Below, piece by piece: positions 1 through 64,000 of a DNA stretch of 64,000 nucleotides. The first letter of the stretch is position 1, and each line of letters starts with the position of its first letter. Both the position numbers and the translations under genes were made by a program. Under the pieces are notes generated by a model. That model was not told the DNA's origin and did not search any database. It was given only the letters and a program-made list of their open reading frames with translations. This stretch comes from Obrimoposthia wandeli. Taxonomy: Eukaryota. The DNA lies in contig CDROCS010000253.1 of the NCBI GenBank assembly GCA_977020255.1, positions 1,178,001 to 1,242,000 of the forward strand. Direction: 5' to 3'.

Positions 1-2
1 GT

Positions 3-1310
3 TTTGCCGCGGGTGTTGATAAAAACCACGATACCAAGATTTTTTACTCAAAAGGTAAGGGAGAGCCTTGGCGGTCATTTGGCAAAGATATCACAGGGGA
101 CTTTAATCCTATTTCTTTTGGCCAAGATAATAATAGTGTTTATGCGTTAAAAAGTGAACAAGGCGAGCCACAAGGTTTGTATGAATATAATCTAGAAACG
201 TATGAAGAAACTTTGTTATACCGAAGTGAAATTGCCGATCCAACCTATGCTGTTAAATCTGATCTTAATGAGGTCTATGGTTTACGTATTGATGAAGATT
301 ATCCTAAATATGTCTACATAGATGAGAATGTTAAAGATGCCCAGTTACATAAAGCGTTATACAAATCGTTTAAAGGCGATAGCGTTGCTATAACAAGTAA
401 AACGGCTGATGGTGAAAAAATCATTGTGCATGTTAGTGGTGATAGAAACCCCGGCACGTTTTATTTATTTAATACTAAGACGATGAAAGCAAGGCATCTA
501 TTTAATGCTCGTCCATGGGTTAAAGCGAATGAAATGGCTGCAACTGAGCCATTTCGCATTAAAAGTAAAGATGGTTTAGTTTTAAACGGTTACCTAACTC
601 TACCTATTGGCAAAAGTAAAAACTTACCAACGGTGTTACTGCCTCACGGTGGGCCACAAGCCCGTGATTATTGGCGCTATGATCCGCAGGTACAAATGTT
701 AGCTAATGCGGGTTACGCAGTAATACAGGTTAACTTTAGAGGGTCAGCAGGTTATGGGCAGGCGTTTGAGGAAGCTGGTTTTAAAAACTGGGGCACAAAA
801 ATACAAGATGATATTATCCTCGCGGCTAATTATGCCGTGCAACAGGGGATAAGTGATAAAAATAGATTATGTTTGATGGGCTCAAGTTTTGGTGGTTATA
901 GTGCTTTGCAAAGTGCGATTAGAAAACCAGAGTTATTCAAATGTGCTATTGGTATCGCTGGTGTATATGACCTGCCAATGCTTTATAGTGAAGGTGATAT
1001 CAAAACCTTGAAATGGGGTGATGCATTTTTAGATAAAGTATTAGGTACCGATGTTGCTGTGCAAAAGTCACAATCACCGGTACATCACGTTGATAAATTA
1101 AAAGCGGCAATATTTATTATTCATGGTGAAGACGACGAGCGTGCGCCTATTGAACATGCAGAAGCATTAAAAGCCTCCTTAGAAGCAATTAACTATCCAT
1201 TTGAGTGGTTAGTGAAAGACAAAGAAGGCCATGGCTTTTATAATGAAGACAATATTTTAGAATCGAATCAAAAAATCTTGTCTTTTTTGGACAAGCATAT
1301 AGGAAGTTAA
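3..1310 (+). CDS. S9 family (prolyl oligopeptidase/acylaminoacyl peptidase-like) serine peptidase, 5'-truncated by window edge
   Basis: Frame is open from position 3 ([10 protein letters not shown]...), upstream of the track start at 177. Motifs [21 protein letters not shown] nucleophile elbow, HGEDD (Asp) and EGHGF (His). Confidence 0.9.
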
Positions 1311-2122
1311 TGAGCCCAACTATTGCCAGCGAACAGTTAAGTAAGGTCGCCCTTGGTTACGTAGACAGTGTCGATAGCGAATACGCTAAAAGACTTGCCA
1401 AAAAATGGCAGTTTAATTACCTCGGGCATATTGCCGCTGCCAGTAAACAGCCAGAGCTTGAATTTATATTGCAAATGCATCATCACGCATTAGAGCTTTG
1501 TAAATTAGATGAACCTAAACTCGGCGCTATTAAAGTAGACTTTGTTGAAGGCGCAGTCGCTCATCGACGTAAATTTGGTGGCGGTCGTGGTCAAGATATT
1601 GCCAAAGCGGTAGGCTTAAAACATGGTTTTACACCCCATGTGTTAGACGCAACCGCAGGGCTTGGCAGAGATGCGTTTGTATTAGCTAGCCTTGGTTGTA
1701 AACTTACTTTATTGGAACGTATGCCTGTTGTTGCTGCACTGTTAGATGATGGTATTGAACGAGCCAAACTAAATCATGAAGTTGCCGATATTGCCAATAA
1801 CATGCAGTTAATTCACGGTTCATCACTTGAGGAAATGGACTTAGCAAACGCGCCAGACGTGGTGTATTTAGACCCCATGTATCCGCACCGTGAAAAGTCA
1901 GCCGCGGTAAAAAAAGAAATGCGAATTTTTCAATCACTTGTTGGTGAAGATCTTGATGCTGATGGCTTACTTGAACCAGCCTTAGCGTTAGCTAAATATC
2001 GAGTTGTGGTAAAACGGCCAAGCTATGCGCCACCATTGGCAGATAAAAAACCGTCGATGAGTATTAATATGAAAAAAAATCGCTTCGATGTATATGTTAA
2101 GTTGGCTATTCCTAAAGCGTAG
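1310..2122 (+). CDS. rsmJ: 16S rRNA m2G1516 methyltransferase RsmJ (YhiQ)
   Basis: [53 protein letters not shown]. Start overlaps upstream stop (TAATG). Confidence 0.93.
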
Positions 2123-2261
2123 TGTATTCGCTAAATAAGAAATTAAATTAAAGGTAATCGACAAAAAATAAAACGCCAAGATACTCGCGGTCAAAGGTAC
2201 TTAAGTACAACATTAGCTCGCATAAATAACCAAGGCTAGTAGTTATCGATACTCCTGTTCT

Positions 2262-2287
2262 ACCCCCAAAAATTAGTTTTTGGGGGT
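2262..2287. terminator. Bidirectional hairpin, terminator-like
   Basis: ACCCCCAAAAA-ttag-TTTTTGGGGGT, perfect 11-bp stem between rsmJ (+) and the TonB relic (-). Confidence 0.65.
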
Positions 2288-2307
2288 TATTAAGTACAAT
2301 TAATTTC

Positions 2308-2475
2308 CTAGTTTATTTTAAAATCTATCTGAATACTTGCCGTTGCTTCCACCGCTTTTCCATTTTCAAATTTTGGCGCATAACGCCACTCTGTCATAGC
2401 CAGCAGAGCTTCATTCTCAAACCCTTCTCCACCTTTAGAGCCTAATACTTTAGTATTTTTAACAAAGCCAAAAAA
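2308..2475 (-). pseudogene. Relic of a TonB C-terminal domain (energy transducer TonB family)
   Basis: Manual translation FFGFVKNTKVLGSKGGEGFENEALLAMTEWRYAPKFENGKAVEATASIQIDFKIN*. In-frame TAA immediately upstream and no start codon. Confidence 0.75.
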
Positions 2476-2549
2476 TTATTGTCAATTATGTATTGGGAAG
2501 GGCGGTAGTAACGTGACTTTAAGGCAGTAAAGTATCGTGCTTCAATTAT

Positions 2550-2572
2550 CGTTATGCTAGGGTAGCATAACG
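2550..2572. promoter_or_regulatory. Perfect 10-3-10 inverted repeat upstream of the peroxiredoxin, candidate operator
   Basis: CGTTATGCTA-GGG-TAGCATAACG, about 30 bp before the start codon. Confidence 0.45.
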
Positions 2573-2599
2573 GTTTAAACAGCTAACATTCTACATTAG

Positions 2600-3082
2600 G
2601 TGACTTATATGATTAAGCAAAATAGTTTAATGCCAGTAGGCGAACTGCAAGAATTAAAAAATGGCGAGATGATCACGCATAATACAGCGGAACTTTTTGC
2701 GAATAAAAAAGTGGTGTTATTTGCCGTCCCGGGTGCTTTCACACCAACATGCTCTGTGGCACACTTACCTGGCTATGTCGTTTCAGCAGATGAATTAAAA
2801 GCTAAAGGTGTAGAGGCGATAATTTGTTTATCAGTAAATGATGCCTTCGTTATGAATGCTTGGGGTGAGTCACAAAACGCTGAAAATATTATGATGCTAG
2901 CCGATGGTGATGGTAGCTATACCAAAGCATTAGGTTTAAGCATGGACACTGCTACTTTTGGTGGGGTGCGCTCTCAGCGTTACGCCATGATTATTGAGAA
3001 TGGCGAAGTAATCAGCTTACATGTAGAGCAACCTAAATCGTTTGAAGTAAGTAAAGCCGAAGCTATTCTTGAACAGCTTTAA
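2600..3082 (+). CDS. Peroxiredoxin, Prx5/type II (Redoxin) family
   Basis: VPGAFTPTCS..HLPG peroxidatic motif, SVNDAFVM..W, RSQRYAMII. Start may be the ATG at 2609. Confidence 0.92.
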   Translation: MTYMIKQNSLMPVGELQELKNGEMITHNTAELFANKKVVLFAVPGAFTPTCSVAHLPGYVVSADELKAKGVEAIICLSVNDAFVMNAWGESQNAENIMMLADGDGSYTKALGLSMDTATFGGVRSQRYAMIIENGEVISLHVEQPKSFEVSKAEAILEQL

Positions 3083-3197
3083 TCTACTTTCTATGAGTTA
3101 CCTATTAGCGACAAAGCTGGTGTTAACGTACTAAAACCATTCATTAAAATTGATACTAAAAGTAATCAATATAAGAACACGAATAAGAATAATACAG

Positions 3198-3229
3198 CTT
3201 ATTAACCATTTGGTTAATAAGGTTTTTTT
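3198..3229 (+). terminator. Rho-independent terminator after the peroxiredoxin
   Basis: CTTATTAACC-attt-GGTTAATAAG followed by G and T7. Confidence 0.75.
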
Positions 3230-3322
3230 ATCGGTTAAAAATGAAATTGATACAATTAATTGCTTGAATCAATACGTATAAAAAGGCAAAATTCACCCAA
3301 TTAAAATCTTTAAGGCAAAATC

Positions 3323-3850
3323 ATGTTAAAAGCTGAAATGGTAACAAAGTTAAATCAACAACTTAATTTAGAGTTCTACTCCTCAAACTTGTACTTACAA
3401 ATGAGTGCATGGTGTGAAGAAAAAGGTTTTGCCGGCGCTGCCGAGTTTTTACGTAAACATGCGAATGAAGAAATTCAGCACATGAACCGTTTATTTACTT
3501 ACGTAAGTGAAACAGGTGCATTGCCTATTATTGGTGCCATTGATGCGCCGCCACACCAGTTTGAATCGTTAGGTCAGTTATTTCAAATGACTTATGATCA
3601 TGAGTGTTTAATCACTGAGCGTATCAATTCACTTGCTCATGAAGCCTTTACCAATCAAGATTATTCTACTTTTAATTTCTTACAGTGGTATGTTGCTGAA
3701 CAACACGAAGAAGAGACGTTATTCAAAGGTATTTTAGATAAAATCAACCTAGTAGGTAATGATGGCCATGCGTTATTCTTCGTTGACAAAGATCTTGCTG
3801 AACTAGCTAAAACTGGCAGCACCAGCATAATGACAGAAGCAAGCGCTTAA
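3323..3850 (+). CDS. ftnA: Non-heme ferritin
   Basis: [39 protein letters not shown] ferroxidase-centre motifs. Confidence 0.95.
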
Positions 3851-3892
3851 GTTTACCATCAGCTCGGCGCTGTTAAACCTAGCAAACTAACG

Positions 3893-3917
3893 AAAAGGGC
3901 TTTATAGCCCTTTTTTT
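3893..3917 (+). terminator. Rho-independent terminator after ftnA
   Basis: AAAAGGGCT-ttat-AGCCC followed by T7. Confidence 0.8.
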
Positions 3918-4028
3918 GTATACGTACTATTTACATAGCGATTATAATAGCGGCGAAACTTTCAAAGACCTCTTCGTAGGACTCACCTAATAAGCTTATT
4001 ATTAGGCTTTTATTCTTAAGGTATAGCA

Positions 4029-5237
4029 GTGATCACAACAGACGTATTAATAATTGGTGCCGGCGCGGCAGGCTTAATGTGTGCAGCACAAGCAGGTTAT
4101 CGTGGTAAAAGCGTTGTTGTGGTGGATATGGGCAAAAAGCCCGCTCGAAAAATATTGATCAGTGGTGGTGGCCGCTCCAATTTCACCAATGAAAATACAA
4201 GCCCTGAAAACTACCTTTGTCAAAATTCACACTTTGCCAAATCAGCATTAAGTCGTTATAGCGCGCAAGATTTCATTGATTTAGTTGATCGCCATGGCTT
4301 GAAATATCATCATAAAACCCTAGGGCAATTATTTTGTGATGACAGCGCGCAAGATCTGGTTGATATATTGATGACCGAATGTGAATGGGCAGGCGTTAAA
4401 ATAGCATTGCGTACTGAAGTACTCTCTGTCTCTGCAATAGAAAACCAGGCTACAGACGTCAATAAGCAAGGTTACTTAGTGACAACGAATGACCAAAGCT
4501 ACCAATGCAAATCATTAGTTGTCGCCTCAGGCGGTTTAACTATGCCTAAATTAGGTGCAACCCCTATTGGTTATAAAATTGCTGAGCAATTTGATTTAAA
4601 CGTACTTGAAACGATTGCCGCCTTAGTGCCTTTTACTCTTCATGAGCATGACAAACAACGCTTTGATGGCTTGTCTGGCATCAGCTTATTGACCGAAGTG
4701 ACCAGTGAAGATGGCACAATTTTTAAAGAAAATATTTTGTTTACCCACCGTGGTTTATCAGGGCCTGCGATATTACAAATATCGTCTTTTTGGCGTGCGG
4801 GGCAGGCGGTTACCATTAACCTATTACCAGAAAATAATCTTAGAGAAACATTAATTCAATGGCAAAACGACCAGGGACAAAAGTCAGTAAAAAATCTGTT
4901 GGCGACTTTATTACCTAAACGGTTTGTTGAGGTGTTGGTGAAAGATGGCGTAATCACTGATAAACCGGTAAAACAACTCAATCATCAGGATATTTCTGTA
5001 CTAAGTGACTACTTACACGCTTGGCAGATAAAGCCAAACGGCACTGAAGGTTACCGGACTGCTGAGGTTACTTTGGGGGGCGTTGATACTGACGAGCTTT
5101 CTTCAAAAACCTTTGAGTGTAAAAAACAACAAGGTTTGTTCTTTATTGGTGAAGTGATTGATGTAACGGGTTGGTTAGGGGGGTATAACTTTCAATTTTG
5201 CTGGGCAAGTGGTTACGCCTGTGGGCTGTCTGTTTAA
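4029..5237 (+). CDS. HI0933/YhiN (BaiN-like) NAD(P)/FAD-dependent flavoprotein oxidoreductase
   Basis: IIGAGAAG dinucleotide-binding motif, ISGGGR(S)NFTN, VASGG..PKLG, LFTHRGLSGPA, AEVTLGGV, GEVIDVTGWLGGYNFQ. Confidence 0.92.
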   Translation: MITTDVLIIGAGAAGLMCAAQAGYRGKSVVVVDMGKKPARKILISGGGRSNFTNENTSPENYLCQNSHFAKSALSRYSAQDFIDLVDRHGLKYHHKTLGQLFCDDSAQDLVDILMTECEWAGVKIALRTEVLSVSAIENQATDVNKQGYLVTTNDQSYQCKSLVVASGGLTMPKLGATPIGYKIAEQFDLNVLETIAALVPFTLHEHDKQRFDGLSGISLLTEVTSEDGTIFKENILFTHRGLSGPAILQISSFWRAGQAVTINLLPENNLRETLIQWQNDQGQKSVKNLLATLLPKRFVEVLVKDGVITDKPVKQLNHQDISVLSDYLHAWQIKPNGTEGYRTAEVTLGGVDTDELSSKTFECKKQQGLFFIGEVIDVTGWLGGYNFQFCWASGYACGLSV

Positions 5238-5454
5238 GTTTTTATTTTTAACTAATTGACTTTAATATTTTGATTCATATAAGTTACTCGTCTTAGGACT
5301 CATTTCACAGTAGAGTGGTTATTCAATTACCTGCCGTCCAAAATAATGCTGGTTAGGCCAGCTACGCATATAATTCTAACTTAGGTTTGAATTATATGCA
5401 GGTACGACAGTATGCTCCAGTTGCTATATATTTATCTTTCGAACACTTCATAAA

Positions 5455-5600
5455 TTCTACGTAAAAGTCATCATCATAAATATCTTAAAAGTTCGTATTA
5501 CTCTTTCCTTTTTACGGACTCTTTCTGACGCTGAAACCGACTACTTTGAGCCAATCAGTGAGTATCCAAAAATAACGTTCTAGGGGGCGTTATCCATTCT
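5455..5600 (-). pseudogene. Possible heavily decayed IS3-family transposase (OrfB C-terminal) fragment
   Basis: Across a 1-nt frameshift the minus strand reads DNAP-ERYFWILTDWLKVVGFS, resembling the IS3 motif WDNAPMERFFxxLKxEWxPxxGY. A later DIY...FY also resembles it. Multiple stops. Confidence 0.35.
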
Positions 5601-5718
5601 TACTGCAATATAGCGCTACAAGTATCGGAAGTATTTTTAATTAATTACAACAAAAAATCAAAAGTGACTACACTTATAAAATATTGTTGGTTTATATGGA
5701 TATAGTAAGGAAAATGGC

Positions 5719-6276
5719 ATGTTTGACATCTTGGAATATGATGATGCACAAGAAGAGATCAGGGAAATATATGATGATATTTTCAAATATTTAGGCAACG
5801 AAGGTTTGGTAGACTACTTCAAAGTCTTAGGTAAGTATAATAAAAATATACTCGCAGCCACATGGAATTTATTAAAAAACGTATTGATTAAAGGAGAGTT
5901 ACCTAGGTCACTAAAAGAGCTAGTGTTTGTTGCTGTATCCAATGAAAATAATTGTCGTTATTGTACCAATGTTCATAGTGCCACTTGTAAAATGATACAT
6001 GTCGATGAAGAGTCTTTGCAAAAAATATTAGCTAAAGCACAAGACTTAAACCCCAAAAGAGTCAAAATAGCGGTAGATTTTGCTATAAAAATGGCTGTCA
6101 ACGTTGATTCAATTACATCTCATGACCATAAAACTTTAATTGATGCTGGCCTGAGTAAAAGTGAAATATTTGAATTAATGTCATTGGTTAGTGTAGTTAA
6201 TTATTCCAATACACTCGCACAAGGTATGATGATTGCTGTAGATAAAAATATTCTTACTATTTTAGAGCGAGAATAG
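5719..6276 (+). CDS. AhpD/carboxymuconolactone decarboxylase-family peroxidase-related protein (CxxC-H)
   Basis: LPRSLKELVFVAVSNENNCRYCTNVH: AhpD core E-x11-CxxC-xxx-H pattern. Helical C-terminal repeat (L..AGLS..EIFE). Confidence 0.85.
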   Translation: MFDILEYDDAQEEIREIYDDIFKYLGNEGLVDYFKVLGKYNKNILAATWNLLKNVLIKGELPRSLKELVFVAVSNENNCRYCTNVHSATCKMIHVDEESLQKILAKAQDLNPKRVKIAVDFAIKMAVNVDSITSHDHKTLIDAGLSKSEIFELMSLVSVVNYSNTLAQGMMIAVDKNILTILERE

Positions 6277-6278
6277 GT

Positions 6279-7901
6279 ATGAATGGAGATGTAATTGATA
6301 CCTATCAATTGACCTCGCTCATTGAATTAACAAATGCTATGGCAGATGAGAGCATTCATTCTAAGGGAACTATTGAAGGTATAATAAGAAAATTTACTAA
6401 TAAGTTGGTTTGGACGTTAAATTTTGATCTTTGCTTTAAGCTCGATACCAGTAAACTTGGTCATGTAGAGTCTATCTATAATGGTGGGGGCTATGACGAA
6501 GATTTTGATAGTTTAAAAGAACATTCACTGTCGTCTTTTAAACAAAATAAAGAAATTATCATCGCAGATAAAAGTTTTAATTTAGCCTACAGCGTCTTAT
6601 TTAAAGATAAGCAAAGTTCACAAATTTTGATTTTTCTCAAGAATAAACAAAAATTTTCACCGCAATGTTTAATTATCTTAGAGTTGTATTGTTCAGCGGT
6701 TAAAAAAGTAATAGAAGCGAAGGAAAATGAAACAAAAAGAATCAAGTTGTTAAATGATAAACTTATTCTTGAACAGTCTAATAATCAGATTTCAAGATTT
6801 TTAGCTAACATGTCACATGAAATTAGAACTCCCATGAATGGGATGCTAGGGATGGTCACGTTACTTAGCGATACTAAGCTAAATCAGGAGCAAAGTGACA
6901 TGCTCGAAACGATCACATCATGTGGAAATGGGTTGTTAACGGTACTCAATGATATATTAGATTACAGTAAAATTGAGTCTGGTAAGCTTGAACTTGAGAG
7001 GGTCGATTTTGAGCTGGTAAAATGCCTTGACGAAATTATTTATTTATCCTCTTTCCAAGCAAATAAAAAAAACATCAACATTATTACTGAAATTGATCAA
7101 GTAACGCCTAAATATCTCATAGGGGATGTTATTCGTATTAAACAAATCTTGATAAATTTCATGAGTAATGCGGTTAAATTCACCCATGTTGGCGATATCA
7201 AACTATCGATCCACAGCGAGAAAGTCGATGCAATCAATTATAAAGTTAGCTTTAGTATAAAAGACACTGGCATAGGTATTAGTGAAGAAAATCAAAAGAA
7301 ATTATTTCAAGCATTTATTCAAGCAGATGCCTCTACCACGCGAAAATTTGGCGGAACTGGCTTGGGCCTAGCAATTTCAGCTAAGCTAGCTAAGGCAATG
7401 AATGGTCTTGTCAGCGTTAAAAGTACTGAAGGACTAGGTTCTACCTTTAGTGTTGATCTACCATTACAACAAGCAAAAAGTGAGCGAAACTCTGCACCAA
7501 ATCAGCATAAGTCGAAGGTGAATGAAAAGTTATCCAAAACGGCAATGAAGCACAAAATACTTATTGTTGAAGATAATCGGATTAATCAAAAAATAGCTGA
7601 AAAGATGTTGAACAAGTTAGGTTTGAGCTGTGATATTGCTGTAAACGGCCTAGACGCACTAAACGCTTTAGCAATTAATAATTATAGCTTTATTTTTATG
7701 GATATTCAGATGCCTGTTATGGATGGCATTAGCGCAACTAAAAAGATAGTCGAAAAATACGGCAATAAAAGACCGACTATAGTTGCCATGACCGCCAATG
7801 TTTTTCAGGAAGACAGGGATAAGTGCATAATTGCTGGGATGGATGACTTTATTGCAAAGCCTATCGATATAGCTGAATTAGTACGCGTCTTGTCTAAATA
7901 A
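6279..7901 (+). CDS. Cytoplasmic hybrid sensor histidine kinase/response regulator
   Basis: H-box FLANMSHEIRTPMNG, N-box QILINFMSNAVKFT, G1 DTGIGI, G2 GGTGLGLAIS, receiver ILIVEDN..NQ / FMDIQMPVMDG / FIAKP. No hydrophobic TM stretch in the ~170-aa N-terminus. Confidence 0.93.
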   Translation: MNGDVIDTYQLTSLIELTNAMADESIHSKGTIEGIIRKFTNKLVWTLNFDLCFKLDTSKLGHVESIYNGGGYDEDFDSLKEHSLSSFKQNKEIIIADKSFNLAYSVLFKDKQSSQILIFLKNKQKFSPQCLIILELYCSAVKKVIEAKENETKRIKLLNDKLILEQSNNQISRFLANMSHEIRTPMNGMLGMVTLLSDTKLNQEQSDMLETITSCGNGLLTVLNDILDYSKIESGKLELERVDFELVKCLDEIIYLSSFQANKKNINIITEIDQVTPKYLIGDVIRIKQILINFMSNAVKFTHVGDIKLSIHSEKVDAINYKVSFSIKDTGIGISEENQKKLFQAFIQADASTTRKFGGTGLGLAISAKLAKAMNGLVSVKSTEGLGSTFSVDLPLQQAKSERNSAPNQHKSKVNEKLSKTAMKHKILIVEDNRINQKIAEKMLNKLGLSCDIAVNGLDALNALAINNYSFIFMDIQMPVMDGISATKKIVEKYGNKRPTIVAMTANVFQEDRDKCIIAGMDDFIAKPIDIAELVRVLSK

Positions 7902-8157
7902 GGTAACGTTACAGACGTAATGAAGTAGTCGGTTCCTGTGACAATGCCGTGATTTCTGATCTCCATAGAGCCAGGCACATTGGGCATAACAATAGTTTTA
8001 TCTGAGGGTATTTGAGTCGATAACACCATTCATGTAAACGGCATCAGAACTACTGCCATCATCTTTAAAAGTAAAGTTAGCCAATTCTTCTTGATCATCA
8101 CTTCTATAACTTAATTCTAGAAAATACAAAATTAATAAAATATCTAATATTTGATTT
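7902..8157 (-). pseudogene. Deleted relic of a secreted/lipoprotein gene (COG3904-like periplasmic protein, by recall)
   Basis: Ordered blocks LLILYFLELSYRSDD (decayed lipobox-like), AVYMNGVIDSNT, KTIVMPNVPGSM, IRNHGIVT, GTDYFITSV, with a stop/frameshift and apparent internal deletions. Confidence 0.55.
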
Positions 8158-8159
8158 AA

Positions 8160-8765
8160 TTAGGTAAATAAACTTAAGAAGGGTTGGCCTTGGGCTGTCA
8201 TTAACCAGCCTAAAGCTGCAGTATTAATAACAACAGTAAACCAAAAAGTTACTCTAAATTCTGTCTTTTTAGATTTATGTCTAAGCATTTGTTGTGCAAT
8301 CGCTGCTCCCGGCCATCCACCAATTAATGCTAATAGGTGTAAAGTGCTTTCTTGTGTGCGCCATTCACCTCGCTGCGCTTTGGATTTATCAAAGGCATAG
8401 GCGATAAAAGTAATAATACTAACACCTAAGTAAATGAATAATATTTTTTGAGGCAGGTGACCAAAAAAGTAGGCAGCGGTTACCAAGGTAATAAATAGTA
8501 GAGATAAACAGATTGAGAACTTATTGATATTTTTAGCCTGTTTTTGCTGTATTTTTTCACCTGAAAATGTCGCTTGATCAGCGCAATATCTACCTTGGTT
8601 ATCTTTTATTACTGAAAAGGTAATAACATCATTAATTTTGGGTAAACGGTTTCGATTTACTAAAGCTGTTTTGTGTATAAAAATATGGTCACCACCGCCA
8701 TTAGGTGCAATAAAACCAAAAGCTTTGTCGGCATTCCATTTAATGAACTTTCCTTTTAAACGCAT
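8160..8765 (-). CDS. Cold-shock domain + DUF1294 membrane protein
   Basis: N-terminal GKFIKWNADKAFGFI..IFIH (CSD RNP motifs). C-terminal YAFDKSKAQRGEWRTQESTLHLLALIGGWPGA (DUF1294). Confidence 0.9.
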   Translation of the reverse strand: MRLKGKFIKWNADKAFGFIAPNGGGDHIFIHKTALVNRNRLPKINDVITFSVIKDNQGRYCADQATFSGEKIQQKQAKNINKFSICLSLLFITLVTAAYFFGHLPQKILFIYLGVSIITFIAYAFDKSKAQRGEWRTQESTLHLLALIGGWPGAAIAQQMLRHKSKKTEFRVTFWFTVVINTAALGWLMTAQGQPFLSLFT

Positions 8766-9144
8766 ACATACCCGTTATCATTCAAAGTGTAGGATTTCAG
8801 TGGGAATTACAATCACTTTAGACAAGGAAAATAATTTAAGCATAGTCATTCTATGGTTTGGTTAGTTTACGCGGTATAAAGTGATTGTAAACCCATCGAA
8901 GAAGCGCTTGAGCAACATCATTTCATCGTTCCTGTAATTTATAAGGGAATAGCCATTATTTCATCACAGCGCCTTGAATTGAAATTGCTCAAGCACTCTG
9001 AAACATACGCCTTGATTGGTAACGGGTATTACCTTCCTTGTTTTAGTGTGCAGTCATTATCTTACATGCCTAAGTAGTTAACTCAGGATTTTGCTGTAAA
9101 CGTCATCTTCGAAGTCTCTGAGTCATGTGCATAGGCATGCTATT

Positions 9145-10410
9145 TTATGAAATGAGACCTTTCAGCGCGTTAAATTCTGTACTTGTTCTATCTTGTTCAG
9201 CACAAATACTCAGTAAGTCGTCAATAAAGTGCTTTAACGCTCTGTGTTCTATTTTTTGTACTTTTTCTTGCTGTGCAGGCGTTAACATTTGATAGCTAGT
9301 TGCAGCGCCAAAGTCGCCAAAAATGATATTGCCTTGTGCATCAAATAAGGTGTTATGAGCGTATAAGTCACCGTGACATACTTGATTTTTATGCAAGTGC
9401 GCGAACACCTTTTCCATCTGGCTTACTATGTTCTTAATAAGCGTTATCGATAAGCTGAAACCTTGCGGGAAAGTGTCTCGGGTACAGCTATTAAAGCAAG
9501 GTGGTAAACCAAGGTTTTGGTAATTTTCAGGAATAAGGCTCATGATTAGCGCAAGGTAGTTACCTCCAGGGTGTAAGTCTTCATGTACTTGCGCTAATGA
9601 TTGTACCAAATTTGGGTGTTTTCCTACTTGTAAGCAAGCTTGCAATTCATCTTGTGGGTAACCATCACTGGTAACTTCACCTTTGAATACCTTTACTGCA
9701 ATATCATCAGGAAATTGTGATTGCGGTGAATTCCAGTGTGCTTTTGAAATAACCCCAGAAGCGCCTTGGCCGAGTACTCTTTCTAAAGTGTAGCTTGCCG
9801 ATGATACATCAGGTACTGGCATAACATGGAGGGTGTTTTTACTCTGGATTTTGGTGAAAGGGTTACCGGCAAAAGCTAACCATGCAAGTTTTGGTAAGCT
9901 TAGTAATTGCTCAGGGCATTCTGTTAGCTTATTTGCTGAAATACGCACTAGTTCAAGGTTATGGGCTTGTGCTAATGTTTGCGGTAACTCGGTCAAGCGG
10001 TTACCCGCCAAGGCTAATTTTTGTAATCTTGGTCGCTCACCTAAACTGTTTGGCAAGGTTTCAATTAAGTTATCGGTTAATATCAACCAACGCAATTGTG
10101 CCGGCAGTGACGCTTCAGCAACTTTTTTTATTTGGTTTGATTTAAAGCCAACCATCGTTAAGTTAGGTAACTGCCCCAACACTTCTGGCAAATGTTCAAA
10201 TTTATTTTGTGAAGCAAAAATAATCTTTAGCTTTGTCATTTGTGCTAACTCATCAGGTAGTGATGATAAGGCATTATTAGATAAGTCTAGGATCTCTAAA
10301 CTGTCAGCTAGCGTTAAAATTTCTAATGGGAATGTGCTTAGGTTTTCAGATAATTTTAATTGGCTAATGCCGGCGAGTTCGCCAGAGCGAAGTTGAGAAA
10401 GCGTATGCAA
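9145..10410 (-). CDS. Leucine-rich-repeat protein kinase family protein
   Basis: Repeated LxxLxLxxNxL units, then LGQGASG, VAVKVFKG, HGDLYAHN, GDFG. Likely start is TTG at 10410 (HTLSQLRSGEL); the track extends to 10455. Confidence 0.88.
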   Translation of the reverse strand: MHTLSQLRSGELAGISQLKLSENLSTFPLEILTLADSLEILDLSNNALSSLPDELAQMTKLKIIFASQNKFEHLPEVLGQLPNLTMVGFKSNQIKKVAEASLPAQLRWLILTDNLIETLPNSLGERPRLQKLALAGNRLTELPQTLAQAHNLELVRISANKLTECPEQLLSLPKLAWLAFAGNPFTKIQSKNTLHVMPVPDVSSASYTLERVLGQGASGVISKAHWNSPQSQFPDDIAVKVFKGEVTSDGYPQDELQACLQVGKHPNLVQSLAQVHEDLHPGGNYLALIMSLIPENYQNLGLPPCFNSCTRDTFPQGFSLSITLIKNIVSQMEKVFAHLHKNQVCHGDLYAHNTLFDAQGNIIFGDFGAATSYQMLTPAQQEKVQKIEHRALKHFIDDLLSICAEQDRTSTEFNALKGLIS

Positions 10411-10467
10411 AATAAAGCGTCCGTAGAAGTCATTAAAAATGGCGCTAGTGTACAAGATCTTCTTCGT

Positions 10468-10521
10468 TATATAAACCAGCCCTTTGGGGAAAACTGAGCA
10501 TCTTAAAGTGGAACGGGTATA
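10468..10521 (+). mobile_element. Collapsed (internally deleted) derivative of the ERIC-like MITE
   Basis: TATATAAACCAGCCCTTTGGGGAAAACTGAGCA joined to TCTTAAAGTGGAACGGGTATA. Both halves match copy 33100-33365, fused at a GAGCA microhomology. Confidence 0.85.
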
Positions 10522-10612
10522 AACACTGACGGGGCGTCAACCAGAATAAGTTGGTCACATTGTAACGGTTTGAATGTGGAGATTAGCTATTGCTCAATCA
10601 ATTTACTGGGTG

Positions 10613-10918
10613 TTACTTTTTTTGGTATTTAGGATGTAATTTCAAATAATCGCACCAAATACTAAAGTTAGTATGGTTAAAGCGGGTATCAGTTGCGGTG
10701 AACCACCTTGAGTATTCGATTGCTTTGAGGCGAAATAATATCTTATGACCGTCAATGGCGACATGACAAATTAAATTCTCCATGGTGGCGTTGCTCACTT
10801 GAACTTCGGCAAAGCCTTCGGCATTACGTTGATGCTTTACTGTTATTTTAGGCATAGCTAACACACTAATAGGGAGTAATAGTGCAGAGAATAAAACAAA
10901 TACCTTAATAGCCATCAT
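10613..10918 (-). CDS. Small secreted hypothetical protein
   Basis: N-terminal signal-peptide-like segment ending VLA-M; 101 aa with conserved-looking C and W residues. Confidence 0.75.
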   Translation of the reverse strand: MMAIKVFVLFSALLLPISVLAMPKITVKHQRNAEGFAEVQVSNATMENLICHVAIDGHKILFRLKAIEYSRWFTATDTRFNHTNFSIWCDYLKLHPKYQKK

Positions 10919-11082
10919 TGTGTTTCTTAAATCATTTAGAAAATAATATGGAGTTTAGCATTGAAAGCCAATTAAGTGTCTCCATAACTTATAACAACGC
11001 AGTAACTTCATTCTAGTTATAGCAATTCAATGACAGCATTATAAAAATATGCTCAAAAAAAGCATTCATAAGAGATAAAATC

Positions 11083-11862
11083 ATGGCTAATTTCGTACCT
11101 GTTAGAAAAGAACAACATCAGAACCTTAAACTTGCTAGCAAGCGTGATCTTGCACACGTTGCTGGTCAACACATTGTTTCATTAACAGCTGCTGAATATG
11201 CACAAGCATCAGCAAGCTTTCCTATAGTATTAGTTAAAAATCCAGAATCACCACGTTACCGTAGTGTTGCGATGTTAGGTTTAGAGGCCGGTGAGAACTT
11301 ATACTATAAAGATGATAAATGGAGTGGTTTAGCATTACCACAAAGTGTTGGTATGGCACCATTTGCTTTAGGTTTAGATCCAGACAAAGAAAACACGCTA
11401 ACAGCCTGTGTTGATATGGATAGTGCTTTAGTTGGTGAAGATAAAGAGCTTGCTTTATTTGAAGCAGACGGAAAAGAATCAGAGTTATTAGCCAACGTAC
11501 AAAATTCATTAGGTCGTTTATATGAAAATGAAAAAATGACTGAAAACTTCGTTAAAGAACTTGAAGAAAATGACTTATTACAAGAGCTTGAGTTAAAAAT
11601 TGATTTAAGAAATGGCGAAAAGAAAAAGCTCACTGGCCTCTTTACTATTAATGAAGATAAAGTGAAATCATTAGCCGACGATAAAGTTTTAGATTTCCAC
11701 AAACGTGGCTTATTTGTACCAATTTATGCGATGTTAGGTTCTTTAGGTCAAATTAACCGTTTAGTACAATTACGTAACCTAACAAGTGGCGCTCAAATTA
11801 CCAGTATCCAAATTGCACCATTAGTTAAAGAAGAAGCACAAGAAGAAGTTGCAGAGAGTTAA
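11083..11862 (+). CDS. SapC family protein
   Basis: H..LKL, EY..A...FPIVLVK, AMLGLEAGENLY, PFALG, IYAMLGSLGQI pattern. Confidence 0.85.
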   Translation: MANFVPVRKEQHQNLKLASKRDLAHVAGQHIVSLTAAEYAQASASFPIVLVKNPESPRYRSVAMLGLEAGENLYYKDDKWSGLALPQSVGMAPFALGLDPDKENTLTACVDMDSALVGEDKELALFEADGKESELLANVQNSLGRLYENEKMTENFVKELEENDLLQELELKIDLRNGEKKKLTGLFTINEDKVKSLADDKVLDFHKRGLFVPIYAMLGSLGQINRLVQLRNLTSGAQITSIQIAPLVKEEAQEEVAES

Positions 11863-11900
11863 TTCATCTGTCGGCATTGCCGTAAAAAATTATAAATAAT

Positions 11901-11925
11901 AAAAGGGCTTTTGCCCTTTTTTTTT
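11901..11925 (+). terminator. Rho-independent terminator after sapC
   Basis: AAAAGGGC-tttt-GCCC followed by T9. Confidence 0.8.
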
Positions 11926-11980
11926 GTTAAAAAAGTTACCTTTCATATTCCTGTGCTGATGCTCCTGTGATAATTTAGAG

Positions 11981-13210
11981 ATGGCAGTGATTTATAATAA
12001 TGAGAATAATATGGACGATAAAAGTAAATTATCTAAGGATGTTGAAGAACAAATTAAAAGCTTAGCTAGTGATGTTTATATTCAAGTAGAAGATAAATTA
12101 ACTCACTTGATAGCTATTGCAGTTAAAGCTGAGATTAGTAAAAATAGTGATCAACAAAGCCAAGATTTATTAACGAAACAGCAATTACACATAAACGAGA
12201 TTACACAGCTTAAACAAATATTAGTTGAAAAACAGGCAGATGAAGCAACAAGTAAGCGGAATTACCAGGTAGAGCTCACTCAAAACATCATTAATTACAC
12301 CGAGACCATAGAGCACTTGGAAAAAGAAATTGTTAACTTCAAACAGCAACAAGACAAAAAGCAAAGTAGTGATAATAAGCTAGACGAAAAATTATTGAAA
12401 ACAGAACAAAAACTCAATGATAGAAATCAAGAGATTGAGGGGTTGAGTAGTCGCGTTATGGCGTTAACGGAGCAAGAAAAAAGGTTAACTATACAATTTA
12501 CGGCTGCTAAAAAACAAATTCAGCTAGATGAAAAGCAGCAAAGTGAGGCTGTGACAGTCATTAAAACTCAAGCCGAAGTATCAGCCAAACAACAAATGGA
12601 TGCGTTAACTACAGAATTTCAGACACTTGAAAATGATAAAGCTGACTTGCAACAGCAGTTATCGGTACAACAAAAAACTATTGAGACAGAGCAAGATAAA
12701 AACAAACAAGCTGAACAAAAACACCAAGTTTATCAAGCAAAAATAATTAAGCTAACGGAGCAATCAGCTATTGATAAACAGCAATTTCTTGATGATACAA
12801 AGTTAATTAGTGAGGGGGCTGAAAAAACAAAACAGTTAAACGCACTAGCGCAACAAAGGATTTTTGAATTAGAGGAAACTCACGAGCAACTTAACAATAA
12901 AATAGATACTGAAAGAAATGAATTAAAATTATATCAGCAAGAAGTCAAAGTACTTAATGATCAAGTGAAGGTTACCCAAGAGGGACAAGAGAATATCTTG
13001 AAACGCTTTAATAAGAATCGTGATAAGCAAGAATTAGAAAATAATAAAGTGCGAGAAACCATTAAATTCTTACGTGATGAAAATCACCAATTAATCAGTG
13101 ATAACGGCGAACAAAAAGCTCAGTTTAGCGATGAAAAAAGTGAGTTGGAGCATAAGTTGACCGAATACCGATTGAAATTTGAGTATGCTCAGAAGCAATT
13201 AACCAATTAG
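11981..13210 (+). CDS. Long coiled-coil hypothetical protein
   Basis: 409 aa, Q/E/K/L-rich heptad composition, no catalytic motif recognised. Confidence 0.8.
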   Translation: MAVIYNNENNMDDKSKLSKDVEEQIKSLASDVYIQVEDKLTHLIAIAVKAEISKNSDQQSQDLLTKQQLHINEITQLKQILVEKQADEATSKRNYQVELTQNIINYTETIEHLEKEIVNFKQQQDKKQSSDNKLDEKLLKTEQKLNDRNQEIEGLSSRVMALTEQEKRLTIQFTAAKKQIQLDEKQQSEAVTVIKTQAEVSAKQQMDALTTEFQTLENDKADLQQQLSVQQKTIETEQDKNKQAEQKHQVYQAKIIKLTEQSAIDKQQFLDDTKLISEGAEKTKQLNALAQQRIFELEETHEQLNNKIDTERNELKLYQQEVKVLNDQVKVTQEGQENILKRFNKNRDKQELENNKVRETIKFLRDENHQLISDNGEQKAQFSDEKSELEHKLTEYRLKFEYAQKQLTN

Positions 13211-13317
13211 TTGTTTCGATATGTGTACAAGACAGTCATAATAAAACTAAGCTTATTCGCATTTTGAGTAAGCTTGGGTATAATCCAGTTAATTATCGTA
13301 ACTGAGTATATATCTAA

Positions 13318-13953
13318 GTGGCTATTCATCTTCCTTTTGCCAAGTTAAGTCATTGGCATCAAATTGCTTTCTCTGCAGCGTTACTTGAGCGTATGTTACC
13401 TAATTATCAAATGTTCAGTGAAGCGGCTGACTTTGGTAATGCTAAAGTATTACGTAATCAACTCGATATTATTTGGCAATGGCTTGATAACAGTAATACA
13501 GTAAAAATTAATAGCGAAGCCCAATTACTCAAATTAGAAGCTGAAACCCCTGATCCTGAAGCCTTTGATTCTTTTGGTGTCTTTCCTGCACTTGATGCGT
13601 GTATGGCTTTTTCGGCTTTGTGGCAATTAATGCAAGTTAAGCCATTGAAAAAACAAAAAATAGCAGAAATTGATACTGACGACATCCAAAGTATCAGTCG
13701 CCTATCTCATAATAGTGTCAGTTATTATGTCGAGCTGCTTTTACTTGACGAAGCTGACGAGTCCTCCGATGAAGAGCTTACTATCACTGCTGAGCAAATG
13801 GATGCACATCCACTCATTCAATGGGAAAAAGACACGCAAAATGAGCTGTTCGATTTTCTAAAGTTTGCCGCTGCCGATAAGCGTACTTGTAAGCTAGCTA
13901 AGCAGATGAGTCTATCTGAAGGTTTGTCTAATTTAGGCATAGAGATTATTTAA
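13318..13953 (+). CDS. YjaG/DUF416 family protein
   Basis: W..IAF.AALLERMLPNYQMF, FDSFGVFPALDAC, HPL..WE. Confidence 0.88.
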   Translation: MAIHLPFAKLSHWHQIAFSAALLERMLPNYQMFSEAADFGNAKVLRNQLDIIWQWLDNSNTVKINSEAQLLKLEAETPDPEAFDSFGVFPALDACMAFSALWQLMQVKPLKKQKIAEIDTDDIQSISRLSHNSVSYYVELLLLDEADESSDEELTITAEQMDAHPLIQWEKDTQNELFDFLKFAAADKRTCKLAKQMSLSEGLSNLGIEII

Positions 13954-13997
13954 CTGCCAACAAACCCTAAATAAAAACCTTAATACAGGAAGCCAAG

Positions 13998-15578
13998 ATG
14001 AAGTTACTCATTACTGCATTGTTTTCAGTCACCTTAATTGTGTCTCTAGTTACTCCAGTGCAAGCAAGTAGTATTGTTGATAAAAATACTAAAATTGAAC
14101 AAGCTATCGCTCAAGCCATGAGCACGTTTCAAGTACCTGGTGTCGCCGTAGCTATTATCAAAGATAATACAGTGGTAATGAGTAAAGGTTTTGGTGTGAT
14201 TGAACACGGTAAGTCAGCCAAAGTCACCGCTGATACTTTATTTGGCATTGCGTCAAATACTAAGGCGATGACAGCCGCTTTGTTGGCTAGCTTAGTGGAT
14301 GAAGGTAAGCTCACTTGGCAAACTAAGGTGATTGATATCATCCCTGAATTTCAAATGCCGGATGCCTATGTTACGCGTGAATTCACCATTACTGACTTGC
14401 TAGCTCACAATTCTGGTTTAGGTCTAGGTGCCGGTGATTTGATGATTTGGCCGCACACTACCTTAACCAATGCCGATGTTATTAAGGGATTAAAATACTT
14501 ACCTGAAGTCTCGAGCTTTCGTAGTGAGTTTGCTTACGATAACTTAATGTACATAATTGCTGGTGAAGTGATTGCTCGTGTTACTGGTCAGCCTTGGAGT
14601 GACGTTATCCAAGCACGTATATTTACGCCGCTTGGCATGAATAATACCCGAGCAACCTTTTCATTAATTGAGAAGCAGAATAGTAATGTAGCCAGAGCAC
14701 ATGTACCACTTAATGGTAAATTAAATGTTGTTGGTGGTAATTTCTTAGAGAAATTTTCATCAGCAGGCGCTGTTGCATCAAGCGTCAATGATATGAGTTT
14801 TTGGTTACAGGCACAGTTAAATCAAGGGGCATACGGCACCAAGCTGGATGAAAAGTCTCCGCGTTTATTTTCAGCTAAGCAAAGCCGTAAGATGTGGCAA
14901 GCGCAAACGTTACTCGCTGTGTCTGATAAAGCGACTCAACAAGATAAAACGCATTTTTCAGCTTATGGTTTAGGTTGGTTTATGAAAGATTATCATGGGG
15001 TGAAGTTAATTCATCACAGCGGTGGTATTTTAGGTATGGTATCAAAAGTGGTGCTAGTGCCAGAAGAAGATCTCGCTATGGTGATCCTAACGAATCAACA
15101 GTCGGGTTATGCTTTTAATGCTATTTATCAGCAAATATTAAATGAATATCTTGAATTACCTGAAAAAGATTGGACTGTTTATTATCACGAAAAGCAGCAA
15201 AAAAGCTCGGCCAAAGAACAAAAACGCTTAGCGAAAGCGGCTGACTCTGTTCATAAGAATTCAGCGCATTCATTAGCTTTACGTGATTATGCACAGACTT
15301 ATGTTGATAATTGGTATGGCGAAATTAAGATTGGCTTTAAAAACAATCAGTTAACTATGCAGTTTGGCAACACCCCTGAACTAAAAGGTACCTTAGAGCA
15401 TTACCAACACAATACTTTTATTGTTCGCTGGCATGATAGAACGCTTGAAGCCGATGCTTTTGTTAATTTTAATCTGAATGAAGACGGTGGAATTAACTAC
15501 GCCACCATGAAAGCAGTATCACGGGCGACGGACTTTAGTTTTGATTTTCATGACTTAAAACTAAGACCTAAAAAATAA
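13998..15578 (+). CDS. Secreted serine hydrolase (beta-lactamase/PBP class C-like) with C-terminal DUF3471
   Basis: Signal peptide, FGIASNTK (SxxK), FAYDN (YxN), HSGG, C-terminal Y.D.WYGEI...L.HY..NTF. Confidence 0.9.
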   Translation: MKLLITALFSVTLIVSLVTPVQASSIVDKNTKIEQAIAQAMSTFQVPGVAVAIIKDNTVVMSKGFGVIEHGKSAKVTADTLFGIASNTKAMTAALLASLVDEGKLTWQTKVIDIIPEFQMPDAYVTREFTITDLLAHNSGLGLGAGDLMIWPHTTLTNADVIKGLKYLPEVSSFRSEFAYDNLMYIIAGEVIARVTGQPWSDVIQARIFTPLGMNNTRATFSLIEKQNSNVARAHVPLNGKLNVVGGNFLEKFSSAGAVASSVNDMSFWLQAQLNQGAYGTKLDEKSPRLFSAKQSRKMWQAQTLLAVSDKATQQDKTHFSAYGLGWFMKDYHGVKLIHHSGGILGMVSKVVLVPEEDLAMVILTNQQSGYAFNAIYQQILNEYLELPEKDWTVYYHEKQQKSSAKEQKRLAKAADSVHKNSAHSLALRDYAQTYVDNWYGEIKIGFKNNQLTMQFGNTPELKGTLEHYQHNTFIVRWHDRTLEADAFVNFNLNEDGGINYATMKAVSRATDFSFDFHDLKLRPKK

Positions 15579-15608
15579 GAGCCGAAAAAATAAGAGCCGA
15601 AAAAATAA
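15570..15608 (+). repeat. 15-bp tandem repeat spanning the stop codon
   Basis: AAAAAATAAGAGCCG twice plus a partial third AAAAAATAA. Confidence 0.85.
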
Positions 15609-15644
15609 ATAGCTGAATATTAAGTTGCTGTAATATTGGATGTG

Positions 15645-15675
15645 AAAAAGGAGTACGTAGCTGTACTCCTTTTTT
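15645..15675. terminator. Bidirectional terminator between convergent serine hydrolase and ogt
   Basis: AAAAAGGAGTAC-gtagct-GTACTCCTTTTT. Confidence 0.85.
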
Positions 15676-15714
15676 GTTTTCAATACTGAAATTTTGTGAA
15701 CAACTCGCAAAGTA

Positions 15715-16263
15715 TTAGCGTAGGAATTGCGTCTTTGCTTGGCGCTTGTTAATAACATTCTTAAGATCTAATTTGGCATTGTCATTAGATTGTTTTACCT
15801 CAACCCCCTCATGGTTTAGTAACCATAATTTACGCTCAATGCCACCAGCATAACCGGTTAATGAACCATTACCGCCAATGACGCGATGGCAAGGTACAAT
15901 CAGCGTAATGGGGTTTCTACCATTAGCGCCACCAACAGCCTGAGAAGCTTTTGGTTTATTGAGCTGCTTGGCTATTTCGCCATAGGACTTTATCGTACCA
16001 AAAGGGATCGTGACTAAACAGCTCCACACGGAGTGCTGAAATGGGGTGCCTTGTGGGTCTAATGGTACGGTAAAAACCTGACGTTGCCCGGCAAAGTATT
16101 CTTCTAATTGTTGTTTACAAAGTAAAGTGATGTCATTAGGTTTGCTGTCAGCTTGTTGATCACCACAAAAGATGGCTTGGCAAATACCTTGCTCGGTTGC
16201 CATCAATTCAAACAAACCTAAAGGGGTGTCGAGGTAATCAATAAACATGGACGTTGTCTCCAA
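15715..16263 (-). CDS. ogt: Methylated-DNA-[protein]-cysteine S-methyltransferase
   Basis: GTPFQ..VW..L..IPFG...SYGEIA, AVGGANGRNP, IVPCHRVIG, GYAGG. Confidence 0.93.
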   Translation of the reverse strand: METTSMFIDYLDTPLGLFELMATEQGICQAIFCGDQQADSKPNDITLLCKQQLEEYFAGQRQVFTVPLDPQGTPFQHSVWSCLVTIPFGTIKSYGEIAKQLNKPKASQAVGGANGRNPITLIVPCHRVIGGNGSLTGYAGGIERKLWLLNHEGVEVKQSNDNAKLDLKNVINKRQAKTQFLR

Positions 16264-16288
16264 AGCTAAAATGGTACTAATGTTAGTA

Positions 16289-16912
16289 CTAAGGTTGATA
16301 TTGATAGAGGCGATAGATAACTTGGCCGGCTAATTTCTCTTTCAGTAATTGCCAGTTTACCGGTATAACTTGCGTGCTCTCTGCTTCCATTTCTACATAA
16401 ATGAGTGCCTGTTCAGCCAAACCATAGTTATTTAATAATTGTGCAGCTTGTTCCACTAATTGCTTTCTAAAAGGAGGGTCGAGAAAGACTAAATCAAAGG
16501 GCTTAGCTGCACTTGCCGTTAATTCTGCTTTAAGAAAAGCAAGGGCGTCACTATTAACAACAGTAAGGTTATCAGCCTTAAGTAACTCTTTATTCTCGAG
16601 TAGTTGTTTTGCCGCGGCTCTATTTAATTCCACCAAGGTTACTTGGGCGGCACCACGTGACAAGGCTTCAAAACCCAAACCACCCGATCCAGCAAAACAG
16701 TCTAAACAGTTGGCTTGACTAAGGTAAGGCATGAGCCAATTAAAAACAGTCTCTTTCACTCTATCGGTTGTCGGTCGTAATCCCTCCGCTATTAATACCG
16801 GTAATTTTCTGCCTTTATATTTACCAGCAATAATACGGATTTTACCGGCAGACTTGCCCTGACCTCTGCCAGAAAGGATCTTTTTACTTAGTTGTTTTCT
16901 TGGTTGATTCAT
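16289..16912 (-). CDS. rsmD: 16S rRNA m2G966 methyltransferase RsmD
   Basis: IRIIAGKYKGRKL, LRPTTDRVKETVFNWL, LDCFAGSGGLGFEALSRGA, FLDPPF; divergent from ftsY as in enterobacteria. Confidence 0.95.
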   Translation of the reverse strand: MNQPRKQLSKKILSGRGQGKSAGKIRIIAGKYKGRKLPVLIAEGLRPTTDRVKETVFNWLMPYLSQANCLDCFAGSGGLGFEALSRGAAQVTLVELNRAAAKQLLENKELLKADNLTVVNSDALAFLKAELTASAAKPFDLVFLDPPFRKQLVEQAAQLLNNYGLAEQALIYVEMEAESTQVIPVNWQLLKEKLAGQVIYRLYQYQP

Positions 16913-16998
16913 ATCACTGACAATTTTGCTATTAAGTGCTAATATAGCGCCAATTTTATCCTTGTTTGGTCTTTATACCAAACAAATTTATACTGTAA

Positions 16999-17262
16999 TA
17001 CCAATCGGACTAATGAACTGATCACTTAGCGAGAATTAAAAGGCTTAGAAGCAAGGCATTGATTGAAGAGAATGGTTATTCCCTTGTCAAAATCAATAAC
17101 GCCGCATGTACGCCTTTTAAACTCGCCCTTTGGGAACTCGTTAGCAAACTGATAACATCACAAAATGAATGAAATATAGAATAACTATGTTTAACTCATT
17201 TTGTTTGTTCTAAGCTCGCTAACGTAGTTCTAAGTTGGTCAGTTAATTAATCCGTTTGGTAT
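16999..17262 (+). mobile_element. ERIC-like MITE, subfamily A (~264 bp)
   Basis: Imperfect ~33-bp TIRs (TACCAATCGGACTAATGAACTGATCACTTAG / CTAAGTTGGTCAGTTAATTAATCCGTTTGGTA). Shares core GCAAGGCATTGATTGAAGAGAAT-GTTATT...AAATCAATAAC with copies at 21494, 33100 and 52501. Confidence 0.85.
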
Positions 17263-17265
17263 AAT
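17257..17265 (+). promoter_or_regulatory. Extended -10 box (TGnTATAAT) formed at the MITE right end, upstream of ftsY
   Basis: TGGTATAAT, 18 bp before the ftsY GTG start. Confidence 0.5.
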
Positions 17266-17283
17266 ATATTTAGGTAGCTAAAA

Positions 17284-18654
17284 GTGTCGAAGAAAAAAGG
17301 TATGTTGTCTTGGTTAGGCTTTGGCAAAAAAGAAAAGCAACCAAGCACTGAAGAAAATAACAATGAAGCTCAGTCCGCCACTGAGCATGAACCAGCGACG
17401 GTAGCAGAGCCGGTTGAACAACTTGAGCAAATAGTTGAGTCAGTCGTCGAACACTCAACAGCAGAAACTAAAGCAGCAGTAACCGTTGAACCTGCAATTA
17501 CTGACGCCGCAACTGCAGACAGTTCTCAACGTGTTGAAGCTGAATTGACTAGTGATGTTGCTAGTGAAGAGCGACCAGAGGCAAAATTATTAGCCGAAAT
17601 GGCAGCTGTTGAGCAAGAATCAACTGATGATATTGTAGCAGCGTTAGCGCCAGAAGATGTAACGCCAACACCAGACGATATGGCTACAGAGCCTAAGCCT
17701 GAAGTCGACGAAGTTGTTGAAGTTAAAGCTGAAAGCAAGCTTGGTTTCTTTGCCCGTTTAAAACAGGGGTTAAGTAAAACAAGACAAAACTTAGGTGGCG
17801 GTTTAATTGACCTGTTTCGTGGTAAACAAATAGATGATGATTTATTTGAAGAGTTAGAAACGCATTTGCTCTTAGCGGATGTTGGTGTTGAAACCACCAT
17901 GAAAATTATCGATTCATTAACGAAAAGTGCTAACCGTAAGCAGCTAAAAGATGCCTCTGCTTTATATGACTTGCTTAAAATTGAATTGAAGAAAATTATT
18001 GCAGAGGTGACTCAGCCGTTAGTTATTCCTGAGGGGGAAGGGCCTTTTGTTATACTTATGGTTGGCGTTAATGGTGTGGGTAAAACCACGACCATTGGTA
18101 AGTTAGCTAAGCAATTTCAAGCCGAGGGTAAATCGGTAATGTTAGCAGCAGGCGATACTTTTAGAGCGGCTGCGGTTGAGCAATTACAAGTTTGGGGTGA
18201 CCGTAATAACATTCCTGTTATCGCTCAGCATACCGGTGCTGATAGTGCTTCGGTTATTTTTGATGCTATCAGTGCTGCAAAAGCACGTAAGGTTGATGTC
18301 ATTATTGCTGACACAGCAGGACGTTTGCAAAATAAAGCCCACTTGATGGAAGAATTGAAAAAAGTTGTGCGGGTAATGAAAAAATTAGACGTTAATGCGC
18401 CTCATGAAGTGATGCTAACGCTTGATGCTGGCACAGGTCAAAATGCTTTAAGTCAAACCAAGCTGTTCGACGAAGCTGTTGGACTAACGGGTTTAACGAT
18501 TACTAAGCTAGATGGTACCGCCAAAGGTGGTGTTATTTTTGCTGTGGCAGATAAGCATAGTATTCCTATTCGCTATTTAGGCGTTGGTGAAGGTATCGAT
18601 GATTTAAGACCCTTTAATGGTGATGATTTTATTGAAGCGCTTTTTAGTAAATAA
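17284..18654 (+). CDS. ftsY: Signal recognition particle receptor FtsY
   Basis: Acidic N-terminal A domain, GVNGVGKTTTIGKLA, DTFRAAA, DTAGR, TKLDGTAKGG. Confidence 0.98.
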   Translation: MSKKKGMLSWLGFGKKEKQPSTEENNNEAQSATEHEPATVAEPVEQLEQIVESVVEHSTAETKAAVTVEPAITDAATADSSQRVEAELTSDVASEERPEAKLLAEMAAVEQESTDDIVAALAPEDVTPTPDDMATEPKPEVDEVVEVKAESKLGFFARLKQGLSKTRQNLGGGLIDLFRGKQIDDDLFEELETHLLLADVGVETTMKIIDSLTKSANRKQLKDASALYDLLKIELKKIIAEVTQPLVIPEGEGPFVILMVGVNGVGKTTTIGKLAKQFQAEGKSVMLAAGDTFRAAAVEQLQVWGDRNNIPVIAQHTGADSASVIFDAISAAKARKVDVIIADTAGRLQNKAHLMEELKKVVRVMKKLDVNAPHEVMLTLDAGTGQNALSQTKLFDEAVGLTGLTITKLDGTAKGGVIFAVADKHSIPIRYLGVGEGIDDLRPFNGDDFIEALFSK

Positions 18655-18719
18655 AGATGAGAAAAGCAGGGTAATCGTGCTAAGTTAGCCTGCTTATTCG
18701 TACAAAACATTAAAGTAAT

Positions 18720-19418
18720 ATGATTGATTTCAATAAGGTAAATAAAACCTATCCAGGTGGTTTTCTGGCATTAAAACAAGTAAGTTTTAGCCTTAAAAGC
18801 GGTGAAATGGCTTTTTTAACTGGCCATTCAGGAGCAGGTAAAAGTACTTTGTTAAAATTAATCTCGTTAATGGAAAAACCCAGCTCCGGCAGTATTCAAG
18901 TAAATCACACCGAACTCGCTGATATTCAGTATAAACAGGTGCCTTATGTACGCCGTGGTATTGGCATGATTTTTCAAAGTCATAATTTACTTAAAGACCG
19001 CACCGTTTTTGATAATGTCGCCTTACCGTTAATTATCGAGGGTGTTAGTCACAGTGAAATTAAAAAGCGTGTTGCGACGGCCTTAGATAAAGTGCATTTA
19101 AGTGCTAAGTTGAAGTGTTATCCCCACATGCTTTCTGGTGGTGAGCAACAACGCGTTGGTATCGCTCGCGCTATTGTTAATAAACCCCCTATTTTACTTG
19201 CCGACGAGCCTACCGGAAATTTAGATCCCAAGTTATCGTTAGATATTATTCGTTTGTTTGAAGAGTTTAATGCCGCTGGAGTCACCGTACTTATTGCTAC
19301 TCATGATCTCGGTTTAATTGCGCGGATGAAATACCGCACACTGACGCTGAAAGAGGGCTCCATGATTAATGATGGTATCGTTGACGGCTTACAAGCGCAG
19401 GGAACAACTGATGAATAA
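18720..19418 (+). CDS. ftsE: Cell division ATP-binding protein FtsE
   Basis: [43 protein letters not shown]; synteny. Confidence 0.97.
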
Positions 19419-20385
19419 TATTCATAGTAGTGGTTTAAAAGCACGTTCAAGCTTATTGGCTCGGCTGTTAACCTTACCCATTCGACACGTTCAACAAGCG
19501 GTGGGTAGTTTAGGTGATTTATGGCGCACGCCTTTTACCACCGTGATGACGATTTTTGTTTTAGGTATCAGTTTGGCATTGCCCGCAACCTTACATCTTT
19601 TTGTTAAAAACGCCGAACAAGTAGGTGAACAGTGGGATAGTGCCTCGCAAATCACCTTATTTCTAAAATTATCAACCAGTGAGAAGAGCGCACAAAACCT
19701 AATAAAGCGTATTAGTCTTTATAATGATGTTGCAGAAGTGCGCTACATTTCAGCTAAACAAGCCTTAAAAGAATTTAAAATATTATCCGGTTTTGGTCAG
19801 TCACTTGAATACTTAGATAAAAACCCATTACCAGCGACATTATTGGTAACACCAACGCAACGAGCTAGCCAAGCCCAAGCGGCGAACGCCTTATTAGAAA
19901 AACTAAGCAAAGAGCGTGAAGTTGAACAAGGTAAGCTTGATTTGGAATGGTTAACGCGTTTAGAGGCAATGGCCCGCTTAATTGAAGATATAGTGCTCGG
20001 TGTCGCCTTATTATTGTGCCTGTCGGTGGTGCTAATTGTTGGTAATACTATTCGATTAGCTATTTTAAATGAAAAAGATGCTATCGCTATTATGAAATTG
20101 GTTGGCGCAACAGATAGCTTTATCCAGAGACCTTTTTTATATTCAGGTATTTGGTACGGTATTTTCGGCGGTATACTGTCTTGTATTGCGGTGACATTAC
20201 TAGCTTGGTATTTAGGCTACGCTATTAGTGATTTAAGTGAGCTTTACCAAAGTAACTTTCAATTGCAGGGATTATCCGGCAGTGAAGCATTAATGCTGAT
20301 CGCTTTTGCCATTGTGCTTGCCTTAATTGGGAGTTATATCTCGGTAAGTCAGCATATTAAAGCGATTGAACCTAATGCGGATTGA
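19411..20385 (+). CDS. ftsX: Cell division permease FtsX
   Basis: GISLALP, NPLPA, GNTIRLAI...I.IMKLVGAT..FI.RPFLY.G. Likely start is ATG 19411, overlapping the ftsE end. Confidence 0.95.
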   Translation: MNNIHSSGLKARSSLLARLLTLPIRHVQQAVGSLGDLWRTPFTTVMTIFVLGISLALPATLHLFVKNAEQVGEQWDSASQITLFLKLSTSEKSAQNLIKRISLYNDVAEVRYISAKQALKEFKILSGFGQSLEYLDKNPLPATLLVTPTQRASQAQAANALLEKLSKEREVEQGKLDLEWLTRLEAMARLIEDIVLGVALLLCLSVVLIVGNTIRLAILNEKDAIAIMKLVGATDSFIQRPFLYSGIWYGIFGGILSCIAVTLLAWYLGYAISDLSELYQSNFQLQGLSGSEALMLIAFAIVLALIGSYISVSQHIKAIEPNAD

Positions 20386-20625
20386 TATATGCGTTACCAA
20401 GCAATAGGTAGAATTTCCATGGTAAAGTAGAATAGGTATAACTGACTGTTTATTGTTGATAATTCATTAAATTTACAAATAGTCACATTTAATTCACAAA
20501 AAAATGGAAAGATCGCCTTGTGCCTCCCTTTCTATTAAGCTAATGTTCAGGTCCCCGCTATCGCAAATAGTGTCGATTTATGTTATCATCGCGGGCGAAT
20601 TCAAAGAGAGAAGGAGAGAGTTTTT

Positions 20626-21483
20626 ATGAGTCAAACAATGCAACTTACCTTACCAAAGAGTGGTAGTATCGAAGCATATATGCAATCCGCGTACAGCATT
20701 CCTATGCTAACCGCAGAAAAGGAGCATGATCTGGCTACTCGCCTCTACAATGAAAATGATTTACAAGCGGCGCAAGAGTTAATTATGTCGCACTTACGTT
20801 TTGTTATTCATGTTGCTAAAGGCTATTCTGGTTATGGTTTACCACATGCTGATCTAGTGCAAGAAGGCAACGTGGGTTTAATGAAAGCGGTTAAACGTTT
20901 TAATCCTGAAGTCGGTGTACGTTTAGTCTCCTTTGCAGTGCATTGGATCAAAGCAGAAATTCATGAATTTGTGCTTAAAAACTGGCGCATTGTAAAAGTT
21001 GCCACAACGAAAGCGCAACGTAAATTGTTTTTTAACCTACGTAAAAATAAAAAACGTTTAGGCTGGTTCAGCACTGAAGAAGTAAATACAGTAGCGGAAA
21101 GCCTTGGCGTAACCACGAAAGATGTTATGGAAATGGAATCTCGTATGAGTAGTCATGACCAAGCATTTGAATTATCAAAAGACGATGATGATAACCTTGG
21201 TGCCAGTAATTTTTCACCCGCCCAATACCTTCAAGATAAACAATCAGATTTAGCGGTTGAAGTTGAAAACGATAATTGGGACAACCATGCTAATAAACGT
21301 TTATCAACCGCACTAGTAACGCTTGATGAACGCAGCCAAGATATTATAAAAACACGCTGGTTAACCGAAGATAAAACAACGTTACAAGAGCTAGCTAATA
21401 AATACCAGATATCAGCCGAACGTGTAAGGCAGTTAGAAAAAAATGCGTTATCAAAATTAAAAAACACTATGGTTTTTGATTAA
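20626..21483 (+). CDS. rpoH: RNA polymerase sigma-32 factor
   Basis: [17 protein letters not shown], RpoH box [10 protein letters not shown], downstream of ftsYEX. Confidence 0.98.
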
Positions 21484-21493
21484 CGTTCAATAA

Positions 21494-21760
21494 TATACCC
21501 AAGCGACATGAAGATGCAGGTTTCAGCTGGAATTAGAAACGCCTTTAGGCAAGGCATTGATTGAAGAGAATAGTTATTCTATTGTCGAAATCAATAACGT
21601 AGCATAAAGCGTTTCTAAACCAGCCCTATGGGGACCCCTGAGCAGTTTATGCTCTTCGTTGCCTCCTTTTTTAAGGGAATAACCCTTAATAAAAGGAGGC
21701 GCCTTGATCATAAATCGCTCAGTGGTCCTGAAACACGCAGCTTCAAGTGGCTTGGGTATA
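21494..21760 (+). mobile_element. ERIC-like MITE, copy B (267 bp)
   Basis: TIRs TATACCCAAGCGACATGAAG / CTTCAAGTGGCTTGGGTATA, shared core, multiple internal hairpins. Confidence 0.9.
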
Positions 21761-21790
21761 TATCTTGTGTAAATAAACCGACTTAATGTC

Positions 21791-22060
21791 TAATGCCTGT
21801 CAGTTAACCGCTGACGGGCATTTTTTTTCTGCATACCGTTTAGATCTTACCTTAACTATTCTCGGATAACTTCTTTCTCGCTTTTCTGGCAATACAAATG
21901 CTGCGTCTATAAAGTAATCTATTAACTAGCCTAGGGGGTCTCTCTGGCGTTAGACTTCAAAATCAGCTTTTTTGATCGCTTTATTTGATTGAAAGATGGT
22001 TATCCATAAAACAAATATTGTTTTAGCTCATAATTTACCAATTCATTTCTCGCTTTTACT
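21791..22060 (-). mobile_element. Relic right end of an IS4-family insertion sequence (transposase C-terminus plus terminal inverted repeat)
   Basis: Minus strand 21925-21800 reads LIDYFIDAAFVLPEKRERSYPRIVKVRSKRYAEKKCPSAVN* (IS4 LP-R-R-YPR-VK motif). End sequence TAATGCCTGTCAGTTAA at 21791 resembles the IS4 IR TAATGCCGATCAGTTAAG. The upstream part is degenerate and its boundary approximate. Confidence 0.75.
21794..21828 (+). terminator. Hairpin plus T8, probable rpoH terminator (inside the IS4 relic end)
   Basis: TGCCTGTCAG-ttaaccg-CTGACGGGCA followed by TTTTTTTT. Confidence 0.7.
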
Positions 22061-22160
22061 CGTTTCCCAGTATTATTTAGGTATATAATGTTGGTACATA
22101 AAGCATAGACTAACGCATAGCTTAGTCATGTGAGCATCAAATATCAGGAGTTAAGTTATT

Positions 22161-22418
22161 ATGGGTGGAATCGGAATTTGGCAACTAGTTATTGTTGCCG
22201 TGATCGTAGTGTTATTATTCGGAACTAAAAAGTTACGTAACTTAGGTGGTGATTTAGGTTCGGCTGTCAAAGGTTTTAAAAGTGCTATAGGTGAAGAAAA
22301 AGAACAAAAAAATAGCGCAGAAAAAACCTCCGATACTTTAGCTGACAGTTCAAAAAACGCTACAGAAGAAGTGATCAAAACAAAAGAAAGCAAGACCAAA
22401 GAAACTGATCAGGCCTAA
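22161..22418 (+). CDS. tatA: Twin-arginine translocase subunit TatA
   Basis: [40 protein letters not shown]. Confidence 0.97.
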
Positions 22419-22421
22419 TTT

Positions 22422-22910
22422 ATGTTTGATGTTGGCTTTTGGGAGTTAATTCTTATTGCAATCATGGGCTTAGTTATTTTAGGCCCTGAACGCTTACCGG
22501 TAGCAATCCGCACTCTTCGTGGCTGGATATCCGGCGCTCGAAAATTTAGTGATACGGTCAAGTCTGAGCTAACAGAAGAATTACGCATACATGAGTTACA
22601 TGCTAACTTAAAAAAAGCAGAACAAAGTAACTTACAAGACTTAAGTCCTGAAGTTGCCGAATCATTGAAATCACTGCAAGAAGCCGCCGCTGCTGTCACT
22701 GAGCCTTTCAAAAAAGTGGACAGACAGCCCTTAGAATCAATGATCGCTTCTTCACTAGCTGCAGCTCCGACTGTTAAAGTGGATCCGGAGAACGTGCAAG
22801 ATACTGAAGAGCCAAAGATATCGAATGTTCCAACAGAAAATGTAGATAAATCAGTGGATCCAGAAATTGATAAATCAGTGAATCTAGAAAGTGATAAACT
22901 TCAGCCATGA
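22422..22910 (+). CDS. tatB: Twin-arginine translocase subunit TatB
   Basis: MFDVGFWELILIAIMGLVILGPERLP. Confidence 0.97.
   Translation: MFDVGFWELILIAIMGLVILGPERLPVAIRTLRGWISGARKFSDTVKSELTEELRIHELHANLKKAEQSNLQDLSPEVAESLKSLQEAAAAVTEPFKKVDRQPLESMIASSLAAAPTVKVDPENVQDTEEPKISNVPTENVDKSVDPEIDKSVNLESDKLQP
22845..22898 (+). repeat. 24-bp in-frame tandem repeat in the tatB tail
   Basis: GATAAATCAGTGGATCCAGAAATT / GATAAATCAGTGAATCTAGAAAGT / GATAAA (DKSVDPEI-DKSVNLES-DK). Confidence 0.75.
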
Positions 22911-23671
22911 GTATTCCTACAGCACAAGTTGCAAGCCTTTTTGATCATCTTTTAGAGTTACGTAATCGTTTATTACGATCAGTTCTCGGGGTGTTAATTG
23001 TTTTTTGTTGCTTAGTCTACTTTGCACAAGATATTTATCAATATGTGGCGCAGCCATTATTAGCTACCATGCCAGAAGGGTCACAAATGATAGCGACCGA
23101 TGTTGCTTCACCATTTTTTGCCCCCTTTAAATTAACTTTAGTGTTATCCCTTTTTATTGCTATGCCATTTGTCTTATATCAAGTGTGGTCATTTGTTGCT
23201 CCTGGTTTATACCGTAATGAAAAGCGTATGATTGCTCCGTTGATGTTTGGCTCTACACTGTTGTTTTATAGTGGCATTGCTTTTGCGTACTTTCTTGTTT
23301 TTCCTGTGGTCTTTGCCTTTTTTACTTCAGTAGCACCAGAAGGCGTTGTTATTGCAACAGATATCAGTAGTTATCTAGATTTTATCCTAAAATTATTTTT
23401 TGCTTTTGGTGCCGCATTTGAAATACCTATTGCTATTATTTTAATGTGTTGGACAGGTATGACAACACCTGATAGTTTAAGAGAAAAGCGACCTTATGTT
23501 GTAGTAGGCGCATTCGTTATTGGTATGTTGTTGACACCACCTGATATTATTTCGCAAACGATGTTGGCTGTGCCAATGCTATTTTTATTTGAAGTAGGTA
23601 TTATTATTGCCTCGTTTTATCATAAAGAAGATGAAGACGAGTCAAATGATGTAAAGGAAAATGAAAAATGA
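22907..23671 (+). CDS. tatC: Twin-arginine translocase subunit TatC
   Basis: HLLELRNRL, SPFFAPFKL, FVAPGLY..E, FGAAFEIP, LTPPDIISQ. Confidence 0.97.
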   Translation: MSIPTAQVASLFDHLLELRNRLLRSVLGVLIVFCCLVYFAQDIYQYVAQPLLATMPEGSQMIATDVASPFFAPFKLTLVLSLFIAMPFVLYQVWSFVAPGLYRNEKRMIAPLMFGSTLLFYSGIAFAYFLVFPVVFAFFTSVAPEGVVIATDISSYLDFILKLFFAFGAAFEIPIAIILMCWTGMTTPDSLREKRPYVVVGAFVIGMLLTPPDIISQTMLAVPMLFLFEVGIIIASFYHKEDEDESNDVKENEK

Positions 23672-24159
23672 AAAATATAAGCAAACTCGCTTATTACCTT
23701 GTAGTTACTAGTTTATTCTTAACACAGACAGTGTTAGCTAAAGAAAATGATCTTTCGGATAAAATTCAAGGCTGTATGAAAATAAGTCAAGATGTGGCAA
23801 GGCTTACGTGTTTTGACCAGCTGACAAATAATTACAGTGGCACAAGCGTAGAACCAGAAATAACAGACTTGACAGCGAAACAAGTTGATTCTTTTTCTAA
23901 AGAACAAGTTAAAAAAACAAGTGAAGAAGTCGCTACAGAAATAACTACCATTACGCTAACGATTAGTGAATTAACTAAAACGATGCGTGGACAATGGAAA
24001 GTGACTTTTACAAATGGCCAAAAATGGCAACAAAAAGATACTGTTACATTAAGATTGAAAAAGGGAAACAAAGTAATACTAACCAAAGGGGCGCTTAGCT
24101 CCGTGTTTTTGCAAAAAGAAAATACTAATAAGCGCATTAAAGTAAAAAGGCTTAAATAG
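23668..24159 (+). CDS. Secreted hypothetical protein within the tat operon
   Basis: Signal peptide ending VLA-K, C..I.....RL.CFD motif, C-terminal F.NGQ.WQQ / I.KGAL.S beta-rich domain. ATGA overlap with tatC. Confidence 0.8.
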   Translation: MKNISKLAYYLVVTSLFLTQTVLAKENDLSDKIQGCMKISQDVARLTCFDQLTNNYSGTSVEPEITDLTAKQVDSFSKEQVKKTSEEVATEITTITLTISELTKTMRGQWKVTFTNGQKWQQKDTVTLRLKKGNKVILTKGALSSVFLQKENTNKRIKVKRLK

Positions 24160-24171
24160 AGCGAGATTACT

Positions 24172-24999
24172 TTGAATAAAGGCACTTTGATAGATATTGG
24201 CGTCAACTTAACCAATAAACGTTTTGAGAAAGATCGCGAAGAGGTCATTCGCCGGGCTCAAAAGGCTAATTTGAATGGCGTGTTGATTACTGGCACGAGT
24301 GTTGAAGAAAGCCAGCAGGCGTTGGCTTTGTGTCAGCAATATCAAAAAAGTTTCCCTAACTTTTTATATAGCACTGCCGGTGTGCATCCCCACGATGCAG
24401 ATCATGTGACTGCTGACTACTTAGAACAACTCAAGTTATTAGCGATACAAGAGCCAGTTAAGGCCATTGGTGAGTGTGGTTTAGATTTCAATCGAAATTT
24501 TTCAGCGCCAGCTCAACAACAAAAAGTGTTTAGCGAACAAGTTGCTTTAGCTTCAGAACTACAAATGCCACTTTTTTTGCACCAACGAGATGCATTTGAC
24601 CCATGGTTCACTATATTATCTCCCTATTTTGGTAAAGTTCCTGCTATGGTCGCACATTGTTTTACTGGCTCAAAAGCAGAGCTTACTCAATGTCTATCAG
24701 CGGATATGTATATAGGTATAACGGGTTGGTTATGTGATGAGCGTAGAGGGCAATCCTTGCGCGATATAGTCGGCCTAATTCCTTTAAATCGTTTACTCAT
24801 TGAGACTGATGCTCCGTATTTATCACCCCGAACAATTCGACCAAAACCTAAGAGTAGCCGTAATGAACCAAGCTACTTACCTTTTATAGTTAAAGAAATT
24901 GCGAGTATTACAGGTATTGACCAAGAGGAGATAGCTTGGCAAACTAGCCGTAATGCCGAAAAGGTATTTAATTTTCCAGCAATAAAAGAATCATCCTAA
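24172..24999 (+). CDS. tatD: TatD family 3'-5' nuclease
   Basis: LIDIGVNL, TAGVHPH, AIGECGLDFNRNFS, FLHQRDA, HCFTG, LIETDAPYL. Confidence 0.95.
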   Translation: MNKGTLIDIGVNLTNKRFEKDREEVIRRAQKANLNGVLITGTSVEESQQALALCQQYQKSFPNFLYSTAGVHPHDADHVTADYLEQLKLLAIQEPVKAIGECGLDFNRNFSAPAQQQKVFSEQVALASELQMPLFLHQRDAFDPWFTILSPYFGKVPAMVAHCFTGSKAELTQCLSADMYIGITGWLCDERRGQSLRDIVGLIPLNRLLIETDAPYLSPRTIRPKPKSSRNEPSYLPFIVKEIASITGIDQEEIAWQTSRNAEKVFNFPAIKESS

Positions 25000-25881
25000 A
25001 TGAAGTTATTGGATATACCTAAAATCACAGGTTATGTATCTTTTTTGATACTTTATTCACCTGTGACTATGGCTATGATGGAAAAAAAAGCAGAACACTT
25101 ATGCTTAGGTATGGGGATTTTTTTAGGGAGTTTAATTACTGCGCTATTATGTTTATATTTAAATCGGCACTATCGCCGAAAGTATCTGAATATGTTGGGG
25201 CAGCTAAAGCAAGCACAAAGCAATACTAAAATAGCCGAGCAAACAATGAAAAAATTGGCTGATGAACAACAAGACAGCCAAGATTTATTAGAAGAAAGAG
25301 TGCAAGAACGTACGTTAGAACTCAATATTGCTTTGCAAGAGTTAGAAAGTGCTAATCAAGAACTCGAACGAAAAAATGTCTTAGACGAGCTCACAGGCTT
25401 ACATAATCGCCGATTTTATGATCAAAAAATATTAGCCGAATACCGTCGTAGTCGTCGTAATCTTACTGCCTTAAGTCTAGTGTTAATTGATGTCGACCTT
25501 TTCAAAGTAGTTAATGATACTTATGGTCATTTAGCGGGTGACCAATGTTTAATTTGGTTGGCCAACCATATAAAGCAGAGTTTAAAACGTAGTGCAGATA
25601 AGGCATTTCGTTATGGTGGAGAAGAGTTTTGTTTAATCTTACCTGATACCGATGCAGAAGGTGCCTTATTAGTGGCCGAGCAATTACGTTTACTGGTATG
25701 TGAGCAAGTTTTTAAATTTCAAGATATCGACATTCCGTTGACAATTAGTTGCGGTATCTGTACTTACCAACAACAAGTTGATATCGGGGCTGAGCAAATA
25801 TTTTCAGGTGCTGATAAAGCTTTATATAAAGCTAAACACAACGGTCGAAATCAAACGAAACAACATACCTTTATTGAATGA
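25000..25881 (+). CDS. Membrane-anchored diguanylate cyclase (GGDEF)
   Basis: N-terminal hydrophobic segments, coiled coil (LEERVQERTLEL), DELTGLHNRR, RSAD I-site, RYGGEEF, ADKALYKAK..GRN. Confidence 0.92.
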   Translation: MKLLDIPKITGYVSFLILYSPVTMAMMEKKAEHLCLGMGIFLGSLITALLCLYLNRHYRRKYLNMLGQLKQAQSNTKIAEQTMKKLADEQQDSQDLLEERVQERTLELNIALQELESANQELERKNVLDELTGLHNRRFYDQKILAEYRRSRRNLTALSLVLIDVDLFKVVNDTYGHLAGDQCLIWLANHIKQSLKRSADKAFRYGGEEFCLILPDTDAEGALLVAEQLRLLVCEQVFKFQDIDIPLTISCGICTYQQQVDIGAEQIFSGADKALYKAKHNGRNQTKQHTFIE

Positions 25882-25897
25882 TATTTTTACAGAATAA

Positions 25898-26959
<1,062 letters not shown>

Positions 26960-27014
26960 ACTCTTTTTAGGATAAATAAGCTGCAGGTAGCGTATTTTAT
27001 TACTCTGTAGAAAT

Positions 27015-27044
27015 AAAAAAAGCGCGATTACATCGCGCTTTTTT
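27015..27044. terminator. Bidirectional terminator between hemB and the GST gene
   Basis: AAAAAAAGCGCGAT-tac-ATCGCGCTTTTTT. Confidence 0.85.
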
Positions 27045-27069
27045 GTTGACAAATCTTAAACTACTGACA

Positions 27070-27738
27070 CTATAACTTCTTAGTGATTAGTATTTTTTGA
27101 CAGGATGGTCTGGTCATTACATCTGCTAAGTATTGCTCTACTTTTGGGTAGTCAGCTATCAGGTTAAAACCAGCAGGCAAGCCGGAAATATAATGCAACA
27201 TAGGCGCTAATAAAGCATCTGCAAGGGTGAACTCTTGAGAAGCTAAAGCAGTCTCTTCAGTTAGCAGTTGTTCAATTATAACAAGTATGGCTGCCGCTTT
27301 TGGCCGTACCTCTTTAATCACATCAAAACGAACGGTATTATTCTCTCCTTTGGGAAAAGCAAATTCTAGTAGATAGTCTCGTACTAGTACCTTATCTATG
27401 TCTATTGAAATAAGTGCACAAAGTGCATCATGCCTTGCAGCATCCTGATTATTTTTAGGCTGTAATTGCTTATCGGCATCAAGATAACGGCAAATGCTAG
27501 CAGTTTCAGGTAAGGCTAGATCTACTTGTGGTTTACTTTCAAGTAAAACGGGTATTTTGCCAAAGGGATGCCAGTTGAGGTGTTGTTCGCCTTTAAAACT
27601 AACGTTAGTACCATCCACTTCAAAACCAACAGTGTAAGCAATATTTTTTTCTTCACATACGAGCATGACGGTTCGAACAAAATTTGAAAAACTTGGACCG
27701 TAAATGTGTACAGGTTTTGCTGTCATATATTTCTCCAT
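27070..27738 (-). CDS. Glutathione S-transferase family protein
   Basis: YGPSFSNFVRTV, HPFGKIPVL, ETASICRYLD, FTLADALLAPMLHY. Confidence 0.9.
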   Translation of the reverse strand: MEKYMTAKPVHIYGPSFSNFVRTVMLVCEEKNIAYTVGFEVDGTNVSFKGEQHLNWHPFGKIPVLLESKPQVDLALPETASICRYLDADKQLQPKNNQDAARHDALCALISIDIDKVLVRDYLLEFAFPKGENNTVRFDVIKEVRPKAAAILVIIEQLLTEETALASQEFTLADALLAPMLHYISGLPAGFNLIADYPKVEQYLADVMTRPSCQKILITKKL

Positions 27739-27782
27739 AATTAATAAATAGTATTTTATTAATTAATAATCTAGCCCTAATG

Positions 27783-27806
27783 AAAATATGTTCAAGAACA
27801 TATTTT
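27783..27806. promoter_or_regulatory. Perfect 11-2-11 palindrome between divergent GST and TetR genes, probable TetR operator
   Basis: AAAATATGTTC-AA-GAACATATTTT. Confidence 0.7.
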
Positions 27807-27868
27807 AAAAATATGAAATACTGTGTTAGTTATTAAGTGTTTAATACCAACGTAATAAGTGGAGTTTT

Positions 27869-28441
27869 GTGATGGCGTGGCAAGAAACTCATAAAGAGCA
27901 ATCAAAAGAGAAAATATTAAAAAGTGCAGCGATGCTTTTTACTCATCATGGTTTTGAAAAAATATCGATTGACCAAGTGATGAAAAATGCTGAACTTACC
28001 AGAGGCGCATTTTATAGCCACTTTAGTTCAAAAAGCGATCTGTACGCGCAAGCAATAAGTAAAGCAGCAATAATTGCTTCAAAGCGTAAACCAGAAAAAT
28101 GTCCGCAAAATATGAAAGACTTTGTTAAATACTATTTAAGTGTTGAGCATAGGGATAATCATTATGAACAGGCATGCCCATTAGCATTTTTGGTTTCAGA
28201 TATTAATCAACAAGATAACCAAGTTAAAGAAACTTACACCAAAACCATGAAAGCTTTTATAGCGCAAGCTCAATCATTAACAGTCAGTCGAGAACAAGCA
28301 TTACAAAGTGCGGTACTTATGATCGGTGGCTTGGCTTTATCCAGAGCTTTAGATGATAAAGACTTCAGTAATGAGCTTTTAGCTGCTTGTAAAATAGGGG
28401 TTATTTCATTATCAAAGGAAGAGGACAGTGATGTCAGCTGA
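27869..28441 (+). CDS. TetR/AcrR family transcriptional regulator
   Basis: KILKSAAMLFTHHGFEKISIDQVMKNAELTRGAFYSHF HTH. Confidence 0.93.
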   Translation: MMAWQETHKEQSKEKILKSAAMLFTHHGFEKISIDQVMKNAELTRGAFYSHFSSKSDLYAQAISKAAIIASKRKPEKCPQNMKDFVKYYLSVEHRDNHYEQACPLAFLVSDINQQDNQVKETYTKTMKAFIAQAQSLTVSREQALQSAVLMIGGLALSRALDDKDFSNELLAACKIGVISLSKEEDSDVS

Positions 28442-28724
28442 ACTAAGTATAATATTATTAAACGCAGTGATTATTGCCATTGCTTATGTTTGGGTGTATC
28501 CAAAAGTAGCGGGTAAAGATATCAATAAGGTGGCGATATTTGACTGCATAACCTCTGGCCTAGCGCTTACTATTGTAGCAAATAAATATTGGGGAAGTGG
28601 AATTGAATTAGACTTTCTACTGTTTGAGCTAAACTGGTTTTGGTTTACCTTGCTTAGTTACAGTGTTATTGAGATACCAGTAGCACTTTGGTATTTTAGG
28701 GCTTCATTCATTAAAGGTAACTAA
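28428..28724 (+). CDS. Small membrane hypothetical protein
   Basis: 98 aa, three hydrophobic segments, overlaps the TetR stop. Confidence 0.78.
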   Translation: MMSAELSIILLNAVIIAIAYVWVYPKVAGKDINKVAIFDCITSGLALTIVANKYWGSGIELDFLLFELNWFWFTLLSYSVIEIPVALWYFRASFIKGN

Positions 28725-28750
28725 AGCTAGAGGGTATTATCGGGCTATAT

Positions 28751-29743
28751 TTAGATGATTTTTGCGTCAGGGACTAATTCAAACAGTAACCCTTCACGAA
28801 GTGCACCACTTGAAAGGCATAATGTCTTAATATTCAGGCATTCAAATAAAGCAATTAAAATACTTAAACCGCCGGCTAATACTGCTTTGCGATCAGCTCT
28901 GAGTCCTGCGATGTCGATATTATCTATAGTCTTACAATGTATCAGTATTTGTTCGATTTCATAAAGAAACTCTAAGGTGATAATGGGTGCTTGCTTACGT
29001 TGACTAAGTATCTCTGTCATGGCTTGCATAGTGCCAGAGCTACCAACAGCCGACTGCCAACCCAGTTGAATAAACTCTTCTTTCACCGTGTTAATAATAT
29101 CTGCTGCACCGGCAATACACTGAGTAAAGTTTTCTTTTTTCAATAGATCATCGGTAAAATATTTACCAATAAAACTAACGCAACCAATATCTAAACTAAC
29201 TACTTTTTTTGCTGTACAACCTAAACCAACAATAATTTCGGTACTTGCTCCGCCAATATCGAGTACTAATTGCTTAGCCGGTGATTGTGGGTTATTGGTA
29301 GTAGAAGTATGAGCAACACCCGCATAAATCGTTGTGGCTTCTTGCTCGCCACTTAGTAATTTTATTTCTTTGGGTAAAATTTTCTTCGCCGCATCAAAAA
29401 AAAGCTGATTATTCTTGGCAATGCGTAATGCCGCTGTTGCGACAATAAGAATATTATTTACTGGAATACTATTGAGGTATAAGGCGAAGTTTTTAAGACA
29501 ATCAAGACCACGTATTATGGCCTCAGCTGTTAATAGATTATTAGTATCTAAGCCAGCAGCTAAGCGAACCTTTTGCTTAACTTTAGTAACGGTTTTTATA
29601 GATTTACCCGTTGGTGTTGTTACTAATTGGGTAATAAGAAGGTGGAAACTATTAGAGCCTAAATCGACCACAGCATAATGACTCTCATCATACTGTGGTA
29701 TTGCCTTTGATGTGGCTTGATTTTGGCTCATTAGATCAGTCAA
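28751..29743 (-). CDS. gppA: Ppx/GppA-family phosphatase (GppA position), lacking the C-terminal HD region
   Basis: VDLGSNSFHL, VATAALR, LSGEQEA, DIGGASTE, GSSGT, GALREGLL; directly downstream of rhlB; stops about 10 aa after REGLL. Confidence 0.8.
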   Translation of the reverse strand: MTDLMSQNQATSKAIPQYDESHYAVVDLGSNSFHLLITQLVTTPTGKSIKTVTKVKQKVRLAAGLDTNNLLTAEAIIRGLDCLKNFALYLNSIPVNNILIVATAALRIAKNNQLFFDAAKKILPKEIKLLSGEQEATTIYAGVAHTSTTNNPQSPAKQLVLDIGGASTEIIVGLGCTAKKVVSLDIGCVSFIGKYFTDDLLKKENFTQCIAGAADIINTVKEEFIQLGWQSAVGSSGTMQAMTEILSQRKQAPIITLEFLYEIEQILIHCKTIDNIDIAGLRADRKAVLAGGLSILIALFECLNIKTLCLSSGALREGLLFELVPDAKII

Positions 29744-29775
29744 TGCGCTTTATATCCAAGGGCGAGGCTAATTAA

Positions 29776-31062
29776 TTAGCTACGCGTACCGCGATTAGGG
29801 TTACTACTACGGTTTGCTTGTCTAGGGTTTGCGCGACCGCCTTGTCTATTACCGCCCGGTCTAGGACGGCGTTGACGTGGTTTAGGTCTTGGTAAGTCAG
29901 TCAGCAATGCATCACTGTCATACTTAGTTACCGGTAGTTCATGTTCAATATAAGCTTCAATTTCAGGTAAATTAAAAACATATTGTTCACAAGCCAAACT
30001 AATTGCATGACCCGTTGCACCAGCACGGCCGGTACGACCAATACGGTGAACATAATCTTGACAATCATCAGGCAAATCATAGTTAAAAACATGCGTTACA
30101 CTAGGAATATGTAAACCACGTGCAGCAACATCGGTTGCTACTAGAATATCTACAGTACCTTCAGTAAATTCTTCTAATATTTTTAAGCGCTTCTTCTGTG
30201 GTACATCGCCCGTTAACAAACCAACACGAATTTTATCAGCATTTAGGTGGTCAAAAACCTTTTCACAAACATGTTTAGTATTTGCAAATACAATGGCTTT
30301 TTCTGGCCAATCTTCTTCAATTAACGTTTGCAGCAAAGTCATTTTATCTTCGTTTGAAGGATAAAATAGTTCTTCAGAGATGCGGATATTTGTTTTTTGC
30401 CCAGGTTCAACTTCTACGCTGGTTGGATCGTTCATGTGATCAAAGGCAAGTTCTTTAACACGAAATGATAAGGTTGCAGAGAACAGCATGCTTAAACGTT
30501 CTGTTGCAGGAGGCATTTTATCAAACATATAACGAATATCTTTAATAAAGCCTAAGTCAAACATTCTATCAGCTTCATCAAGTACAATGACTTCGATATT
30601 TTTTAGGTTGTAAATACCTTGCTTCATGTAATCAATTAAACGACCACAAGTACCAATAAGAATATCAACACCAGCTTCTAGTTCTAAACGTTGACTTTCA
30701 TAACCTTCGCCCCCATATACTACACCAAGGCGTAATCCGGTACTTTTTGCCATCTCTTTAGCATCACGGTGAATTTGTATTGCTAATTCACGTGTAGGAG
30801 CCATGATTAAGGCGCGAGGTTGATTATGAGTAGGTGCTTCTTTTTGAAGCAAATGATGGAAAGTAGCAGCTAAAAAGGCAATGGTTTTACCTTCACCTGT
30901 TTGTGCTTGGCCAGCTATATCAGTGCCTTGCAAAAGAACGGGTAAAGATTTCGCCTGAATAGACGTACAATAGTCGAAGCCCATGGCCTCTAGTCCGGTA
31001 ACGACTTGCGGAGCAAGATTTAGGTCAGCGAATTTAGTTTCTGTTAAGTGTGTTTTTTTCAT
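29776..31062 (-). CDS. rhlB: ATP-dependent RNA helicase RhlB
   Basis: [38 protein letters not shown]; divergent from trxA. Confidence 0.97.
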
Positions 31063-31224
31063 GGCGCTAGCTTAACAGTTTTGTTAACAGAATAGTTGCT
31101 TAATAAATAATTAATTAATTCTATTACTGTTTATTGTAACGAATGTTACATAAACAGTATTGGAAAAGTAGTGAATCACGGTATAATTACCACAAAGGCG
31201 TTTTCGCCATAACGAACGGAGAAT

Positions 31225-31554
31225 ATGATGAGTGATAAAATTGTTCAGCTAACTGATGATAGTTTTGAAGCAGATGTATTAAAAGCATCGGGTTTAGTAT
31301 TAGTTGATTTTTGGGCTGAATGGTGTGGTCCATGTAAAATGATTGCCCCAGTACTTGATGATATCGCCACAGAATACGATGGCAAAGTAACTGTTGGTAA
31401 ATTAAACATTGACCAAAACTCAGCGACACCACCTAAATATGGTGTACGTGGTATTCCAACATTATTACTTTTTAAAGATGGTGAAATTGCTGACACTAAA
31501 GTGGGCGCACTATCAAAAACTCAATTGAAAGAGTTTTTAGATAAAAACTTGTAA
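31225..31554 (+). CDS. trxA: Thioredoxin 1
   Basis: [24 protein letters not shown]. Confidence 0.98.
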
Positions 31555-31565
31555 TATGTAAAAAT

Positions 31566-31605
31566 AAAAGCCTGATAACTGATACCTAAGTTAGCAGGCT
31601 TTTTT
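31566..31605 (+). terminator. Terminator/attenuator hairpin between trxA and rho
   Basis: AAAAGCCTGATAACT...AGTTAGCAGGCTTTTT. Confidence 0.7.
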
Positions 31606-31807
31606 GTTATTGCAGGTAAAATATTTACTTACATTTTTATTCTACCTTTACCTAATCAATTTTTAGTGCTAAATTTACCCCCTGAGTACAAAATAGCATC
31701 GCTTTATCTCTATCCTTATTTATTATAAAAATATAAAAACATTGAAAACACACTAGTGTCGGCAATCCCCAAGGCACCATCCCTTAAAATAGTTTAAGAA
31801 ACCCCCT

Positions 31808-33067
31808 ATGAACCTTACCGAACTGAAAGAAAAATCAATTAATGAATTGGTTGAGCTTGCTGCGACCATGAAGCTTGAAAACCTTGCTAGAACACGTAAA
31901 CAAGACATAATTTTTGCTATTTTAAAAGCACATGCTGAAGGCGATAATGATATTTTCGGCGGCGGTGTTTTAGAGATTTTACAAGATGGTTTTGGCTTCT
32001 TACGCTCAGCAGACTCTTCATACTTAGCAGGCCCAGATGATATTTATGTATCACCAAGCCAAATTCGCCGCTTTAGTATGCGCACGGGTGATACCATCCA
32101 AGGTAAAATTCGTTCTCCGAAAAAAGGTGAACGTTACTTTGCCTTATTAAAAGTGACTGAAGTTAACTTTGACCGACCTGAAAACACTCGCAATAAAATT
32201 TTATTTGAAAACCTAACACCTATTCATCCAACAGATCGTTTTTCGTTGGCGCGTGGTAATGGTTCAACAGAAGATATTACCGCACGTATTTTAGATTTAG
32301 CCTCGCCAATTGGTAAAGGACAACGTGGTTTAATCGTTGCTCCACCAAAAGCCGGTAAAACATTATTATTACAAAACATTGCCCAAAGTATTGCGCACAA
32401 TAATCCAGACGCAGAATTAATGGTATTGTTGATTGATGAACGTCCAGAAGAAGTTACTGAAATGCAACGCCTGGTTAAAGGTGAAGTTATTGCTTCAACG
32501 TTCGATGAACCAGCAAGTCGCCATGTACAAGTGGCTGAAATGGTAATCGAAAAAGCAAAACGTTTAGTTGAACACAAAAAAGACGTGGTTATTTTACTTG
32601 ATTCAATTACCCGTTTAGCACGTGCTTATAACACGGTAATTCCATCGTCAGGTAAGATCTTGACTGGTGGTGTTGATGCGAATGCTTTGCATCGTCCAAA
32701 GCGTTTCTTTGGTGCAGCACGTAACATTGAAGAAGGTGGTAGTTTAACTATTATCGCTACAGCACTAGTAGAAACCGGTTCTAAAATGGATGAAGTTATC
32801 TATGAAGAATTTAAAGGTACAGGTAATATGGAATTACACCTGTCACGTAAAATTTCTGAAAAACGCGTTTTCCCTGCTATTAACATTAACCGTAGTGGTA
32901 CACGTCGTGAAGAGCTTATTACTAAGCCAGACGAATTACAAAAAATGTGGATCTTGCGTAAAATCGTTCATGAAATGGATGAAATAGGCGCGATTGAATT
33001 TCTTATTGATAAGTTAGCAATGACTAAAACCAATGATGAATTTTTTGATTCAATGAAACGTAAGTAA
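31808..33067 (+). CDS. rho: Transcription termination factor Rho
   Basis: [32 protein letters not shown], 419 aa. Confidence 0.99.
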
Positions 33068-33099
33068 TCCAAAGTCTACGTAAGTCCGTATAGCAATAC

Positions 33100-33365
33100 T
33101 ATACCCGCTCCACTTGAAGATGCAGGGTTCAGCTGGAATTATAAACGCCTTTAGGCAAGGCATTGATTGAAGAGAATAGTTATTCTATTGTCGAAATCAA
33201 TAACGCAGTGTAAAGCGTTTATAAACCAGCCCTTTGGGGAAAACTGAGCAAAACATACTCGTCGTTACATTTGTTGCTAAGGGGATAACCATTAACAAAA
33301 AATGTGCCTTGATTATGATTCGCTCAGGTTTCCTGAAACGAGCATCTTCAAGTGGAACGGGTATA
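33100..33365 (+). mobile_element. ERIC-like MITE, copy C (266 bp)
   Basis: TIRs TATACCCGCTCCACTTGAAGATGC / GCATCTTCAAGTGGAACGGGTATA, shared core. Confidence 0.9.
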
Positions 33366-33400
33366 TATCGACAGACTATTTTGCCGATACTTTATTAAAC

Positions 33401-33427
33401 AAAGCCAGTCACTTCGACTGGCTTTTT
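33401..33427 (+). terminator. Rho-independent terminator downstream of rho and the MITE
   Basis: AAAGCCAGTC-acttc-GACTGGCTTTTT. Confidence 0.75.
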
Positions 33428-33450
33428 AATTAGAGCCTAAATACCGCATT

Positions 33451-34932
33451 ATGAAATACAGTGATTTAAGAGATTTTATTATTCAGCTTGAAAAAAGGGG
33501 AGAGCTAAAGCGCATTACGCAGCCTATTTCTACCCATTTAACCATGACTGAAATTAGCGACCGAACGCTAAGAGCCAAAGGGCCGGCATTACTTTTTGAA
33601 AATGCGGTCAATGAAAATGGTGAACGATACAGTATGCCAGTGCTGACTAATCTGTTCGGTACCCCAGATAGAGTTGCCTTAGCAATGGGGCAAGAGAACG
33701 TAGGTGCTTTACGCGATGTAGGTAAGTTATTAGCTATGCTAAAAGAGCCGGAACCACCAAAAGGTTTTCGTGATGCTATCGGTAAAATACCTGTGTATAA
33801 ACAAGTATTAAATATGCCAGTAAAAGTTATCAAAAAACCACTATGCCAACAAATAGTGCTATCAGGTGATGACGTTGATTTGACTAAACTTCCAATACAA
33901 ACTTGTTGGCCGGGTGATGTAGCACCCTTAATTACTTGGGGTTTAACGGTTACTAGAGGTCCGCATAAAGAACGTCAAAACCTAGGTATTTATCGTCAAC
34001 AAGTACTGAGTAAAAATAAAGTTATTATGCGTTGGCTATCACATCGTGGTGGTGCGCTTGATTTTCAAGAGTTTAAAAAAGAAAATCCAGGTGAGAAATA
34101 CCCTGTATCTGTCGCTTTAGGCGCAGACCCAGCAACAATCCTAGGTGCAGTAACACCCGTACCAGACACACTTTCTGAATATGCTTTCGCGGGTTTATTA
34201 CGTGGCGCTAAAACCGAAGTAGCTAAATCAATAAGTAATGACTTAGAAGTTCCAGCGACAGCAGAAATTATTTTGGAAGGGTATTTAGATCCGGAAGAAA
34301 CCGCGCCAGAAGGGCCTTATGGCGATCATACTGGTTATTACAATGAAGTAGATAACTTTCCTGTGATGACAGTTACGCATATCACTATGCGTAAAGATGC
34401 TATTTACCACAGCACATACACGGGCAGGCCGCCTGATGAACCAGCAATATTAGGTGTTGCGCTTAATGAAGTCTTTGTACCTATTTTACAAAAGCAATTC
34501 CCTGAAATTCAGGACTTCTATTTACCGCCAGAAGGCTGCTCTTATCGTTTAGCTGTTGTGACTATTAAAAAGCAATATGCAGGTCATGCCAAGCGAGTAA
34601 TGATGGGCGTATGGTCATTTTTACGACAATTTATGTACACCAAATTTGTGATAGTATGTGATGATGATATTAATGCCAGAGATTGGGAAGATGTCATTTG
34701 GGCAATGACTACCCGAATGGATCCTAGCCGTGATACTGTTTTGATAGAAAACACGCCAATTGATTACCTTGATTTTGCATCACCTGTCTCTGGTTTAGGC
34801 TCTAAAATGGGCATGGATGCGACCAATAAATGGCCTGGTGAAACAAATCGTGAATGGGGCGAACCTATTGAGATGACAAAGGAAATTAAAGACCAAGTTG
34901 ATGAACTTTGGGATGAATTAAATATTTTATAG
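33451..34932 (+). CDS. ubiD: 4-hydroxy-3-polyprenylbenzoate decarboxylase UbiD
   Basis: [42 protein letters not shown]. Confidence 0.97.
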
Positions 34933-35041
34933 ATATTGCTGACTATACTCAAATACAGTAGCAATTTTAGCTTATTACCTCTTGGCACAAGCAATCAGTT
35001 TGCTGACGAGAATCACCAATAAAGTAGAAAAAGGTTAGAGA

Positions 35042-35761
35042 ATGAAAACAGTTAGTTGTCAAATACAGTCGTTATCATCGTTAACGCCTCATGTTTATAA
35101 AGTACTATTAAAACCCAATGAAAAAGTTGATTTTATTGCTGGCCAATATTTAAACTTTATTCTAAGTGATGAGGATAAACGTCCATTTTCAATTGCTAGC
35201 TCACCAAACAGTGAAATAATTGAATTACAAATAGGTGCCTTTGTTGCCGATAGTTACCCTATGCAGGTAATTGAGCGTATTAAAGCTAGTCATGCGAGTG
35301 GTGAGGCAGTAACCATTGAAATACCTGCAGGCAATGCGCAATTACGTACAGAGAGTGCACGACCATTATTGTTACTTGCTGGTGGTACTGGTTTTTCATA
35401 TATAAAATCAATGTTTGAGTATTTAGCAGAGCAAAATTCGCAGCGTCATATCATGGTTTATTGGGGATTACGTGAAGAAAGTGCCATGTATGAGCTCGAA
35501 AAAACCATTGCTACTATTGCTAAGCTTGCTCACGCTAACTTTATTCCAGTGATTGAAAACATTGATGAAAACGCACCGAAACCATGGCAAGGTAAAACGG
35601 GCTTAGTTCACCAAGCCGCCATGCATGATATTGTAAGTTTTGAACCCTACGATATTTATTTAGCAGGTCGTTTTGATATGGTTGGTGCTATTCGTAGTGA
35701 CTTTGTTGAGCATGGCGCGTTGTTAGAGCATATGTACGCAGATGCATTTGCCTTTATTTAA
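35042..35761 (+). CDS. fre: NAD(P)H-flavin reductase
   Basis: F.AGQYL, RPFSIAS, LLAGGTGFSY, IYLAGRFDM, DAFAFI; follows ubiD. Confidence 0.95.
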   Translation: MKTVSCQIQSLSSLTPHVYKVLLKPNEKVDFIAGQYLNFILSDEDKRPFSIASSPNSEIIELQIGAFVADSYPMQVIERIKASHASGEAVTIEIPAGNAQLRTESARPLLLLAGGTGFSYIKSMFEYLAEQNSQRHIMVYWGLREESAMYELEKTIATIAKLAHANFIPVIENIDENAPKPWQGKTGLVHQAAMHDIVSFEPYDIYLAGRFDMVGAIRSDFVEHGALLEHMYADAFAFI

Positions 35762-35779
35762 TACCAAACGGATTAATTA
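35761..35779. repeat. Solo terminal inverted repeat of the subfamily-A MITE at the fre stop codon
   Basis: ATACCAAACGGATTAATTA, identical over 19 nt to the reverse complement of 17244-17262. Confidence 0.7.
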
Positions 35780-35809
35780 GCCCTATTGCTATAGCGGTTA
35801 AAGTCCAAC

Positions 35810-35838
35810 AAAAAATCACGTCATTGACGTGTTTTTTT
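35810..35838. terminator. Bidirectional terminator between fre and the response regulator
   Basis: AAAAAAT-CACGTCA-t-TGACGTG-TTTTTTT. Confidence 0.75.
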
Positions 35839-35894
35839 GTATCTACAATATAGCGTTCGTGAGGCTAACTTACCAAAGTTAAAATGTTAAGTTA

Positions 35895-36554
35895 TTAACC
35901 TTGCTTAAATCCAGCTTCAGTTAAACTTAACTGAGCGATAGCAATAACTGCTTGCGTGCGATTACGGACGTCTAGTTTTCTAAAAATAGCGGTAGCATGT
36001 GCCTTAATTGTCGCCTCAGATACATTTAAATCATAAGCAATTTGCTTATTCAACATGCCTTGCGCGAACATCATTAAGATACGATATTGCTGTTGGGTTA
36101 AGCTGGCAACGCGTTCAGCAATGTCGCCGTCATTATTATCCCTTTGTTTTTGTTCAAAAGAAGCAGGTAACCAGATGTTACCTGACAATACAGCAACAAT
36201 AGCAGAATAAATATCATCAACAGGCGTAGATTTTGGCACAAAGCCAGCAGCACCATAGGACATCGCTTTGCTAATGGTGCCATGATCTTCATGAGCGGAT
36301 ACGATAACAACAGGAATTTGTGGGAAGTGATTACGTACATGGATTAGGGTATTAAAGCCATGAGCGCCAGGAATATTTAGATCCAATAATAGCAAGTCAC
36401 TGTCTTTATTGTTGGCGAGTTGTTGCTCAAGCTCTTCAATTGTTTGCGCTTCAAGCCATATAGTATAAGTTAACTTGGCTTTTAATGTCCCTAATAAAGC
36501 TTGTCTAAATAAGGGATGATCGTCAGCTATTATTATTTTTTCTGGCTGAATCAT
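35895..36554 (-). CDS. LuxR/NarL-family response regulator (CrbR/ErdR-like)
   Basis: IIADDHPLFR, LLLLDLNIPG, GFVPKS, LNKQIAYDLNVSEATIKAH..AIFRKL.V.NRTQAV. Confidence 0.9.
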   Translation of the reverse strand: MIQPEKIIIADDHPLFRQALLGTLKAKLTYTIWLEAQTIEELEQQLANNKDSDLLLLDLNIPGAHGFNTLIHVRNHFPQIPVVIVSAHEDHGTISKAMSYGAAGFVPKSTPVDDIYSAIVAVLSGNIWLPASFEQKQRDNNDGDIAERVASLTQQQYRILMMFAQGMLNKQIAYDLNVSEATIKAHATAIFRKLDVRNRTQAVIAIAQLSLTEAGFKQG

Positions 36555-36693
36555 AACAAGTATCCTAAGGAGTAATTATTCCATTCTAACGGAAAAACTT
36601 TTAATAACAATGCATAGTTATGAATAGTTAGTATAGTGCGCTAAGCATAAAGCTGTAATGCTTCACATTAATATTTATACCGTTGAGAATGAT

Positions 36694-36862
36694 TAGGGGT
36701 TGTTGATTTTTCAGATTTAAATTTTTAAATTTAAATCGACTTTAATAACGGATTTAATCGTGGCTGGATTTTTGTAGCAGAGTCATACTATCTAAAACGA
36801 TCAACAATGAGTCAAATCGCTTTAAACACAGCCAAGAAACAGCGTTTTTTGAAAGGTAGACG
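36694..36862. mobile_element. Degenerate copy of a possible second MITE-like repeat family
   Basis: Starts TAGGGGTTGTTGATTTTTC, resembling by recall the TAGGGNCTGTTGATCTTT-ended intergenic repeats of Shewanella/Colwellia-like genomes. Internal AAAACGATCAACA; right end eroded. Only one copy in the window. Confidence 0.35.
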
Positions 36863-37078
36863 CTTTATCGAAAGATTCATTTAGTATGCTCAATGAAGTG
36901 AATTGAAGAGATTAGAGCTGCACTAGACCGCTTGGAACAATATTTTTATCTTGGGAGAATAATAAGAGTATTTTGAGGGAATTATCGATTAATGTTAAAT
37001 AAAATATCGCACTAGAAAGAGCGTATAAATTACGTTGTCAGGTAAAAATTAGGAAGAAAATAAGATGGTCGCCTCAAA

Positions 37079-37116
37079 ATGAGAAACTGATAGCCTAGAC
37101 TAGCAGTTTCTCATTT
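37079..37116 (-). terminator. Terminator after pepD
   Basis: TGAGAAACTG-atagcctagactag-CAGTTTCTCA, with an A-run on the plus strand to its left. Confidence 0.65.
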
Positions 37117-37124
37117 ATTGACCT

Positions 37125-38588
37125 TTATTTTTGTGGGATGTTAGCTAATACAGCAACTAATAGTTGCCAATATTGCTCAACGGTCGAAATTTCAATTTTT
37201 TCGTCTGGTGAATGAGGGAACTTAATGGTTGGCCCAATAGATACCATATCCCAATGTGGGTAGGCTGTTTTGAATAACCCACATTCTAAACCTGCATGAA
37301 TTACCATTACTGCGGGTACTTTATTAAATATGCTTTGATAAGTATCTCGGACAGTTTTCATGATGGCTGAATCGGTATCAGGCTTCCAGCCAGGATACGC
37401 ACCTGAGAAAACAACGCTAGCACCAGCAAGTTCAAAAACAGATTGTACCATGCGTTGACTTTCTAAACGGCCATCATCATGTAAGCTGCGTATTAATACC
37501 ATAGCATTAAGTTTACTGCCACGAGTATGAATCACCCCTAAATTTAGTGATGTTTCAACAATGCCTTCAATGTCATCACTCATACGAATGACACCATTAG
37601 GGCAAGCATTCAGAGCACGTAAAATTGAAGCTTGCGTGGCTTTTGTCCAACATTGCTCAAAGTCTTCTGGTGAAATTAGTAACATATCGATATCAGTTTC
37701 AATGGCACCTAGGTTAGCGCTAATTGTTGCTAGGTACTCTGCTAAAGCAACTTTCAATGCCTTAACTTTATCTTGGGCAACAACAAAACTGGCATTAGCT
37801 TCTCGAGGGATAGCATTACGTAAACTACCGCCATTAAGCTCTGTCAGGCTGATATCAAAGTCAATGCTAGCATTCAGTAAAAATCGTACTAATAACTTGT
37901 TAGCGTTTGCACGGCCAGTATGAATATCAACACCAGAATGACCGCCTTTTAAGCCTGAGATAGATAAGTTAAAAGCTTGGTAATCGCTAGGAACATCTTC
38001 AAGGATGAGTGGGAAAGTGGCATTACCATCAATACCACCAGCACAGCCCATGTAAACTTCACCTTCTTGCTCTGAATCGGTGTTAATTAAAATGTCACCA
38101 TCAAGCCAGCCAGCTTCTAGACCAAAAGCACCGGTCATTCCAGCTTCTTCATCAATGGTTACCAATACTTCTAACGGGCCATGCGGAATATCATCACTGG
38201 CTAAAATTGCCAATGCTGAAGCTAAACCAACACCATTGTCTGCACCTAATGTTGTTCCTTCTGCGGTTACCCAATCTCCAGAGTCGATAACATAAGGCTT
38301 AATTGGATCGGTGGTAAAATCATGGACAGTATCATTATTTTTCTGTGGCACCATATCCATATGTGCTTGTAAAATTATACCTTTACGGTCTTCCATGCCA
38401 GCAGTTGCTGGTTTTTTAATAAATAAGTTACCGACAGCATCTTCTTTAATGGCCAAGCCAAGTTCTTTAGCCCAGTCTTGTATCCATAAAGATATTTTTT
38501 GCTCATGCTTAGAAGGGTGTGGAATACTGCAAATTTTTTCAAATAGTTGCCATAAACGGGTAGGTTGTAATTGTGAGAGAGTACTCAT
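37125..38588 (-). CDS. pepD: Aminoacyl-histidine dipeptidase PepD (M20C)
   Basis: IPHPSKHE, ILQAHMDMV, TTLGADNG, DEEAGM, NTDSE, GGHSG, IHAGLECG, HSPDE. Confidence 0.96.
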   Translation of the reverse strand: MSTLSQLQPTRLWQLFEKICSIPHPSKHEQKISLWIQDWAKELGLAIKEDAVGNLFIKKPATAGMEDRKGIILQAHMDMVPQKNNDTVHDFTTDPIKPYVIDSGDWVTAEGTTLGADNGVGLASALAILASDDIPHGPLEVLVTIDEEAGMTGAFGLEAGWLDGDILINTDSEQEGEVYMGCAGGIDGNATFPLILEDVPSDYQAFNLSISGLKGGHSGVDIHTGRANANKLLVRFLLNASIDFDISLTELNGGSLRNAIPREANASFVVAQDKVKALKVALAEYLATISANLGAIETDIDMLLISPEDFEQCWTKATQASILRALNACPNGVIRMSDDIEGIVETSLNLGVIHTRGSKLNAMVLIRSLHDDGRLESQRMVQSVFELAGASVVFSGAYPGWKPDTDSAIMKTVRDTYQSIFNKVPAVMVIHAGLECGLFKTAYPHWDMVSIGPTIKFPHSPDEKIEISTVEQYWQLLVAVLANIPQK

Positions 38589-38683
38589 CGTTTTCCTCGG
38601 AAATTGTAAGATTATTTACTATAAGTTACTGGTATCACTGCAACTTATAGCTAGGGGTGACAGTGGTTCGGGTATTGCTGTAA

Positions 38684-39280
38684 TTATTTGTTGGCCATTA
38701 AAAATTGCCATTGCTCACTAAAATCAGTGCTTGGCTTTTTACTGTAGCCGGACCGAACATATTGACTGATTTTACCTTCAGCGAACGATACTAATAGGCT
38801 AGCCAAAGCGGCTTCACTAATAGTAAAGGTTTTACCTTCACGTAATTTTCGTTCTCGTAATACTTGTTTAAATTGTGATTCTAATTTTTCAAAAAATAGA
38901 TGAACTCTACCGTGTAAACGTTCGTTTTCACCCATTAATGCATCGCCTGTTAATATTCTACACATACCAGGATTTCGCTCAGAAAAAACGATTAAAACAT
39001 GCAGGATGTGATGGCAGCGTACTAAGGCTTCTTTGTGATCCGTTAAAATCAAATTGATACGCGAAAAGATAGATTCTTCGATAAAGTCGATTAAGCCTTC
39101 AAACATGCGTGCTTTGGACGGGAAATGACGATAAAGAGCCGCCTCTGAAAAGCCGACTTCAGCCGCTAGTTTTGCGGTAGTGATACGCTGCCCAGGACAG
39201 TTTTGTAACATTAACGCTAAGGATTCTAATATTTGGTGTTTACGGTTTGGCTTCTGGTTTTTGTTTTGTGTGGCGACCAT
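38684..39280 (-). CDS. slmA: Nucleoid occlusion factor SlmA
   Basis: [48 protein letters not shown]; downstream of coaBC. Confidence 0.95.
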
Positions 39281-39357
39281 ATAAAAATATTCTCTACTGT
39301 TATCGTTCTGTCCATCAAGCTAATGAATAACTTGTTCTCAAGATAAATTCAATTACC

Positions 39358-40569
39358 TTATTGCTGAGTGTTTTTGGCTAAATAATGTTGATTGATTAAT
39401 GATACTAGCTGTTTGGCAACAATTTGCTTATTGGCTAGCGGAATTTCGATTTTATCAATGGCACTATAGAGGGTTAAAGCATTATCATCACTATTAAAAC
39501 CTTGCCCTGCTTTAGCAACATCATTAGCCGCGATTAAATCTAAATTTTTACGCATTAACTTGCCACGAGCATAGTGTTCAACGTTTTGCGTTTCTGCCGC
39601 AAAGCCAACGATGAAAGGTTTATTAGCTAACTTTGCCACATCAGCAACGATATCATGATTTTTGATAAGAGAAATTTGCATATGATCATTATCTTTTTTG
39701 ATTTTTTCATCGGCAATATTGGCAACTCGATAATCGGCTACCGCTGCACAGGCGACAAAAGTAGTTGCTTGTGGAACATAAGTTAGTGTTTGTTGATGCA
39801 TTTGTTCGGCACTAGTCACTTGGATCAGCTCACAGCCTATAGGAGCGGTTATATTTACGGGGCCAGAAATTAACGTCACCTGAGCGCCAGCACTTAATGC
39901 GGCATGAGCAATGGCATAGCCCATTTTTCCTGAACTATGATTGGATATATAACGAACCGGATCTATTGCTTCACGTGTTGGCCCAGCAGTAATTACCCAA
40001 TGCTGACCTTGTAAGTATTTGTCGACAAAAAAATCGCTACTTAAGGTAACTAATTCATTCACATCTAACATGCGACCTAAACCGATATCACCACAAGCCT
40101 GTTCGCCAGTACCAGGGCCCCAAATATGATGTCCCCACTGTTTTAATGTGCTGATGTTAACTTGTGTTGCTTTGGCATGCCACATTTGTTGATTCATTGC
40201 AGGAGCAATAGCTATTGGTGCGCTAGTTGCCAAGCATAATGTTGATAGTAAATCATTGGCCATGCCAGCGGTAATACGAGCAATAATATCTGCAGTGGCA
40301 GGAGCTATAATAATTAAATCAGCCCATTTAGCTAGTTCAATATGCCCCATGGCAAGCTCAGCCTGACTATCGAGTAGGCTGTCAGAAACATGGTTGCCCG
40401 ACACTGCTTGAAGCGTTAATGGCGTAATAAAGGCTTTTGCACCTTCGGTCATAACCACGCGTACATCTGCGCCATGATCTTTGAGTCGACGCACTAATTC
40501 TGGTGTTTTGTAGGCAGCGATGCCACCAGTAATACCCAGTACTATTTTTTTGTCCTGAAGAATTTGCAT
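39358..40569 (-). CDS. coaBC: Phosphopantothenoylcysteine decarboxylase/ligase CoaBC
   Basis: [53 protein letters not shown]. Confidence 0.97.
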
Positions 40570-40703
40570 AAACTGCTAATATTAAAGTAAACAATATGGC
40601 CGATAAGATAACATTTATTGTCTTTATTTAGAAATAAGAGTTGCTAAATAGACATGATGTCCAAGTGATAATAAATACAAAAATGTAAAGCAAGGATGCA
40701 CTT

Positions 40704-41441
40704 ATGGTAAAAGAATTAGCGTTAAAAGAATCACAGTTAAAGGAATTAGCTTTAAAAAAAAACACCTTAAAAAATTGGCCTGAAATGGAGAGGCCACGCG
40801 AGAAGTTAGTAAATTTAGGCTCATCAAGTTTAAGTGATGCGGAGTTGTTGGCCATATTTTTACGCACGGGAGTGAGGGGTTGCAATGTGGTCGATCTTGC
40901 TCGGCAATTATTGAGTAGCTTCGGTAGTCTTAGCGCTATATTTTCTGCAAGCCAAGAAGACTTTTGCGCAAGACATGGGCTTGGAGTGGCGAAATATGTG
41001 CAATTACAAGCCTGTTTAGAAATGTCTAAACGTTATTTGGCCGAGAAAATTAAAGAGAGCGATTGCTCTTTAACTTCTTCACAAGCTACACGGGATTATT
41101 TACTCAGTGAACTGCGCTTAGAAAATCGAGAAATATTTGCGGTGCTTTTCTTAGATAATCAGCATCGGGTGTTAACCTTTGAACGATTATTTTTTGGTAC
41201 CCTTAATGCTGCAGCCGTGTATCCCCGAGTTGTCGTAGAACAAGCGCTAAAACATCATGCAGCAGCGGTAATATTAACCCATAATCATCCATCCGGTATT
41301 GCGGAAGCAAGTATTGCCGACAAACAAATAACGACTAAATTAATTCAAGCACTACAATTGATTGATGTGCGTGTATTGGATCATATAATTGTGGCAGGAC
41401 ATCAGTGCTATTCTTTTGCGGAACATGGAGAACTTGTCTAA
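40704..41441 (+). CDS. radC: RadC family JAB-domain protein
   Basis: ERPREKL..G...[20 protein letters not shown]...S..D JAMM motif, LDHIIV; divergent from coaBC. Confidence 0.95.
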
Positions 41442-41561
41442 TCTTTTGTTACAAGTATAAAATTAAGTGGATAGGTTGCTAAAAAGTTTAAAGGCAATTA
41501 CTGTTAATAGAGCAAGTTAACAATATTAAAAGTAATAACTAAGAACAATAAGGATTATCTG

Positions 41562-41873
41562 ATGGTAGAAATCAGTGGTGATGAGGCGGATCGTCGCCAA
41601 TCATTTCGTTTAGATATGGAAAAAGAGTTAGTTGATATTATTTGGTTAGATGAACAAGGCAAAGAGCATCGTAAGAAAATAGCTTGTCTTGATTTTTCTC
41701 GTGGCGGGTTAAAGATTGATTGTGATCAGCTTTTACCTTTGCAAGCCCCGGTAACAATTGTATTTAAATCGGCCAGTACGAGTAGTCAAAAACTTTATGG
41801 CAAAGTGTTGCGATGCATTAAGCAAGAAAACGGATGGTATGAAGTGGCATTGACATTAGATCACAATGACTAG
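41562..41873 (+). CDS. Stand-alone PilZ domain protein
   Basis: RRQSFR (RxxxR) and DFSRGG (D/NxSxxG) c-di-GMP-binding motifs. Confidence 0.9.
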   Translation: MVEISGDEADRRQSFRLDMEKELVDIIWLDEQGKEHRKKIACLDFSRGGLKIDCDQLLPLQAPVTIVFKSASTSSQKLYGKVLRCIKQENGWYEVALTLDHND

Positions 41874-41959
41874 TGTTACCAACAGAACTGATGCGTATAT
41901 AAAGTGAAATAATAGTCGTTGAACTGCACTTAGCTTGGTAAGCCATATGTTGTAGCTAT

Positions 41960-41973
41960 TACGCTGCAGCGTA
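41960..41973. promoter_or_regulatory. Perfect 14-bp palindrome upstream of parA
   Basis: TACGCTGCAGCGTA. Confidence 0.5.
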
Positions 41974-41977
41974 TTAA

Positions 41978-42001
41978 TTTGATAGTAGTTTTGATAGTAG
42001 T
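41978..42001 (+). repeat. Perfect 12-bp tandem direct repeat directly upstream of the parA RBS
   Basis: TTTGATAGTAGT twice. Confidence 0.85.
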
Positions 42002-42016
42002 AAAGGATAAAAGGGT

Positions 42017-42685
42017 ATGATGATTTTAGTGGGTGGTGAAAAAGGTGGTAGTGGCAAGAGTTGTTTAGCACAGAATCTCGCCGTATATTTCGCCCGAAAT
42101 AAGAAAGCAATTGTCTTAATGGTTGATTGTGATCCCCAAAGAACAACTTCTGATTGGATACAAGCAAGAAATAGTGACCCATCTCTCCCCGCAATTAACT
42201 GTATTCAATTGTACGGAAAAATTCGTAATGACTTACTGAGTTTAGTGCAACACTATGATTATGTCATTGTCGACTGTGGTGGCCAAGATAATTTAGCTTT
42301 ACGCGCTGCTATGTCAGTGGCTGATCACGTAATTATTCCCTTAAGACCTAAAAGACGAGATTTGAAAACGGTACCACATATGGAAGATATGCTCAGTACT
42401 TGTAAAATGGTGAACCCGAAGATGATGGCCTCTTTTGTTATCACTCAATGTCCGGCATTACCAAACCAAATGGGTAGGATACTTGAAGCAAAAGAAGTAT
42501 GCAGGTCTTATGGTATTAATGTTTTAGATGCCATAACCTATAATCGAAATATTTATGATGATAGTGAAGAATTGGGCTCTTCTGTTATTGAAATAGATCC
42601 TACAGGTAAAGCCGCTCAAGAGATGTTCAATATTGCCGAAGAATTACTGGCGATGGAACCGGATAATTCCCATGAGTTTAACTGA
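42017..42685 (+). CDS. ParA/MinD-family ATPase (short, no N-terminal HTH; type Ib/ParF-like)
   Basis: GGEKGGSGKS deviant Walker A, VDCDPQ, VIVDCGG, 222 aa. Confidence 0.92.
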   Translation: MMILVGGEKGGSGKSCLAQNLAVYFARNKKAIVLMVDCDPQRTTSDWIQARNSDPSLPAINCIQLYGKIRNDLLSLVQHYDYVIVDCGGQDNLALRAAMSVADHVIIPLRPKRRDLKTVPHMEDMLSTCKMVNPKMMASFVITQCPALPNQMGRILEAKEVCRSYGINVLDAITYNRNIYDDSEELGSSVIEIDPTGKAAQEMFNIAEELLAMEPDNSHEFN

Positions 42686-43109
42686 TTTAAAGAAAGGCAA
42701 GGATAGCAAAGTAAAAAAGAAAAAATTCACCATTGATGAGTTTATTTCTGATGCGGAAAACTATGCAAAAGGTGCGCCTAAAATTGTTAGTGAATTAACA
42801 AATAATGAACCCGCGAGTCATAAACTCAGCCTCCAGCAAGCGATTAGTGAAGCTAAGCGTTATGTTGAAATGACTGAGATAGAACATCAGCAAGCAGTAG
42901 CAGTGAAAGCAGGTGTTAGAGCTAGATTGGCTAAACCCTTTAGGCGAGCAACATTTACGCTCAGTGAAGAAGCGATAGAGCAGTTACAAAATTTATCTGA
43001 AGGGTCAGACTTAGCTAAATCACATATATTGCGTATTCTTATCGATGAATTATGTAATAAAGAACAAAATGAGCAATTGAAGAAATTACTGCAATCAGGA
43101 ATAGATTAA
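42672..43109 (+). CDS. CopG/ribbon-helix-helix partner protein
   Basis: Likely start ATG 42672 overlapping the parA end. Basic N-terminus; C-terminal RRATFTLSEEAIEQLQNLS...KSHILRILID (beta-alpha-alpha). Confidence 0.8.
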   Translation: MSLTDLKKGKDSKVKKKKFTIDEFISDAENYAKGAPKIVSELTNNEPASHKLSLQQAISEAKRYVEMTEIEHQQAVAVKAGVRARLAKPFRRATFTLSEEAIEQLQNLSEGSDLAKSHILRILIDELCNKEQNEQLKKLLQSGID

Positions 43110-43160
43110 GGATATAAGCTTTGTTGGCTTTTTACACTTGAAAGAGACAAAATTTAGTCG

Positions 43161-43185
43161 AAAGCTCACAATCCAAGTGAGCTTT
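43161..43185. terminator. Hairpin after the ParA-RHH cassette
   Basis: AAAGCTCAC-aatccaa-GTGAGCTTT. Confidence 0.6.
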
Positions 43186-43368
43186 GTCTTTCTATTCACT
43201 ACTTAACTATATGAATTTTTTTGATAAATACTGTTTTTTTAGTATTTTACTATTAAGACTAGTATTCGTTATTCAGTTTCTCTATAATATGCCACCTTTT
43301 TCAGGATCCCGAGACGACGGTCTTGGGGAACATATAGCTCGAGCTGAAATTAATATTGGAGTACTCAC

Positions 43369-43605
43369 ATGTCTAAAATTTGCCAAGTAACAGGCAAAGT
43401 GCCAATGGTTGGAAACAACCGTTCTCACGCAAGAAACGCGACTCGTCGTCGTTTTTTACCTAACCTTCAATCTCACCGTTTTTGGGTTGAGAGTGAAAAT
43501 CGTTTCGTTAAATTACGTTTAACTCCGAAAGGAATGCGTATTATCGATAAAAAAGGTATTGATGTAGTTTTAACTGACATCCGTGCCCGTGGCGAAAAAG
43601 TTTAA
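43369..43605 (+). CDS. rpmB: 50S ribosomal protein L28
   Basis: [17 protein letters not shown]...TRRRFLPNL. Confidence 0.98.
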
Positions 43606-43629
43606 TAACTTTATTTTAAGGAAATTATT

Positions 43630-43785
43630 ATGCGCGATAAAATTCGTTTAGTTTCTAGTGCTGGTACTGGTCATTTTTATACTACTGATAAGAATAAAAA
43701 GACTATGCCTGAAAAAATGGAAATCAAAAAGTTTGATCCAACCATTCGTAAGCACGTAATCTATAAAGAAGCTAAAATTAAGTAA
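43630..43785 (+). CDS. rpmG: 50S ribosomal protein L33 (absent from the ORF track)
   Basis: Manual translation [51 protein letters not shown]. Confidence 0.98.
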
Positions 43786-43800
43786 TTAATTTTGTTTCTC

Positions 43801-43829
43801 AAAAAAACCCGGTTTTTCCGGGTTTTTTT
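43801..43829 (+). terminator. Rho-independent terminator of rpmB-rpmG
   Basis: AAAAAAACCCGG-ttttt-CCGGGTTTTTTT. Confidence 0.85.
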
Positions 43830-43896
43830 ATGCCTGAAAAACGGTATATATCTGGGTGTTATACGCGCTATTCAAGACAAAGTTCAGTATGATATA

Positions 43897-43943
43897 TATA
43901 CCCAAGCCTCTTGAAACCTGCATCTTCATGTGGCTTGGGTATA
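43897..43943 (-). mobile_element. 47-bp minimal MITE (two fused ends)
   Basis: TATACCCAAGCCTCTTGAA + ACCTGCATCTTCATGTGGCTTGGGTATA; matches both termini of copy B in reverse orientation. Confidence 0.85.
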
Positions 43944-43967
43944 TGATTAGTTTATTGGAAAATTTAT

Positions 43968-44468
43968 ATGAAATTATCTCGGACAGGCTGGAACAACGTC
44001 ATTATTTTTTCAGTGATGACTATAATTTTATTGATCAATGCTACCAACGATAAACTATTTCCTAATGAAGTAAATGGAAATAATGGTGAGCAATTAATTC
44101 TGCCGCAACATGGTGTTATTTTAACATTGGCAATTGATTTTTCAGCAAGCCAAAGTGTGTTATTAGAACGCGTCGGTCGTAGCTGGCAGTTAACCGCTAA
44201 AGGGTTAATACTGGAAAAAACGGAACAGCAGATTGAGCAGATGATGTTTGCTTGGCAACAAAGTAGCGGCTTAGTACAGGCAGCTGAAATTATGATTGAT
44301 GGTGCTCAAGGTGTCGCCGTAAAAATTGCTTTGGCTGGTGAGTCACAAGTCAGAACCTTCACACTATACCCATTAGATGACCAATTATTAATTTATCAAC
44401 AAAAAGATAATGTTTGGTTAGCGCTACCTGCAACTCTAGCTCAACAATTATTACCTGTTAGTTTCTAA
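43968..44468 (+). CDS. Hypothetical membrane-anchored protein
   Basis: MKLSRTGWNNVIIFSVMTIILLIN N-terminal TM; upstream of mutM. Confidence 0.8.
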   Translation: MKLSRTGWNNVIIFSVMTIILLINATNDKLFPNEVNGNNGEQLILPQHGVILTLAIDFSASQSVLLERVGRSWQLTAKGLILEKTEQQIEQMMFAWQQSSGLVQAAEIMIDGAQGVAVKIALAGESQVRTFTLYPLDDQLLIYQQKDNVWLALPATLAQQLLPVSF

Positions 44469-44498
44469 CGGTTACAATTGCACTTACAAGAAGAGATT

Positions 44499-45793
<1,295 letters not shown>

Positions 45794-46026
45794 TTATTGT
45801 ATTTTTTAACTGCTGTTAAGTGTCATTGTAATGGGATAAGTAACTTAGTGACAAGTATTTATGCTTTGAATTTTGCCGCTAAGCCATGAATAATAACAAA
45901 AATGAATAATTTATCACAAAAAAAAGCAAAAAAGCTTAAAGTATTTACTCAAAACACTTTATATATACTGAATTTTGATAGTATTATTGTGTTAGTTTTA
46001 ATTAAATCAAATTAAGAAGTAGCTGC

Positions 46027-46689
46027 ATGAAGACCCGCGATAAAATAATCCAAGCCAGTATTGAATTATTTAATGAGCAAGGAGAGCGTAATGTTACCAC
46101 CAATCATATCGCTGCTCACTTAGCCATTAGCCCTGGTAATCTGTATTATCATTTCCGTAATAAAGAAGATATTATTTTATCTATTTATGAAGAGTATGCA
46201 CGTAGCCTACTATTAGATACATTGCCAAAGGTTTCTGCGGGAGTAAAACCGTTAGATTCACTGGTTTTGTATATGGATTCTGTTTTTCAAACCACAATGA
46301 AATTTCGCTTCTTCTATAGTAATCTGCCTGTGCTATTGGATAAAAATCCAATTTTGCGGGAAAAGTATGTTGAAGTGCAACAGTCTATCTCAGAGCGTGT
46401 TAGTCAGCTTCTTATTTCATTAAGAGCTGCTGATTATATTGACTTTAATGACGATGAATTGGCTGATATTGTCAGTATTTTACGTCTTATTAATACCTTT
46501 TGGGTCAGTTTTCACCAAACTCAGACCATAGTTAATGAAGTCAACGATTCAGTATTTTATCAAGGAGTACTTAAAATATTAGTTATCTTACGCCCGTATA
46601 CTAAAGCACATGCAATTAGCGAGCTTAATCACGCTCGTGATGTGTATCAGCAAAGATATCGTGAAGAGGCAGAAATAGCTTGTAGTTAA
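46027..46689 (+). CDS. TetR/AcrR family transcriptional regulator
   Basis: LFNEQGERNVTTNHIAAHLAISPGNLYYHFRNKEDI HTH. Confidence 0.92.
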   Translation: MKTRDKIIQASIELFNEQGERNVTTNHIAAHLAISPGNLYYHFRNKEDIILSIYEEYARSLLLDTLPKVSAGVKPLDSLVLYMDSVFQTTMKFRFFYSNLPVLLDKNPILREKYVEVQQSISERVSQLLISLRAADYIDFNDDELADIVSILRLINTFWVSFHQTQTIVNEVNDSVFYQGVLKILVILRPYTKAHAISELNHARDVYQQRYREEAEIACS

Positions 46690-47705
46690 GCTGTAATTTT
46701 GAATTGAAAGTTATCTGGTTTTTCATAACCTTGGCTGACATTGAAGTAAAAATTTCCAATTCGTTGTGCTCGCTGTTGTACCTCATTTGACTGCACAGGT
46801 TTTATGCTTTGATTCGAGGCTAGTTTTTGATTTGATGTACTAGAGGTAATCGCTTCTTGTGCGGATAATGTTTGATTGATAAAGGCATCAAACTCATTAC
46901 TTTTATCAGCGTGATTATCATCAGTTAAGGTGGCATTAGTTTTTATATTCAGCTTATTATTTGATTGAGTTACCTCATCATTTTTCAGTGCTAATAGCTC
47001 TGATTGTGCCGCGAGAATATTCTGTGCCGCACTAGCGGCCACCCTAGTATCTTGTGTTGATGGACTTGCTGGTGCCAATGCTGCCGCGTGTACTTTTTGC
47101 ATCTTAACTATTGTTGCTTGCGGATCACCAGCGACGCTGCTTAAATCGACAGCAACCTCTCCACCCACTGCATATTTTTTTCCATCAGGTCCAATTTCAA
47201 AAGTATATGAAGGTGAGCCTGTGGCAGCACCCCCTGCCGTTGCGTGGGCTAACTCATGCGTTCTTACTTCTTTATCTCTTTGCTGCAACTGAATGATTAT
47301 TTTTTCGTCAGCGCGAATTTGCTTGCTACTTTCATCAGCTTTATCTTTCTCTGATGTGCTGCTGTTAGTGTTCGAGTGTTGGTCTTCTTGATTTTTCTGA
47401 GAGCTCTGCTCGTCTTGCTGAGACTTACCTTGTTGATCGCCTTGTTGGTTTTCGTGCTCAGAAATAGAGCTAGCAGCATGCTCTGCTTGTTTTCTTAAGT
47501 TAGCAAAATCGACTTGTTCGTTTACTTGAGCCGGTGTACGAGCTCGATCTTTATCTGAAGCGACACCTTTTTCAGCTGCGGATGGGTGGGTAGCGGTAAC
47601 TTGGGTAATAACTTCTCGTTGATGATTATCACGACGCAAGCCTTCCGTAGGCGGATTGACTACGGTGGCTAGGGGTAAGTTTGCTGTATGCGGAGTAATA
47701 TTCAT
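46686..47705 (-). CDS. SprA-related / CJM1_0395-like putative metalloprotease
   Basis: L..RDKEVRTHELAH (HExxH), GPDGKKYAVGGEV..D, AALAPASPS.QD..VAA; Q/S/N-rich linkers. Confidence 0.8.
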   Translation of the reverse strand: MNITPHTANLPLATVVNPPTEGLRRDNHQREVITQVTATHPSAAEKGVASDKDRARTPAQVNEQVDFANLRKQAEHAASSISEHENQQGDQQGKSQQDEQSSQKNQEDQHSNTNSSTSEKDKADESSKQIRADEKIIIQLQQRDKEVRTHELAHATAGGAATGSPSYTFEIGPDGKKYAVGGEVAVDLSSVAGDPQATIVKMQKVHAAALAPASPSTQDTRVAASAAQNILAAQSELLALKNDEVTQSNNKLNIKTNATLTDDNHADKSNEFDAFINQTLSAQEAITSSTSNQKLASNQSIKPVQSNEVQQRAQRIGNFYFNVSQGYEKPDNFQFKITA

Positions 47706-47717
47706 GATGAAATATTA

Positions 47718-48026
47718 TTAGACGGTTACATCAAGTAGGGTGCCAAGTGAATCATCAGCACTTCTAATGACTTCTGTTGAAGCTTTTGCTTGAAATTCAG
47801 CCACTTTCAAGTTGACTATCGCTTGGTTTAAATCAGGCAATTCTAAATGGCTACTTGGATTACTTACCTCAGTGTTCACCTCACCATTACTGGCCGGGCT
47901 CTTTTGTGGCTCAGTAGTCAACGTTGTACTCGCGACAATATCAGCAGCAGCTTGATCAGCTGTTGCTCTCGCATTTTGTAAACCTTGTAAACCTGAATTC
48001 ATTGCAGATGGTATTTCCACAGGCAA
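47718..48026 (-). CDS. Small protein resembling flagellar rod/hook terminal helices
   Basis: SAMNSGLQGLQ.A N-terminus and IVNLKVAE.QAKA...VIR.AD..LGTLLDV C-terminus. Likely start GTG 48020 (AGAGGA RBS). Confidence 0.7.
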   Translation of the reverse strand: MPVEIPSAMNSGLQGLQNARATADQAAADIVASTTLTTEPQKSPASNGEVNTEVSNPSSHLELPDLNQAIVNLKVAEFQAKASTEVIRSADDSLGTLLDVTV

Positions 48027-48125
48027 TCCTCTATTACTAGTAAGCTACGTTGGTTAATTATTAATCTAAACGACGAAGAAGTAAAGGTGAATTGACATCA
48101 TAACAAAGCAAGCCCGTTTATTAAG

Positions 48126-48947
48126 TTAGCTAAAGTGTGACTCTAACCAAGTGACTAACACCTGATAAAAATCATCAAGGTGAGAAATAAATGGTGCATG
48201 GGAAGCATTTTCAAATAAGTGCGGGTCACTATTTGGCGCTAAATGATTAACTTGTTCGATCACTGCTTTGGGCACCAAACTATCGTTATGCCCGTATAAG
48301 CGCAAAAAGGGTTGTTTGATAGTTGATAAATACTGGCGTAGATCACAGTGACTTAATAATGCTAGTGAATCAGCTAAAGTTTGTTGGCTAGGAAGAGCAT
48401 GTGCCATAACTAACTGGGTGATCAGTTTTAAGTCCTGTCGGATATGAGGGCTGCCCATTGCTTGAATTTTTAGGAAACCACTAATTGTTTTGGCGGTATC
48501 TTTGGTTAATTGGCTATGAAAGCTATCGAGAACATTTTCCTTTATGCCTGGCCAACTGTTTATCGGTTGTTCGACAAAATATGGGCTACTGGCAACGGTA
48601 ATGAGTGCCAATACTTTTTCTGGATATTTGAGAGACATTTCTGTTGCCAGTAAGCCACCTAGTGACCAACCAAGGTAAATCGCCGGCTGGTCAATTACTT
48701 GTTCAATATGATGACAAATATTGACTAAAGAGTAAGGGCTTATATCAACGGCACTATTGATTCCAAAGCCGGGTAAATCAATGGTGATGAGTTGGTAGTT
48801 ATTCTCGTTGTTAGCATGGAATAATGCTAATAGTGGTTGCCAAATACCTGAATTTAACCCCCAACCATGCAGGAGAACAATAGGGATTACATTTTTTTTA
48901 AGGGTGTTAGTAGGGGGAAAGGTGGAAAATGTTAAGCTTTTTGCCAT
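48126..48947 (-). CDS. bioH: Pimeloyl-ACP methyl ester carboxylesterase BioH
   Basis: LLHGWGLNS, DLPGFG, GWSLGG, D.LVP, SHAPFISH; divergent from comF. Confidence 0.93.
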   Translation of the reverse strand: MAKSLTFSTFPPTNTLKKNVIPIVLLHGWGLNSGIWQPLLALFHANNENNYQLITIDLPGFGINSAVDISPYSLVNICHHIEQVIDQPAIYLGWSLGGLLATEMSLKYPEKVLALITVASSPYFVEQPINSWPGIKENVLDSFHSQLTKDTAKTISGFLKIQAMGSPHIRQDLKLITQLVMAHALPSQQTLADSLALLSHCDLRQYLSTIKQPFLRLYGHNDSLVPKAVIEQVNHLAPNSDPHLFENASHAPFISHLDDFYQVLVTWLESHFS

Positions 48948-49050
48948 GCTTATTACTGCACTATGATAATCAAAGCGTTAGTTTATATCATATTGGGCGG
49001 CAGCAAAGGTAATTTAAAGGTGGTTTAAAGGTAAGTAAAAGGTAAGCAAT

Positions 49051-49848
49051 ATGGTATGGAAGCTAAATTTAAAGGTGTTTAAGAGCTATTACACGAATGC
49101 CCTCAGGAGGATTAGCAGCTGTGATTTGTGCGGTGCAAACGTCAGCAATAGTTACTTACTTGGTTATTCGCTACCACAAGCATTACTCTGTCAATGCTGT
49201 GTAAACGACTTGCCTTATTTTAACCAAAACATAATAGCAGGTAATTTACTTAGTTGGCCTGCGGTTCACCGTGCTTTACCAAATATTCATTTTGAACAGT
49301 TGTTTGCTTTATCACCCTACATTTACCCCTTTAATAAATGGTTAGCCCAAATGAAATATTTAGGGCGTTTTGAGTTAGCAAATTTATTTAGTGCCTTACT
49401 CTGTGCTCAGTGGCAAGCAATGTTAATGAACAAAGAGGCAATGCCTAATGAAATACTACCTATTGATTTAGTGATATCTGTGCCCTTGCATGTTAATAAA
49501 TGGCAGGTTCGTGGTTATAATCAAGCGCACCTCATTGCAAGGTCTTTTGCCGGGAAATTGTCATTACGCTATGATGCTCACTTAGTGGAGAGAGTAAAAA
49601 ATAATGATAGCCAGATGGGAAAAACGGGCAGTCAACGACGAAAGAATTTAGCTAATGCTTTTGCTTTACAAGGAAAGCTAGCAAGTCATATTAAACATGT
49701 ATTGATTGTTGATGATGTGGTCACCACGGGCACCACCGCTAGTGAAATAAGCAAATTATTAAAACAAGTGGGCGTTGAAACCGTTACCTTAGTAACGGTT
49801 TGCTTAACTTTACCTAACGCGAATAATTTTGGGACCGTACTTGGCTAA
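49051..49848 (+). CDS. comF: ComF/GntX family phosphoribosyltransferase-like DNA utilization protein
   Basis: N-terminal CxxC..CxxC, VPLH...RGYNQA, R..NLANAF, VLIVDDVVTTGTT. Confidence 0.9.
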   Translation: MVWKLNLKVFKSYYTNALRRISSCDLCGANVSNSYLLGYSLPQALLCQCCVNDLPYFNQNIIAGNLLSWPAVHRALPNIHFEQLFALSPYIYPFNKWLAQMKYLGRFELANLFSALLCAQWQAMLMNKEAMPNEILPIDLVISVPLHVNKWQVRGYNQAHLIARSFAGKLSLRYDAHLVERVKNNDSQMGKTGSQRRKNLANAFALQGKLASHIKHVLIVDDVVTTGTTASEISKLLKQVGVETVTLVTVCLTLPNANNFGTVLG

Positions 49849-49860
49849 CCGTTAGAAAAT

Positions 49861-52473
49861 CTATTTATACGGCGCAGAAAAAGCTTTGCTGAAGAATAAA
49901 CTGTTGGCGAGTAATTTTGCACTACCATGCCAGTAACCTCTAAACGCGAGCACTTCTGTTGTTGCTATTACTCGGCCTTTGCCGACGTTGTGAGCAACAA
50001 TAGCGGCATTATGTGCTAATCGATTAACTAAATTTTTGTCAGTATAGCCACTTAGCAGTGGTGCTGGCGTATATTTCGCTAACGTAACAAATGGCTGTTG
50101 AGGATGCTCCATGATCAAATTACTATTACGAAATAATGGCAGTAAACTTTGTTGATAACCATAAGCTAGCGGATGGCTAGTATCTAATTCTACTTGGAAA
50201 ATAGCGCCAGCAATACGTTTACGACTAGCGAGGCTTTCTTTCGCTTGATAGCTGAGATTTTCATCATCAAATAATTGGTTTATCTGCTCTTTAGTGACAA
50301 ACCTGGCACGTAAAATGTCTTGCTCTGCTAACCAAAGAGCAGCGCGCTTTTGGCCGATAATGACACCACCTTGTTCAACCCATGCTTTTAATTGCTTAGC
50401 GGTATGCTCAGTAAAGTGCTTGTAATTACCATCAACGAGAATAATATGGCTATAACTTGATAAATCGACTTGTCTTAATTGACTATGGTCGATAATAGAC
50501 AGTGGGATATTTAGCGTTTCATCAAGATAGAAGCGCACTTCACCTGCTTCGTATTGCGATATACCCGTGCCACCTAATAAAAGAGCTTTAACCTTACCCA
50601 TCGGTTTTAGTGAGCTACTACCAATATCAACGCCTTTCATTGTTAAACCGCTACTAATTCTGTTTAATTCAATACCGGTATTATTACTGGCAGCAACTAA
50701 GCTCTCTTGCCAGTTTTTGTTTTGTTGAATGCCTGCTGGTATCACTATGCTGCCCACTTTAAAGTGCTTAGTTTTGCCATTGATTACACTGGTAAAAGGT
50801 TTAGTTGCTACTCTTGCTTTGATATTACTATTTAGCAGATTATTGAGTAATTTAGGTGCTAAAAAGTGATGCCATTCAAAAATATAACCGTAAGCAGATT
50901 TACTACTACTGTTTTGTGCGAAGGTTGTTGGCATGGTCCAAGCTTGTTTCGCCAATTTTAATTTTCGGGTACGGTTTATTTGGACGGATTCAATATTCAT
51001 AGCCAAAGGCATTGTCCAGCCGGAGACATCATAAAAAGTATTATCTTTAAAGTCAGTTTGTTGATTAAACAACGCTTGAATTAGTCGAAATTGAGGTTGC
51101 GCAAGAGGTATGTAATAGCTATTATTTTTTTGATAATTTTTATCTTTAAATTCAAAATCAGCGACCAGCGGATAAGCCTTAATTTTATGCTGGGCTAGTT
51201 TTGACAACAAAGCATTGAGGCGAAAATTATCGATACTTTCGTGTAATAAATAACCTTCAAAATCTTCTTTACTTGCGAGTTTATTGCTTTGTTGATAAAA
51301 ATCACTGCGGTATTGCTTCAGCTGCTTTCTATTTTCCCAGGCACCATTGATGGTAGAAAGTGAGGTGGTTACATGATTCTCTATACTAAATTCTAAAGTC
51401 AGTAAGCCATTGCTTGTTTCTTGCTGCATACCCCTAGCACTGGCTTGCTCAAATAATATGCCAATGCTGCCATTAATATCGGGGTAGGTTGAACCCTTAC
51501 CGTAGTAAAAATCATCGAAATTCTCTTCGCTATAATAAAGACGTTTTTGTTTATCTAATGCTGAGGCATGAAATTTTGCCAAGGTTGTTGTTAATTCGAC
51601 ATTTCTTTTCGGGGTCAGTGGATGAGTGCGACTTTGTATGCCAGGTTGAAAAAAATAACTGCTGTTATGACCCATTTCATGAAAATCGCCGACAACATGG
51701 GGTTGATATTGGTGGAAGTATTTTAATCGATGTTGGCTTTCTTGTTGAGAGAGCAATAACCAGTCGCGGTTTAAGTCAAACCAAAAATGATTGGTTCTGC
51801 CAGTAATCCAATTTTGGTGGTGCTCGATATGATTGGCGTCGCTATTATCAGTTGAATTGCGATAGGTACTAACCCAATTAACAAATCTGTCCATCCCGTC
51901 AGGGTTGATGCTCGGTTCTAATACGATCACGGTATTGGCAAGTAACTCAGCCACTTTTTCATCCGTATTAGCCGCTAAATAATAGGCAAGTATCATGGCC
52001 GCATAAGCGCCACTTATTTCATCGCCATGCACGCTATAACCTAACCAAATAACTAAGGGTGCGCTGTCAGCCTTTTGGTTATCAAGATGCTTTTTCTTTA
52101 GTGAAGTCTTTAGAGAAGCCTTTACAGAGGCGTTTGGAGAAAGAATGTCACGGTCACTGAGAATACTCGACAAATTTGCTAAATTTTTAGGACTAGAAAT
52201 GGTAATCAGTAGCTGTTCTCGTTGCTGAGGTGTTCTCCCCATAGAGGTGATATTTATACGATCGGAATCCTTGGCCAGCTGATAAAAGTAGTTTTTTAGC
52301 TGATCATGTCTAATATGGCGTTGGCCAATTTCAAATCCTAAGCTATTACTTGGTAAGGAAATGTTGTTATTGAATTTACTACCCTCAGGCAAGTAATCTT
52401 GTACGGGCATGGCAATAAGCCCAGTAGAGTAGAGTAGAGTAATGGATAAAATTATAATTCGTAGCAGTAACAT
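49861..52473 (-). CDS. Secreted M14 family zinc carboxypeptidase with C-terminal GATase-like domain
   Basis: Signal peptide, SVHGDE (HxxE), NPDG, GRTNH..FDLNRDW, DFHEM; 870 aa. Confidence 0.9.
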   Translation of the reverse strand: MLLLRIIILSITLLYSTGLIAMPVQDYLPEGSKFNNNISLPSNSLGFEIGQRHIRHDQLKNYFYQLAKDSDRINITSMGRTPQQREQLLITISSPKNLANLSSILSDRDILSPNASVKASLKTSLKKKHLDNQKADSAPLVIWLGYSVHGDEISGAYAAMILAYYLAANTDEKVAELLANTVIVLEPSINPDGMDRFVNWVSTYRNSTDNSDANHIEHHQNWITGRTNHFWFDLNRDWLLLSQQESQHRLKYFHQYQPHVVGDFHEMGHNSSYFFQPGIQSRTHPLTPKRNVELTTTLAKFHASALDKQKRLYYSEENFDDFYYGKGSTYPDINGSIGILFEQASARGMQQETSNGLLTLEFSIENHVTTSLSTINGAWENRKQLKQYRSDFYQQSNKLASKEDFEGYLLHESIDNFRLNALLSKLAQHKIKAYPLVADFEFKDKNYQKNNSYYIPLAQPQFRLIQALFNQQTDFKDNTFYDVSGWTMPLAMNIESVQINRTRKLKLAKQAWTMPTTFAQNSSSKSAYGYIFEWHHFLAPKLLNNLLNSNIKARVATKPFTSVINGKTKHFKVGSIVIPAGIQQNKNWQESLVAASNNTGIELNRISSGLTMKGVDIGSSSLKPMGKVKALLLGGTGISQYEAGEVRFYLDETLNIPLSIIDHSQLRQVDLSSYSHIILVDGNYKHFTEHTAKQLKAWVEQGGVIIGQKRAALWLAEQDILRARFVTKEQINQLFDDENLSYQAKESLASRKRIAGAIFQVELDTSHPLAYGYQQSLLPLFRNSNLIMEHPQQPFVTLAKYTPAPLLSGYTDKNLVNRLAHNAAIVAHNVGKGRVIATTEVLAFRGYWHGSAKLLANSLFFSKAFSAPYK

Positions 52474-52500
52474 CTAGAGAGCCTCAGTATTTGACTAGGA

Positions 52501-52815
52501 TATACCCGTTCCACTTGAATATGCATGATTCAGCTGGAATTAGAAACGCTTTTAGGCAAGGCATTGATTGAAGAGAATAGTTATTCTATTGTCTAAATCA
52601 ATAACGCAGCATAAAGCGTTTCTAAACCAGCCCCTTGGGGAAGGCTGAGCAAATCATACTCTGCGTTACCTTTCTTTTTAAGGGCGCTACATGGATGTCG
52701 CTTTTTAGAGAATGCAGGAGCATATTCTCCTGAATAACCCTTAATAAAAAAATGTGCCTTGATTATGAATCGCTCAGACTTCCTGAAACGAGCATCTTCA
52801 AGTGGAGCGGGTATA
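52501..52815 (+). mobile_element. ERIC-like MITE, copy D (315 bp, with a 48-bp nested insert)
   Basis: TIRs TATACCCGTTCCACTTGAA / TTCAAGTGGAGCGGGTATA, shared core; extra 52685-52732 relative to copy B. Confidence 0.9.
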
Positions 52816-52876
52816 AAGTATCAAACAAAAGCGTAAAAATCATTAGCACATAACTAAATAGCAGCGTAAAATGATC

Positions 52877-52901
52877 ATACTTGAGTAAAACAGTCAGGTA
52901 T
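52877..52901. promoter_or_regulatory. IscR type-1 binding site upstream of nfuA
   Basis: ATACTTGAGTAAAACAGTCAGGTAT matches 24 of 25 positions of the E. coli type-1 consensus ATASYYGACTRWWWYAGTCRRSTAT; nfuA is a known IscR type-1 target in E. coli. Confidence 0.75.
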
Positions 52902-52962
52902 TTTTTCAACTTAATACTTTAAATTTATTTTAAAGTATCCGAGAGCAAAGAGAGCTAAAATA

Positions 52963-53541
52963 ATGATCACTATTTCAGAAAATGCGCAAGAGCATTTTAT
53001 TAAATTACTTTCGCAACAAGCTGAAGGTACCCATATTCGTGTTTTTGTTGTAAATCCTGGCACAGCGAAAGCTGAATGTGGCGTTTCATATTGTCCACCT
53101 GACGCGGTTGAAGCAGATGATATCACACTCCCTTTTGAAGGCTTTTCAGCGATGGTTGATGCTGACAGCAAAGGTTTTTTAGAAGACGCGGAAATTGATT
53201 TTACTACGGATCAAATGGGCTCACAGCTTACTTTGAAAGCACCAAATGCTAAGTTACGTAAAGTTGCTGATGATGCGCCACTATTTGAACGCGTGCATTA
53301 CTTCTTACAAGCTGAAGTTAATCCTCAATTAGCTGGTCATGGCGGTGAATGTACTCTAGTTGAAATAACCGAAGATGGTTATGCCGTATTACAATTTGGC
53401 GGTGGCTGTAATGGCTGTGCACAAATTGATGTCACGGTAAAAGATGGCATTGAAAAGCAATTGATTGATTTAATGGCTGGCGAAATTAAAGGCGTTAAAG
53501 ATGCAACAGAGCATGAACGCGGTGATCATTCATATTACTAA
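52963..53541 (+). CDS. nfuA: Fe-S biogenesis carrier NfuA
   Basis: [28 protein letters not shown]-like, [17 protein letters not shown]. Confidence 0.97.
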
Positions 53542-53594
53542 ACGTTACTTATGTAATTAATTTTATATGACTAAGCTTATATGATTAACTTCAC

Positions 53595-53855
53595 ATGATT
53601 AAGTTATTAGAAAAACTAGGCCAAAATCCACAACTCAGTTTAACGCTGTTTTTACGTGGGCTTGGCCTTTTTGTTATTGGTTTACTTTTTGTTGCTTTGG
53701 GATATTTTTATCATCACCTTTGGCAAATCATTGGCATCATAACACTGGCTCTCGCCTGCTTATTAGCAGCATGGGGGTATCTAGGGATCTTTGCCAATCG
53801 TTGGTTAAATATTCTTTATCGCACTCGACCCGCGAACAAACGACCTACTAAATAA
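53595..53855 (+). CDS. Small membrane hypothetical protein
   Basis: 86 aa, two hydrophobic helices. Confidence 0.75.
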   Translation: MIKLLEKLGQNPQLSLTLFLRGLGLFVIGLLFVALGYFYHHLWQIIGIITLALACLLAAWGYLGIFANRWLNILYRTRPANKRPTK

Positions 53856-53868
53856 ACACACAAATTAA

Positions 53869-54228
53869 ATGATATTTATTACTAATTTCATAAAACACTA
53901 TTGGCTTATCATTACTGTTTTTTTACTTACCGCTATCGCGACCTTGTCTTTATGGCCTGCGGAATACTTACCTCAAGTCCCAGGCAGTGATAAAACTCAC
54001 CACTTCATCTCTTATGGCGCTTTAATGCTGCCACTAGCATTACGCAAACCAAAACACTGGTTATGGATTACCTTAGGCTTTGCTGGCTTTAGCGGTGCGA
54101 TTGAGTTAATTCAACCTTACGTTAATCGATATGGCGAATGGCTTGATCTGGCCGCCAATGTTGCAGGTTTAGCATGTGGCATTATGCTCGCTCAGATTAT
54201 CGAGTATTTCACTGTGAGTAACACTTGA
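53869..54228 (+). CDS. VanZ family membrane protein
   Basis: DKTHHFISYG, IELIQPYVNR.GEW.D..AN..G. Confidence 0.85.
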   Translation: MIFITNFIKHYWLIITVFLLTAIATLSLWPAEYLPQVPGSDKTHHFISYGALMLPLALRKPKHWLWITLGFAGFSGAIELIQPYVNRYGEWLDLAANVAGLACGIMLAQIIEYFTVSNT

Positions 54229-54335
54229 TTACATAACACATACAGGTGATGAGTTATTAGTTGACTGGCATCAAGCTTGGTAACTCTTGGCGTGTTAGTA
54301 TTCTTTTACTGTTATACAAATAAGCCAATTACCTT

Positions 54336-54611
54336 ATGTCGAAAGAAATTCCTGTGCATCACCTCCCCGTAGCGCACCCACCAAAGCGATTATGGCAAAA
54401 ATTATCGTCAATTATTGCCAAAGGAAGTTTTGGTTTGGCGGCGATTGGCGTTGTGGTAACAATCATTTATGGTGGTGATGTTGAAGCGGATATTAAAGCT
54501 GCGCTTGGTGCAACTACCTTTTTTTGTGTTGCTGTGGGTGTCGTCTGTCAAGCGATGGGGGGGACGAGCATTCCAAACTTAAAGCCGGCGCCGAAAGAAC
54601 TTGATGATTAA
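54336..54611 (+). CDS. Small membrane hypothetical protein
   Basis: 91 aa, two hydrophobic helices. Confidence 0.7.
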   Translation: MSKEIPVHHLPVAHPPKRLWQKLSSIIAKGSFGLAAIGVVVTIIYGGDVEADIKAALGATTFFCVAVGVVCQAMGGTSIPNLKPAPKELDD

Positions 54612-54743
54612 AAATGATATTAAGCACTTTCTTTTCGATAACACGGTGGATATCAGAAATTAGGCAAAAAAATCCCCTAAAGTTCTAGTGGTTTAAAGTA
54701 AAAGACGTTATTTTATCTCATCAAGTTTTTAAGGGAATACACC

Positions 54744-55817
54744 ATGAAATATATGTTGCGGACACTATTTTCAGTTTCATTATTATTGAGCGTTGTGCTC
54801 AGCAGTCATGCAGCAGTCATTTTACAGTACCATCATGTGAGCGATAGCACACCAGCAAGTACCAGTATTTCTCCAAAGCAATTTGAAGTGCACTTACAAT
54901 ATCTTAAAGATAATAACTTTAAGGTGGTGCCTTTATCTGAGTTAATTGAAGGCATCAAGACCCAACAACCCTTACCCGAGAAAAGTGTCGCTATCACCTT
55001 TGATGACGCTTATATTGATATAGTAACCACAGCTAAGCCCATTTTAGATAAGTTCGCTTTTCCGTATACCATTTATGTAAATCCAGGCATTATCAATCGC
55101 AACGAAAAAAATGATACTTCACATTATTTGTCATGGATTCAGCTTAAGGCACTGTCAGATGAAGGGGTGATTATTGCTAATCATGGTTATGAACATGACT
55201 CAATGACGCGAATTACCGAGGGATTAACACAAGCACAATGGTTGCGTAAACAAACGGATTTATTATTGAAAGCTGAAGCTGTTATTAAAGAAAATACCGG
55301 TCAAAGCTGGCGATATTATGCCTACCCTTATGGTGAGTATGATATGGCTGTTCAAGCATGGGTTAAAGATAATGATTTCGTTGCTTTTTCTCAGCAATCA
55401 GGTGCCATTGATTTATCTACCGACTTAACCAGCGTACCACGTTTTCCTGCTTCAAAGCCGTATGACAAAATTTCTGGCTTACGTGATAAATTAAATTCAT
55501 TAGCGTTTAATATTCGTTTAGAAGGTGAACAAGCTGAAACCATCTTTAAACACAAAGAAGCTAAAAGTATTACCTTTGATATTGAAAGCGGTGATTTTTA
55601 TAAGTCGGCTTTAAATTGCTATATTTCTGGCTTAGGTAAGCAAAAAATCAGCTGGAATGATGATAAGAGTTTTAGCATTCACTTTAGTAAAGACCTTCCA
55701 GTTGGCAGAGTTCGGGCTAACTGTACCGCGGCAAGCATTAGCAAACCAGGCCGCTACTACTGGTATTCTAAACCATGGTTTATCTTAAAAGATGATGGCA
55801 GCTGGTACCATTTGTAA
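54744..55817 (+). CDS. Secreted polysaccharide deacetylase (CE4/NodB)
   Basis: Signal peptide, ILQYHHV, AITFDDAY, NHGYEH, YAYPYGEY, VPRFP. Confidence 0.9.
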   Translation: MKYMLRTLFSVSLLLSVVLSSHAAVILQYHHVSDSTPASTSISPKQFEVHLQYLKDNNFKVVPLSELIEGIKTQQPLPEKSVAITFDDAYIDIVTTAKPILDKFAFPYTIYVNPGIINRNEKNDTSHYLSWIQLKALSDEGVIIANHGYEHDSMTRITEGLTQAQWLRKQTDLLLKAEAVIKENTGQSWRYYAYPYGEYDMAVQAWVKDNDFVAFSQQSGAIDLSTDLTSVPRFPASKPYDKISGLRDKLNSLAFNIRLEGEQAETIFKHKEAKSITFDIESGDFYKSALNCYISGLGKQKISWNDDKSFSIHFSKDLPVGRVRANCTAASISKPGRYYWYSKPWFILKDDGSWYHL

Positions 55818-55847
55818 GAGGGTGCTCTGTTATTTATACACTCGACA

Positions 55848-56528
55848 TTATTGATAGAGGGCGACTATTTTTTGATAGTCGCTTAATAACTTATCATTAT
55901 CAATACTAGGCACTTCACCTACTGCTTGCTCAGGTCTAAAAATTGCTGATATCTTGCCTGCCGGATTGATTAAGACCAATGATGCGCTGTGATCAACCCA
56001 ATAGCTTTCATCTCCTGTCGGTACATCAACTTCATCGTTACTTGCCTCTTTATTAGTCTCTTTACTAGTGATGGCGTACATCAAGCCTAGATTACGTGAA
56101 AACGGGAAAAGCACGTCGTGTTCTGCGCGCAGTGCTTTAAAGTTAGGATTGAAATAACCAATGTATTGTTCGAGTTTTTCGCGATTGTCTCTTTTGGGAT
56201 CAACAGAGACTAATAACACTTGGCTATTACTGGCAATAGCGACTAAGTCTTCATAAATGAAATTTAGATTTTGCAGGGTCGTTGGGCAGACATCAGGACA
56301 AGAGGTATAACCGAAAAATACCAGTGACCATTTGTCGCGTAACTGCTCATTACTAAAAGGCAGCCCTAATTCATCAGTTAAGATAAAAGCTGATATTGGC
56401 CGAGCCTCTTTATAATGCAAAGCATATTCAGGTGGAAGCAGTTGCTTTGTTTGCGTCATCAGATGAAAGCCAACTGCACCAGCACTGAGTGATATTAAGG
56501 CAATAATGCCATAGATAAATTTATTCAT
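55848..56528 (-). CDS. SCO1/SenC family copper chaperone
   Basis: FFGYTSCPDVCP (CxxxC), SVDPKRD, VDHSA. Confidence 0.93.
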   Translation of the reverse strand: MNKFIYGIIALISLSAGAVGFHLMTQTKQLLPPEYALHYKEARPISAFILTDELGLPFSNEQLRDKWSLVFFGYTSCPDVCPTTLQNLNFIYEDLVAIASNSQVLLVSVDPKRDNREKLEQYIGYFNPNFKALRAEHDVLFPFSRNLGLMYAITSKETNKEASNDEVDVPTGDESYWVDHSASLVLINPAGKISAIFRPEQAVGEVPSIDNDKLLSDYQKIVALYQ

Positions 56529-56597
56529 CGAAACCCTATGTTTACTGCCATTGTTGCTAAGTTATTGGTGATAGTGTTTATTATTACCCTTGTAAAA

Positions 56598-57551
56598 CTA
56601 ACCCATTGGAAGCCAATAATGGTCGAGTAATAAAATAATAAAAAGTAGCATCAAATGCACGATAGAAAATTTAAATGTTGCCATTGCTGTCTCTTCTTTT
56701 GCATGAAACTTCAGCTGCCAAGCATAGCCAATAAAGATCAAATTCAAGCTACAGGCTCCTAATAAATACAACCAGTTACTCATACCAACTAAATAAGGTA
56801 GTAAACAAACTACAAAGAGTAAGACGGTATATAGCAGTATCTGTGTTTTAGTGAAGCTCACGCCGTGAGTTACCGGCAACATGGGAATATTAACTTTGGC
56901 ATAGTCATTTTTACGATGGATCGCTAATGCCCAAAAGTGTGGTGGCGTCCAAGTAAAAATAATCAAAACTAATAACAAGGCGTTAGGCGCCACTTCATTT
57001 GTCATGGCTGTCCAGCCCAGTAACGGTGGAATTGCGCCAGCTAAACCACCGATAGTGATATTTTGTGGCGTGGCACGTTTTAAATACATGGTATAGACAA
57101 AGCTATAGCCAACTAAGCCAGCTAATGTCAAAAAAGCGGTTAGTGGATTGACTAAGGCATAAAGAATAATAAAACCTAGCAAGGCTATGCTAGTGGCAAA
57201 TATAATGGCATTAGTGACGCTAAGTCTACCCTCAGGCAAAGGCCTATTATGGGTTCGTCCCATAACAGTATCAATTTTTTCATCGACAATATGATTAATA
57301 GCGGCGGCAGCTGAAGATAACAAAGCAATGCCAAGCATGGCAGGTAAGAGTAATTGCCATGGCAAGCCCCCAGGAACAGATAAACTCATACCTACTAATG
57401 CGGTCAGTACCAGTAAGGCGACAACTTTAGGCTTTGTTATGTCGTAATAAGCGCGCCAATTAGTAAAAATACTACTAATGGAAAAGTGATGATGATCAGC
57501 ATTAATCGCTGATGGCAAAGGTGTTATAGTTTTATTCATAACTTTACTCAT
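56598..57551 (-). CDS. cyoE: Heme o synthase (protoheme IX farnesyltransferase)
   Basis: [42 protein letters not shown]. Confidence 0.95.
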
Positions 57552-58605
57552 AGAGAGACTCCTCGGAATTTTGTCTTAATTTATAAGCTAAGGTGATCAA
57601 ACTCAGCATTAAACAGGCGGCAACTAAGTTGTGTGCGACAGCCACTTTAAGTGGCAACGAAAACCAGATATTACTAACCCCCAAACTGATTTGAATAACT
57701 AATAAACTCAGTAGCATAATGGCAGTACTCTTTATCGAATGAGTTCTTGCCTTGATAAAAACCATGATGGCTAACCAAGCGAGAAATACGCCGGTAATGA
57801 TGGCGCCTAAGCGATGAGTAACATGAATCGTTACTCGTTCATTATGGGCGAGGTGACCAAACTCATAGCTTTCTTTACTTGGAGGAATTAAGTCAAATGA
57901 CTGCTCAAAAGTTAAATCGGAGAACCAATCACCCTGACAAATGGGTAATTCTATACAACTCATGGCGGCATAATTAGAGGAGGTCCAACCGCCTAGGGCA
58001 ATTTGTGCGGTTAAAATAGTAATGCCTAGCAGTGCATAGCTACTGTATTTTTTAAGTTGCGAATCAACTAAGTTTGCTCCTTGAGCGTTTATTCTTTTAG
58101 CATTAAGGCGTAAATATAATAAGAACAGTAAGCAAAGCGTAGTAAAGCCACCGAGTAAGTGCCCCATCACCACGATGGGCATTAATTTAAGTGTCACCGT
58201 CCACATGCCTAGCGCAGCTTGGAAGGTAACAATACATAAAATACATAACGGCAGAATTATCGGATAGCTAACCTTTGAATTTTTTGAAAAGCGCAATTTA
58301 ATCGAAAATAGGGCGATAACAGCGATAAGTAAACCAAGACTACCTGCGAAATAGCGGTGGATCATCTCATTCCATGCTTTAGCAGGTTCAACAGGTCTTT
58401 GTGGAAAAGCTTGTTCTGCTGCTGCAATTTGTAGACTTGTTTCAGGTACATCAATTAAGCCATAACACGTTGGCCAGTCAGGGCAGCCTAAACCAGCATG
58501 AGTTAAACGTGTATAAGCGCCTAAACCAATAACCACAATAGCTAACAATAAACTTGTTAGCACTAAACGACGCAGTGTTTGCGTATTTTTATTGTGCTCT
58601 GTCAT
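57544..58605 (-). CDS. ctaA: Heme A synthase (COX15/CtaA)
   Basis: [34 protein letters not shown]. Confidence 0.92.
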
Positions 58606-58609
58606 TTAG

Positions 58610-59278
58610 TTAACCCACCTTAGAATATTTTAATAATTTTTTCATATCGGCGATAATGGCTTTACCAAAAGCAGCTTGTTGTTCCATTTTCTCTGGTAGC
58701 TGATGTCTTAAAATAATGTTACCTAGAGGATCGGCGATCAGCACTTGTGGCTTTTGCAGTAAATTATTCATTTGAGGCGTTAAGGCAAGTATCTGCCACT
58801 GGCTTTTCGCAAGCTGCTTGTTTTGCTGGGCAGAGAAAATGTTTTCCTTGAGTAACACCGCAGAGACCCTTGGCATATCTTTTCCTAGGATGACATAGCT
58901 GTTATGCACGGTTTCAATAGAGTGCAAACATAGCTCAGGACATACGCTAGGTAGTCGATAAATAATAAGCCATTGTTTGGCAAATGTGGACTGATCTATA
59001 CCTAACTCTTTTAGCGTTAATGGCTGCGCTAATAACTTACCTTGATTTGTTACACCCAGATCCAGCCACTGATTCTCTAAAGCTAATTTGGCTAATAATA
59101 TAGGTAATATAAATACCGTGATTAACAAGAGTAGACTACGACGACTTTTCTTTTGTGAAACATGTTTTGGAGTCTGGCTGGAGCTGTGGTTTGAAGTATG
59201 GCCTGAGTTATTAGTACTTGTTAAAGTACTGCTATTAGTTGCGTCGTTGGTATCGGTTGGAGAGATTGACTTAGCCAT
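58610..59278 (-). CDS. Conserved membrane-anchored protein of the cox cluster (thioredoxin-like)
   Basis: Single TM, CxxxC (CPELC), LIADPLGNI..., DMKKLLKYSKVG; S/T-rich N-terminus. Confidence 0.8.
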   Translation of the reverse strand: MAKSISPTDTNDATNSSTLTSTNNSGHTSNHSSSQTPKHVSQKKSRRSLLLLITVFILPILLAKLALENQWLDLGVTNQGKLLAQPLTLKELGIDQSTFAKQWLIIYRLPSVCPELCLHSIETVHNSYVILGKDMPRVSAVLLKENIFSAQQNKQLAKSQWQILALTPQMNNLLQKPQVLIADPLGNIILRHQLPEKMEQQAAFGKAIIADMKKLLKYSKVG

Positions 59279-59336
59279 ATGTTAACGCCTTATTTTTCTT
59301 TTTATTATTATTTAGAGTGTTGTGAATGTTGTTCGC

Positions 59337-60155
59337 TTAACTATTCTGTAAAGCATCAGCTGAACTCTCGGAAGTAACATGCACAGGTTGTTGTGTTTTT
59401 ATTCGAAAGAAAATCATCAATATTAACCAGGCGATAGCTAAAGCCGCCCATTGGAAGGCGTAGCCGAAATGTTTTTCGGCTGGCATCACCATAGGGTGCC
59501 AGTTCTTTATATAACCAAGCGTTTCTTTTGGGTCTACATAGATTACAAAAGGTAGTAGTGGCTTATCTATTAAGGGGGAAATTAAGGTAGAGAATTTAGC
59601 TAATTCAATTTGCTGGACACGCAATGGCCAACTTGGTTGAGTAAAGTCTTGTGCTTGCAGCATTATGCCTTGCTCAACAATGCGTACATGGCCTTGGAAG
59701 GTAAACTGTCCATGCAAAGGGGTAATATCAGGCAGTACACTTCGATCAATGGAGCCTTGTACCCAACCTAAATTAACTAATACAGCATTAGTAGACGTTT
59801 GAACAACTTGTAATACTCGGTAGCCTAGCGAACTCTTCTCAACTTGGTTATCGAGTAAAAATAGGTAATCGCCATTAAACTGGCCATTAATGGTGACAGG
59901 GAAATCATTAATGCTTTCTTTACCGGTAAACTGCTTTTCCTTAGAAAGTTTAACTATTTCGTTTAAAGTTAATGGCGACTTCTCATTAAGTTGGGTAATA
60001 CGGAGCGTACGCTGCTCTTTCTCGAAGCCGCGGTTATACTGCCAGAAAGACAATTTAACTAAACAAATAAAAACGATAAGCGTTAGCCCTAACCAAAGGG
60101 CATTTCTTACTAATGATTTAGCTACTATTTTTTTTGGTGAGTCAGCATACTGCAA
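59337..60155 (-). CDS. SURF1 family cytochrome oxidase assembly protein
   Basis: LSFWQYNR..EK, LLDNQ, VLVNLGWV, HFGYAFQW. Confidence 0.92.
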   Translation of the reverse strand: MQYADSPKKIVAKSLVRNALWLGLTLIVFICLVKLSFWQYNRGFEKEQRTLRITQLNEKSPLTLNEIVKLSKEKQFTGKESINDFPVTINGQFNGDYLFLLDNQVEKSSLGYRVLQVVQTSTNAVLVNLGWVQGSIDRSVLPDITPLHGQFTFQGHVRIVEQGIMLQAQDFTQPSWPLRVQQIELAKFSTLISPLIDKPLLPFVIYVDPKETLGYIKNWHPMVMPAEKHFGYAFQWAALAIAWLILMIFFRIKTQQPVHVTSESSADALQNS

Positions 60156-60165
60156 AAGTCAGACC

Positions 60166-61050
60166 TTATAAAATATAGACAAAAACAAAAAGCATTACCC
60201 AAACCACATCGACAAAATGCCAGTACCAACTTGCCGCTTGAAAAGCAAAATGATTCTCTGGGGTGAAATGGCCTTTTAATATGCGAAACCACATGACGAT
60301 TAACATAATACAGCCCAAAGTAACGTGCATGCCGTGAAAGCCAGTCAATAAGTAAAAAGTATTGCCGTAGACGCCACTATCTAAAAATAGACGCATTTCT
60401 TCAGAGTAGCCGTGCGCGTATTCTAATACTTGAAAGAACATAAACGCTAAGCCAAGTAATATGGTTAGACCCAACCATATTTTTAGTGGCTTACGATTAT
60501 TTTTAAGCAATGCGCTATGGGCAAAGTGTGCAGTAATCGACGAGGTCAATAATAAAACAGTATTAATGAGAGGTAATCCATACCAACCCATTGATGTGGT
60601 GGTAGTGCCGTCAGGCGTTGTTAATAAAGGCCATTGGGCAACAAAGTCTGGCCAAAGTACCGCACCAGTGGAAACGTTATTACCTGCTCCACCTAACCAA
60701 GGTACAGAAAATACCCGTAAATACAGTAAAGCACCAAAAAATGCCGCAAAAAACATTACTTCAGAAAAGATAAACCAACTCATGCCTTGGCGGAATGAAT
60801 TATCCATTTGGTGTGAGTACTTACCGGATAAGGACTCTTTAATAACATCACTAAACCAACCAACGAGCATATAGACAACAAGTGCAATACCCGCTAGCAG
60901 TAAATAACCACCGTAACCACTTTGTTCATTTTTTAAATCGGTGACATAGTTAGCTGCACCAAAGGCAATAAAAAATAGTGCTACCGCGCCAACTATTGGC
61001 CAGTGGCTTTGGCTGGGTACGTAATAACTTTCGTATTCTTTGTTAGTCAT
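60166..61050 (-). CDS. coxC: Cytochrome c oxidase subunit III
   Basis: SHWP, WFIFSEVMFF, TGFHGMHV, WYWHFVDVVW. Confidence 0.96.
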   Translation of the reverse strand: MTNKEYESYYVPSQSHWPIVGAVALFFIAFGAANYVTDLKNEQSGYGGYLLLAGIALVVYMLVGWFSDVIKESLSGKYSHQMDNSFRQGMSWFIFSEVMFFAAFFGALLYLRVFSVPWLGGAGNNVSTGAVLWPDFVAQWPLLTTPDGTTTTSMGWYGLPLINTVLLLTSSITAHFAHSALLKNNRKPLKIWLGLTILLGLAFMFFQVLEYAHGYSEEMRLFLDSGVYGNTFYLLTGFHGMHVTLGCIMLIVMWFRILKGHFTPENHFAFQAASWYWHFVDVVWVMLFVFVYIL

Positions 61051-61077
61051 TTTCTATCCCTTTTTTCGAGTAGAACC

Positions 61078-61659
61078 CTATGACGATTTCTCGGTTATGT
61101 CATACAAGGTATAAGATAAAGTTAACGTGTTTATATCTGTGGGCAGTTCTAAATCGACATAAAACTGCAAACTCATCTCAACATCTTTACCCGCTGCTAA
61201 CGGTTGCTGAGTAAAACAAAAACATTCAATTTTATGAAAATAGTTTGCTGCCAAACCCGGTGATACTGATGGAACGGCTTGTCCGATAATGTCATGAGAA
61301 GCATTGTTTTTTGCATAAAATGACACTAATTTCATCTCACCCGGATGCACATTTATCTCATTAATTACCGGCTCAAATTTCCATGGAATGCCTTTAGCAT
61401 TGCGGGTAATAAACTGTACTTTTACCGTACGTGATGTATCGACACCACTTGCGTTATAAGTTGCAGCAGTATCATTAGTTTTGCCATTTAAGCCAGTAAT
61501 ATCACAAAACACATCGTATAAAGGCACCAGAGCAAAACCAAAGCCAAACATCGCAACAACAACAAGCAGTAATTTTTTTACCGTTTTATTGTTGTTACTG
61601 GTACTAGTAGTGCTACCAGTACCGTTATCTATGTTGGCTTTGTTATCATCAGTGCTCAT
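61078..61659 (-). CDS. ctaG: Cytochrome c oxidase assembly protein CtaG/Cox11
   Basis: FALVPLYDVFC..TG.NG, YFHKIECFCF. Confidence 0.95.
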   Translation of the reverse strand: MSTDDNKANIDNGTGSTTSTSNNNKTVKKLLLVVVAMFGFGFALVPLYDVFCDITGLNGKTNDTAATYNASGVDTSRTVKVQFITRNAKGIPWKFEPVINEINVHPGEMKLVSFYAKNNASHDIIGQAVPSVSPGLAANYFHKIECFCFTQQPLAAGKDVEMSLQFYVDLELPTDINTLTLSYTLYDITEKSS

Positions 61660-61664
61660 ATAAA

Positions 61665-63293
61665 TTAGTGCTCGTGCTGATCAGCATTATCAATATCTTG
61701 CTGCGATGGTGGTGTACTAAACGTATGGTACGGAGCTGGGCTTGCTACCGTCCATTCTAAACCTATGGCACCATCCCAAGGTTTAGCAGGCGCTTTTTCA
61801 CCACCACGAATACATTTTATGACTACCGCTAAGAAAATGAGTTGCGATAAACCAAAGGCAAAGCCACCAATACTGACCCATTTATTAAAGTCGGCAAACT
61901 GTAGTGCATAATCTGGAATTCTTCGCGGCATACCTGCTAAACCTAAAAAGTGCATAGGGAAAAATAGTAAATTTACCGAGATTAATGAACACCAAAAATG
62001 CCACTTGCTCAAGGTATCGTTGTACATGTGACCGGTCCATTTAGGCAGCCAGAAATAAGCACCCGCATAGATAGAGAACAATGAACCAGTCACTAATACA
62101 TAGTGAAAATGGGCGACAACAAAGTAGGTATCATGGTATTGAAAATCAACAGGTGTCATCGCTAACATCAAGCCTGAGAAACCACCAATGGTGAATAAAA
62201 TAACAAAGGCGATTGAAAACAGCATAGGTGTTTCAAAACTCAATGAACCGCGCCACATGGTAGCTACCCAGTTAAATACTTTTACGCCAGTAGGGACGGC
62301 AATTAACATGGTGCAATACATAAAGAATAATTCACCAAATAACGGCATACCCGTGGTGAACATATGATGTGCCCAAACGATAAATGATAGTAAAGCAATG
62401 GATGACGTCGCATACACCATTGAGCTATAGCCAAACAGTTTCTTGCGGGAAAAGGCTGGAATAGTGGTAGAGACAATGCCAAACGCTGGCAAGATCATAA
62501 TATAAACTTCAGGATGGCCAAAGAACCAAAAAATATGTTGGAACATAACTGGATCACCACCACCGGCAGCATCAAAGAAACTGGTACCAAAATAAGTATC
62601 GGTAAGTAACATGGTCACTACGCCGGCGAGCACAGGCATGACGGCAATTAATAAATAGGCAGTGATAAAAAAGGTCCAAACAAACAAAGGCATCTTCATA
62701 TAAGTCATGCCAGGAGCACGCATATTCATGATGGTAACAACAATGTTAATTGCACCCATGATTGAAGATATCCCCATGATATGAACAGCAAAAACGAAGA
62801 ATGCAGTACTACCATTAGAGTAAGTTGTTGATAACGGTGCGTAGAATGTCCAACCAAAGTTAGGTGCGCCACTTTCCATAAAGAAAGAGCCCAATAAAAT
62901 AGCAAAAGCAAAAGGAAGAATCCAAAAACTCCAGTTATTCATGCGAGGTAATGCCATATCTGGTGCACCTAGCATCATAGGCAACATCCAGTTAGCAAAG
63001 CCGGTAAAGGCGGGCATAATGGCGCCAAACACCATCACTAACCCGTGCACGGTTGTTAATTGGTTAAAAAAATCAGGTTCAACAAATTGTAGACCCGGCT
63101 GAAATAATTCAGCACGGATCACCATAGCTAAAGCACCGCCGGTTAAAAACATAATGAAAGCAAACCATAAATATAAGGTACCGATGTCTTTATGGTTAGT
63201 GGTATAAAGCCAACGTTTTATACCGGTCATTTTATAGCTATGCTCATCATGATGTTCGTCGTGCGAATCTTGTTCTATAACGTTTGTAGTCAT
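61665..63293 (-). CDS. coxA: Cytochrome c oxidase subunit I, type A1
   Basis: TNHKDIG, WFFGHPEVY (A1 Glu), WAHHM, VVAHFHYV. Confidence 0.98.
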   Translation of the reverse strand: MTTNVIEQDSHDEHHDEHSYKMTGIKRWLYTTNHKDIGTLYLWFAFIMFLTGGALAMVIRAELFQPGLQFVEPDFFNQLTTVHGLVMVFGAIMPAFTGFANWMLPMMLGAPDMALPRMNNWSFWILPFAFAILLGSFFMESGAPNFGWTFYAPLSTTYSNGSTAFFVFAVHIMGISSIMGAINIVVTIMNMRAPGMTYMKMPLFVWTFFITAYLLIAVMPVLAGVVTMLLTDTYFGTSFFDAAGGGDPVMFQHIFWFFGHPEVYIMILPAFGIVSTTIPAFSRKKLFGYSSMVYATSSIALLSFIVWAHHMFTTGMPLFGELFFMYCTMLIAVPTGVKVFNWVATMWRGSLSFETPMLFSIAFVILFTIGGFSGLMLAMTPVDFQYHDTYFVVAHFHYVLVTGSLFSIYAGAYFWLPKWTGHMYNDTLSKWHFWCSLISVNLLFFPMHFLGLAGMPRRIPDYALQFADFNKWVSIGGFAFGLSQLIFLAVVIKCIRGGEKAPAKPWDGAIGLEWTVASPAPYHTFSTPPSQQDIDNADQHEH

Positions 63294-63304
63294 TTTATAT
63301 CCCC

Positions 63305-64000
63305 CTACTTCGCACTAGCAGCATCAACAGCTGCAGGTTGTACTAAATCACCGGTATTATTTCCCCAAGCATTACGCTCATAAGTTACAACGGCGGCTAT
63401 TTCGGTTTTGGTCAACTGACTACTAAAAGCAGCCATGGCAGCATTTTTTTTACTACCGTTAAGCACCATATCTAAATGAACAGTGATATCTCCCATTGCA
63501 ATCAAACTGCCTTTAAGCGCAGGGAATGCCGGAGGTAAGCCAGTACCTGTCGGTTGATGACAAGCAACACAAGCTTTCATGTATACTTTTTCGCCCATAG
63601 CCATTAAGTCATCATAGCTATACACTTTAGCTAAATCTTCTACGGCTGCTGCTTCAGTAATCACCTCTACTGTTTCTTCAGCGATAGTTCCAATTGCTAC
63701 GGCTGCTGTTGCATCTTGTGTTGTACCTTCAACAGAAAAGTTTTCAACCGCAGATTTCACATCAGATGCTTGCACAGCATCACCGGTATTGTTACCCCAA
63801 GCATTACGCTCGTAGGTAACAACGGCAGCAATTTGTTTCATGCTTAATTGCTTACCATAACCTTGCATACCCGTACCAGCCTTACCATTAAAGACCGTTT
63901 TAATATGCGTGGCGATATCACCCATAGCGACTGAACTTCCCTTAAGTGCAGGGAATGCTGGCGGTAAACCGGCACCAGAAACTTGGTGACATGCGGCACA
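63305..64000 (-). CDS. coxB: Cytochrome c oxidase subunit II C-terminal region with two tandem cytochrome c domains; 5' part outside the window
   Basis: Frame open to the window edge; CAACH at 63986-64000 and CVACH at 63557-63571; position upstream of coxA. The CuA domain itself is not visible. Confidence 0.85.
   Translation of the reverse strand, partial: CAACHQVSGAGLPPAFPALKGSSVAMGDIATHIKTVFNGKAGTGMQGYGKQLSMKQIAAVVTYERNAWGNNTGDAVQASDVKSAVENFSVEGTTQDATAAVAIGTIAEETVEVITEAAAVEDLAKVYSYDDLMAMGEKVYMKACVACHQPTGTGLPPAFPALKGSLIAMGDITVHLDMVLNGSKKNAAMAAFSSQLTKTEIAAVVTYERNAWGNNTGDLVQPAAVDAASAK

What the first reader, a model, noticed from the sequence alone, without database searches (positions are those of the whole stretch)
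5719..7901. AhpD-like CxxC protein coupled to a membrane-less hybrid histidine kinase: candidate thiol/peroxide-sensing signalling module
Seen: a two-gene unit with only 2 bp between stop and start. Gene 1 has an intact AhpD core (KELV..AVS..NNCRYC...H). Gene 2 is a full HisKA-HATPase-REC hybrid with no TM helix and an unrecognised ~170-aa N-terminus. The unit looks more AT-rich than the backbone by eye and is flanked by relics (possible IS3 left, lipoprotein right). Established: AhpD-fold proteins are thiol peroxidases/reductases, and soluble kinases are often controlled in trans by a co-transcribed stand-alone sensor (H-NOX/HnoK, NosP). Inference: the AhpD-like protein could be a stand-alone redox sensor for the kinase, an arrangement I do not recognise as characterised.
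Basis: partly seen in the sequence, partly recalled or inferred. Interest (0 to 1): 0.75.

Follow-up and report, generated by a model that had tools for sequence, protein, structure and literature searches.

The report
AhpD-like protein paired with GAF kinase
A small thiol-redox (AhpD-type) protein is encoded directly in front of, and translationally coupled to, a soluble GAF-domain hybrid histidine kinase. The same pairing recurs in very distant bacteria, which suggests an undescribed two-protein cytoplasmic sensor.

Summary
The core observation holds. ORF 5719-6276 is a 185-aa CMD/AhpD-fold protein with an intact E-x11-CxxC-xxx-H centre. Two bases later, ORF 6279-7901 is a 540-aa soluble HisKA-HATPase-REC hybrid kinase. 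The pair is the most AT-rich 2.2 kb of the window. The IS3 and lipoprotein relics found no support.

The pairing is strongly conserved. All 12 species-representative genomes with this CMD clade (Colwellia, Moritella, Pseudoalteromonas) carry the kinase directly downstream. So do all 26 metagenome contigs with room downstream. Gaps are -8, -4 or +2 bp and the flanks differ.

Of 9 distant CMD relatives sampled (23-36% identity), 8 sit directly upstream of a GAF-type signalling protein or a kinase with an equivalent N-terminus. Outputs vary (kinases, hybrid kinases, a nucleotide cyclase). The first GAF domain carries a shared W-x2-[DN]-[FYL]-[DNK]-x-C signature.

So the constant link is CMD to GAF input domain. 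I found no paper describing it.

Best reading (0.45): the AhpD-like protein is a dedicated thiol-based partner sensor of the GAF kinase. Main rival (0.28): it is the co-expressed effector enzyme, as with ECF41 sigma factors. No interaction or activity was tested.

The parts
5616..5718 (+). Upstream region of the module with the ribosome-binding site (AAGGA about 8 nt before the ATG); probable own promoter or operator region
   Evidence: 76-82% DNA identity to the regions upstream of the CMD gene in L007, L009 and L011, although the genes further upstream differ. No strong sigma-70 consensus was found.
5719..6276 (+). CMD/AhpD-fold protein, 185 aa, cytoplasmic
   Evidence: Pfam CMD and TIGR00778 above cutoff; TIGR01926 77.7 bits, just below its 81.8 cutoff. 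AF2 model pLDDT 96.9, all-alpha; Foldseek TM 0.80-0.86 to 3c1l, 2prr, 6k40 and 6e8l.
5917..5976 (+). Redox centre E67-x11-C79-x-x-C82-x-x-x-H86 (C90 follows at 5986-5988)
   Evidence: Invariant in 25 clade members. CxxCxxxH in 99 of 131 family representatives and C82 in 124 of 131. C79 sits at the N-terminus of helix 80-92.
6279..7901 (+). Soluble hybrid histidine kinase, 540 aa: GAF-like, signalling helix, HisKA, HATPase_c, REC; no Hpt
6291..6668 (+). Divergent GAF-like sensor domain (residues ~5-130); the signalling helix 128-179 continues into HisKA
6411..6434 (+). Signature W45-T-L-N-F-D-L-C52 on strand beta-1 of the GAF-like domain
   Evidence: W45 is invariant and C52 present in 8 of 11 partner proteins, including cyanobacterial and multi-GAF partners at 12-16% identity. 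C52 is in 16 of 16 clade kinases. The relaxed motif occurs 50 times in 1.06 M six-frame residues and only once in the 64-kb window, at this site; all ten sequence variants are those of CMD-adjacent partners.
6792..6983 (+). HisKA dimerisation/phosphoacceptor domain; H180 at 6816-6818
   Evidence: Pfam 76.3 bits; HEIRTP H-box
7122..7469 (+). HATPase_c catalytic domain
   Evidence: Pfam 94.7 bits
7557..7889 (+). Receiver domain; phospho-acceptor D475 at 7701-7703
   Evidence: Pfam 84.1 bits; the FMDIQMP context was read from the translation

Best explanation
The two genes form a self-contained, translationally coupled cytoplasmic sensor module. The AhpD-fold protein uses its E-CxxC-H thiol centre to react with an oxidant or thiol-reactive compound, such as a peroxide or another electrophile. 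It passes that state to the N-terminal GAF-like domain of the kinase by direct contact, possibly by thiol-disulfide exchange with the conserved GAF cysteine C52. The GAF domain then changes autophosphorylation at H180 through the signalling helix. The phosphoryl group moves to D475 of the fused receiver and on to an Hpt protein and response regulator encoded elsewhere. Shown here: gene anatomy, intact catalytic motifs, the GAF fold, conservation of the pair and of its coupling, co-transfer as a unit, and the link to a specific GAF subtype whatever the output domain. Inferred: physical interaction, direction of signal flow, nature of the signal, and the role of C52.
For: Within the clade, the kinase follows the CMD gene in 12 of 12 species-representative genomes and in 26 of 26 metagenome contigs with room downstream. 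Gaps are only -8, -4 or +2 bp. Flanking genes differ in every lineage. Colwellia sp. TT2012 has the window's neighbours (HI0933-like 89%, LRR kinase 80%) but a Moritella-type module (CMD 86%, GAF 81%, core 83% to Moritella) in the opposite orientation. Both genes therefore move together. In 1.84 billion representatives the clade is one isolated cluster, and the next relative is only 36% identical. Yet of 9 distant relatives sampled, 8 sit just upstream of a GAF-type signalling protein or a kinase with an equivalent N-terminus: three HisKA kinases whose N-termini get no or only a weak Pfam GAF hit, a GAF-GAF kinase followed by an OmpR regulator, a tandem CMD-CMD followed by a GAF protein, a GAF class III cyclase, a GAFx4 hybrid kinase, and one truncated partner carrying the motif. 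The partners' first GAF domain shares a W...C signature found nowhere else in the fetched DNA. The CMD protein is more conserved than the kinase (mean identity 69% against 50% for GAF and 57% for the core). A cyanobacterial variant lacking both cysteines (SxxAxxxH) keeps its GAF-cyclase partner with a 4-bp overlap. That fits a regulatory partner better than a detoxifying enzyme. Precedents: accessory redox sensors of kinases (HbpS-SenS-SenR, PMC4991794) and a GAF domain that senses H2O2 (PexR, PMC12754779). From my own knowledge, Sestrin2, an AhpD-fold protein that appeared as a weak Foldseek match (E about 0.1, TM 0.61), works as a ligand sensor in signalling.
Against: No interaction, co-expression or activity data exist. 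No multimer prediction was possible and no RNA run holds the locus. C52 is V, L or shifted in 3 of 11 partners, and it sits at a position that is often a small residue in GAF strand beta-1 (my recollection of the Pfam GAF_2 consensus, not tested). It may therefore be structural. The Cys-less CMD variant shows that thiol exchange cannot be the universal mechanism. CxxC CMD genes linked to ECF41 sigma factors are regulated targets, not sensors (PMC3426412). Two CMD relatives (Carboxydothermus; L067) have no signalling neighbour. The distant samples share ancestry, so they are not fully independent.
Confidence: 0.45

Rival explanations
1. Effector-in-operon. The GAF domain alone senses the signal. 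The CMD protein is the co-expressed defence or feedback enzyme (peroxidase, disulfide reductase or dehalogenase-like) that removes the signal compound. The operon would be autoregulated through the phosphorelay, as with CMD genes co-transcribed with ECF41 sigma factors.
For: In ECF41 systems, CxxC CMD genes are often directly upstream of and overlapping the regulator gene, and they are its only detectable targets (PMC3426412). In L030 the order CMD - GAF kinase - OmpR regulator looks like a classical autoregulated operon. The catalytic E-CxxC-H centre is fully intact, as expected for an enzyme. AhpD-fold enzymes acting on small molecules exist, for example the marine debrominase Bmp8, Foldseek TM 0.81.
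Against: The window's module encodes no DNA-binding output. One partner is a cyclase, so autoregulation would be indirect. A Cys-less CMD variant keeps its partner. The link tracks one particular GAF subtype across changing outputs. The CMD protein is more conserved than the kinase.
Confidence: 0.28
2. Maintenance or maturation factor. The CMD protein acts as a thioredoxin-like reductase, as AhpD does for AhpC. It would keep or reset the GAF cysteine (or a cofactor bound there) in the signalling-competent state, so the GAF domain is the primary sensor and the CMD protein sets its recovery.
Against: The same missing-cysteine exceptions apply as above. No reductant system for the CMD protein is encoded nearby in the window. 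No cofactor-binding residues are evident: the invariant polar residues of the GAF-like domain are only Q10, S13, E16, T18, K42, C52, N90 and Y104.
Confidence: 0.12
3. The partnership is real, but the signal is a small organic ligand, such as a halogenated or other electrophilic marine metabolite, bound or converted by the AhpD-fold protein. It would not be peroxide or general thiol redox stress.
For: The fold matches the Bmp8 debrominase of marine bacteria. The module occurs in the Pseudoalteromonas phenolica group. Cys-less variants keep H86 and E67, which suggests a retained pocket. An AurF-like oxygenase sits next to one distant module.
Against: Sequence identity to Bmp8 is only 17-18%. No biosynthetic or halogenase genes flank the module in any locus examined.
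Confidence: 0.1
4. The adjacency has no functional meaning: two unrelated genes are carried together.
For: Only that no experiment links them.
Against: The pairing, gene order, strand and start-stop overlap persist at 23-36% CMD identity, across very different partner architectures and in several different genomic contexts. Signalling proteins with GAF domains are a small fraction of genes.
Confidence: 0.03

Closest known systems
Stand-alone sensor plus soluble kinase operons (H-NOX/HnoK, NosP/NahK)
   Same: A small cytoplasmic sensor protein is encoded directly next to, and co-oriented with, a soluble (often hybrid) histidine kinase that lacks a membrane sensor. The pairing is conserved across genera.
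   Different: The partner here is an AhpD/CMD fold with a CxxC centre, not a haem H-NOX or FIST/NosP domain. The kinase scores 158 bits against a cutoff of 400 for the NahK/ErcS-type model. The link follows the GAF input domain and extends to a cyclase.
HbpS-SenS-SenR three-component redox system of streptomycetes (PMC4991794)
   Same: An accessory protein that undergoes redox-dependent modification modulates a sensor kinase.
   Different: HbpS is a secreted octameric haem/iron-binding protein of another fold that acts on a membrane kinase from outside. This module is entirely cytoplasmic and thiol-based.
ECF41 sigma factors with co-transcribed CxxC CMD genes (PMC3426412)
   Same: A CxxC CMD gene is conserved next to, often upstream of and overlapping, a signal-transduction gene.
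   Different: The regulator there is an ECF sigma factor with a fused regulatory domain, and the CMD gene is its target. Here the partner is a GAF kinase or cyclase with no sigma factor. That case is the basis of the main rival explanation.
AhpD of Mycobacterium tuberculosis and 'peroxidase-related' CMD proteins (3c1l, 2prr, 6k40, 6e8l)
   Same: Same fold and the same E-x11-CxxC-x3-H centre.
   Different: No ahpC neighbour in the window. The AhpD subfamily model TIGR00777 scores 22 bits against a cutoff of 192, and TIGR01926 falls just below its cutoff. The clade is isolated at 36% identity or less from all other representatives.
PexR and NorR GAF-domain sensors of H2O2 and NO (PMC12754779)
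   Same: An N-terminal GAF domain with a signalling helix senses an oxidant and controls the downstream module.
   Different: Those GAF domains use a His/Asp/Cys metal pocket and need no partner protein. The GAF-like domain here has no such cluster among its invariant residues and always comes with a CMD gene.
Peroxidase-based redox relays (Orp1/Gpx3-Yap1) and Sestrin2 (own knowledge)
   Same: In the relays, a thiol peroxidase passes oxidation to a signalling protein. In Sestrin2, an AhpD-fold protein acts as a sensor by protein-protein interaction. Sestrin2 appeared among the fold matches at TM 0.61, E about 0.1.
   Different: These are eukaryotic systems with unrelated targets. A relay mechanism is only hypothesised here.

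Membership tests
CMD / AhpD-core superfamily (PF02627, TIGR00778) | Profile match above the curated cutoff | tested here: met
   PF02627 44.7 bits against 23; TIGR00778 36.8 bits against 27.8
CMD / AhpD-core superfamily (PF02627, TIGR00778) | E-x11-C-x2-C-x3-H proton-relay/thiol motif | tested here: met
   E67, C79, C82 and H86 are invariant in the clade
CMD / AhpD-core superfamily (PF02627, TIGR00778) | All-alpha AhpD fold | tested here: met
   AF2 pLDDT 96.9; TM 0.80-0.86 to 3c1l, 2prr, 6k40 and 6e8l
Bona fide AhpD (TIGR00777; AhpC reductase) | Subfamily profile above cutoff and an ahpC partner gene | tested here: not met
   22.2 bits against cutoff 191.95. The window's neighbours are ferritin, an HI0933-like flavoprotein and CSD-DUF1294, with no peroxiredoxin.
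TIGR01926 'peroxidase-related enzyme' subfamily | Profile score at or above 81.8 bits | tested here: not met
   77.7 bits, full-length alignment 2-170, borderline
Thiol peroxidase / disulfide reductase activity | Catalytic turnover with peroxide or disulfide substrates | not testable with these tools
   Only the motif and fold are shown
HisKA-type hybrid histidine kinase | HisKA with H-box His, HATPase_c, and a fused REC with the acceptor Asp | tested here: met
   Pfam 76.3, 94.7 and 84.1 bits; H180 and D475
HisKA-type hybrid histidine kinase | Hpt domain for the third phosphotransfer step | tested here: not met
   No Hpt hit in the protein or in the adjacent genes. It must be encoded elsewhere.
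GAF domain | Sequence match to the Pfam GAF models | tested here: not met
   No hit in residues 1-170 at E <= 0.01
GAF domain | GAF fold: helices packed on a beta-sheet (five strands in this model), with a C-terminal signalling helix | tested here: met
GAF domain | Homology to the canonical GAF domains of other CMD-linked partners | tested here: inconclusive
   Shared W...C signature and alignment, but profile comparison is weak (E 7e-4, 0.12 and 0.64)
Stand-alone sensor + soluble kinase pairs (H-NOX/HnoK, NosP/NahK) | Conserved adjacent, co-oriented sensor and kinase genes | tested here: met
   38 of 38 informative clade loci and 8 of 9 distant samples
Stand-alone sensor + soluble kinase pairs (H-NOX/HnoK, NosP/NahK) | Sensor is an H-NOX or FIST/NosP domain; kinase is NahK/ErcS type | tested here: not met
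   The sensor is a CMD protein. NF041832 scores 158.5 bits against a cutoff of 400.
Stand-alone sensor + soluble kinase pairs (H-NOX/HnoK, NosP/NahK) | Sensor binds the kinase and controls its autophosphorylation | not testable with these tools
   No multimer prediction or biochemistry was available
ECF41-COE modules | ECF41 sigma factor gene next to the CMD gene | tested here: not met
   No sigma factor in the window's neighbourhood or in the related loci whose flanking genes were listed

The most novel reading that the evidence does not exclude
A whole branch of AhpD-fold CxxC proteins may not be detoxifying enzymes. They may be the input half of a widespread two-protein sensor: a bacterial peroxidase-type redox relay that hands oxidising equivalents (or a ligand-bound state) to a dedicated GAF subtype marked by a W...C strand motif. 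This would control phosphorelays and cyclic-nucleotide synthesis in Gammaproteobacteria, Cyanobacteria and other lineages.
Probability: 0.22. Interest if true: 0.85.

Novelty: new variant of a known kind. Interest (0 to 1): 0.66.

Why it matters
How soluble histidine kinases and GAF domains perceive signals is unknown for most family members, and thousands of 'peroxidase-related' CMD proteins have no assigned role. A conserved, translationally coupled CMD-GAF pair gives both a testable function. It would add an AhpD-fold protein to the short list of stand-alone partner sensors (H-NOX, NosP, HbpS). If the cysteines communicate, it would be a bacterial counterpart of eukaryotic peroxidase-transcription-factor relays. 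The module is small (2.3 kb), soluble and self-contained, so it is easy to reconstitute.

Tried and rejected
1. IS3 and lipoprotein relics: six-frame pieces of both intergenic regions gave no Pfam family, and blastn found no repeat copies elsewhere in the window. Rejected.
2. A membrane or secreted location: no hydrophobic segment in either protein.
3. A metal-centre GAF like PexR or NorR: no His/Asp cluster among the invariant residues.
4. Widening the neighbourhood census with divergent CMD alignments on metagenome contigs failed twice, because no stretch was conserved enough. I used the clade alignment instead and nine single look-ups.
5. Profile comparison of the GAF-like alignment with distant partner N-termini was weak. 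The link rests on the shared motif and on the MAFFT alignment.
6. Natural CMD-GAF or CMD-kinase fusions: none among the top 150 representatives. One CMD-REC protein, P0124, looks truncated.
7. Transcription evidence: all 13 runs holding the locus are kept as contigs and none is on record as RNA, so I did not run read laying.
9. I did not use the third big word search because the open questions did not depend on it.
10. Earlier notes of the scan gave nothing on this locus.
No stretches of N and nothing I took for human sequence were met.
Full report
**What is there**

The window carries two co-oriented ORFs. The first, 5719-6276, encodes 185 aa. The second, 6279-7901, encodes 540 aa. Only GT lies between the TAG stop and the ATG start.

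Gene 1 matches Pfam CMD (44.7 bits, cutoff 23) and the AhpD core domain TIGR00778 (36.8 bits, cutoff 27.8). It falls just short of the 'peroxidase-related enzyme' subfamily TIGR01926 (77.7 against 81.8). It is far below true AhpD, TIGR00777 (22 against 192).

Its redox centre E67-x11-C79-x2-C82-x3-H86, plus C90, is invariant in 25 clade members. An AlphaFold model built on 51 relatives is very confident (pLDDT 96.9) and all-helical, with C79 at the N-terminus of a helix. It superposes on structural-genomics 'peroxidase-related' proteins and on the AhpD proteins of Deinococcus and Streptococcus pneumoniae at TM 0.80-0.86. It also superposes on the marine debrominase Bmp8 (TM 0.81) and, more weakly, on Sestrin2 (TM 0.61) (sequence-level PDB matches).

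Gene 2 has these parts:
- HisKA at 172-235, with H180 in HEIRTP.
- HATPase_c at 282-397.
- A receiver at 427-537, with D475.
- No Hpt domain.
- No hydrophobic segment (maximum 19-residue Kyte-Doolittle mean 1.24).

The unit has GC 0.338 against a window mean of 0.383 (z = -2.8) and is the most AT-rich 2.2 kb of the 64 kb. The proposed IS3 and lipoprotein relics found no support. The ~100 bp before gene 1 are conserved with related modules and belong to the unit.

**The 'unrecognised' N-terminus is a GAF-like domain**

An AlphaFold model of residues 1-180, built on 19 sequences, has pLDDT 82.6. It shows two helices, a five-stranded sheet with a short helix, and a long helix (128-179) running into HisKA.
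- Foldseek's top PDB hits are almost all GAF domains, at modest E-values (3e-3 and weaker).
- ESM Atlas models of GAF kinases and cyclases match at TM 0.74-0.76.
- The Pfam GAF models do not match, so this is a divergent member.

**Conservation of the pair within its clade**

A word-based search found 46 CMD homologues at 56-95% identity, all from marine sources.

A scan of one genome per species (185,579 species) found 12 loci: Colwellia, Moritella, the Pseudoalteromonas phenolica group and an Alteromonadaceae MAG. One contig is labelled Polaribacter and is probably mis-binned. Every one of these loci has the kinase, with the same N-terminal domain, directly downstream. The gap is -8, -4 or +2 bp in all 15 loci measured.

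A metagenome scan added 29 clade loci. All 26 with room downstream carry the kinase, and the other three end within 42 nt of the CMD stop.

Flanking genes differ completely between lineages.

Colwellia sp. TT2012 shares the window's neighbours (HI0933-like protein 89%, LRR kinase 80% identical). It nevertheless holds a Moritella-type module there, in the opposite orientation. Its CMD, GAF and core parts are 86%, 81% and 83% identical to Moritella, against 64%, 43% and 55% to the window. The two genes therefore travel as one unit.

The module's GC (0.33-0.38) is below its flanks in all 14 loci measured, most clearly in Moritella (0.35 against 0.44). The CMD protein is the more conserved partner, with mean pairwise identity 69% against 50% for the GAF-like part and 57% for the kinase core.

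**Beyond the clade**

An exhaustive HMMER search of 1.84 billion representatives collapses the clade into one cluster. Identity then drops to 36% or less, with 1,034 hits at E <= 0.001. I looked up the genomic context of nine of these distant relatives:

| CMD relative | Locus | Gene directly downstream |
|---|---|---|
| P0081 | L021 | 704-aa HisKA kinase, unassigned N-terminus |
| P0084 | L023 | 583-aa hybrid kinase, unassigned N-terminus |
| P0087 | L026 | 744-aa kinase with PAS and a weak GAF signal |
| P0099 | L030 | GAF-GAF-HisKA-HATPase with a 4-bp overlap, then an OmpR-type regulator |
| P0119 | L031/L032 | a second CMD gene, then a GAF protein |
| P0131 (cyanobacterial; both cysteines replaced, SxxAxxxH) | L034 | GAF class III cyclase with a 4-bp overlap |
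| P0246 | L035 | GAFx4-HisKA-HATPase-RECx2 protein with a 4-bp overlap |
| P0092 | L029 | truncated protein that carries the partner motif |
| P0234 (Carboxydothermus) | L033 | no signalling neighbour |

A 26%-identical double-CMD protein (L067) sits with an ABC transporter and has no signalling neighbour.

So 8 of 9 distant relatives keep a GAF-type partner or a kinase with an equivalent N-terminus while the output domain changes. The association has limits.

The samples share ancestry and are not statistically independent. But gene order, strand and start-stop overlap persist at 23-36% identity, which argues for selection on the pairing.

**A signature in the partner's first GAF domain**

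I aligned the N-termini of the 11 partners. They share an invariant Trp (W45 in the window's kinase). Eight of the 11 have a Cys eight residues later (C52). The local pattern is W-x2-[DN]-[FYL]-[DNK]-x-C on the first strand.

A relaxed form of this motif occurs 50 times in 1.06 million six-frame residues of all fetched DNA. It occurs only once in the 64-kb window, at 6411-6434 in the kinase. All ten sequence variants are those seen in the CMD-adjacent partners. In the stricter scan, whose hit positions I listed, all six hits lie at the N-terminus of the CMD-adjacent partner. None lies in the second to fourth GAF domains of the same proteins or in the GAF-GGDEF-EAL protein of L007.

C52 is present in 16 of 16 clade kinases. 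Profile-profile comparison of the distant N-termini is weak (E 7e-4, 0.12 and 0.64). Common descent of these GAF domains is therefore likely but not proven.

**How it most likely works**

The constant elements are a CxxC AhpD-fold protein and a particular N-terminal GAF subtype, made from one coupled message. My best reading (0.45) is a two-protein cytoplasmic sensor:
1. The CMD protein reacts with an oxidant or thiol-reactive compound.
2. It conveys this to the GAF domain by contact, perhaps through C52.
3. The signalling helix sets autophosphorylation at H180.
4. The phosphoryl group goes to D475 and then to an unlinked Hpt protein and regulator.

The interaction, the direction of signal flow and the signal itself are inferred.

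The Cys-less but still partnered cyanobacterial variant argues for a regulatory partner rather than a detoxifying enzyme. It also shows that thiol exchange cannot be universal.

The main rival (0.28) is that the CMD protein is the co-expressed effector or feedback enzyme. This is exactly what was shown for CxxC CMD genes that sit upstream of, and overlap, ECF41 sigma factor genes (PMC3426412). The CMD - kinase - regulator order in L030 fits that picture.

Further rivals:
- A reductase that resets the GAF cysteine (0.12).
- A small-molecule rather than peroxide signal (0.10). The Bmp8 fold match and the hosts' marine chemistry prompt this idea.
- Meaningless adjacency (0.03).

**Comparison with what is known**

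Functionally it resembles stand-alone sensor plus soluble kinase operons (H-NOX/HnoK, NosP/NahK) and the HbpS-SenS-SenR redox system (PMC4991794). It fails their defining features, because the sensor fold differs and the NahK-type model scores 158 against a cutoff of 400.

GAF domains that sense H2O2 on their own exist (PexR, PMC12754779), but they use a metal pocket that is absent here.

Ten full-text searches found no paper linking a CMD/AhpD protein to a histidine kinase or a GAF domain. The library lacks most subscription journals, so this is not proof of absence.

**Limits**

- No multimer prediction was possible.
- No RNA data exist for this locus.
- Two scans with divergent alignments failed.
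- The census of distant relatives covers nine look-ups, not the whole family.

**Verdict**

The core observation is confirmed, apart from the relics. I rate it a new variant of a known kind (accessory-sensor kinase systems) with interest 0.66.

Noticed in passing
window 9145-10455 (-): A 436-aa protein combining leucine-rich repeats (LRR_8, 68.9 bits) with a eukaryote-type Ser/Thr protein kinase domain (Pkinase, 54.2 bits). An 80%-identical copy lies near the module in Colwellia sp. TT2012 (L012). This is an unusual architecture for a bacterium.
   Followed up: partly
window 5238-10455 compared with L012: The region downstream of the HI0933-like gene is variable between two close relatives. 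The window has its own module plus a CSD-DUF1294 gene. TT2012 has a Moritella-type module in the opposite orientation plus three other ORFs (165, 295 and 667 aa) and no CSD-DUF1294. This is a possible exchange hot spot, with no integrase seen.
   Followed up: partly
window 8160-8765 (-): A cold-shock domain fused to a DUF1294 membrane domain (201 aa), convergent with the kinase gene.
   Followed up: no
window 5348-5399: A 34-nt near-palindrome (5366-5399, 88% self-complementary) lies next to a terminator-like hairpin called on the minus strand (5362-5348). Both are in the spacer after the HI0933-like gene and outside the conserved module upstream region.
   Followed up: no
P0124 (representative protein, 226 aa): A partial CMD domain (41% identical to residues 53-154 of the window protein) fused to a receiver domain. 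It is either a real CMD-REC fusion or a gene-call artefact. If real, it is another link between this CMD branch and phosphorelays.
   Followed up: no
L021 701-3926; L023 268-686: Distant CMD-kinase modules have redox-flavoured neighbours. L021 has an AurF-like di-iron oxygenase and a REC-PAS-GGDEF-EAL protein. L023 has a Thioredoxin_3 protein just upstream.
   Followed up: no
L010 (contig JBLIBL010000031.1): A contig labelled as a Polaribacter (Bacteroidota) MAG carries a module 81% (CMD) and 78% (kinase) identical to the window's Colwellia-type module. It is probably a mis-binned gammaproteobacterial contig.
   Followed up: no
L050 815-2424; L059 4570-5706: In two metagenome contigs the kinase aligns in two overlapping pieces (L050) or only up to residue 382 (L059). 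These may be frameshifts, assembly errors or decaying copies.
   Followed up: no

Follow-up and report, generated by a model that had tools for sequence, protein, structure and literature searches.

Some 170 gene-less mobile elements of about 265 bases in a Colwellia-type marine bacterium

ERIC (MITEEc1) is placed under IS630 by ISfinder, as cited in PMC11602168, and the link between ERIC and IS630 has already been published (PMC6267812). In Neisseria, the long form of the Correia/NEMIS elements has a central IHF site, and their RNA hairpins undergo processing (PMC2229807, PMC10969869). An influence on the stability or processing of mRNA has been shown for Yersinia ERIC and for the Correia elements of Neisseria (precedents cited in PMC10969869). 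In this work we describe ∼170 gene-less mobile elements of ∼265 bases each in one Colwellia-type marine bacterium. The ERIC-IS630 link is known; unusual here is a core sequence that is kept across distant MITE lineages. Very probably they are non-autonomous MITEs that descend from IS630-family (Tc1/mariner-type DDE) elements and have been moved by transposases of this family. No record of the core sequence, of the end sequences or of a 3-bp duplication by IS630 was found in the literature (as distinct from ISfinder entries), and the whole element gave no match in a phage collection.

The window (the whole stretch of 64,000 nt that was analyzed) belongs to a Colwellia-like chromosome (contig C253) within a 1.35-Gb eukaryote assembly. 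The initial annotation had listed four full copies with a common core and three derivatives, all intergenic, and no cognate transposase in the window; all of this was borne out. The four copies lie on the plus strand between ORFs. Copy 1 is a type B MITE (16999-17261; 16996-17264 with its duplications) whose ends are of the TACCAAT...ATTGGTA type, with a TAA on either side (16996-16998 and 17262-17264). Copy 2 (type A2, 21496-21758; 21494-21760 with TA duplications) has TACCCAAG ends and sits between the stop codon of an rpoH-like ORF and the terminator of that gene. Copies 3 and 4 are type A MITEs with TACCCG ends: copy 3 (33102-33363; 33100-33365 with TA duplications) is likewise placed between the stop codon of a gene and its terminator, and copy 4 (52503-52813; 52501-52815 with the flanking TA) carries a nested two-hairpin insert of 48 nt (52684-52731). 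In the right-half derivative (10468-10521, plus strand), a linker fragment that follows hairpin 1 is fused directly to a type A right end, the interior being deleted. A solo type B end (TACCAA; 35761-35779, no strand assigned) is 92% complementary to 17244-17268 and adjoins the stop codon of the ORF at 35042-35761. The third derivative, an ends-only mini-element of type A2 (43897-43943, also without assigned strand), joins the left 12 nt to the right ∼35 nt. A tblastn search of the window with both IS630 transposase lineages described below gave a best E of 0.13. As an observation on placement, elements occupy 3′ untranslated and promoter regions of core genes (rpoH-like and ftsY-like ORFs).

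Outside the window, the family proved abundant genome-wide, as had been expected: the core 23-mer had 176 matches in the assembly (≤3 mismatches) vs. 0 for the reversed control. Long ORFs are avoided by 190 of 194 elements. Of 401 genomes sampled from the GTDB family to which this bacterium belongs, 104 had the core, at 1-163 copies per genome (control = 0); among those with names are Colwellia, Cognaticolwellia, Pseudocolwellia, and Pseudoalteromonas. In the sampled loci, type A ends that form long pairs were considered as IS candidates and rejected; these are neighboring MITEs that flank LysR, MscS, DEAD helicase, and DUF1653 genes.

These elements have moved in the past. Looking for empty target sites in sister strains had been suggested as a check, and precise empty sites were found in related Colwellia species for three of the four window copies (1, 2, and 4). 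For copy 1, the corresponding site in Colwellia sp. 12G3 is exactly empty, with one TAA, and C. demingiae lacks the element too; for copy 2, C. demingiae has an empty site with one TA; for copy 4, empty sites with a single TA are present in both of these genomes and in a third one (G005). In the larger set, TA was found on both flanks in 66 of 79 TACCC-ended elements, and identical flanking 3-mers in 42 of 60 TACCAA-ended elements (24 TAA and 16 TTA). TACCAAT-type elements and their IS duplicate 3 bp (TAA/TTA), and therefore the description of the family as TA-bounded applies to copies 2, 3, and 4 with their TA flanks but not to copy 1 with its 3-bp TAA duplication.

The ends of the MITEs match the ends of IS elements. 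An IS630-type transposase gene with matching terminal repeats, proposed in the initial annotation as something to look for, was found in related genomes and on an annotated Vibrio plasmid. Both TACCCG ends of copy 3 agree in 27 of 30 bases with the right end of an IS carried by V. anguillarum plasmid p292; the match extends over 42 nt at 88%, reaching the last codons of a gene annotated as ‘IS630 family transposase.’ Intact IS of this CCC-type, ∼1.1 kb long, with TATACCCG ends and encoding a 342-aa HTH + DDE_3 transposase, are present in three family genomes, G025, G171 (two identical copies), and G381; end variants are TATACCCAAG in G179 and TATACTCG in G289. The IS of G025, G171, G381, and G179 likewise have ends that match those of the MITEs. 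The ends of copy 2 resemble those of the IS in locus L266. The ends of type B MITEs match those of a second, TACCAAT-type IS; of its 20 full-length copies, 17 are bracketed by the same 3-mer on both sides (TTA, TAA, or TGA). The transposases match NF033545 and DDE_3 in a profile search, and the two lineages (CCC-type vs. TACCAAT-type) share 26% identity. As expected of IS630-derived MITEs, the elements thus have terminal inverted repeats that match IS630-family ends.

Each element consists of two terminal repeats of the IS right-end type around two long hairpins, with a predicted Y-shaped single-strand fold. MITEs of the CCC-type lineage (TACCCG or TACCCAAG ends) insert at TA and duplicate it, and their ends are homologous to those of enterobacterial ERIC; MITEs of the TACCAAT lineage insert at T-N-A and duplicate 3 bp like their cognate IS. 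Both lineages carry the same hairpin core of ∼110 nt, which relatives also have between two or more other types of ends. The moving was probably done by a transposase supplied in trans.

The source of that transposase bears on the strongest alternative, that the elements are fossils which a passing IS630 element spread in the past and which nothing in this genome moves now. We regard this as a serious possibility, a little short of an even chance. Searching contig C253 with two transposase queries gave no intact cognate gene and no CCC-type match, and the only IS630 copy found there (L206) is broken, interrupted by an IS66-like element. An IS left-end pattern gave as many matches for the control as for the real pattern in the bacterium's own assembly. 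Of five Colwellia-group genomes tested, all rich in these MITEs, four gave no match to DDE_3 (PF13358) and the fifth only fragments, and most own copies differ by 4-10%. Counting against the main reading is also that no core-bearing MITEs were found in G025, G171, or G381, each of which holds an intact CCC-type IS. However, some own copies are 98-99% identical (up to 98.9% in pairwise comparison), and an intact 340-aa homolog (54% identity), which may or may not belong to the same bacterium, is found on another contig of the assembly (C5398). Of the 14 genomes of the family in which a CCC-type transposase was matched, 9 also have the core vs. 104 of 401 overall, which also argues against the fossil explanation.

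A repeat search found the shared core as a 110-nt block in all four copies (17039-17148, 21537-21646, 33143-33252, and 52544-52653; plus strand for 33143-33252). In copy 3 the block holds most of hairpin 1 (33132-33230 in the predicted fold), and a near-invariant 23-mer inside the core begins GCAAGGCATTGATT. The core was found on at least five end types from the two transposase lineages. Since these transposases are only 26% identical, the core was probably passed from one MITE lineage to another, by exchange or capture, and did not come from a common IS. The core as an independently mobile unit was rejected as no solo cores were seen. As a guess, the core probably aids the spread of the elements; fold-back or DNA bending, for example, could bring the two ends together. 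A bolder reading, less likely than not, is that the core is a portable module captured by several unrelated IS630-derived MITE lineages for raising their success (perhaps an IHF-type bending site or an end-pairing fold-back) and, separately, that the TACCAAT elements represent an IS630 branch that duplicates 3-bp TNA, the canonical target being TA.

It is also plausible, if less so than the fossil reading, that the core does nothing: its presence would reflect the recent spread of a small number of successful chimeric MITEs, and arm-to-arm repair or conversion in fold-back DNA would have kept the stems paired. Within each subfamily all positions are ∼90% conserved, with no region better than another, and copies from different species are 93-96% alike from end to end, a sign of recent horizontal spread. 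In a comparison of type A with type B, in contrast, the core is about 85-90% identical and hairpin 2 and the ends 35-60%; this difference, the presence of one core on so many end types of two diverged transposase lineages, and the lack of solo cores among the sequences seen all argue against this reading.

A candidate IHF site at the middle of the element could make the core a host-factor DNA-bending site, which would join the ends and raise transposition by any IS630 transposase. We consider this unlikely in view of the evidence on both sides. The bottom strand of the 23-mer contains a perfect match to the IHF consensus (WATCAANNNNTTR; here AATCAATGCCTTG), the motif lies within the most conserved part of the element, and the 23-mer has seven high-frequency variants, each of them at an N position, outside the motif, or at the R position in the form allowed there (∼p = 0.04). 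The elements show no orientation bias relative to neighboring genes, which fits a role of the core at the DNA level. HMGB1 assists Sleeping Beauty transposition. An IHF site is also borne by Correia elements (PMC2229807). On the other hand, the statistical significance of the variant pattern is weak, and the WATCAA part of the motif coincides with the invariant upper stem, so that a structural constraint explains the same pattern. Compensatory changes in the lower stem (pairs counted on the fold of the consensus, 187 core sequences) also favor a fold over a protein site.

The same stem covariation, together with a predicted fold z-score of -10 and the position of copies 2 and 3 between stop codon and terminator, would be compatible with a core kept for an RNA role, i.e., co-transcribed in untranslated regions and affecting mRNA stability or processing. 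MITE sequence stands out in contigs from marine metatranscriptomes, where three of the four runs give nothing for a single-copy ftsX stretch, but such contigs sum many copies and organisms and cannot show transcription. Elements that lie downstream of genes are split evenly between sense and antisense (71 vs. 63), 40 elements lie between divergent genes vs. 14 between convergent genes, and no Rfam family matched the window at the gathering threshold or the stretch 33050-33420 even at E up to 1. An RNA role is improbable in our judgment. That these are not transposons at all, being instead structured non-coding RNA genes or REP/RAYT-type palindromes, is suggested by the strong predicted structure, is contradicted by target duplications, empty sites, ends matching IS630 elements, and the lack of Rfam matches, and can be dismissed as extremely improbable.

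Returning to the reading of the elements as IS630-derived MITEs, we compared their ends with those of ERIC. By anchored 30-base identity (shuffle p from <5e-5 to about 1e-3), the right end of E. coli ERIC is identical to the G025 IS at 22 of 30 bases and to the type A MITE ends at 19-20 of 30. TATAC-type ends with TA duplication, as in ERIC, occur in types A, A2, and D but not in type B. The initial annotation had given TATACC as the ERIC end; the E. coli ERIC examined here has TATACTC...GAGTATA instead. A blastn search of 5,426 E. coli genomes with copy 3 gave no match at E up to 10, the ERIC center being present in all of them; the similarity to ERIC is therefore confined to the ends. Moreover, the elements are ∼265 bp long, unlike the ∼127-bp ERIC unit and its conserved inverted repeat in the center (ERIC1R/ERIC2 region). 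The view of an enlarged, modular ERIC relative thus holds for size, modularity, the terminal ∼30 nt, and the IS630 parentage, but the interior is unrelated to ERIC.

With these results a repeat family that ranks among the most abundant in cold-marine Alteromonadales has parent transposons, intact in relatives, and they support the view of ERIC-type repeats as IS630 derivatives. One core on the ends of two transposase lineages as diverged as these amounts to a natural experiment on MITE success apart from the ends. The 3-bp TNA duplication, if confirmed, would widen the known range of IS630/Tc1-mariner integration. The elements break short-read assemblies, and annotators of Colwellia genomes therefore need to be aware of them.

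Among known systems, ERIC/IRU/MITEEc1 shares with the Colwellia elements the TATAC(Y)C...G(R)GTATA ends (identity at 19-22 of the 30 outermost bases), the TA duplication, intergenic placement, a strongly folded imperfect palindrome, and up to hundreds of copies per genome. It differs in being 127 bp with its own conserved center, whereas the Colwellia elements are twice-hairpinned at ∼265 bp and one of the four window copies comes from another IS630 lineage with a 3-bp duplication. MITEPlu5 of Photorhabdus, with the CCC-type ISPlu3, ISPlu8, and ISPlu19 (PMC6267812), is alike in that ERIC-like MITE termini match an IS630 subset with CCC beside TA (here TA|TACCC...); set apart by its description rather than by sequence, it is 123 bp long with a single hairpin and no core across end types. 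RUP of Streptococcus pneumoniae, with IS630-Spn1, is the textbook IS630-derived MITE, recognized because its terminal repeats match those of the IS and its target is TA (PMC2229807), but it is 107 bp, has a Gram-positive host, and lacks a modular core. Correia/NEMIS elements are unrelated in sequence, and for IHF the Colwellia elements offer a motif match only; the likeness is that of a TA-flanked MITE with long terminal repeats and size variants generated by an internal module (PMC2229807, PMC10969869).

The four full-length miniature elements (MITEs) reported by the initial annotation (copies 1-4, at 16999-17261, 21496-21758, 33102-33363 and 52503-52813) and their three derivatives (at 10468, 35761 and 43897) were all found in place, every one situated between ORFs. 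A repeat search of the window returned a 110-nt block shared by copies 1-4 (repeat D2), terminal inverted repeats of 33-34 nt with 85-88% complementarity in copies 2 and 3, both TACCC-type (at 21494 and 33100; I5 and I6), and the short derivatives (D4, D6, D7, I1 and I16). The window occupies positions 1178001-1242000 of C253, a contig of bacterial origin that is at least 4.6 Mb long and belongs to a 1.35-Gb assembly of 6,912 contigs. The window has a G+C content of 38%, and its flanking genes are 93% identical to those of Colwellia demingiae and 88-89% identical to those of Colwellia sp. 12G3 and C. piezophila. The genome is thus that of a Colwellia-type gammaproteobacterium, present in the eukaryote assembly as a symbiont or as contamination. 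The same MITEs were also seen on further small contigs of the assembly (C6288, C4567, C2253 and others). The near-invariant core 23-mer gave 176 matches in the assembly (≤3 mismatches) vs. none for the reversed control, with C253 carrying most of the matches listed, and whole-element searches scored more than 40 copies of the TACCCG type and likewise more than 40 of the TACCAA type. Among 401 sampled genomes of the same GTDB family, 104 carried the core in 1-163 copies each; it was also found in Pseudoalteromonas, and no solo core was seen in the sampled loci. We concluded that the MITE family is real, abundant and widespread, and that the initial annotation had interpreted it correctly.

Related Colwellia genomes have orthologous intergenic regions precisely lacking copies 1, 2 and 4. 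Copy 1 is missing from C. demingiae and Colwellia sp. 12G3; the empty site in 12G3 reads CTG-TAA-TATATTT and the window carries TAA on each side of the element. Copy 2 is missing from C. demingiae, and copy 4 from 12G3, C. demingiae and a third genome (G005), with a single TA at each empty site and, for copy 4, a spacer of equal length. The copy 3 spacer is too divergent for alignment and is occupied in other species by different family members; one genome (G001, locus L194 ∼2170-2190) has a footprint-like remnant there, with TATAC joined to GGGTATA. Just 5' of copy 1 (16974-16990), an end-like remnant, TATACCAAAC, is present in all three genomes compared. Older scars and different members in the same spacers indicate that these spacers have been hit repeatedly. 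In all sampled loci, TACCC-ended elements were flanked by TA on both sides in 66 of 79 cases and never by identical 3-mers, whereas 42 of 60 TACCAA-ended elements had identical 3-mers (24 TAA, 16 TTA, 1 TGA and 1 TAG); the family therefore uses two target duplications. The original description "TA-bounded" holds for the TACCC-ended elements but not for copy 1.

Searching five Colwellia-group genomes with Pfam DDE_3 brought up fragments only, in one genome, and one fragment was flanked by TATACCAAT...ATTGGTATA repeats. With this fragment's protein and the NCBIfam IS630 model as queries, searches covering 151-401 genomes from this GTDB family recovered full-length insertion sequences (IS) of ∼1.1 kb in three end classes. 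The first has TACCAAT ends (G098, G128, G151, G050 and others), with two overlapping ORFs in some copies and a fused 342-aa ORF in one; both ORFs match NF033545 and jointly carry HTH and DDE_3 domains. Identical TTA, TAA or TGA flanks were found in 17 of 20 full-length copies (loci L280-L293, L213, L230, L207 and L222), the same 3-bp duplication as that of type B (TACCAAT-ended) MITEs. TA is the usual target duplication of the IS630 family, and no report of a 3-bp duplication by its members was found in the literature searched, ISfinder not included. The second class has TATACCCG ends and is always TA-flanked (G025, G171 and G381); the G025 IS encodes an intact 342-aa protein with HTH_23, HTH_33 and DDE_3 domains, and G171 has two identical 1,102-bp copies. 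The third is represented in G179, with TATACCCAAG ends, and in G289, with TATACTCG ends. A search of a plasmid collection showed that copy 3, over its final 42 nt, is 88% identical to the end of an annotated "IS630 family transposase" gene of Vibrio anguillarum p292, and a Klebsiella plasmid gave the same match. The p292 IS is 1,098 bp long and TA-flanked, and its right end overlaps the last transposase codons. Both ends of type A (TACCCG-ended) MITEs match this right end at 27/30 positions vs. 21-23/30 for the left end; we conclude that a type A MITE is assembled from two termini of the right-end type found in such an IS. IS630-type transposases with matching terminal repeats, named among the candidates by the initial annotation, thus exist in relatives' genomes and in p292.

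With the two transposase queries, C253 itself showed one decayed IS630 copy only (L206, C253:3877217-3880534), in which the left end is of the CACCAAT type and the ORFs are split; its right part was removed by an IS66-like element starting with an IS66-type small ORF. No match to a CCC-type transposase (CCC next to TA) was found on C253; contig C5398 of the assembly encodes an intact 340-aa homologue (54% identity). Copies within this genome are up to 98.9% identical to one another, and activity was therefore fairly recent. Of 14 family genomes in which a CCC-type transposase was matched, 9 carry the core, vs. 26% overall (raw counts, relatedness ignored). Three genomes with an intact IS lack such MITEs, and four of five MITE-rich Colwellia-group genomes searched had no DDE_3 match. 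The simplest reading is episodic mobilisation, in which incoming IS would move the MITEs from time to time.

Types A and B are both predicted to fold as single strands into a Y, with a base from the terminal repeats, hairpin 1 formed by the core and a type-specific hairpin 2 (predicted free energies -110 and -95 kcal/mol; z ∼ -10). The A and B consensus sequences are 85-95% identical at positions ∼41-120 and 35-60% elsewhere; within a single subfamily every position is ∼90% conserved, so the core contrast is visible only between subfamilies. The TACCAAT-type and CCC-type transposase lineages share 26% identity. Since one core sits on the ends of such long-diverged lineages, we infer that it must have been transferred between MITE lineages via recombination or capture. 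Among 187 distinct cores, double changes are frequent in seven pairs, six in the lower stem (e.g. GC 72, TA 61, AT 13; or AT 91, GC 66) and the last at the tip, with no variation in the upper stem; the counts do not represent independent events. The bottom strand of the 23-mer has a perfect IHF consensus motif that overlaps the invariant stem and is spared by common variants (p ∼ 0.04, weak). MITEs are randomly oriented with respect to the gene upstream (71:63), which speaks against a strand-specific RNA role of the core; marine metatranscriptome contigs cover MITE bins heavily, but these pool many copies and organisms and do not prove transcription. Both hairpin tips (e.g. 33173-33187 and 33282-33292) carry the same short GAATAAC/GATAAC-type motif in opposite orientation (e.g. 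AGAATAACT and GGAATAACC), kept in hairpin 2 of both types despite differing stems. One possibility is that hairpin 2 arose long ago as an inverted copy of hairpin 1; another is that the two tips constitute a paired site. In copy 4, a 48-nt insert at the hairpin 2 tip (52684-52731) contains two small predicted hairpins with UGGA and AGGA loops; this module has 26 copies in the sampled loci.

At 17257-17265, copy 1 contributes its right end and TAA duplication, together with the T that follows, to the sequence TGGTATAAT, a perfect match to an extended -10 box. It is located 19 nt ahead of the GTG start codon (17284) of an ftsY-like ORF; the MITE-free orthologous sites in 12G3 and C. demingiae lack this box. 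In the stretches 21494-21835 and 33100-33420, copies 2 and 3 lie between the stop codons of an rpoH-like ORF (20626-21483) and of ORF 31808-33067, respectively, and their hairpin-plus-T-run terminators, so that the 3' untranslated region of each mRNA should include the copy. Elsewhere, the minus-strand ORF 63305-63925 contains a 111-nt direct repeat (63318-63428 and 63750-63860; 432 nt apart, 71% identical), which suggests internal duplication of a protein segment.

The initial annotation had proposed a relative of ERIC. One 127-bp E. coli ERIC copy (L181:110-236; ends TATACTC...GAGTATA) served for anchored 30-nt terminal comparisons; its right end matched the G025 IS right end and a fifth end type among Colwellia MITEs (TATACTCATG) at 22/30 positions each and the type A ends at 19-20/30 (shuffle p from <5e-5 to ∼1e-3). 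Copy 3 had no match in 5,426 E. coli genomes, and its interior is therefore unrelated to ERIC; the proposed kinship holds for the ends but not for the interior. The link between ERIC and IS630 is already published and is not new: Zamora-Lagos et al. linked the ERIC-like MITEPlu5 to "CCC-type" IS630 elements (PMC6267812), and ERIC is MITEEc1 in ISfinder, filed under IS630, as cited in PMC11602168. Our literature search turned up nothing published on the Colwellia MITEs, their core or their ends. New in form are the double-hairpin 265-bp architecture, the core common to several end types and the sister lineage with 3-bp duplications; the kind itself, an IS630-derived MITE of the ERIC type, is already known.

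Follow-up and report, generated by a model that had tools for sequence, protein, structure and literature searches.

A plasmid-style ParA ATPase and its predicted ribbon-helix-helix (RHH) partner have become a fixed, very strongly conserved chromosomal module in Colwellia and related marine bacteria. The pair nearly always lies beside a gene that senses or makes c-di-GMP (although some lineages have no such neighbour), which points to an undescribed, signal-controlled ParA system of unknown cargo. In the 64-kb stretch of DNA analysed here (hereafter, the window), the module occupies positions 41562–43109, between radC and rpmB, and comprises a PilZ gene, parA and a partner gene that overlaps parA by 14 nt (Table 1). 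The original prediction, that this is either a domesticated plasmid par cassette or an undescribed positioning system linked to c-di-GMP through the PilZ protein, is supported in both halves as far as sequence can show.

Table 1 Features of the PilZ–ParA–partner module and its flanks (window coordinates)
Feature	Coordinates	Strand	Description
radC	40704–41441	+	Upstream flank
pilZ	41562–41873	+	Single-domain PilZ protein, 103 aa
RxxxR motif	41595–41609		R12–R16 (RQSFR)
DxSxxG motif	41691–41708		D44–G49 (DFSRGG)
PilZ–parA spacer	41874–42016	+	
-10-like box	about 41919–41932		Degenerate copy of the family's box
Palindrome	41960–41973		TACGCTGCAGCGTA
Tandem 12-mer	41978–42001		Two copies of TTTGATAGTAGT
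parA	42017–42685	+	Type Ib ParA ATPase, 222 aa, no N-terminal HTH
Deviant Walker A	42032–42061		KGGSGKS, beginning at residue 9
Partner gene	42672–43109	+	145 aa; variable linker between the conserved helix and the RHH
N-terminal peptide	42672–42695		MSLxDLKK, invariant
Conserved helix	42726–42773		FTxDEFIxDAxNYAxG
Predicted RHH domain	42933–43055		Strand RRATFTLS, helices 99–110 and 114–127, followed by one more helix
Terminator-like hairpin	43161–43185	+	9-bp stem with a weak T-run, from a consensus scan only
rpmB promoter and leader element	43282–43301	+	CTATAATATGCCACCTTTTT; belongs to rpmBG, not to the module
rpmB	43369–43605	+	Downstream flank

The PilZ protein matches Pfam PF07238 at 32 bits, above the cut-off of 22.5 (E = 1.7e-7). 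Both c-di-GMP motifs, RRQSFR and DFSRGG, are conserved in orthologues; across 81 of them RxxxR is invariant and DxSxxG is mostly kept, with S replaced by A in a few. In ParA, the position of the deviant Walker A leaves no room for an N-terminal HTH, and all 81 copies are exactly 222 aa with invariant Walker motifs. Its best NCBIfam model is ParA_partition (NF041546, E = 1.9e-41), which it matches over its full length at 141.9 bits but below the curated cut-off of 180. The best solved relatives are TP228 ParA (5u1g) and ParF (4dzz), with E-values of about 1e-14. NCBI names the Agarivorans and Alteromonas orthologues MipZ, but the Pfam MipZ model matches only residues 74–124 of our ParA, corresponding to profile positions 94–144 of 262. 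Soj proteins match only the P-loop region, and the partner has no ParB domain, so neither a MipZ identity nor membership of the chromosomal ParABS systems is supported.

The partner has a basic, Lys-rich N-terminus and a C-terminal region for which the RHH assignment is only weak in the single sequence (Pfam RHH_1, E = 0.052). The assignment is supported by a family profile that hits CopG in the PDB at E = 5e-4, and by the Salinimonas orthologue, which passes the Pfam RHH_1 and RHH_3 cut-offs. The helix pattern of an AlphaFold monomer also fits an RHH, although this model is of low confidence (pLDDT 66, low at residues 1–20). A Foldseek search with it gave no match with E ≤ 0.001, the best local matches being weak ones to RHH proteins. 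A search of the N-terminal 42 residues against the PDB gave chance hits only.

Both genes are homologous to plasmid type Ib partition pairs such as ParF–ParG of TP228 and delta–omega of pSM19035, with which they share a small ParA without an N-terminal HTH and an overlapping downstream gene for an RHH partner with a basic N-terminus. Here, however, the pair is chromosomal, the partner is about twice as long, with an extra conserved helix and a linker, and a dedicated PilZ gene is attached. The closest sequence relatives outside Alteromonadales chromosomes are Acinetobacter plasmid pairs (for example, on pApiHUM1c, next to repM), which have no PilZ or GGDEF neighbour. ParA is 54% identical to the plasmid ParA, and the shorter, 95-aa plasmid partner shares the RHH (hhalign probability 90%, E = 1.6e-6) and, by eye, the LxxLKK and DEFISxAE motifs. 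More distant ParA relatives sit on Rep3-plasmid and phage-like contigs, each with a small overlapping partner gene. A plasmid source of the whole trio was not supported: tblastn found no plasmid homologue of the partner, and no related PilZ–ParA unit was found on PLSDB plasmids, where the only PilZ relatives, in Shewanella xiamenensis, are not next to a ParA.

The original prediction described the cassette as inserted, which should be read as an ancient, family-wide fixation and not a recent event. All 80 Colwelliaceae genome loci retrieved keep the order radC–PilZ–ParA–partner–rpmB, the 14-nt overlap is kept in all loci, and G+C is the same as in the flanks. radC (Pfam RadC and UPF0758_N; NCBIfam PRK00024 at 263 bits) and rpmB are adjacent in Escherichia coli. 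ParA is 87–98% identical across Colwelliaceae, close to ribosomal protein L28 (rpmB, 88–100% in relatives). Its dN/dS is 0.024–0.034, compared with 0.07–0.18 for PilZ and 0.07–0.155 for the partner, and dS is saturated. Among the ORFs of 38.5–46.5 kb we saw no HTH-type ParB, rep or integrase gene. The module is therefore not a working plasmid par locus, although it descends from that family. It is also very unlikely to be an anti-plasmid incompatibility or defence factor. ParI offers a precedent for such a role (PMC9178275) and the nearest non-chromosomal relatives are plasmid par pairs, but the module is a core gene set under very strong purifying selection with no mobile-element genes nearby. 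The only PADLOC match is a weak one of ParA to a CRISPR-associated Csx3 model (E = 7e-5, 20 bits), which we take for generic P-loop similarity.

The association with c-di-GMP genes recurs in independent architectures. Orthologous ParA–partner pairs occur across Alteromonadales, and the chromosomal ParAs of this order form a supported clade (99/97), with plasmid and integrase-linked ParAs outside it. PilZ precedes ParA at radC/rpmB in Colwelliaceae, at SPOR/hslV in Agarivorans, and in two metagenomic lineages at nnrS–psiE/lytS and at motBA–fabH/pepA; the PilZ of the window is 31% identical to that of Agarivorans. The original prediction would have failed had PilZ not been syntenic with ParA–RHH in relatives, and PilZ passed this test. 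In a second architecture, ParA–partner is followed by a TPR-GGDEF cyclase gene in Salinimonas and in every one of about 25 metagenome loci of that type that is long enough to show it, and Alteromonas flava keeps ParA–TPR-GGDEF without the partner. A third consists of ParA–partner–SBP–HAMP-GGDEF.

These data make it improbable that PilZ is a mere neighbour of an independently working ParA–RHH pair, such as an auxiliary segregation or nucleoid-organising factor. PilZ moved together with ParA into at least four chromosomal contexts, stayed with ParA after the partner was lost in Agarivorans sp., and in two Thalassotalea species is separated from parA by only 27–48 bp. On the other hand, PilZ evolves faster than ParA, GGDEF genes are numerous in these genomes, so that a single adjacency could be chance, and Paraglaciecola and the lineages designated L131–L136 and L154 have ParA–partner with no adjacent c-di-GMP gene. 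Most species also have a -10-like box in front of parA, so PilZ need not be co-transcribed with it; assembled metatranscriptome contigs of relatives cover all three genes and both junctions but cannot prove a single transcript.

No centromere-like repeat array was found in repeat searches beside the genes or elsewhere in the window. The tandem 12-mer is strain-specific, with one copy in the closest relatives (loci L002 and L003) and in a metatranscriptome contig. The palindrome is not kept beyond the closest strains, and neither repeat is enriched elsewhere in the window. The conserved elements are the box ACTA(C/T)A(A/C)T, present in 54 of 79 distinct PilZ–parA spacers, and GTAGT, which lies 15–20 nt before the ATG in 41 of 79, against a shuffled mean of 5.3. 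Downstream, the rpmB leader element is present in 74 of 75 partner–rpmB spacers.

The lack of a detected array and the overlap of these conserved elements with the likely parA promoter and ribosome-binding region raise the possibility that the module is mainly a transcriptional switch. In this view, the RHH partner would be a repressor or regulator, ParA its ATP-dependent co-regulator, as ParF is for ParG or as omega acts as a global regulator, and PilZ or the cyclase the c-di-GMP input. Type Ib RHH partners are established autorepressors, PHROGs gives weak hits of the partner to ‘transcriptional repressor’ families, and the neighbours in other lineages are signalling genes (GGDEF, HK/RR and a sigma54 regulator). 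We consider this reading unlikely. No regulon can be defined from the window. A plain repressor would not need a ParA kept at about 90% identity with intact Walker motifs, and ParAs without a partner sit on branches 10–30 times longer, which suggests a joint mechanical cycle.

A positioning system for a protein cargo, like McdAB or ParC/ParP, appears less likely still. The partner would then be an adaptor, and the cargo would be PilZ, the TPR-GGDEF cyclase or another complex, giving spatially organised or evenly inherited c-di-GMP signalling. That the associated gene can be either a receptor or a synthase with a protein-interaction TPR domain is easier to explain if these proteins are clients than if they are inputs, and orphan ParAs that position protein cargo are known (PMC9178275). 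However, the DNA-facing strand residues of the RHH are nearly invariant across families, which argues for a conserved DNA target and is not expected if the RHH serves only dimerisation. No conserved cargo gene other than the c-di-GMP genes is linked.

We therefore favour, with a probability of roughly 0.6, a chromosomally fixed descendant of a plasmid type Ib partition cassette, with a ParF/TP228-type ParA and a ParG-like RHH partner, inherited vertically in Colwelliaceae and functionally coupled to c-di-GMP signalling through its own single-domain PilZ receptor. In the mechanism that we infer, the ATP-bound ParA dimer binds the nucleoid, the partner dimerises and binds specific DNA through its RHH, and the partner's N-terminal peptide stimulates the ParA ATPase. 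c-di-GMP-loaded PilZ may bind ParA or the partner and change that cycle. The position, or the expression, of whatever DNA the partner binds would then respond to the cell's c-di-GMP level.

We found no paper describing a PilZ–ParA–RHH module. In Myxococcus xanthus, the RHH nucleoid protein CdbA, which binds c-di-GMP, and the stand-alone PilZ protein CdbS are functionally tied to chromosome organisation and c-di-GMP (PMC7156744, PMC10313047). CdbA appears among the weak fold matches of the partner (rank 26), but cdbA and cdbS are not adjacent, no ParA belongs to that pair, and there is no detectable sequence homology beyond the RHH and PilZ folds. Archaeal SegAB appears to pair a chromosomally encoded ParA-type ATPase with a small site-specific DNA-binding partner thought to act on the chromosome; no second-messenger component is known for it. 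The orphan ParA-like ATPases of ParC/ParP, PpfA, McdA/McdB, PomZ, BcsQ and ParI are reused for tasks other than plasmid partition (PMC9178275), and BcsQ belongs to a c-di-GMP-controlled machine. Their partners are not RHH proteins, and none has a dedicated PilZ or GGDEF gene as a fixed neighbour of a ParA–RHH pair.

ParA/MinD ATPases position plasmids, chromosomes, carboxysomes, chemoreceptor arrays and division sites, and we know of no member whose cycle is set by a nucleotide second messenger through its own PilZ protein or cyclase. A tentative, more far-reaching possibility is an Alteromonadales-wide ParA/RHH system whose ATPase cycle is gated by c-di-GMP, through a dedicated PilZ adaptor in Colwelliaceae and Agarivorans and a dedicated diguanylate cyclase in Alteromonas. 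This would be the first case of a second messenger directly controlling a ParA-type positioning machine, and would link the planktonic or surface-attached state of the cell to the placement or inheritance of a chromosomal locus or a signalling complex. The module is also a clean example of a plasmid par cassette domesticated into a core chromosomal function, kept for the whole history of a bacterial family. If the link is functional, it gives a directly testable route from c-di-GMP to nucleoid-based positioning or gene control in abundant marine heterotrophs, including culturable Colwellia, Agarivorans and Alteromonas.

The window is a segment of a Colwellia chromosome, with C. demingiae and C. 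psychrerythraea as the nearest relatives, and its gene order is pepD(-), slmA(-), coaBC(-), radC(+), PilZ, ParA, partner, rpmB, rpmG, an unknown 166-aa gene, mutM, coaD(-). The corresponding order in E. coli is slmA-dut-coaBC-radC-rpmB-rpmG-mutM-coaD, with radC next to rpmB. The three genes therefore sit inside an old syntenic block, in agreement with the original prediction of a cassette between radC and rpmB. Coordinates of individual features are collected in the following table.

Coordinates of features in the window and in related loci
Location	Strand	Feature	Remarks
window 39280-39358		Position between slmA and coaBC	dut, which lies here in E. coli, is absent from this position in Colwellia and its relatives
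window 41978-42001		Perfect 12-bp tandem TTTGATAGTAGT x2	Duplication specific to this strain; it doubles the conserved GTAGT element just before the parA ribosome-binding site in about half of the family
window 42672		ATG of the partner gene	14 nt before the parA stop
window 43282-43301		Invariant CTATAATATGCCACCTTTTT in front of rpmB	At the same place in 74 of 75 loci; looks like a -10 box plus the start of a very conserved rpmBG leader
window 43968-44468	+	166-aa ORF between rpmG and mutM	No Pfam or NCBIfam match; at the same place in most Colwelliaceae loci at 34-92% identity; no gene there in E. coli
L070:2957-6048 (locus of Colwellia sp. TT2012, same contig as locus L020)		Second copy of the module	IS66 transposase fragment, 3' piece of radC, then PilZ, ParA and the partner, followed by a TonB-dependent receptor gene and no rpmB
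L172:605-2222 (contig of a metagenomic lineage)		PilZ-ParA-partner trio	Just downstream of a motB-motA stator pair and a fabH-like gene

The 103-aa PilZ protein passes the Pfam cut-off and carries the motifs RRQSFR and DFSRGG, the first of which is invariant in 81 orthologues and the second nearly so. The 222-aa ParA starts directly with the deviant Walker A, so it has no N-terminal HTH. Its best family model is NCBIfam 'ParA family partition ATPase', matched over the full length but below the cut-off, and its best solved relatives are TP228 ParA (5u1g) and ParF (4dzz).

An alignment of 26 diverse orthologues of the 145-aa partner shows four parts: an invariant MSLxDLKK followed by lysines, a conserved helix FTxDEFIxDAxNYAxG, a variable linker, and an almost invariant KPFR(R/H)ATFTLSE..AI.QL..L....LAKSHI(I/L)RILI. 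The last block is an RHH. The family profile hits CopG in the PDB at E 5e-4, aligned strand to strand and helix to helix, and the Salinimonas orthologue passes the Pfam RHH_1 and RHH_3 cut-offs. The AlphaFold monomer, although of low confidence (pLDDT 66), places helices at 99-112 and 116-127 after an extended stretch, plus one more helix. A Foldseek search gave nothing significant, but the best local matches were RHH proteins, namely Reg576, CopG (TM 0.76 on the target), Arc, YiiF, MatP and CdbA.

In PLSDB, the closest ParAs are on Acinetobacter plasmids at about 54% identity, beside repM. The 95-aa protein encoded downstream of that plasmid ParA aligns with the RHH of the partner (hhalign probability 90%, E 1.6e-6), and by eye it also has the same N-terminal LxxLKK and DEFISxAE motifs. 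ParAs at 41-46% identity sit on a Rep3 plasmid-like contig, a phage-like contig and another short contig, each with a small overlapping downstream gene. Both genes of the pair therefore descend from a plasmid type Ib cassette, although the partner itself has no plasmid homologue detectable by tblastn, and no plasmid in PLSDB has this PilZ next to a ParA.

The module is not a recent insertion. A genome scan returned 80 loci from Colwellia, Thalassotalea, Cognaticolwellia, Pseudocolwellia, Litorilituus and Thalassomonas, every one of which has PilZ-ParA-partner, and every locus with enough flank has radC before and rpmB after. ParA is conserved to a similar degree as rpmB, as listed below. dN/dS is 0.024-0.034 for ParA, 0.07-0.18 for PilZ (one outlier at 0.31) and 0.07-0.155 for the partner, with dS mostly saturated, and G+C does not differ from the flanks. 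Two records labelled Endozoicomonas sp. G2_1 and 'Pseudoalteromonadaceae' MAG (L060 and L077) carry a locus of typical Colwelliaceae order and identity, from pepD to coaD, and these taxonomic labels are probably wrong or outdated. The second copy in Colwellia sp. TT2012 has a ParA that is sister to that of another Colwellia lineage (ALOHA_DT_126, support 100/99), and looks like a horizontally acquired or transposed copy.

Identity of Colwelliaceae genes to those of the window
Gene	Identity to the window
ParA	87-98%, always 222 aa
rpmB	88-100%
slmA	77-99%
radC	63-92%
PilZ	34-91%
partner	38-90%

Beyond the family, an exhaustive search at 50% clustering found only 48 representatives below E 1e-30. 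The contexts of the nearest ones, a word search seeded with the Agarivorans ParA, and a metagenome scan show an Alteromonadales-wide clade of chromosomal ParAs, which are 71-76% identical to the window wherever the partner is present. The clade has 99/97 support, and plasmid and integrase-linked ParAs lie outside it. Four types of architecture were found. The Agarivorans PilZ is 31% identical to the Colwellia PilZ (E 9e-16) and shares the DRRxSxRLDxExE signature.

Architectures of the chromosomal ParA clade (L numbers are our designations of loci)
Type	Architecture	Where
A	PilZ-ParA-partner	Colwelliaceae between radC and rpmB; Agarivorans aestuarii between a SPOR protein and hslVU; a frameshift-ridden metagenome contig between nnrS-psiE and lytS; contig L172 between motB-motA-fabH and pepA
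B	ParA-partner-TPR-GGDEF	Salinimonas and every one of about 25 metagenome loci of that type long enough to show it, always between a hydrolase gene and a sigma54 regulator; Alteromonas flava has the same context without the partner
C	ParA-partner-SBP-HAMP-GGDEF	L174; Shewanella marina has a partner-less version
D	ParA-partner with no adjacent c-di-GMP gene	Paraglaciecola, followed by a hybrid kinase and a receiver; L131-L136; L154

Three lineages, Agarivorans sp., Alteromonas flava and Shewanella marina, lost the partner. Their ParAs are only 48-55% identical, while partnered ones stay at 71-98%, and sit on branches of 0.7-1.0 substitutions per site, against 0.06 or less for most partnered ones. 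The Agarivorans sp. locus still keeps PilZ; that PilZ stays with ParA after the partner is lost suggests, by inference only, that PilZ contacts ParA.

The PilZ-parA spacer is 27-170 bp and varies in sequence. A box ACTA(C/T)A(A/C)T lies 41-89 nt before the ATG in 54 of 79 distinct spacers, and GTAGT lies 15-20 nt before the ATG in 41 of 79, against a shuffled mean of 5.3. Relatedness inflates these counts, but both elements cross genus boundaries, and most species therefore probably have a parA promoter of their own. In Thalassotalea eurytherma and T. loyana, however, the spacer is only 27 and 48 bp, which leaves little room for one. The palindrome and the duplicated 12-mer upstream of parA are confined to the closest strains, and the duplication is unique to this strain. 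Metatranscriptome contigs of close relatives from three studies cover all three genes, cross the PilZ-parA junction and run from within parA through the partner gene to the start of rpmB, although assembled contigs cannot prove one transcript or exclude DNA carry-over.

We found no description of such a module in the literature searched. The nearest analogies are Myxococcus CdbA/CdbS, an RHH nucleoid protein and a PilZ that are not adjacent and have no ParA (PMC7156744, PMC10313047), and the orphan ParAs listed in a 2022 review, none of which has a PilZ (PMC9178275).

The RHH strand is nearly invariant from Colwelliaceae to Alteromonadaceae, which argues that the partner reads a conserved DNA site, and we therefore rank DNA cargo or DNA regulation above protein cargo. 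The strongest rival is a reading of the module as a transcription switch. c-di-GMP may be an input, through PilZ or through a local cyclase feeding the machine, or the c-di-GMP proteins may instead be clients of the machine, alternatives that our data do not separate. The observation itself is real, and the original prediction of either a domesticated plasmid par cassette or an undescribed positioning system linked to c-di-GMP via the PilZ protein is supported as far as sequence can show. Taken together, the evidence fits a domesticated type Ib ParA/RHH machine, a plasmid-type par pair turned into a core chromosomal module, with a ParA constrained mainly by its work with the partner; in most lineages the machine is probably wired to c-di-GMP, as inferred from the repeated genomic association with PilZ or GGDEF genes.
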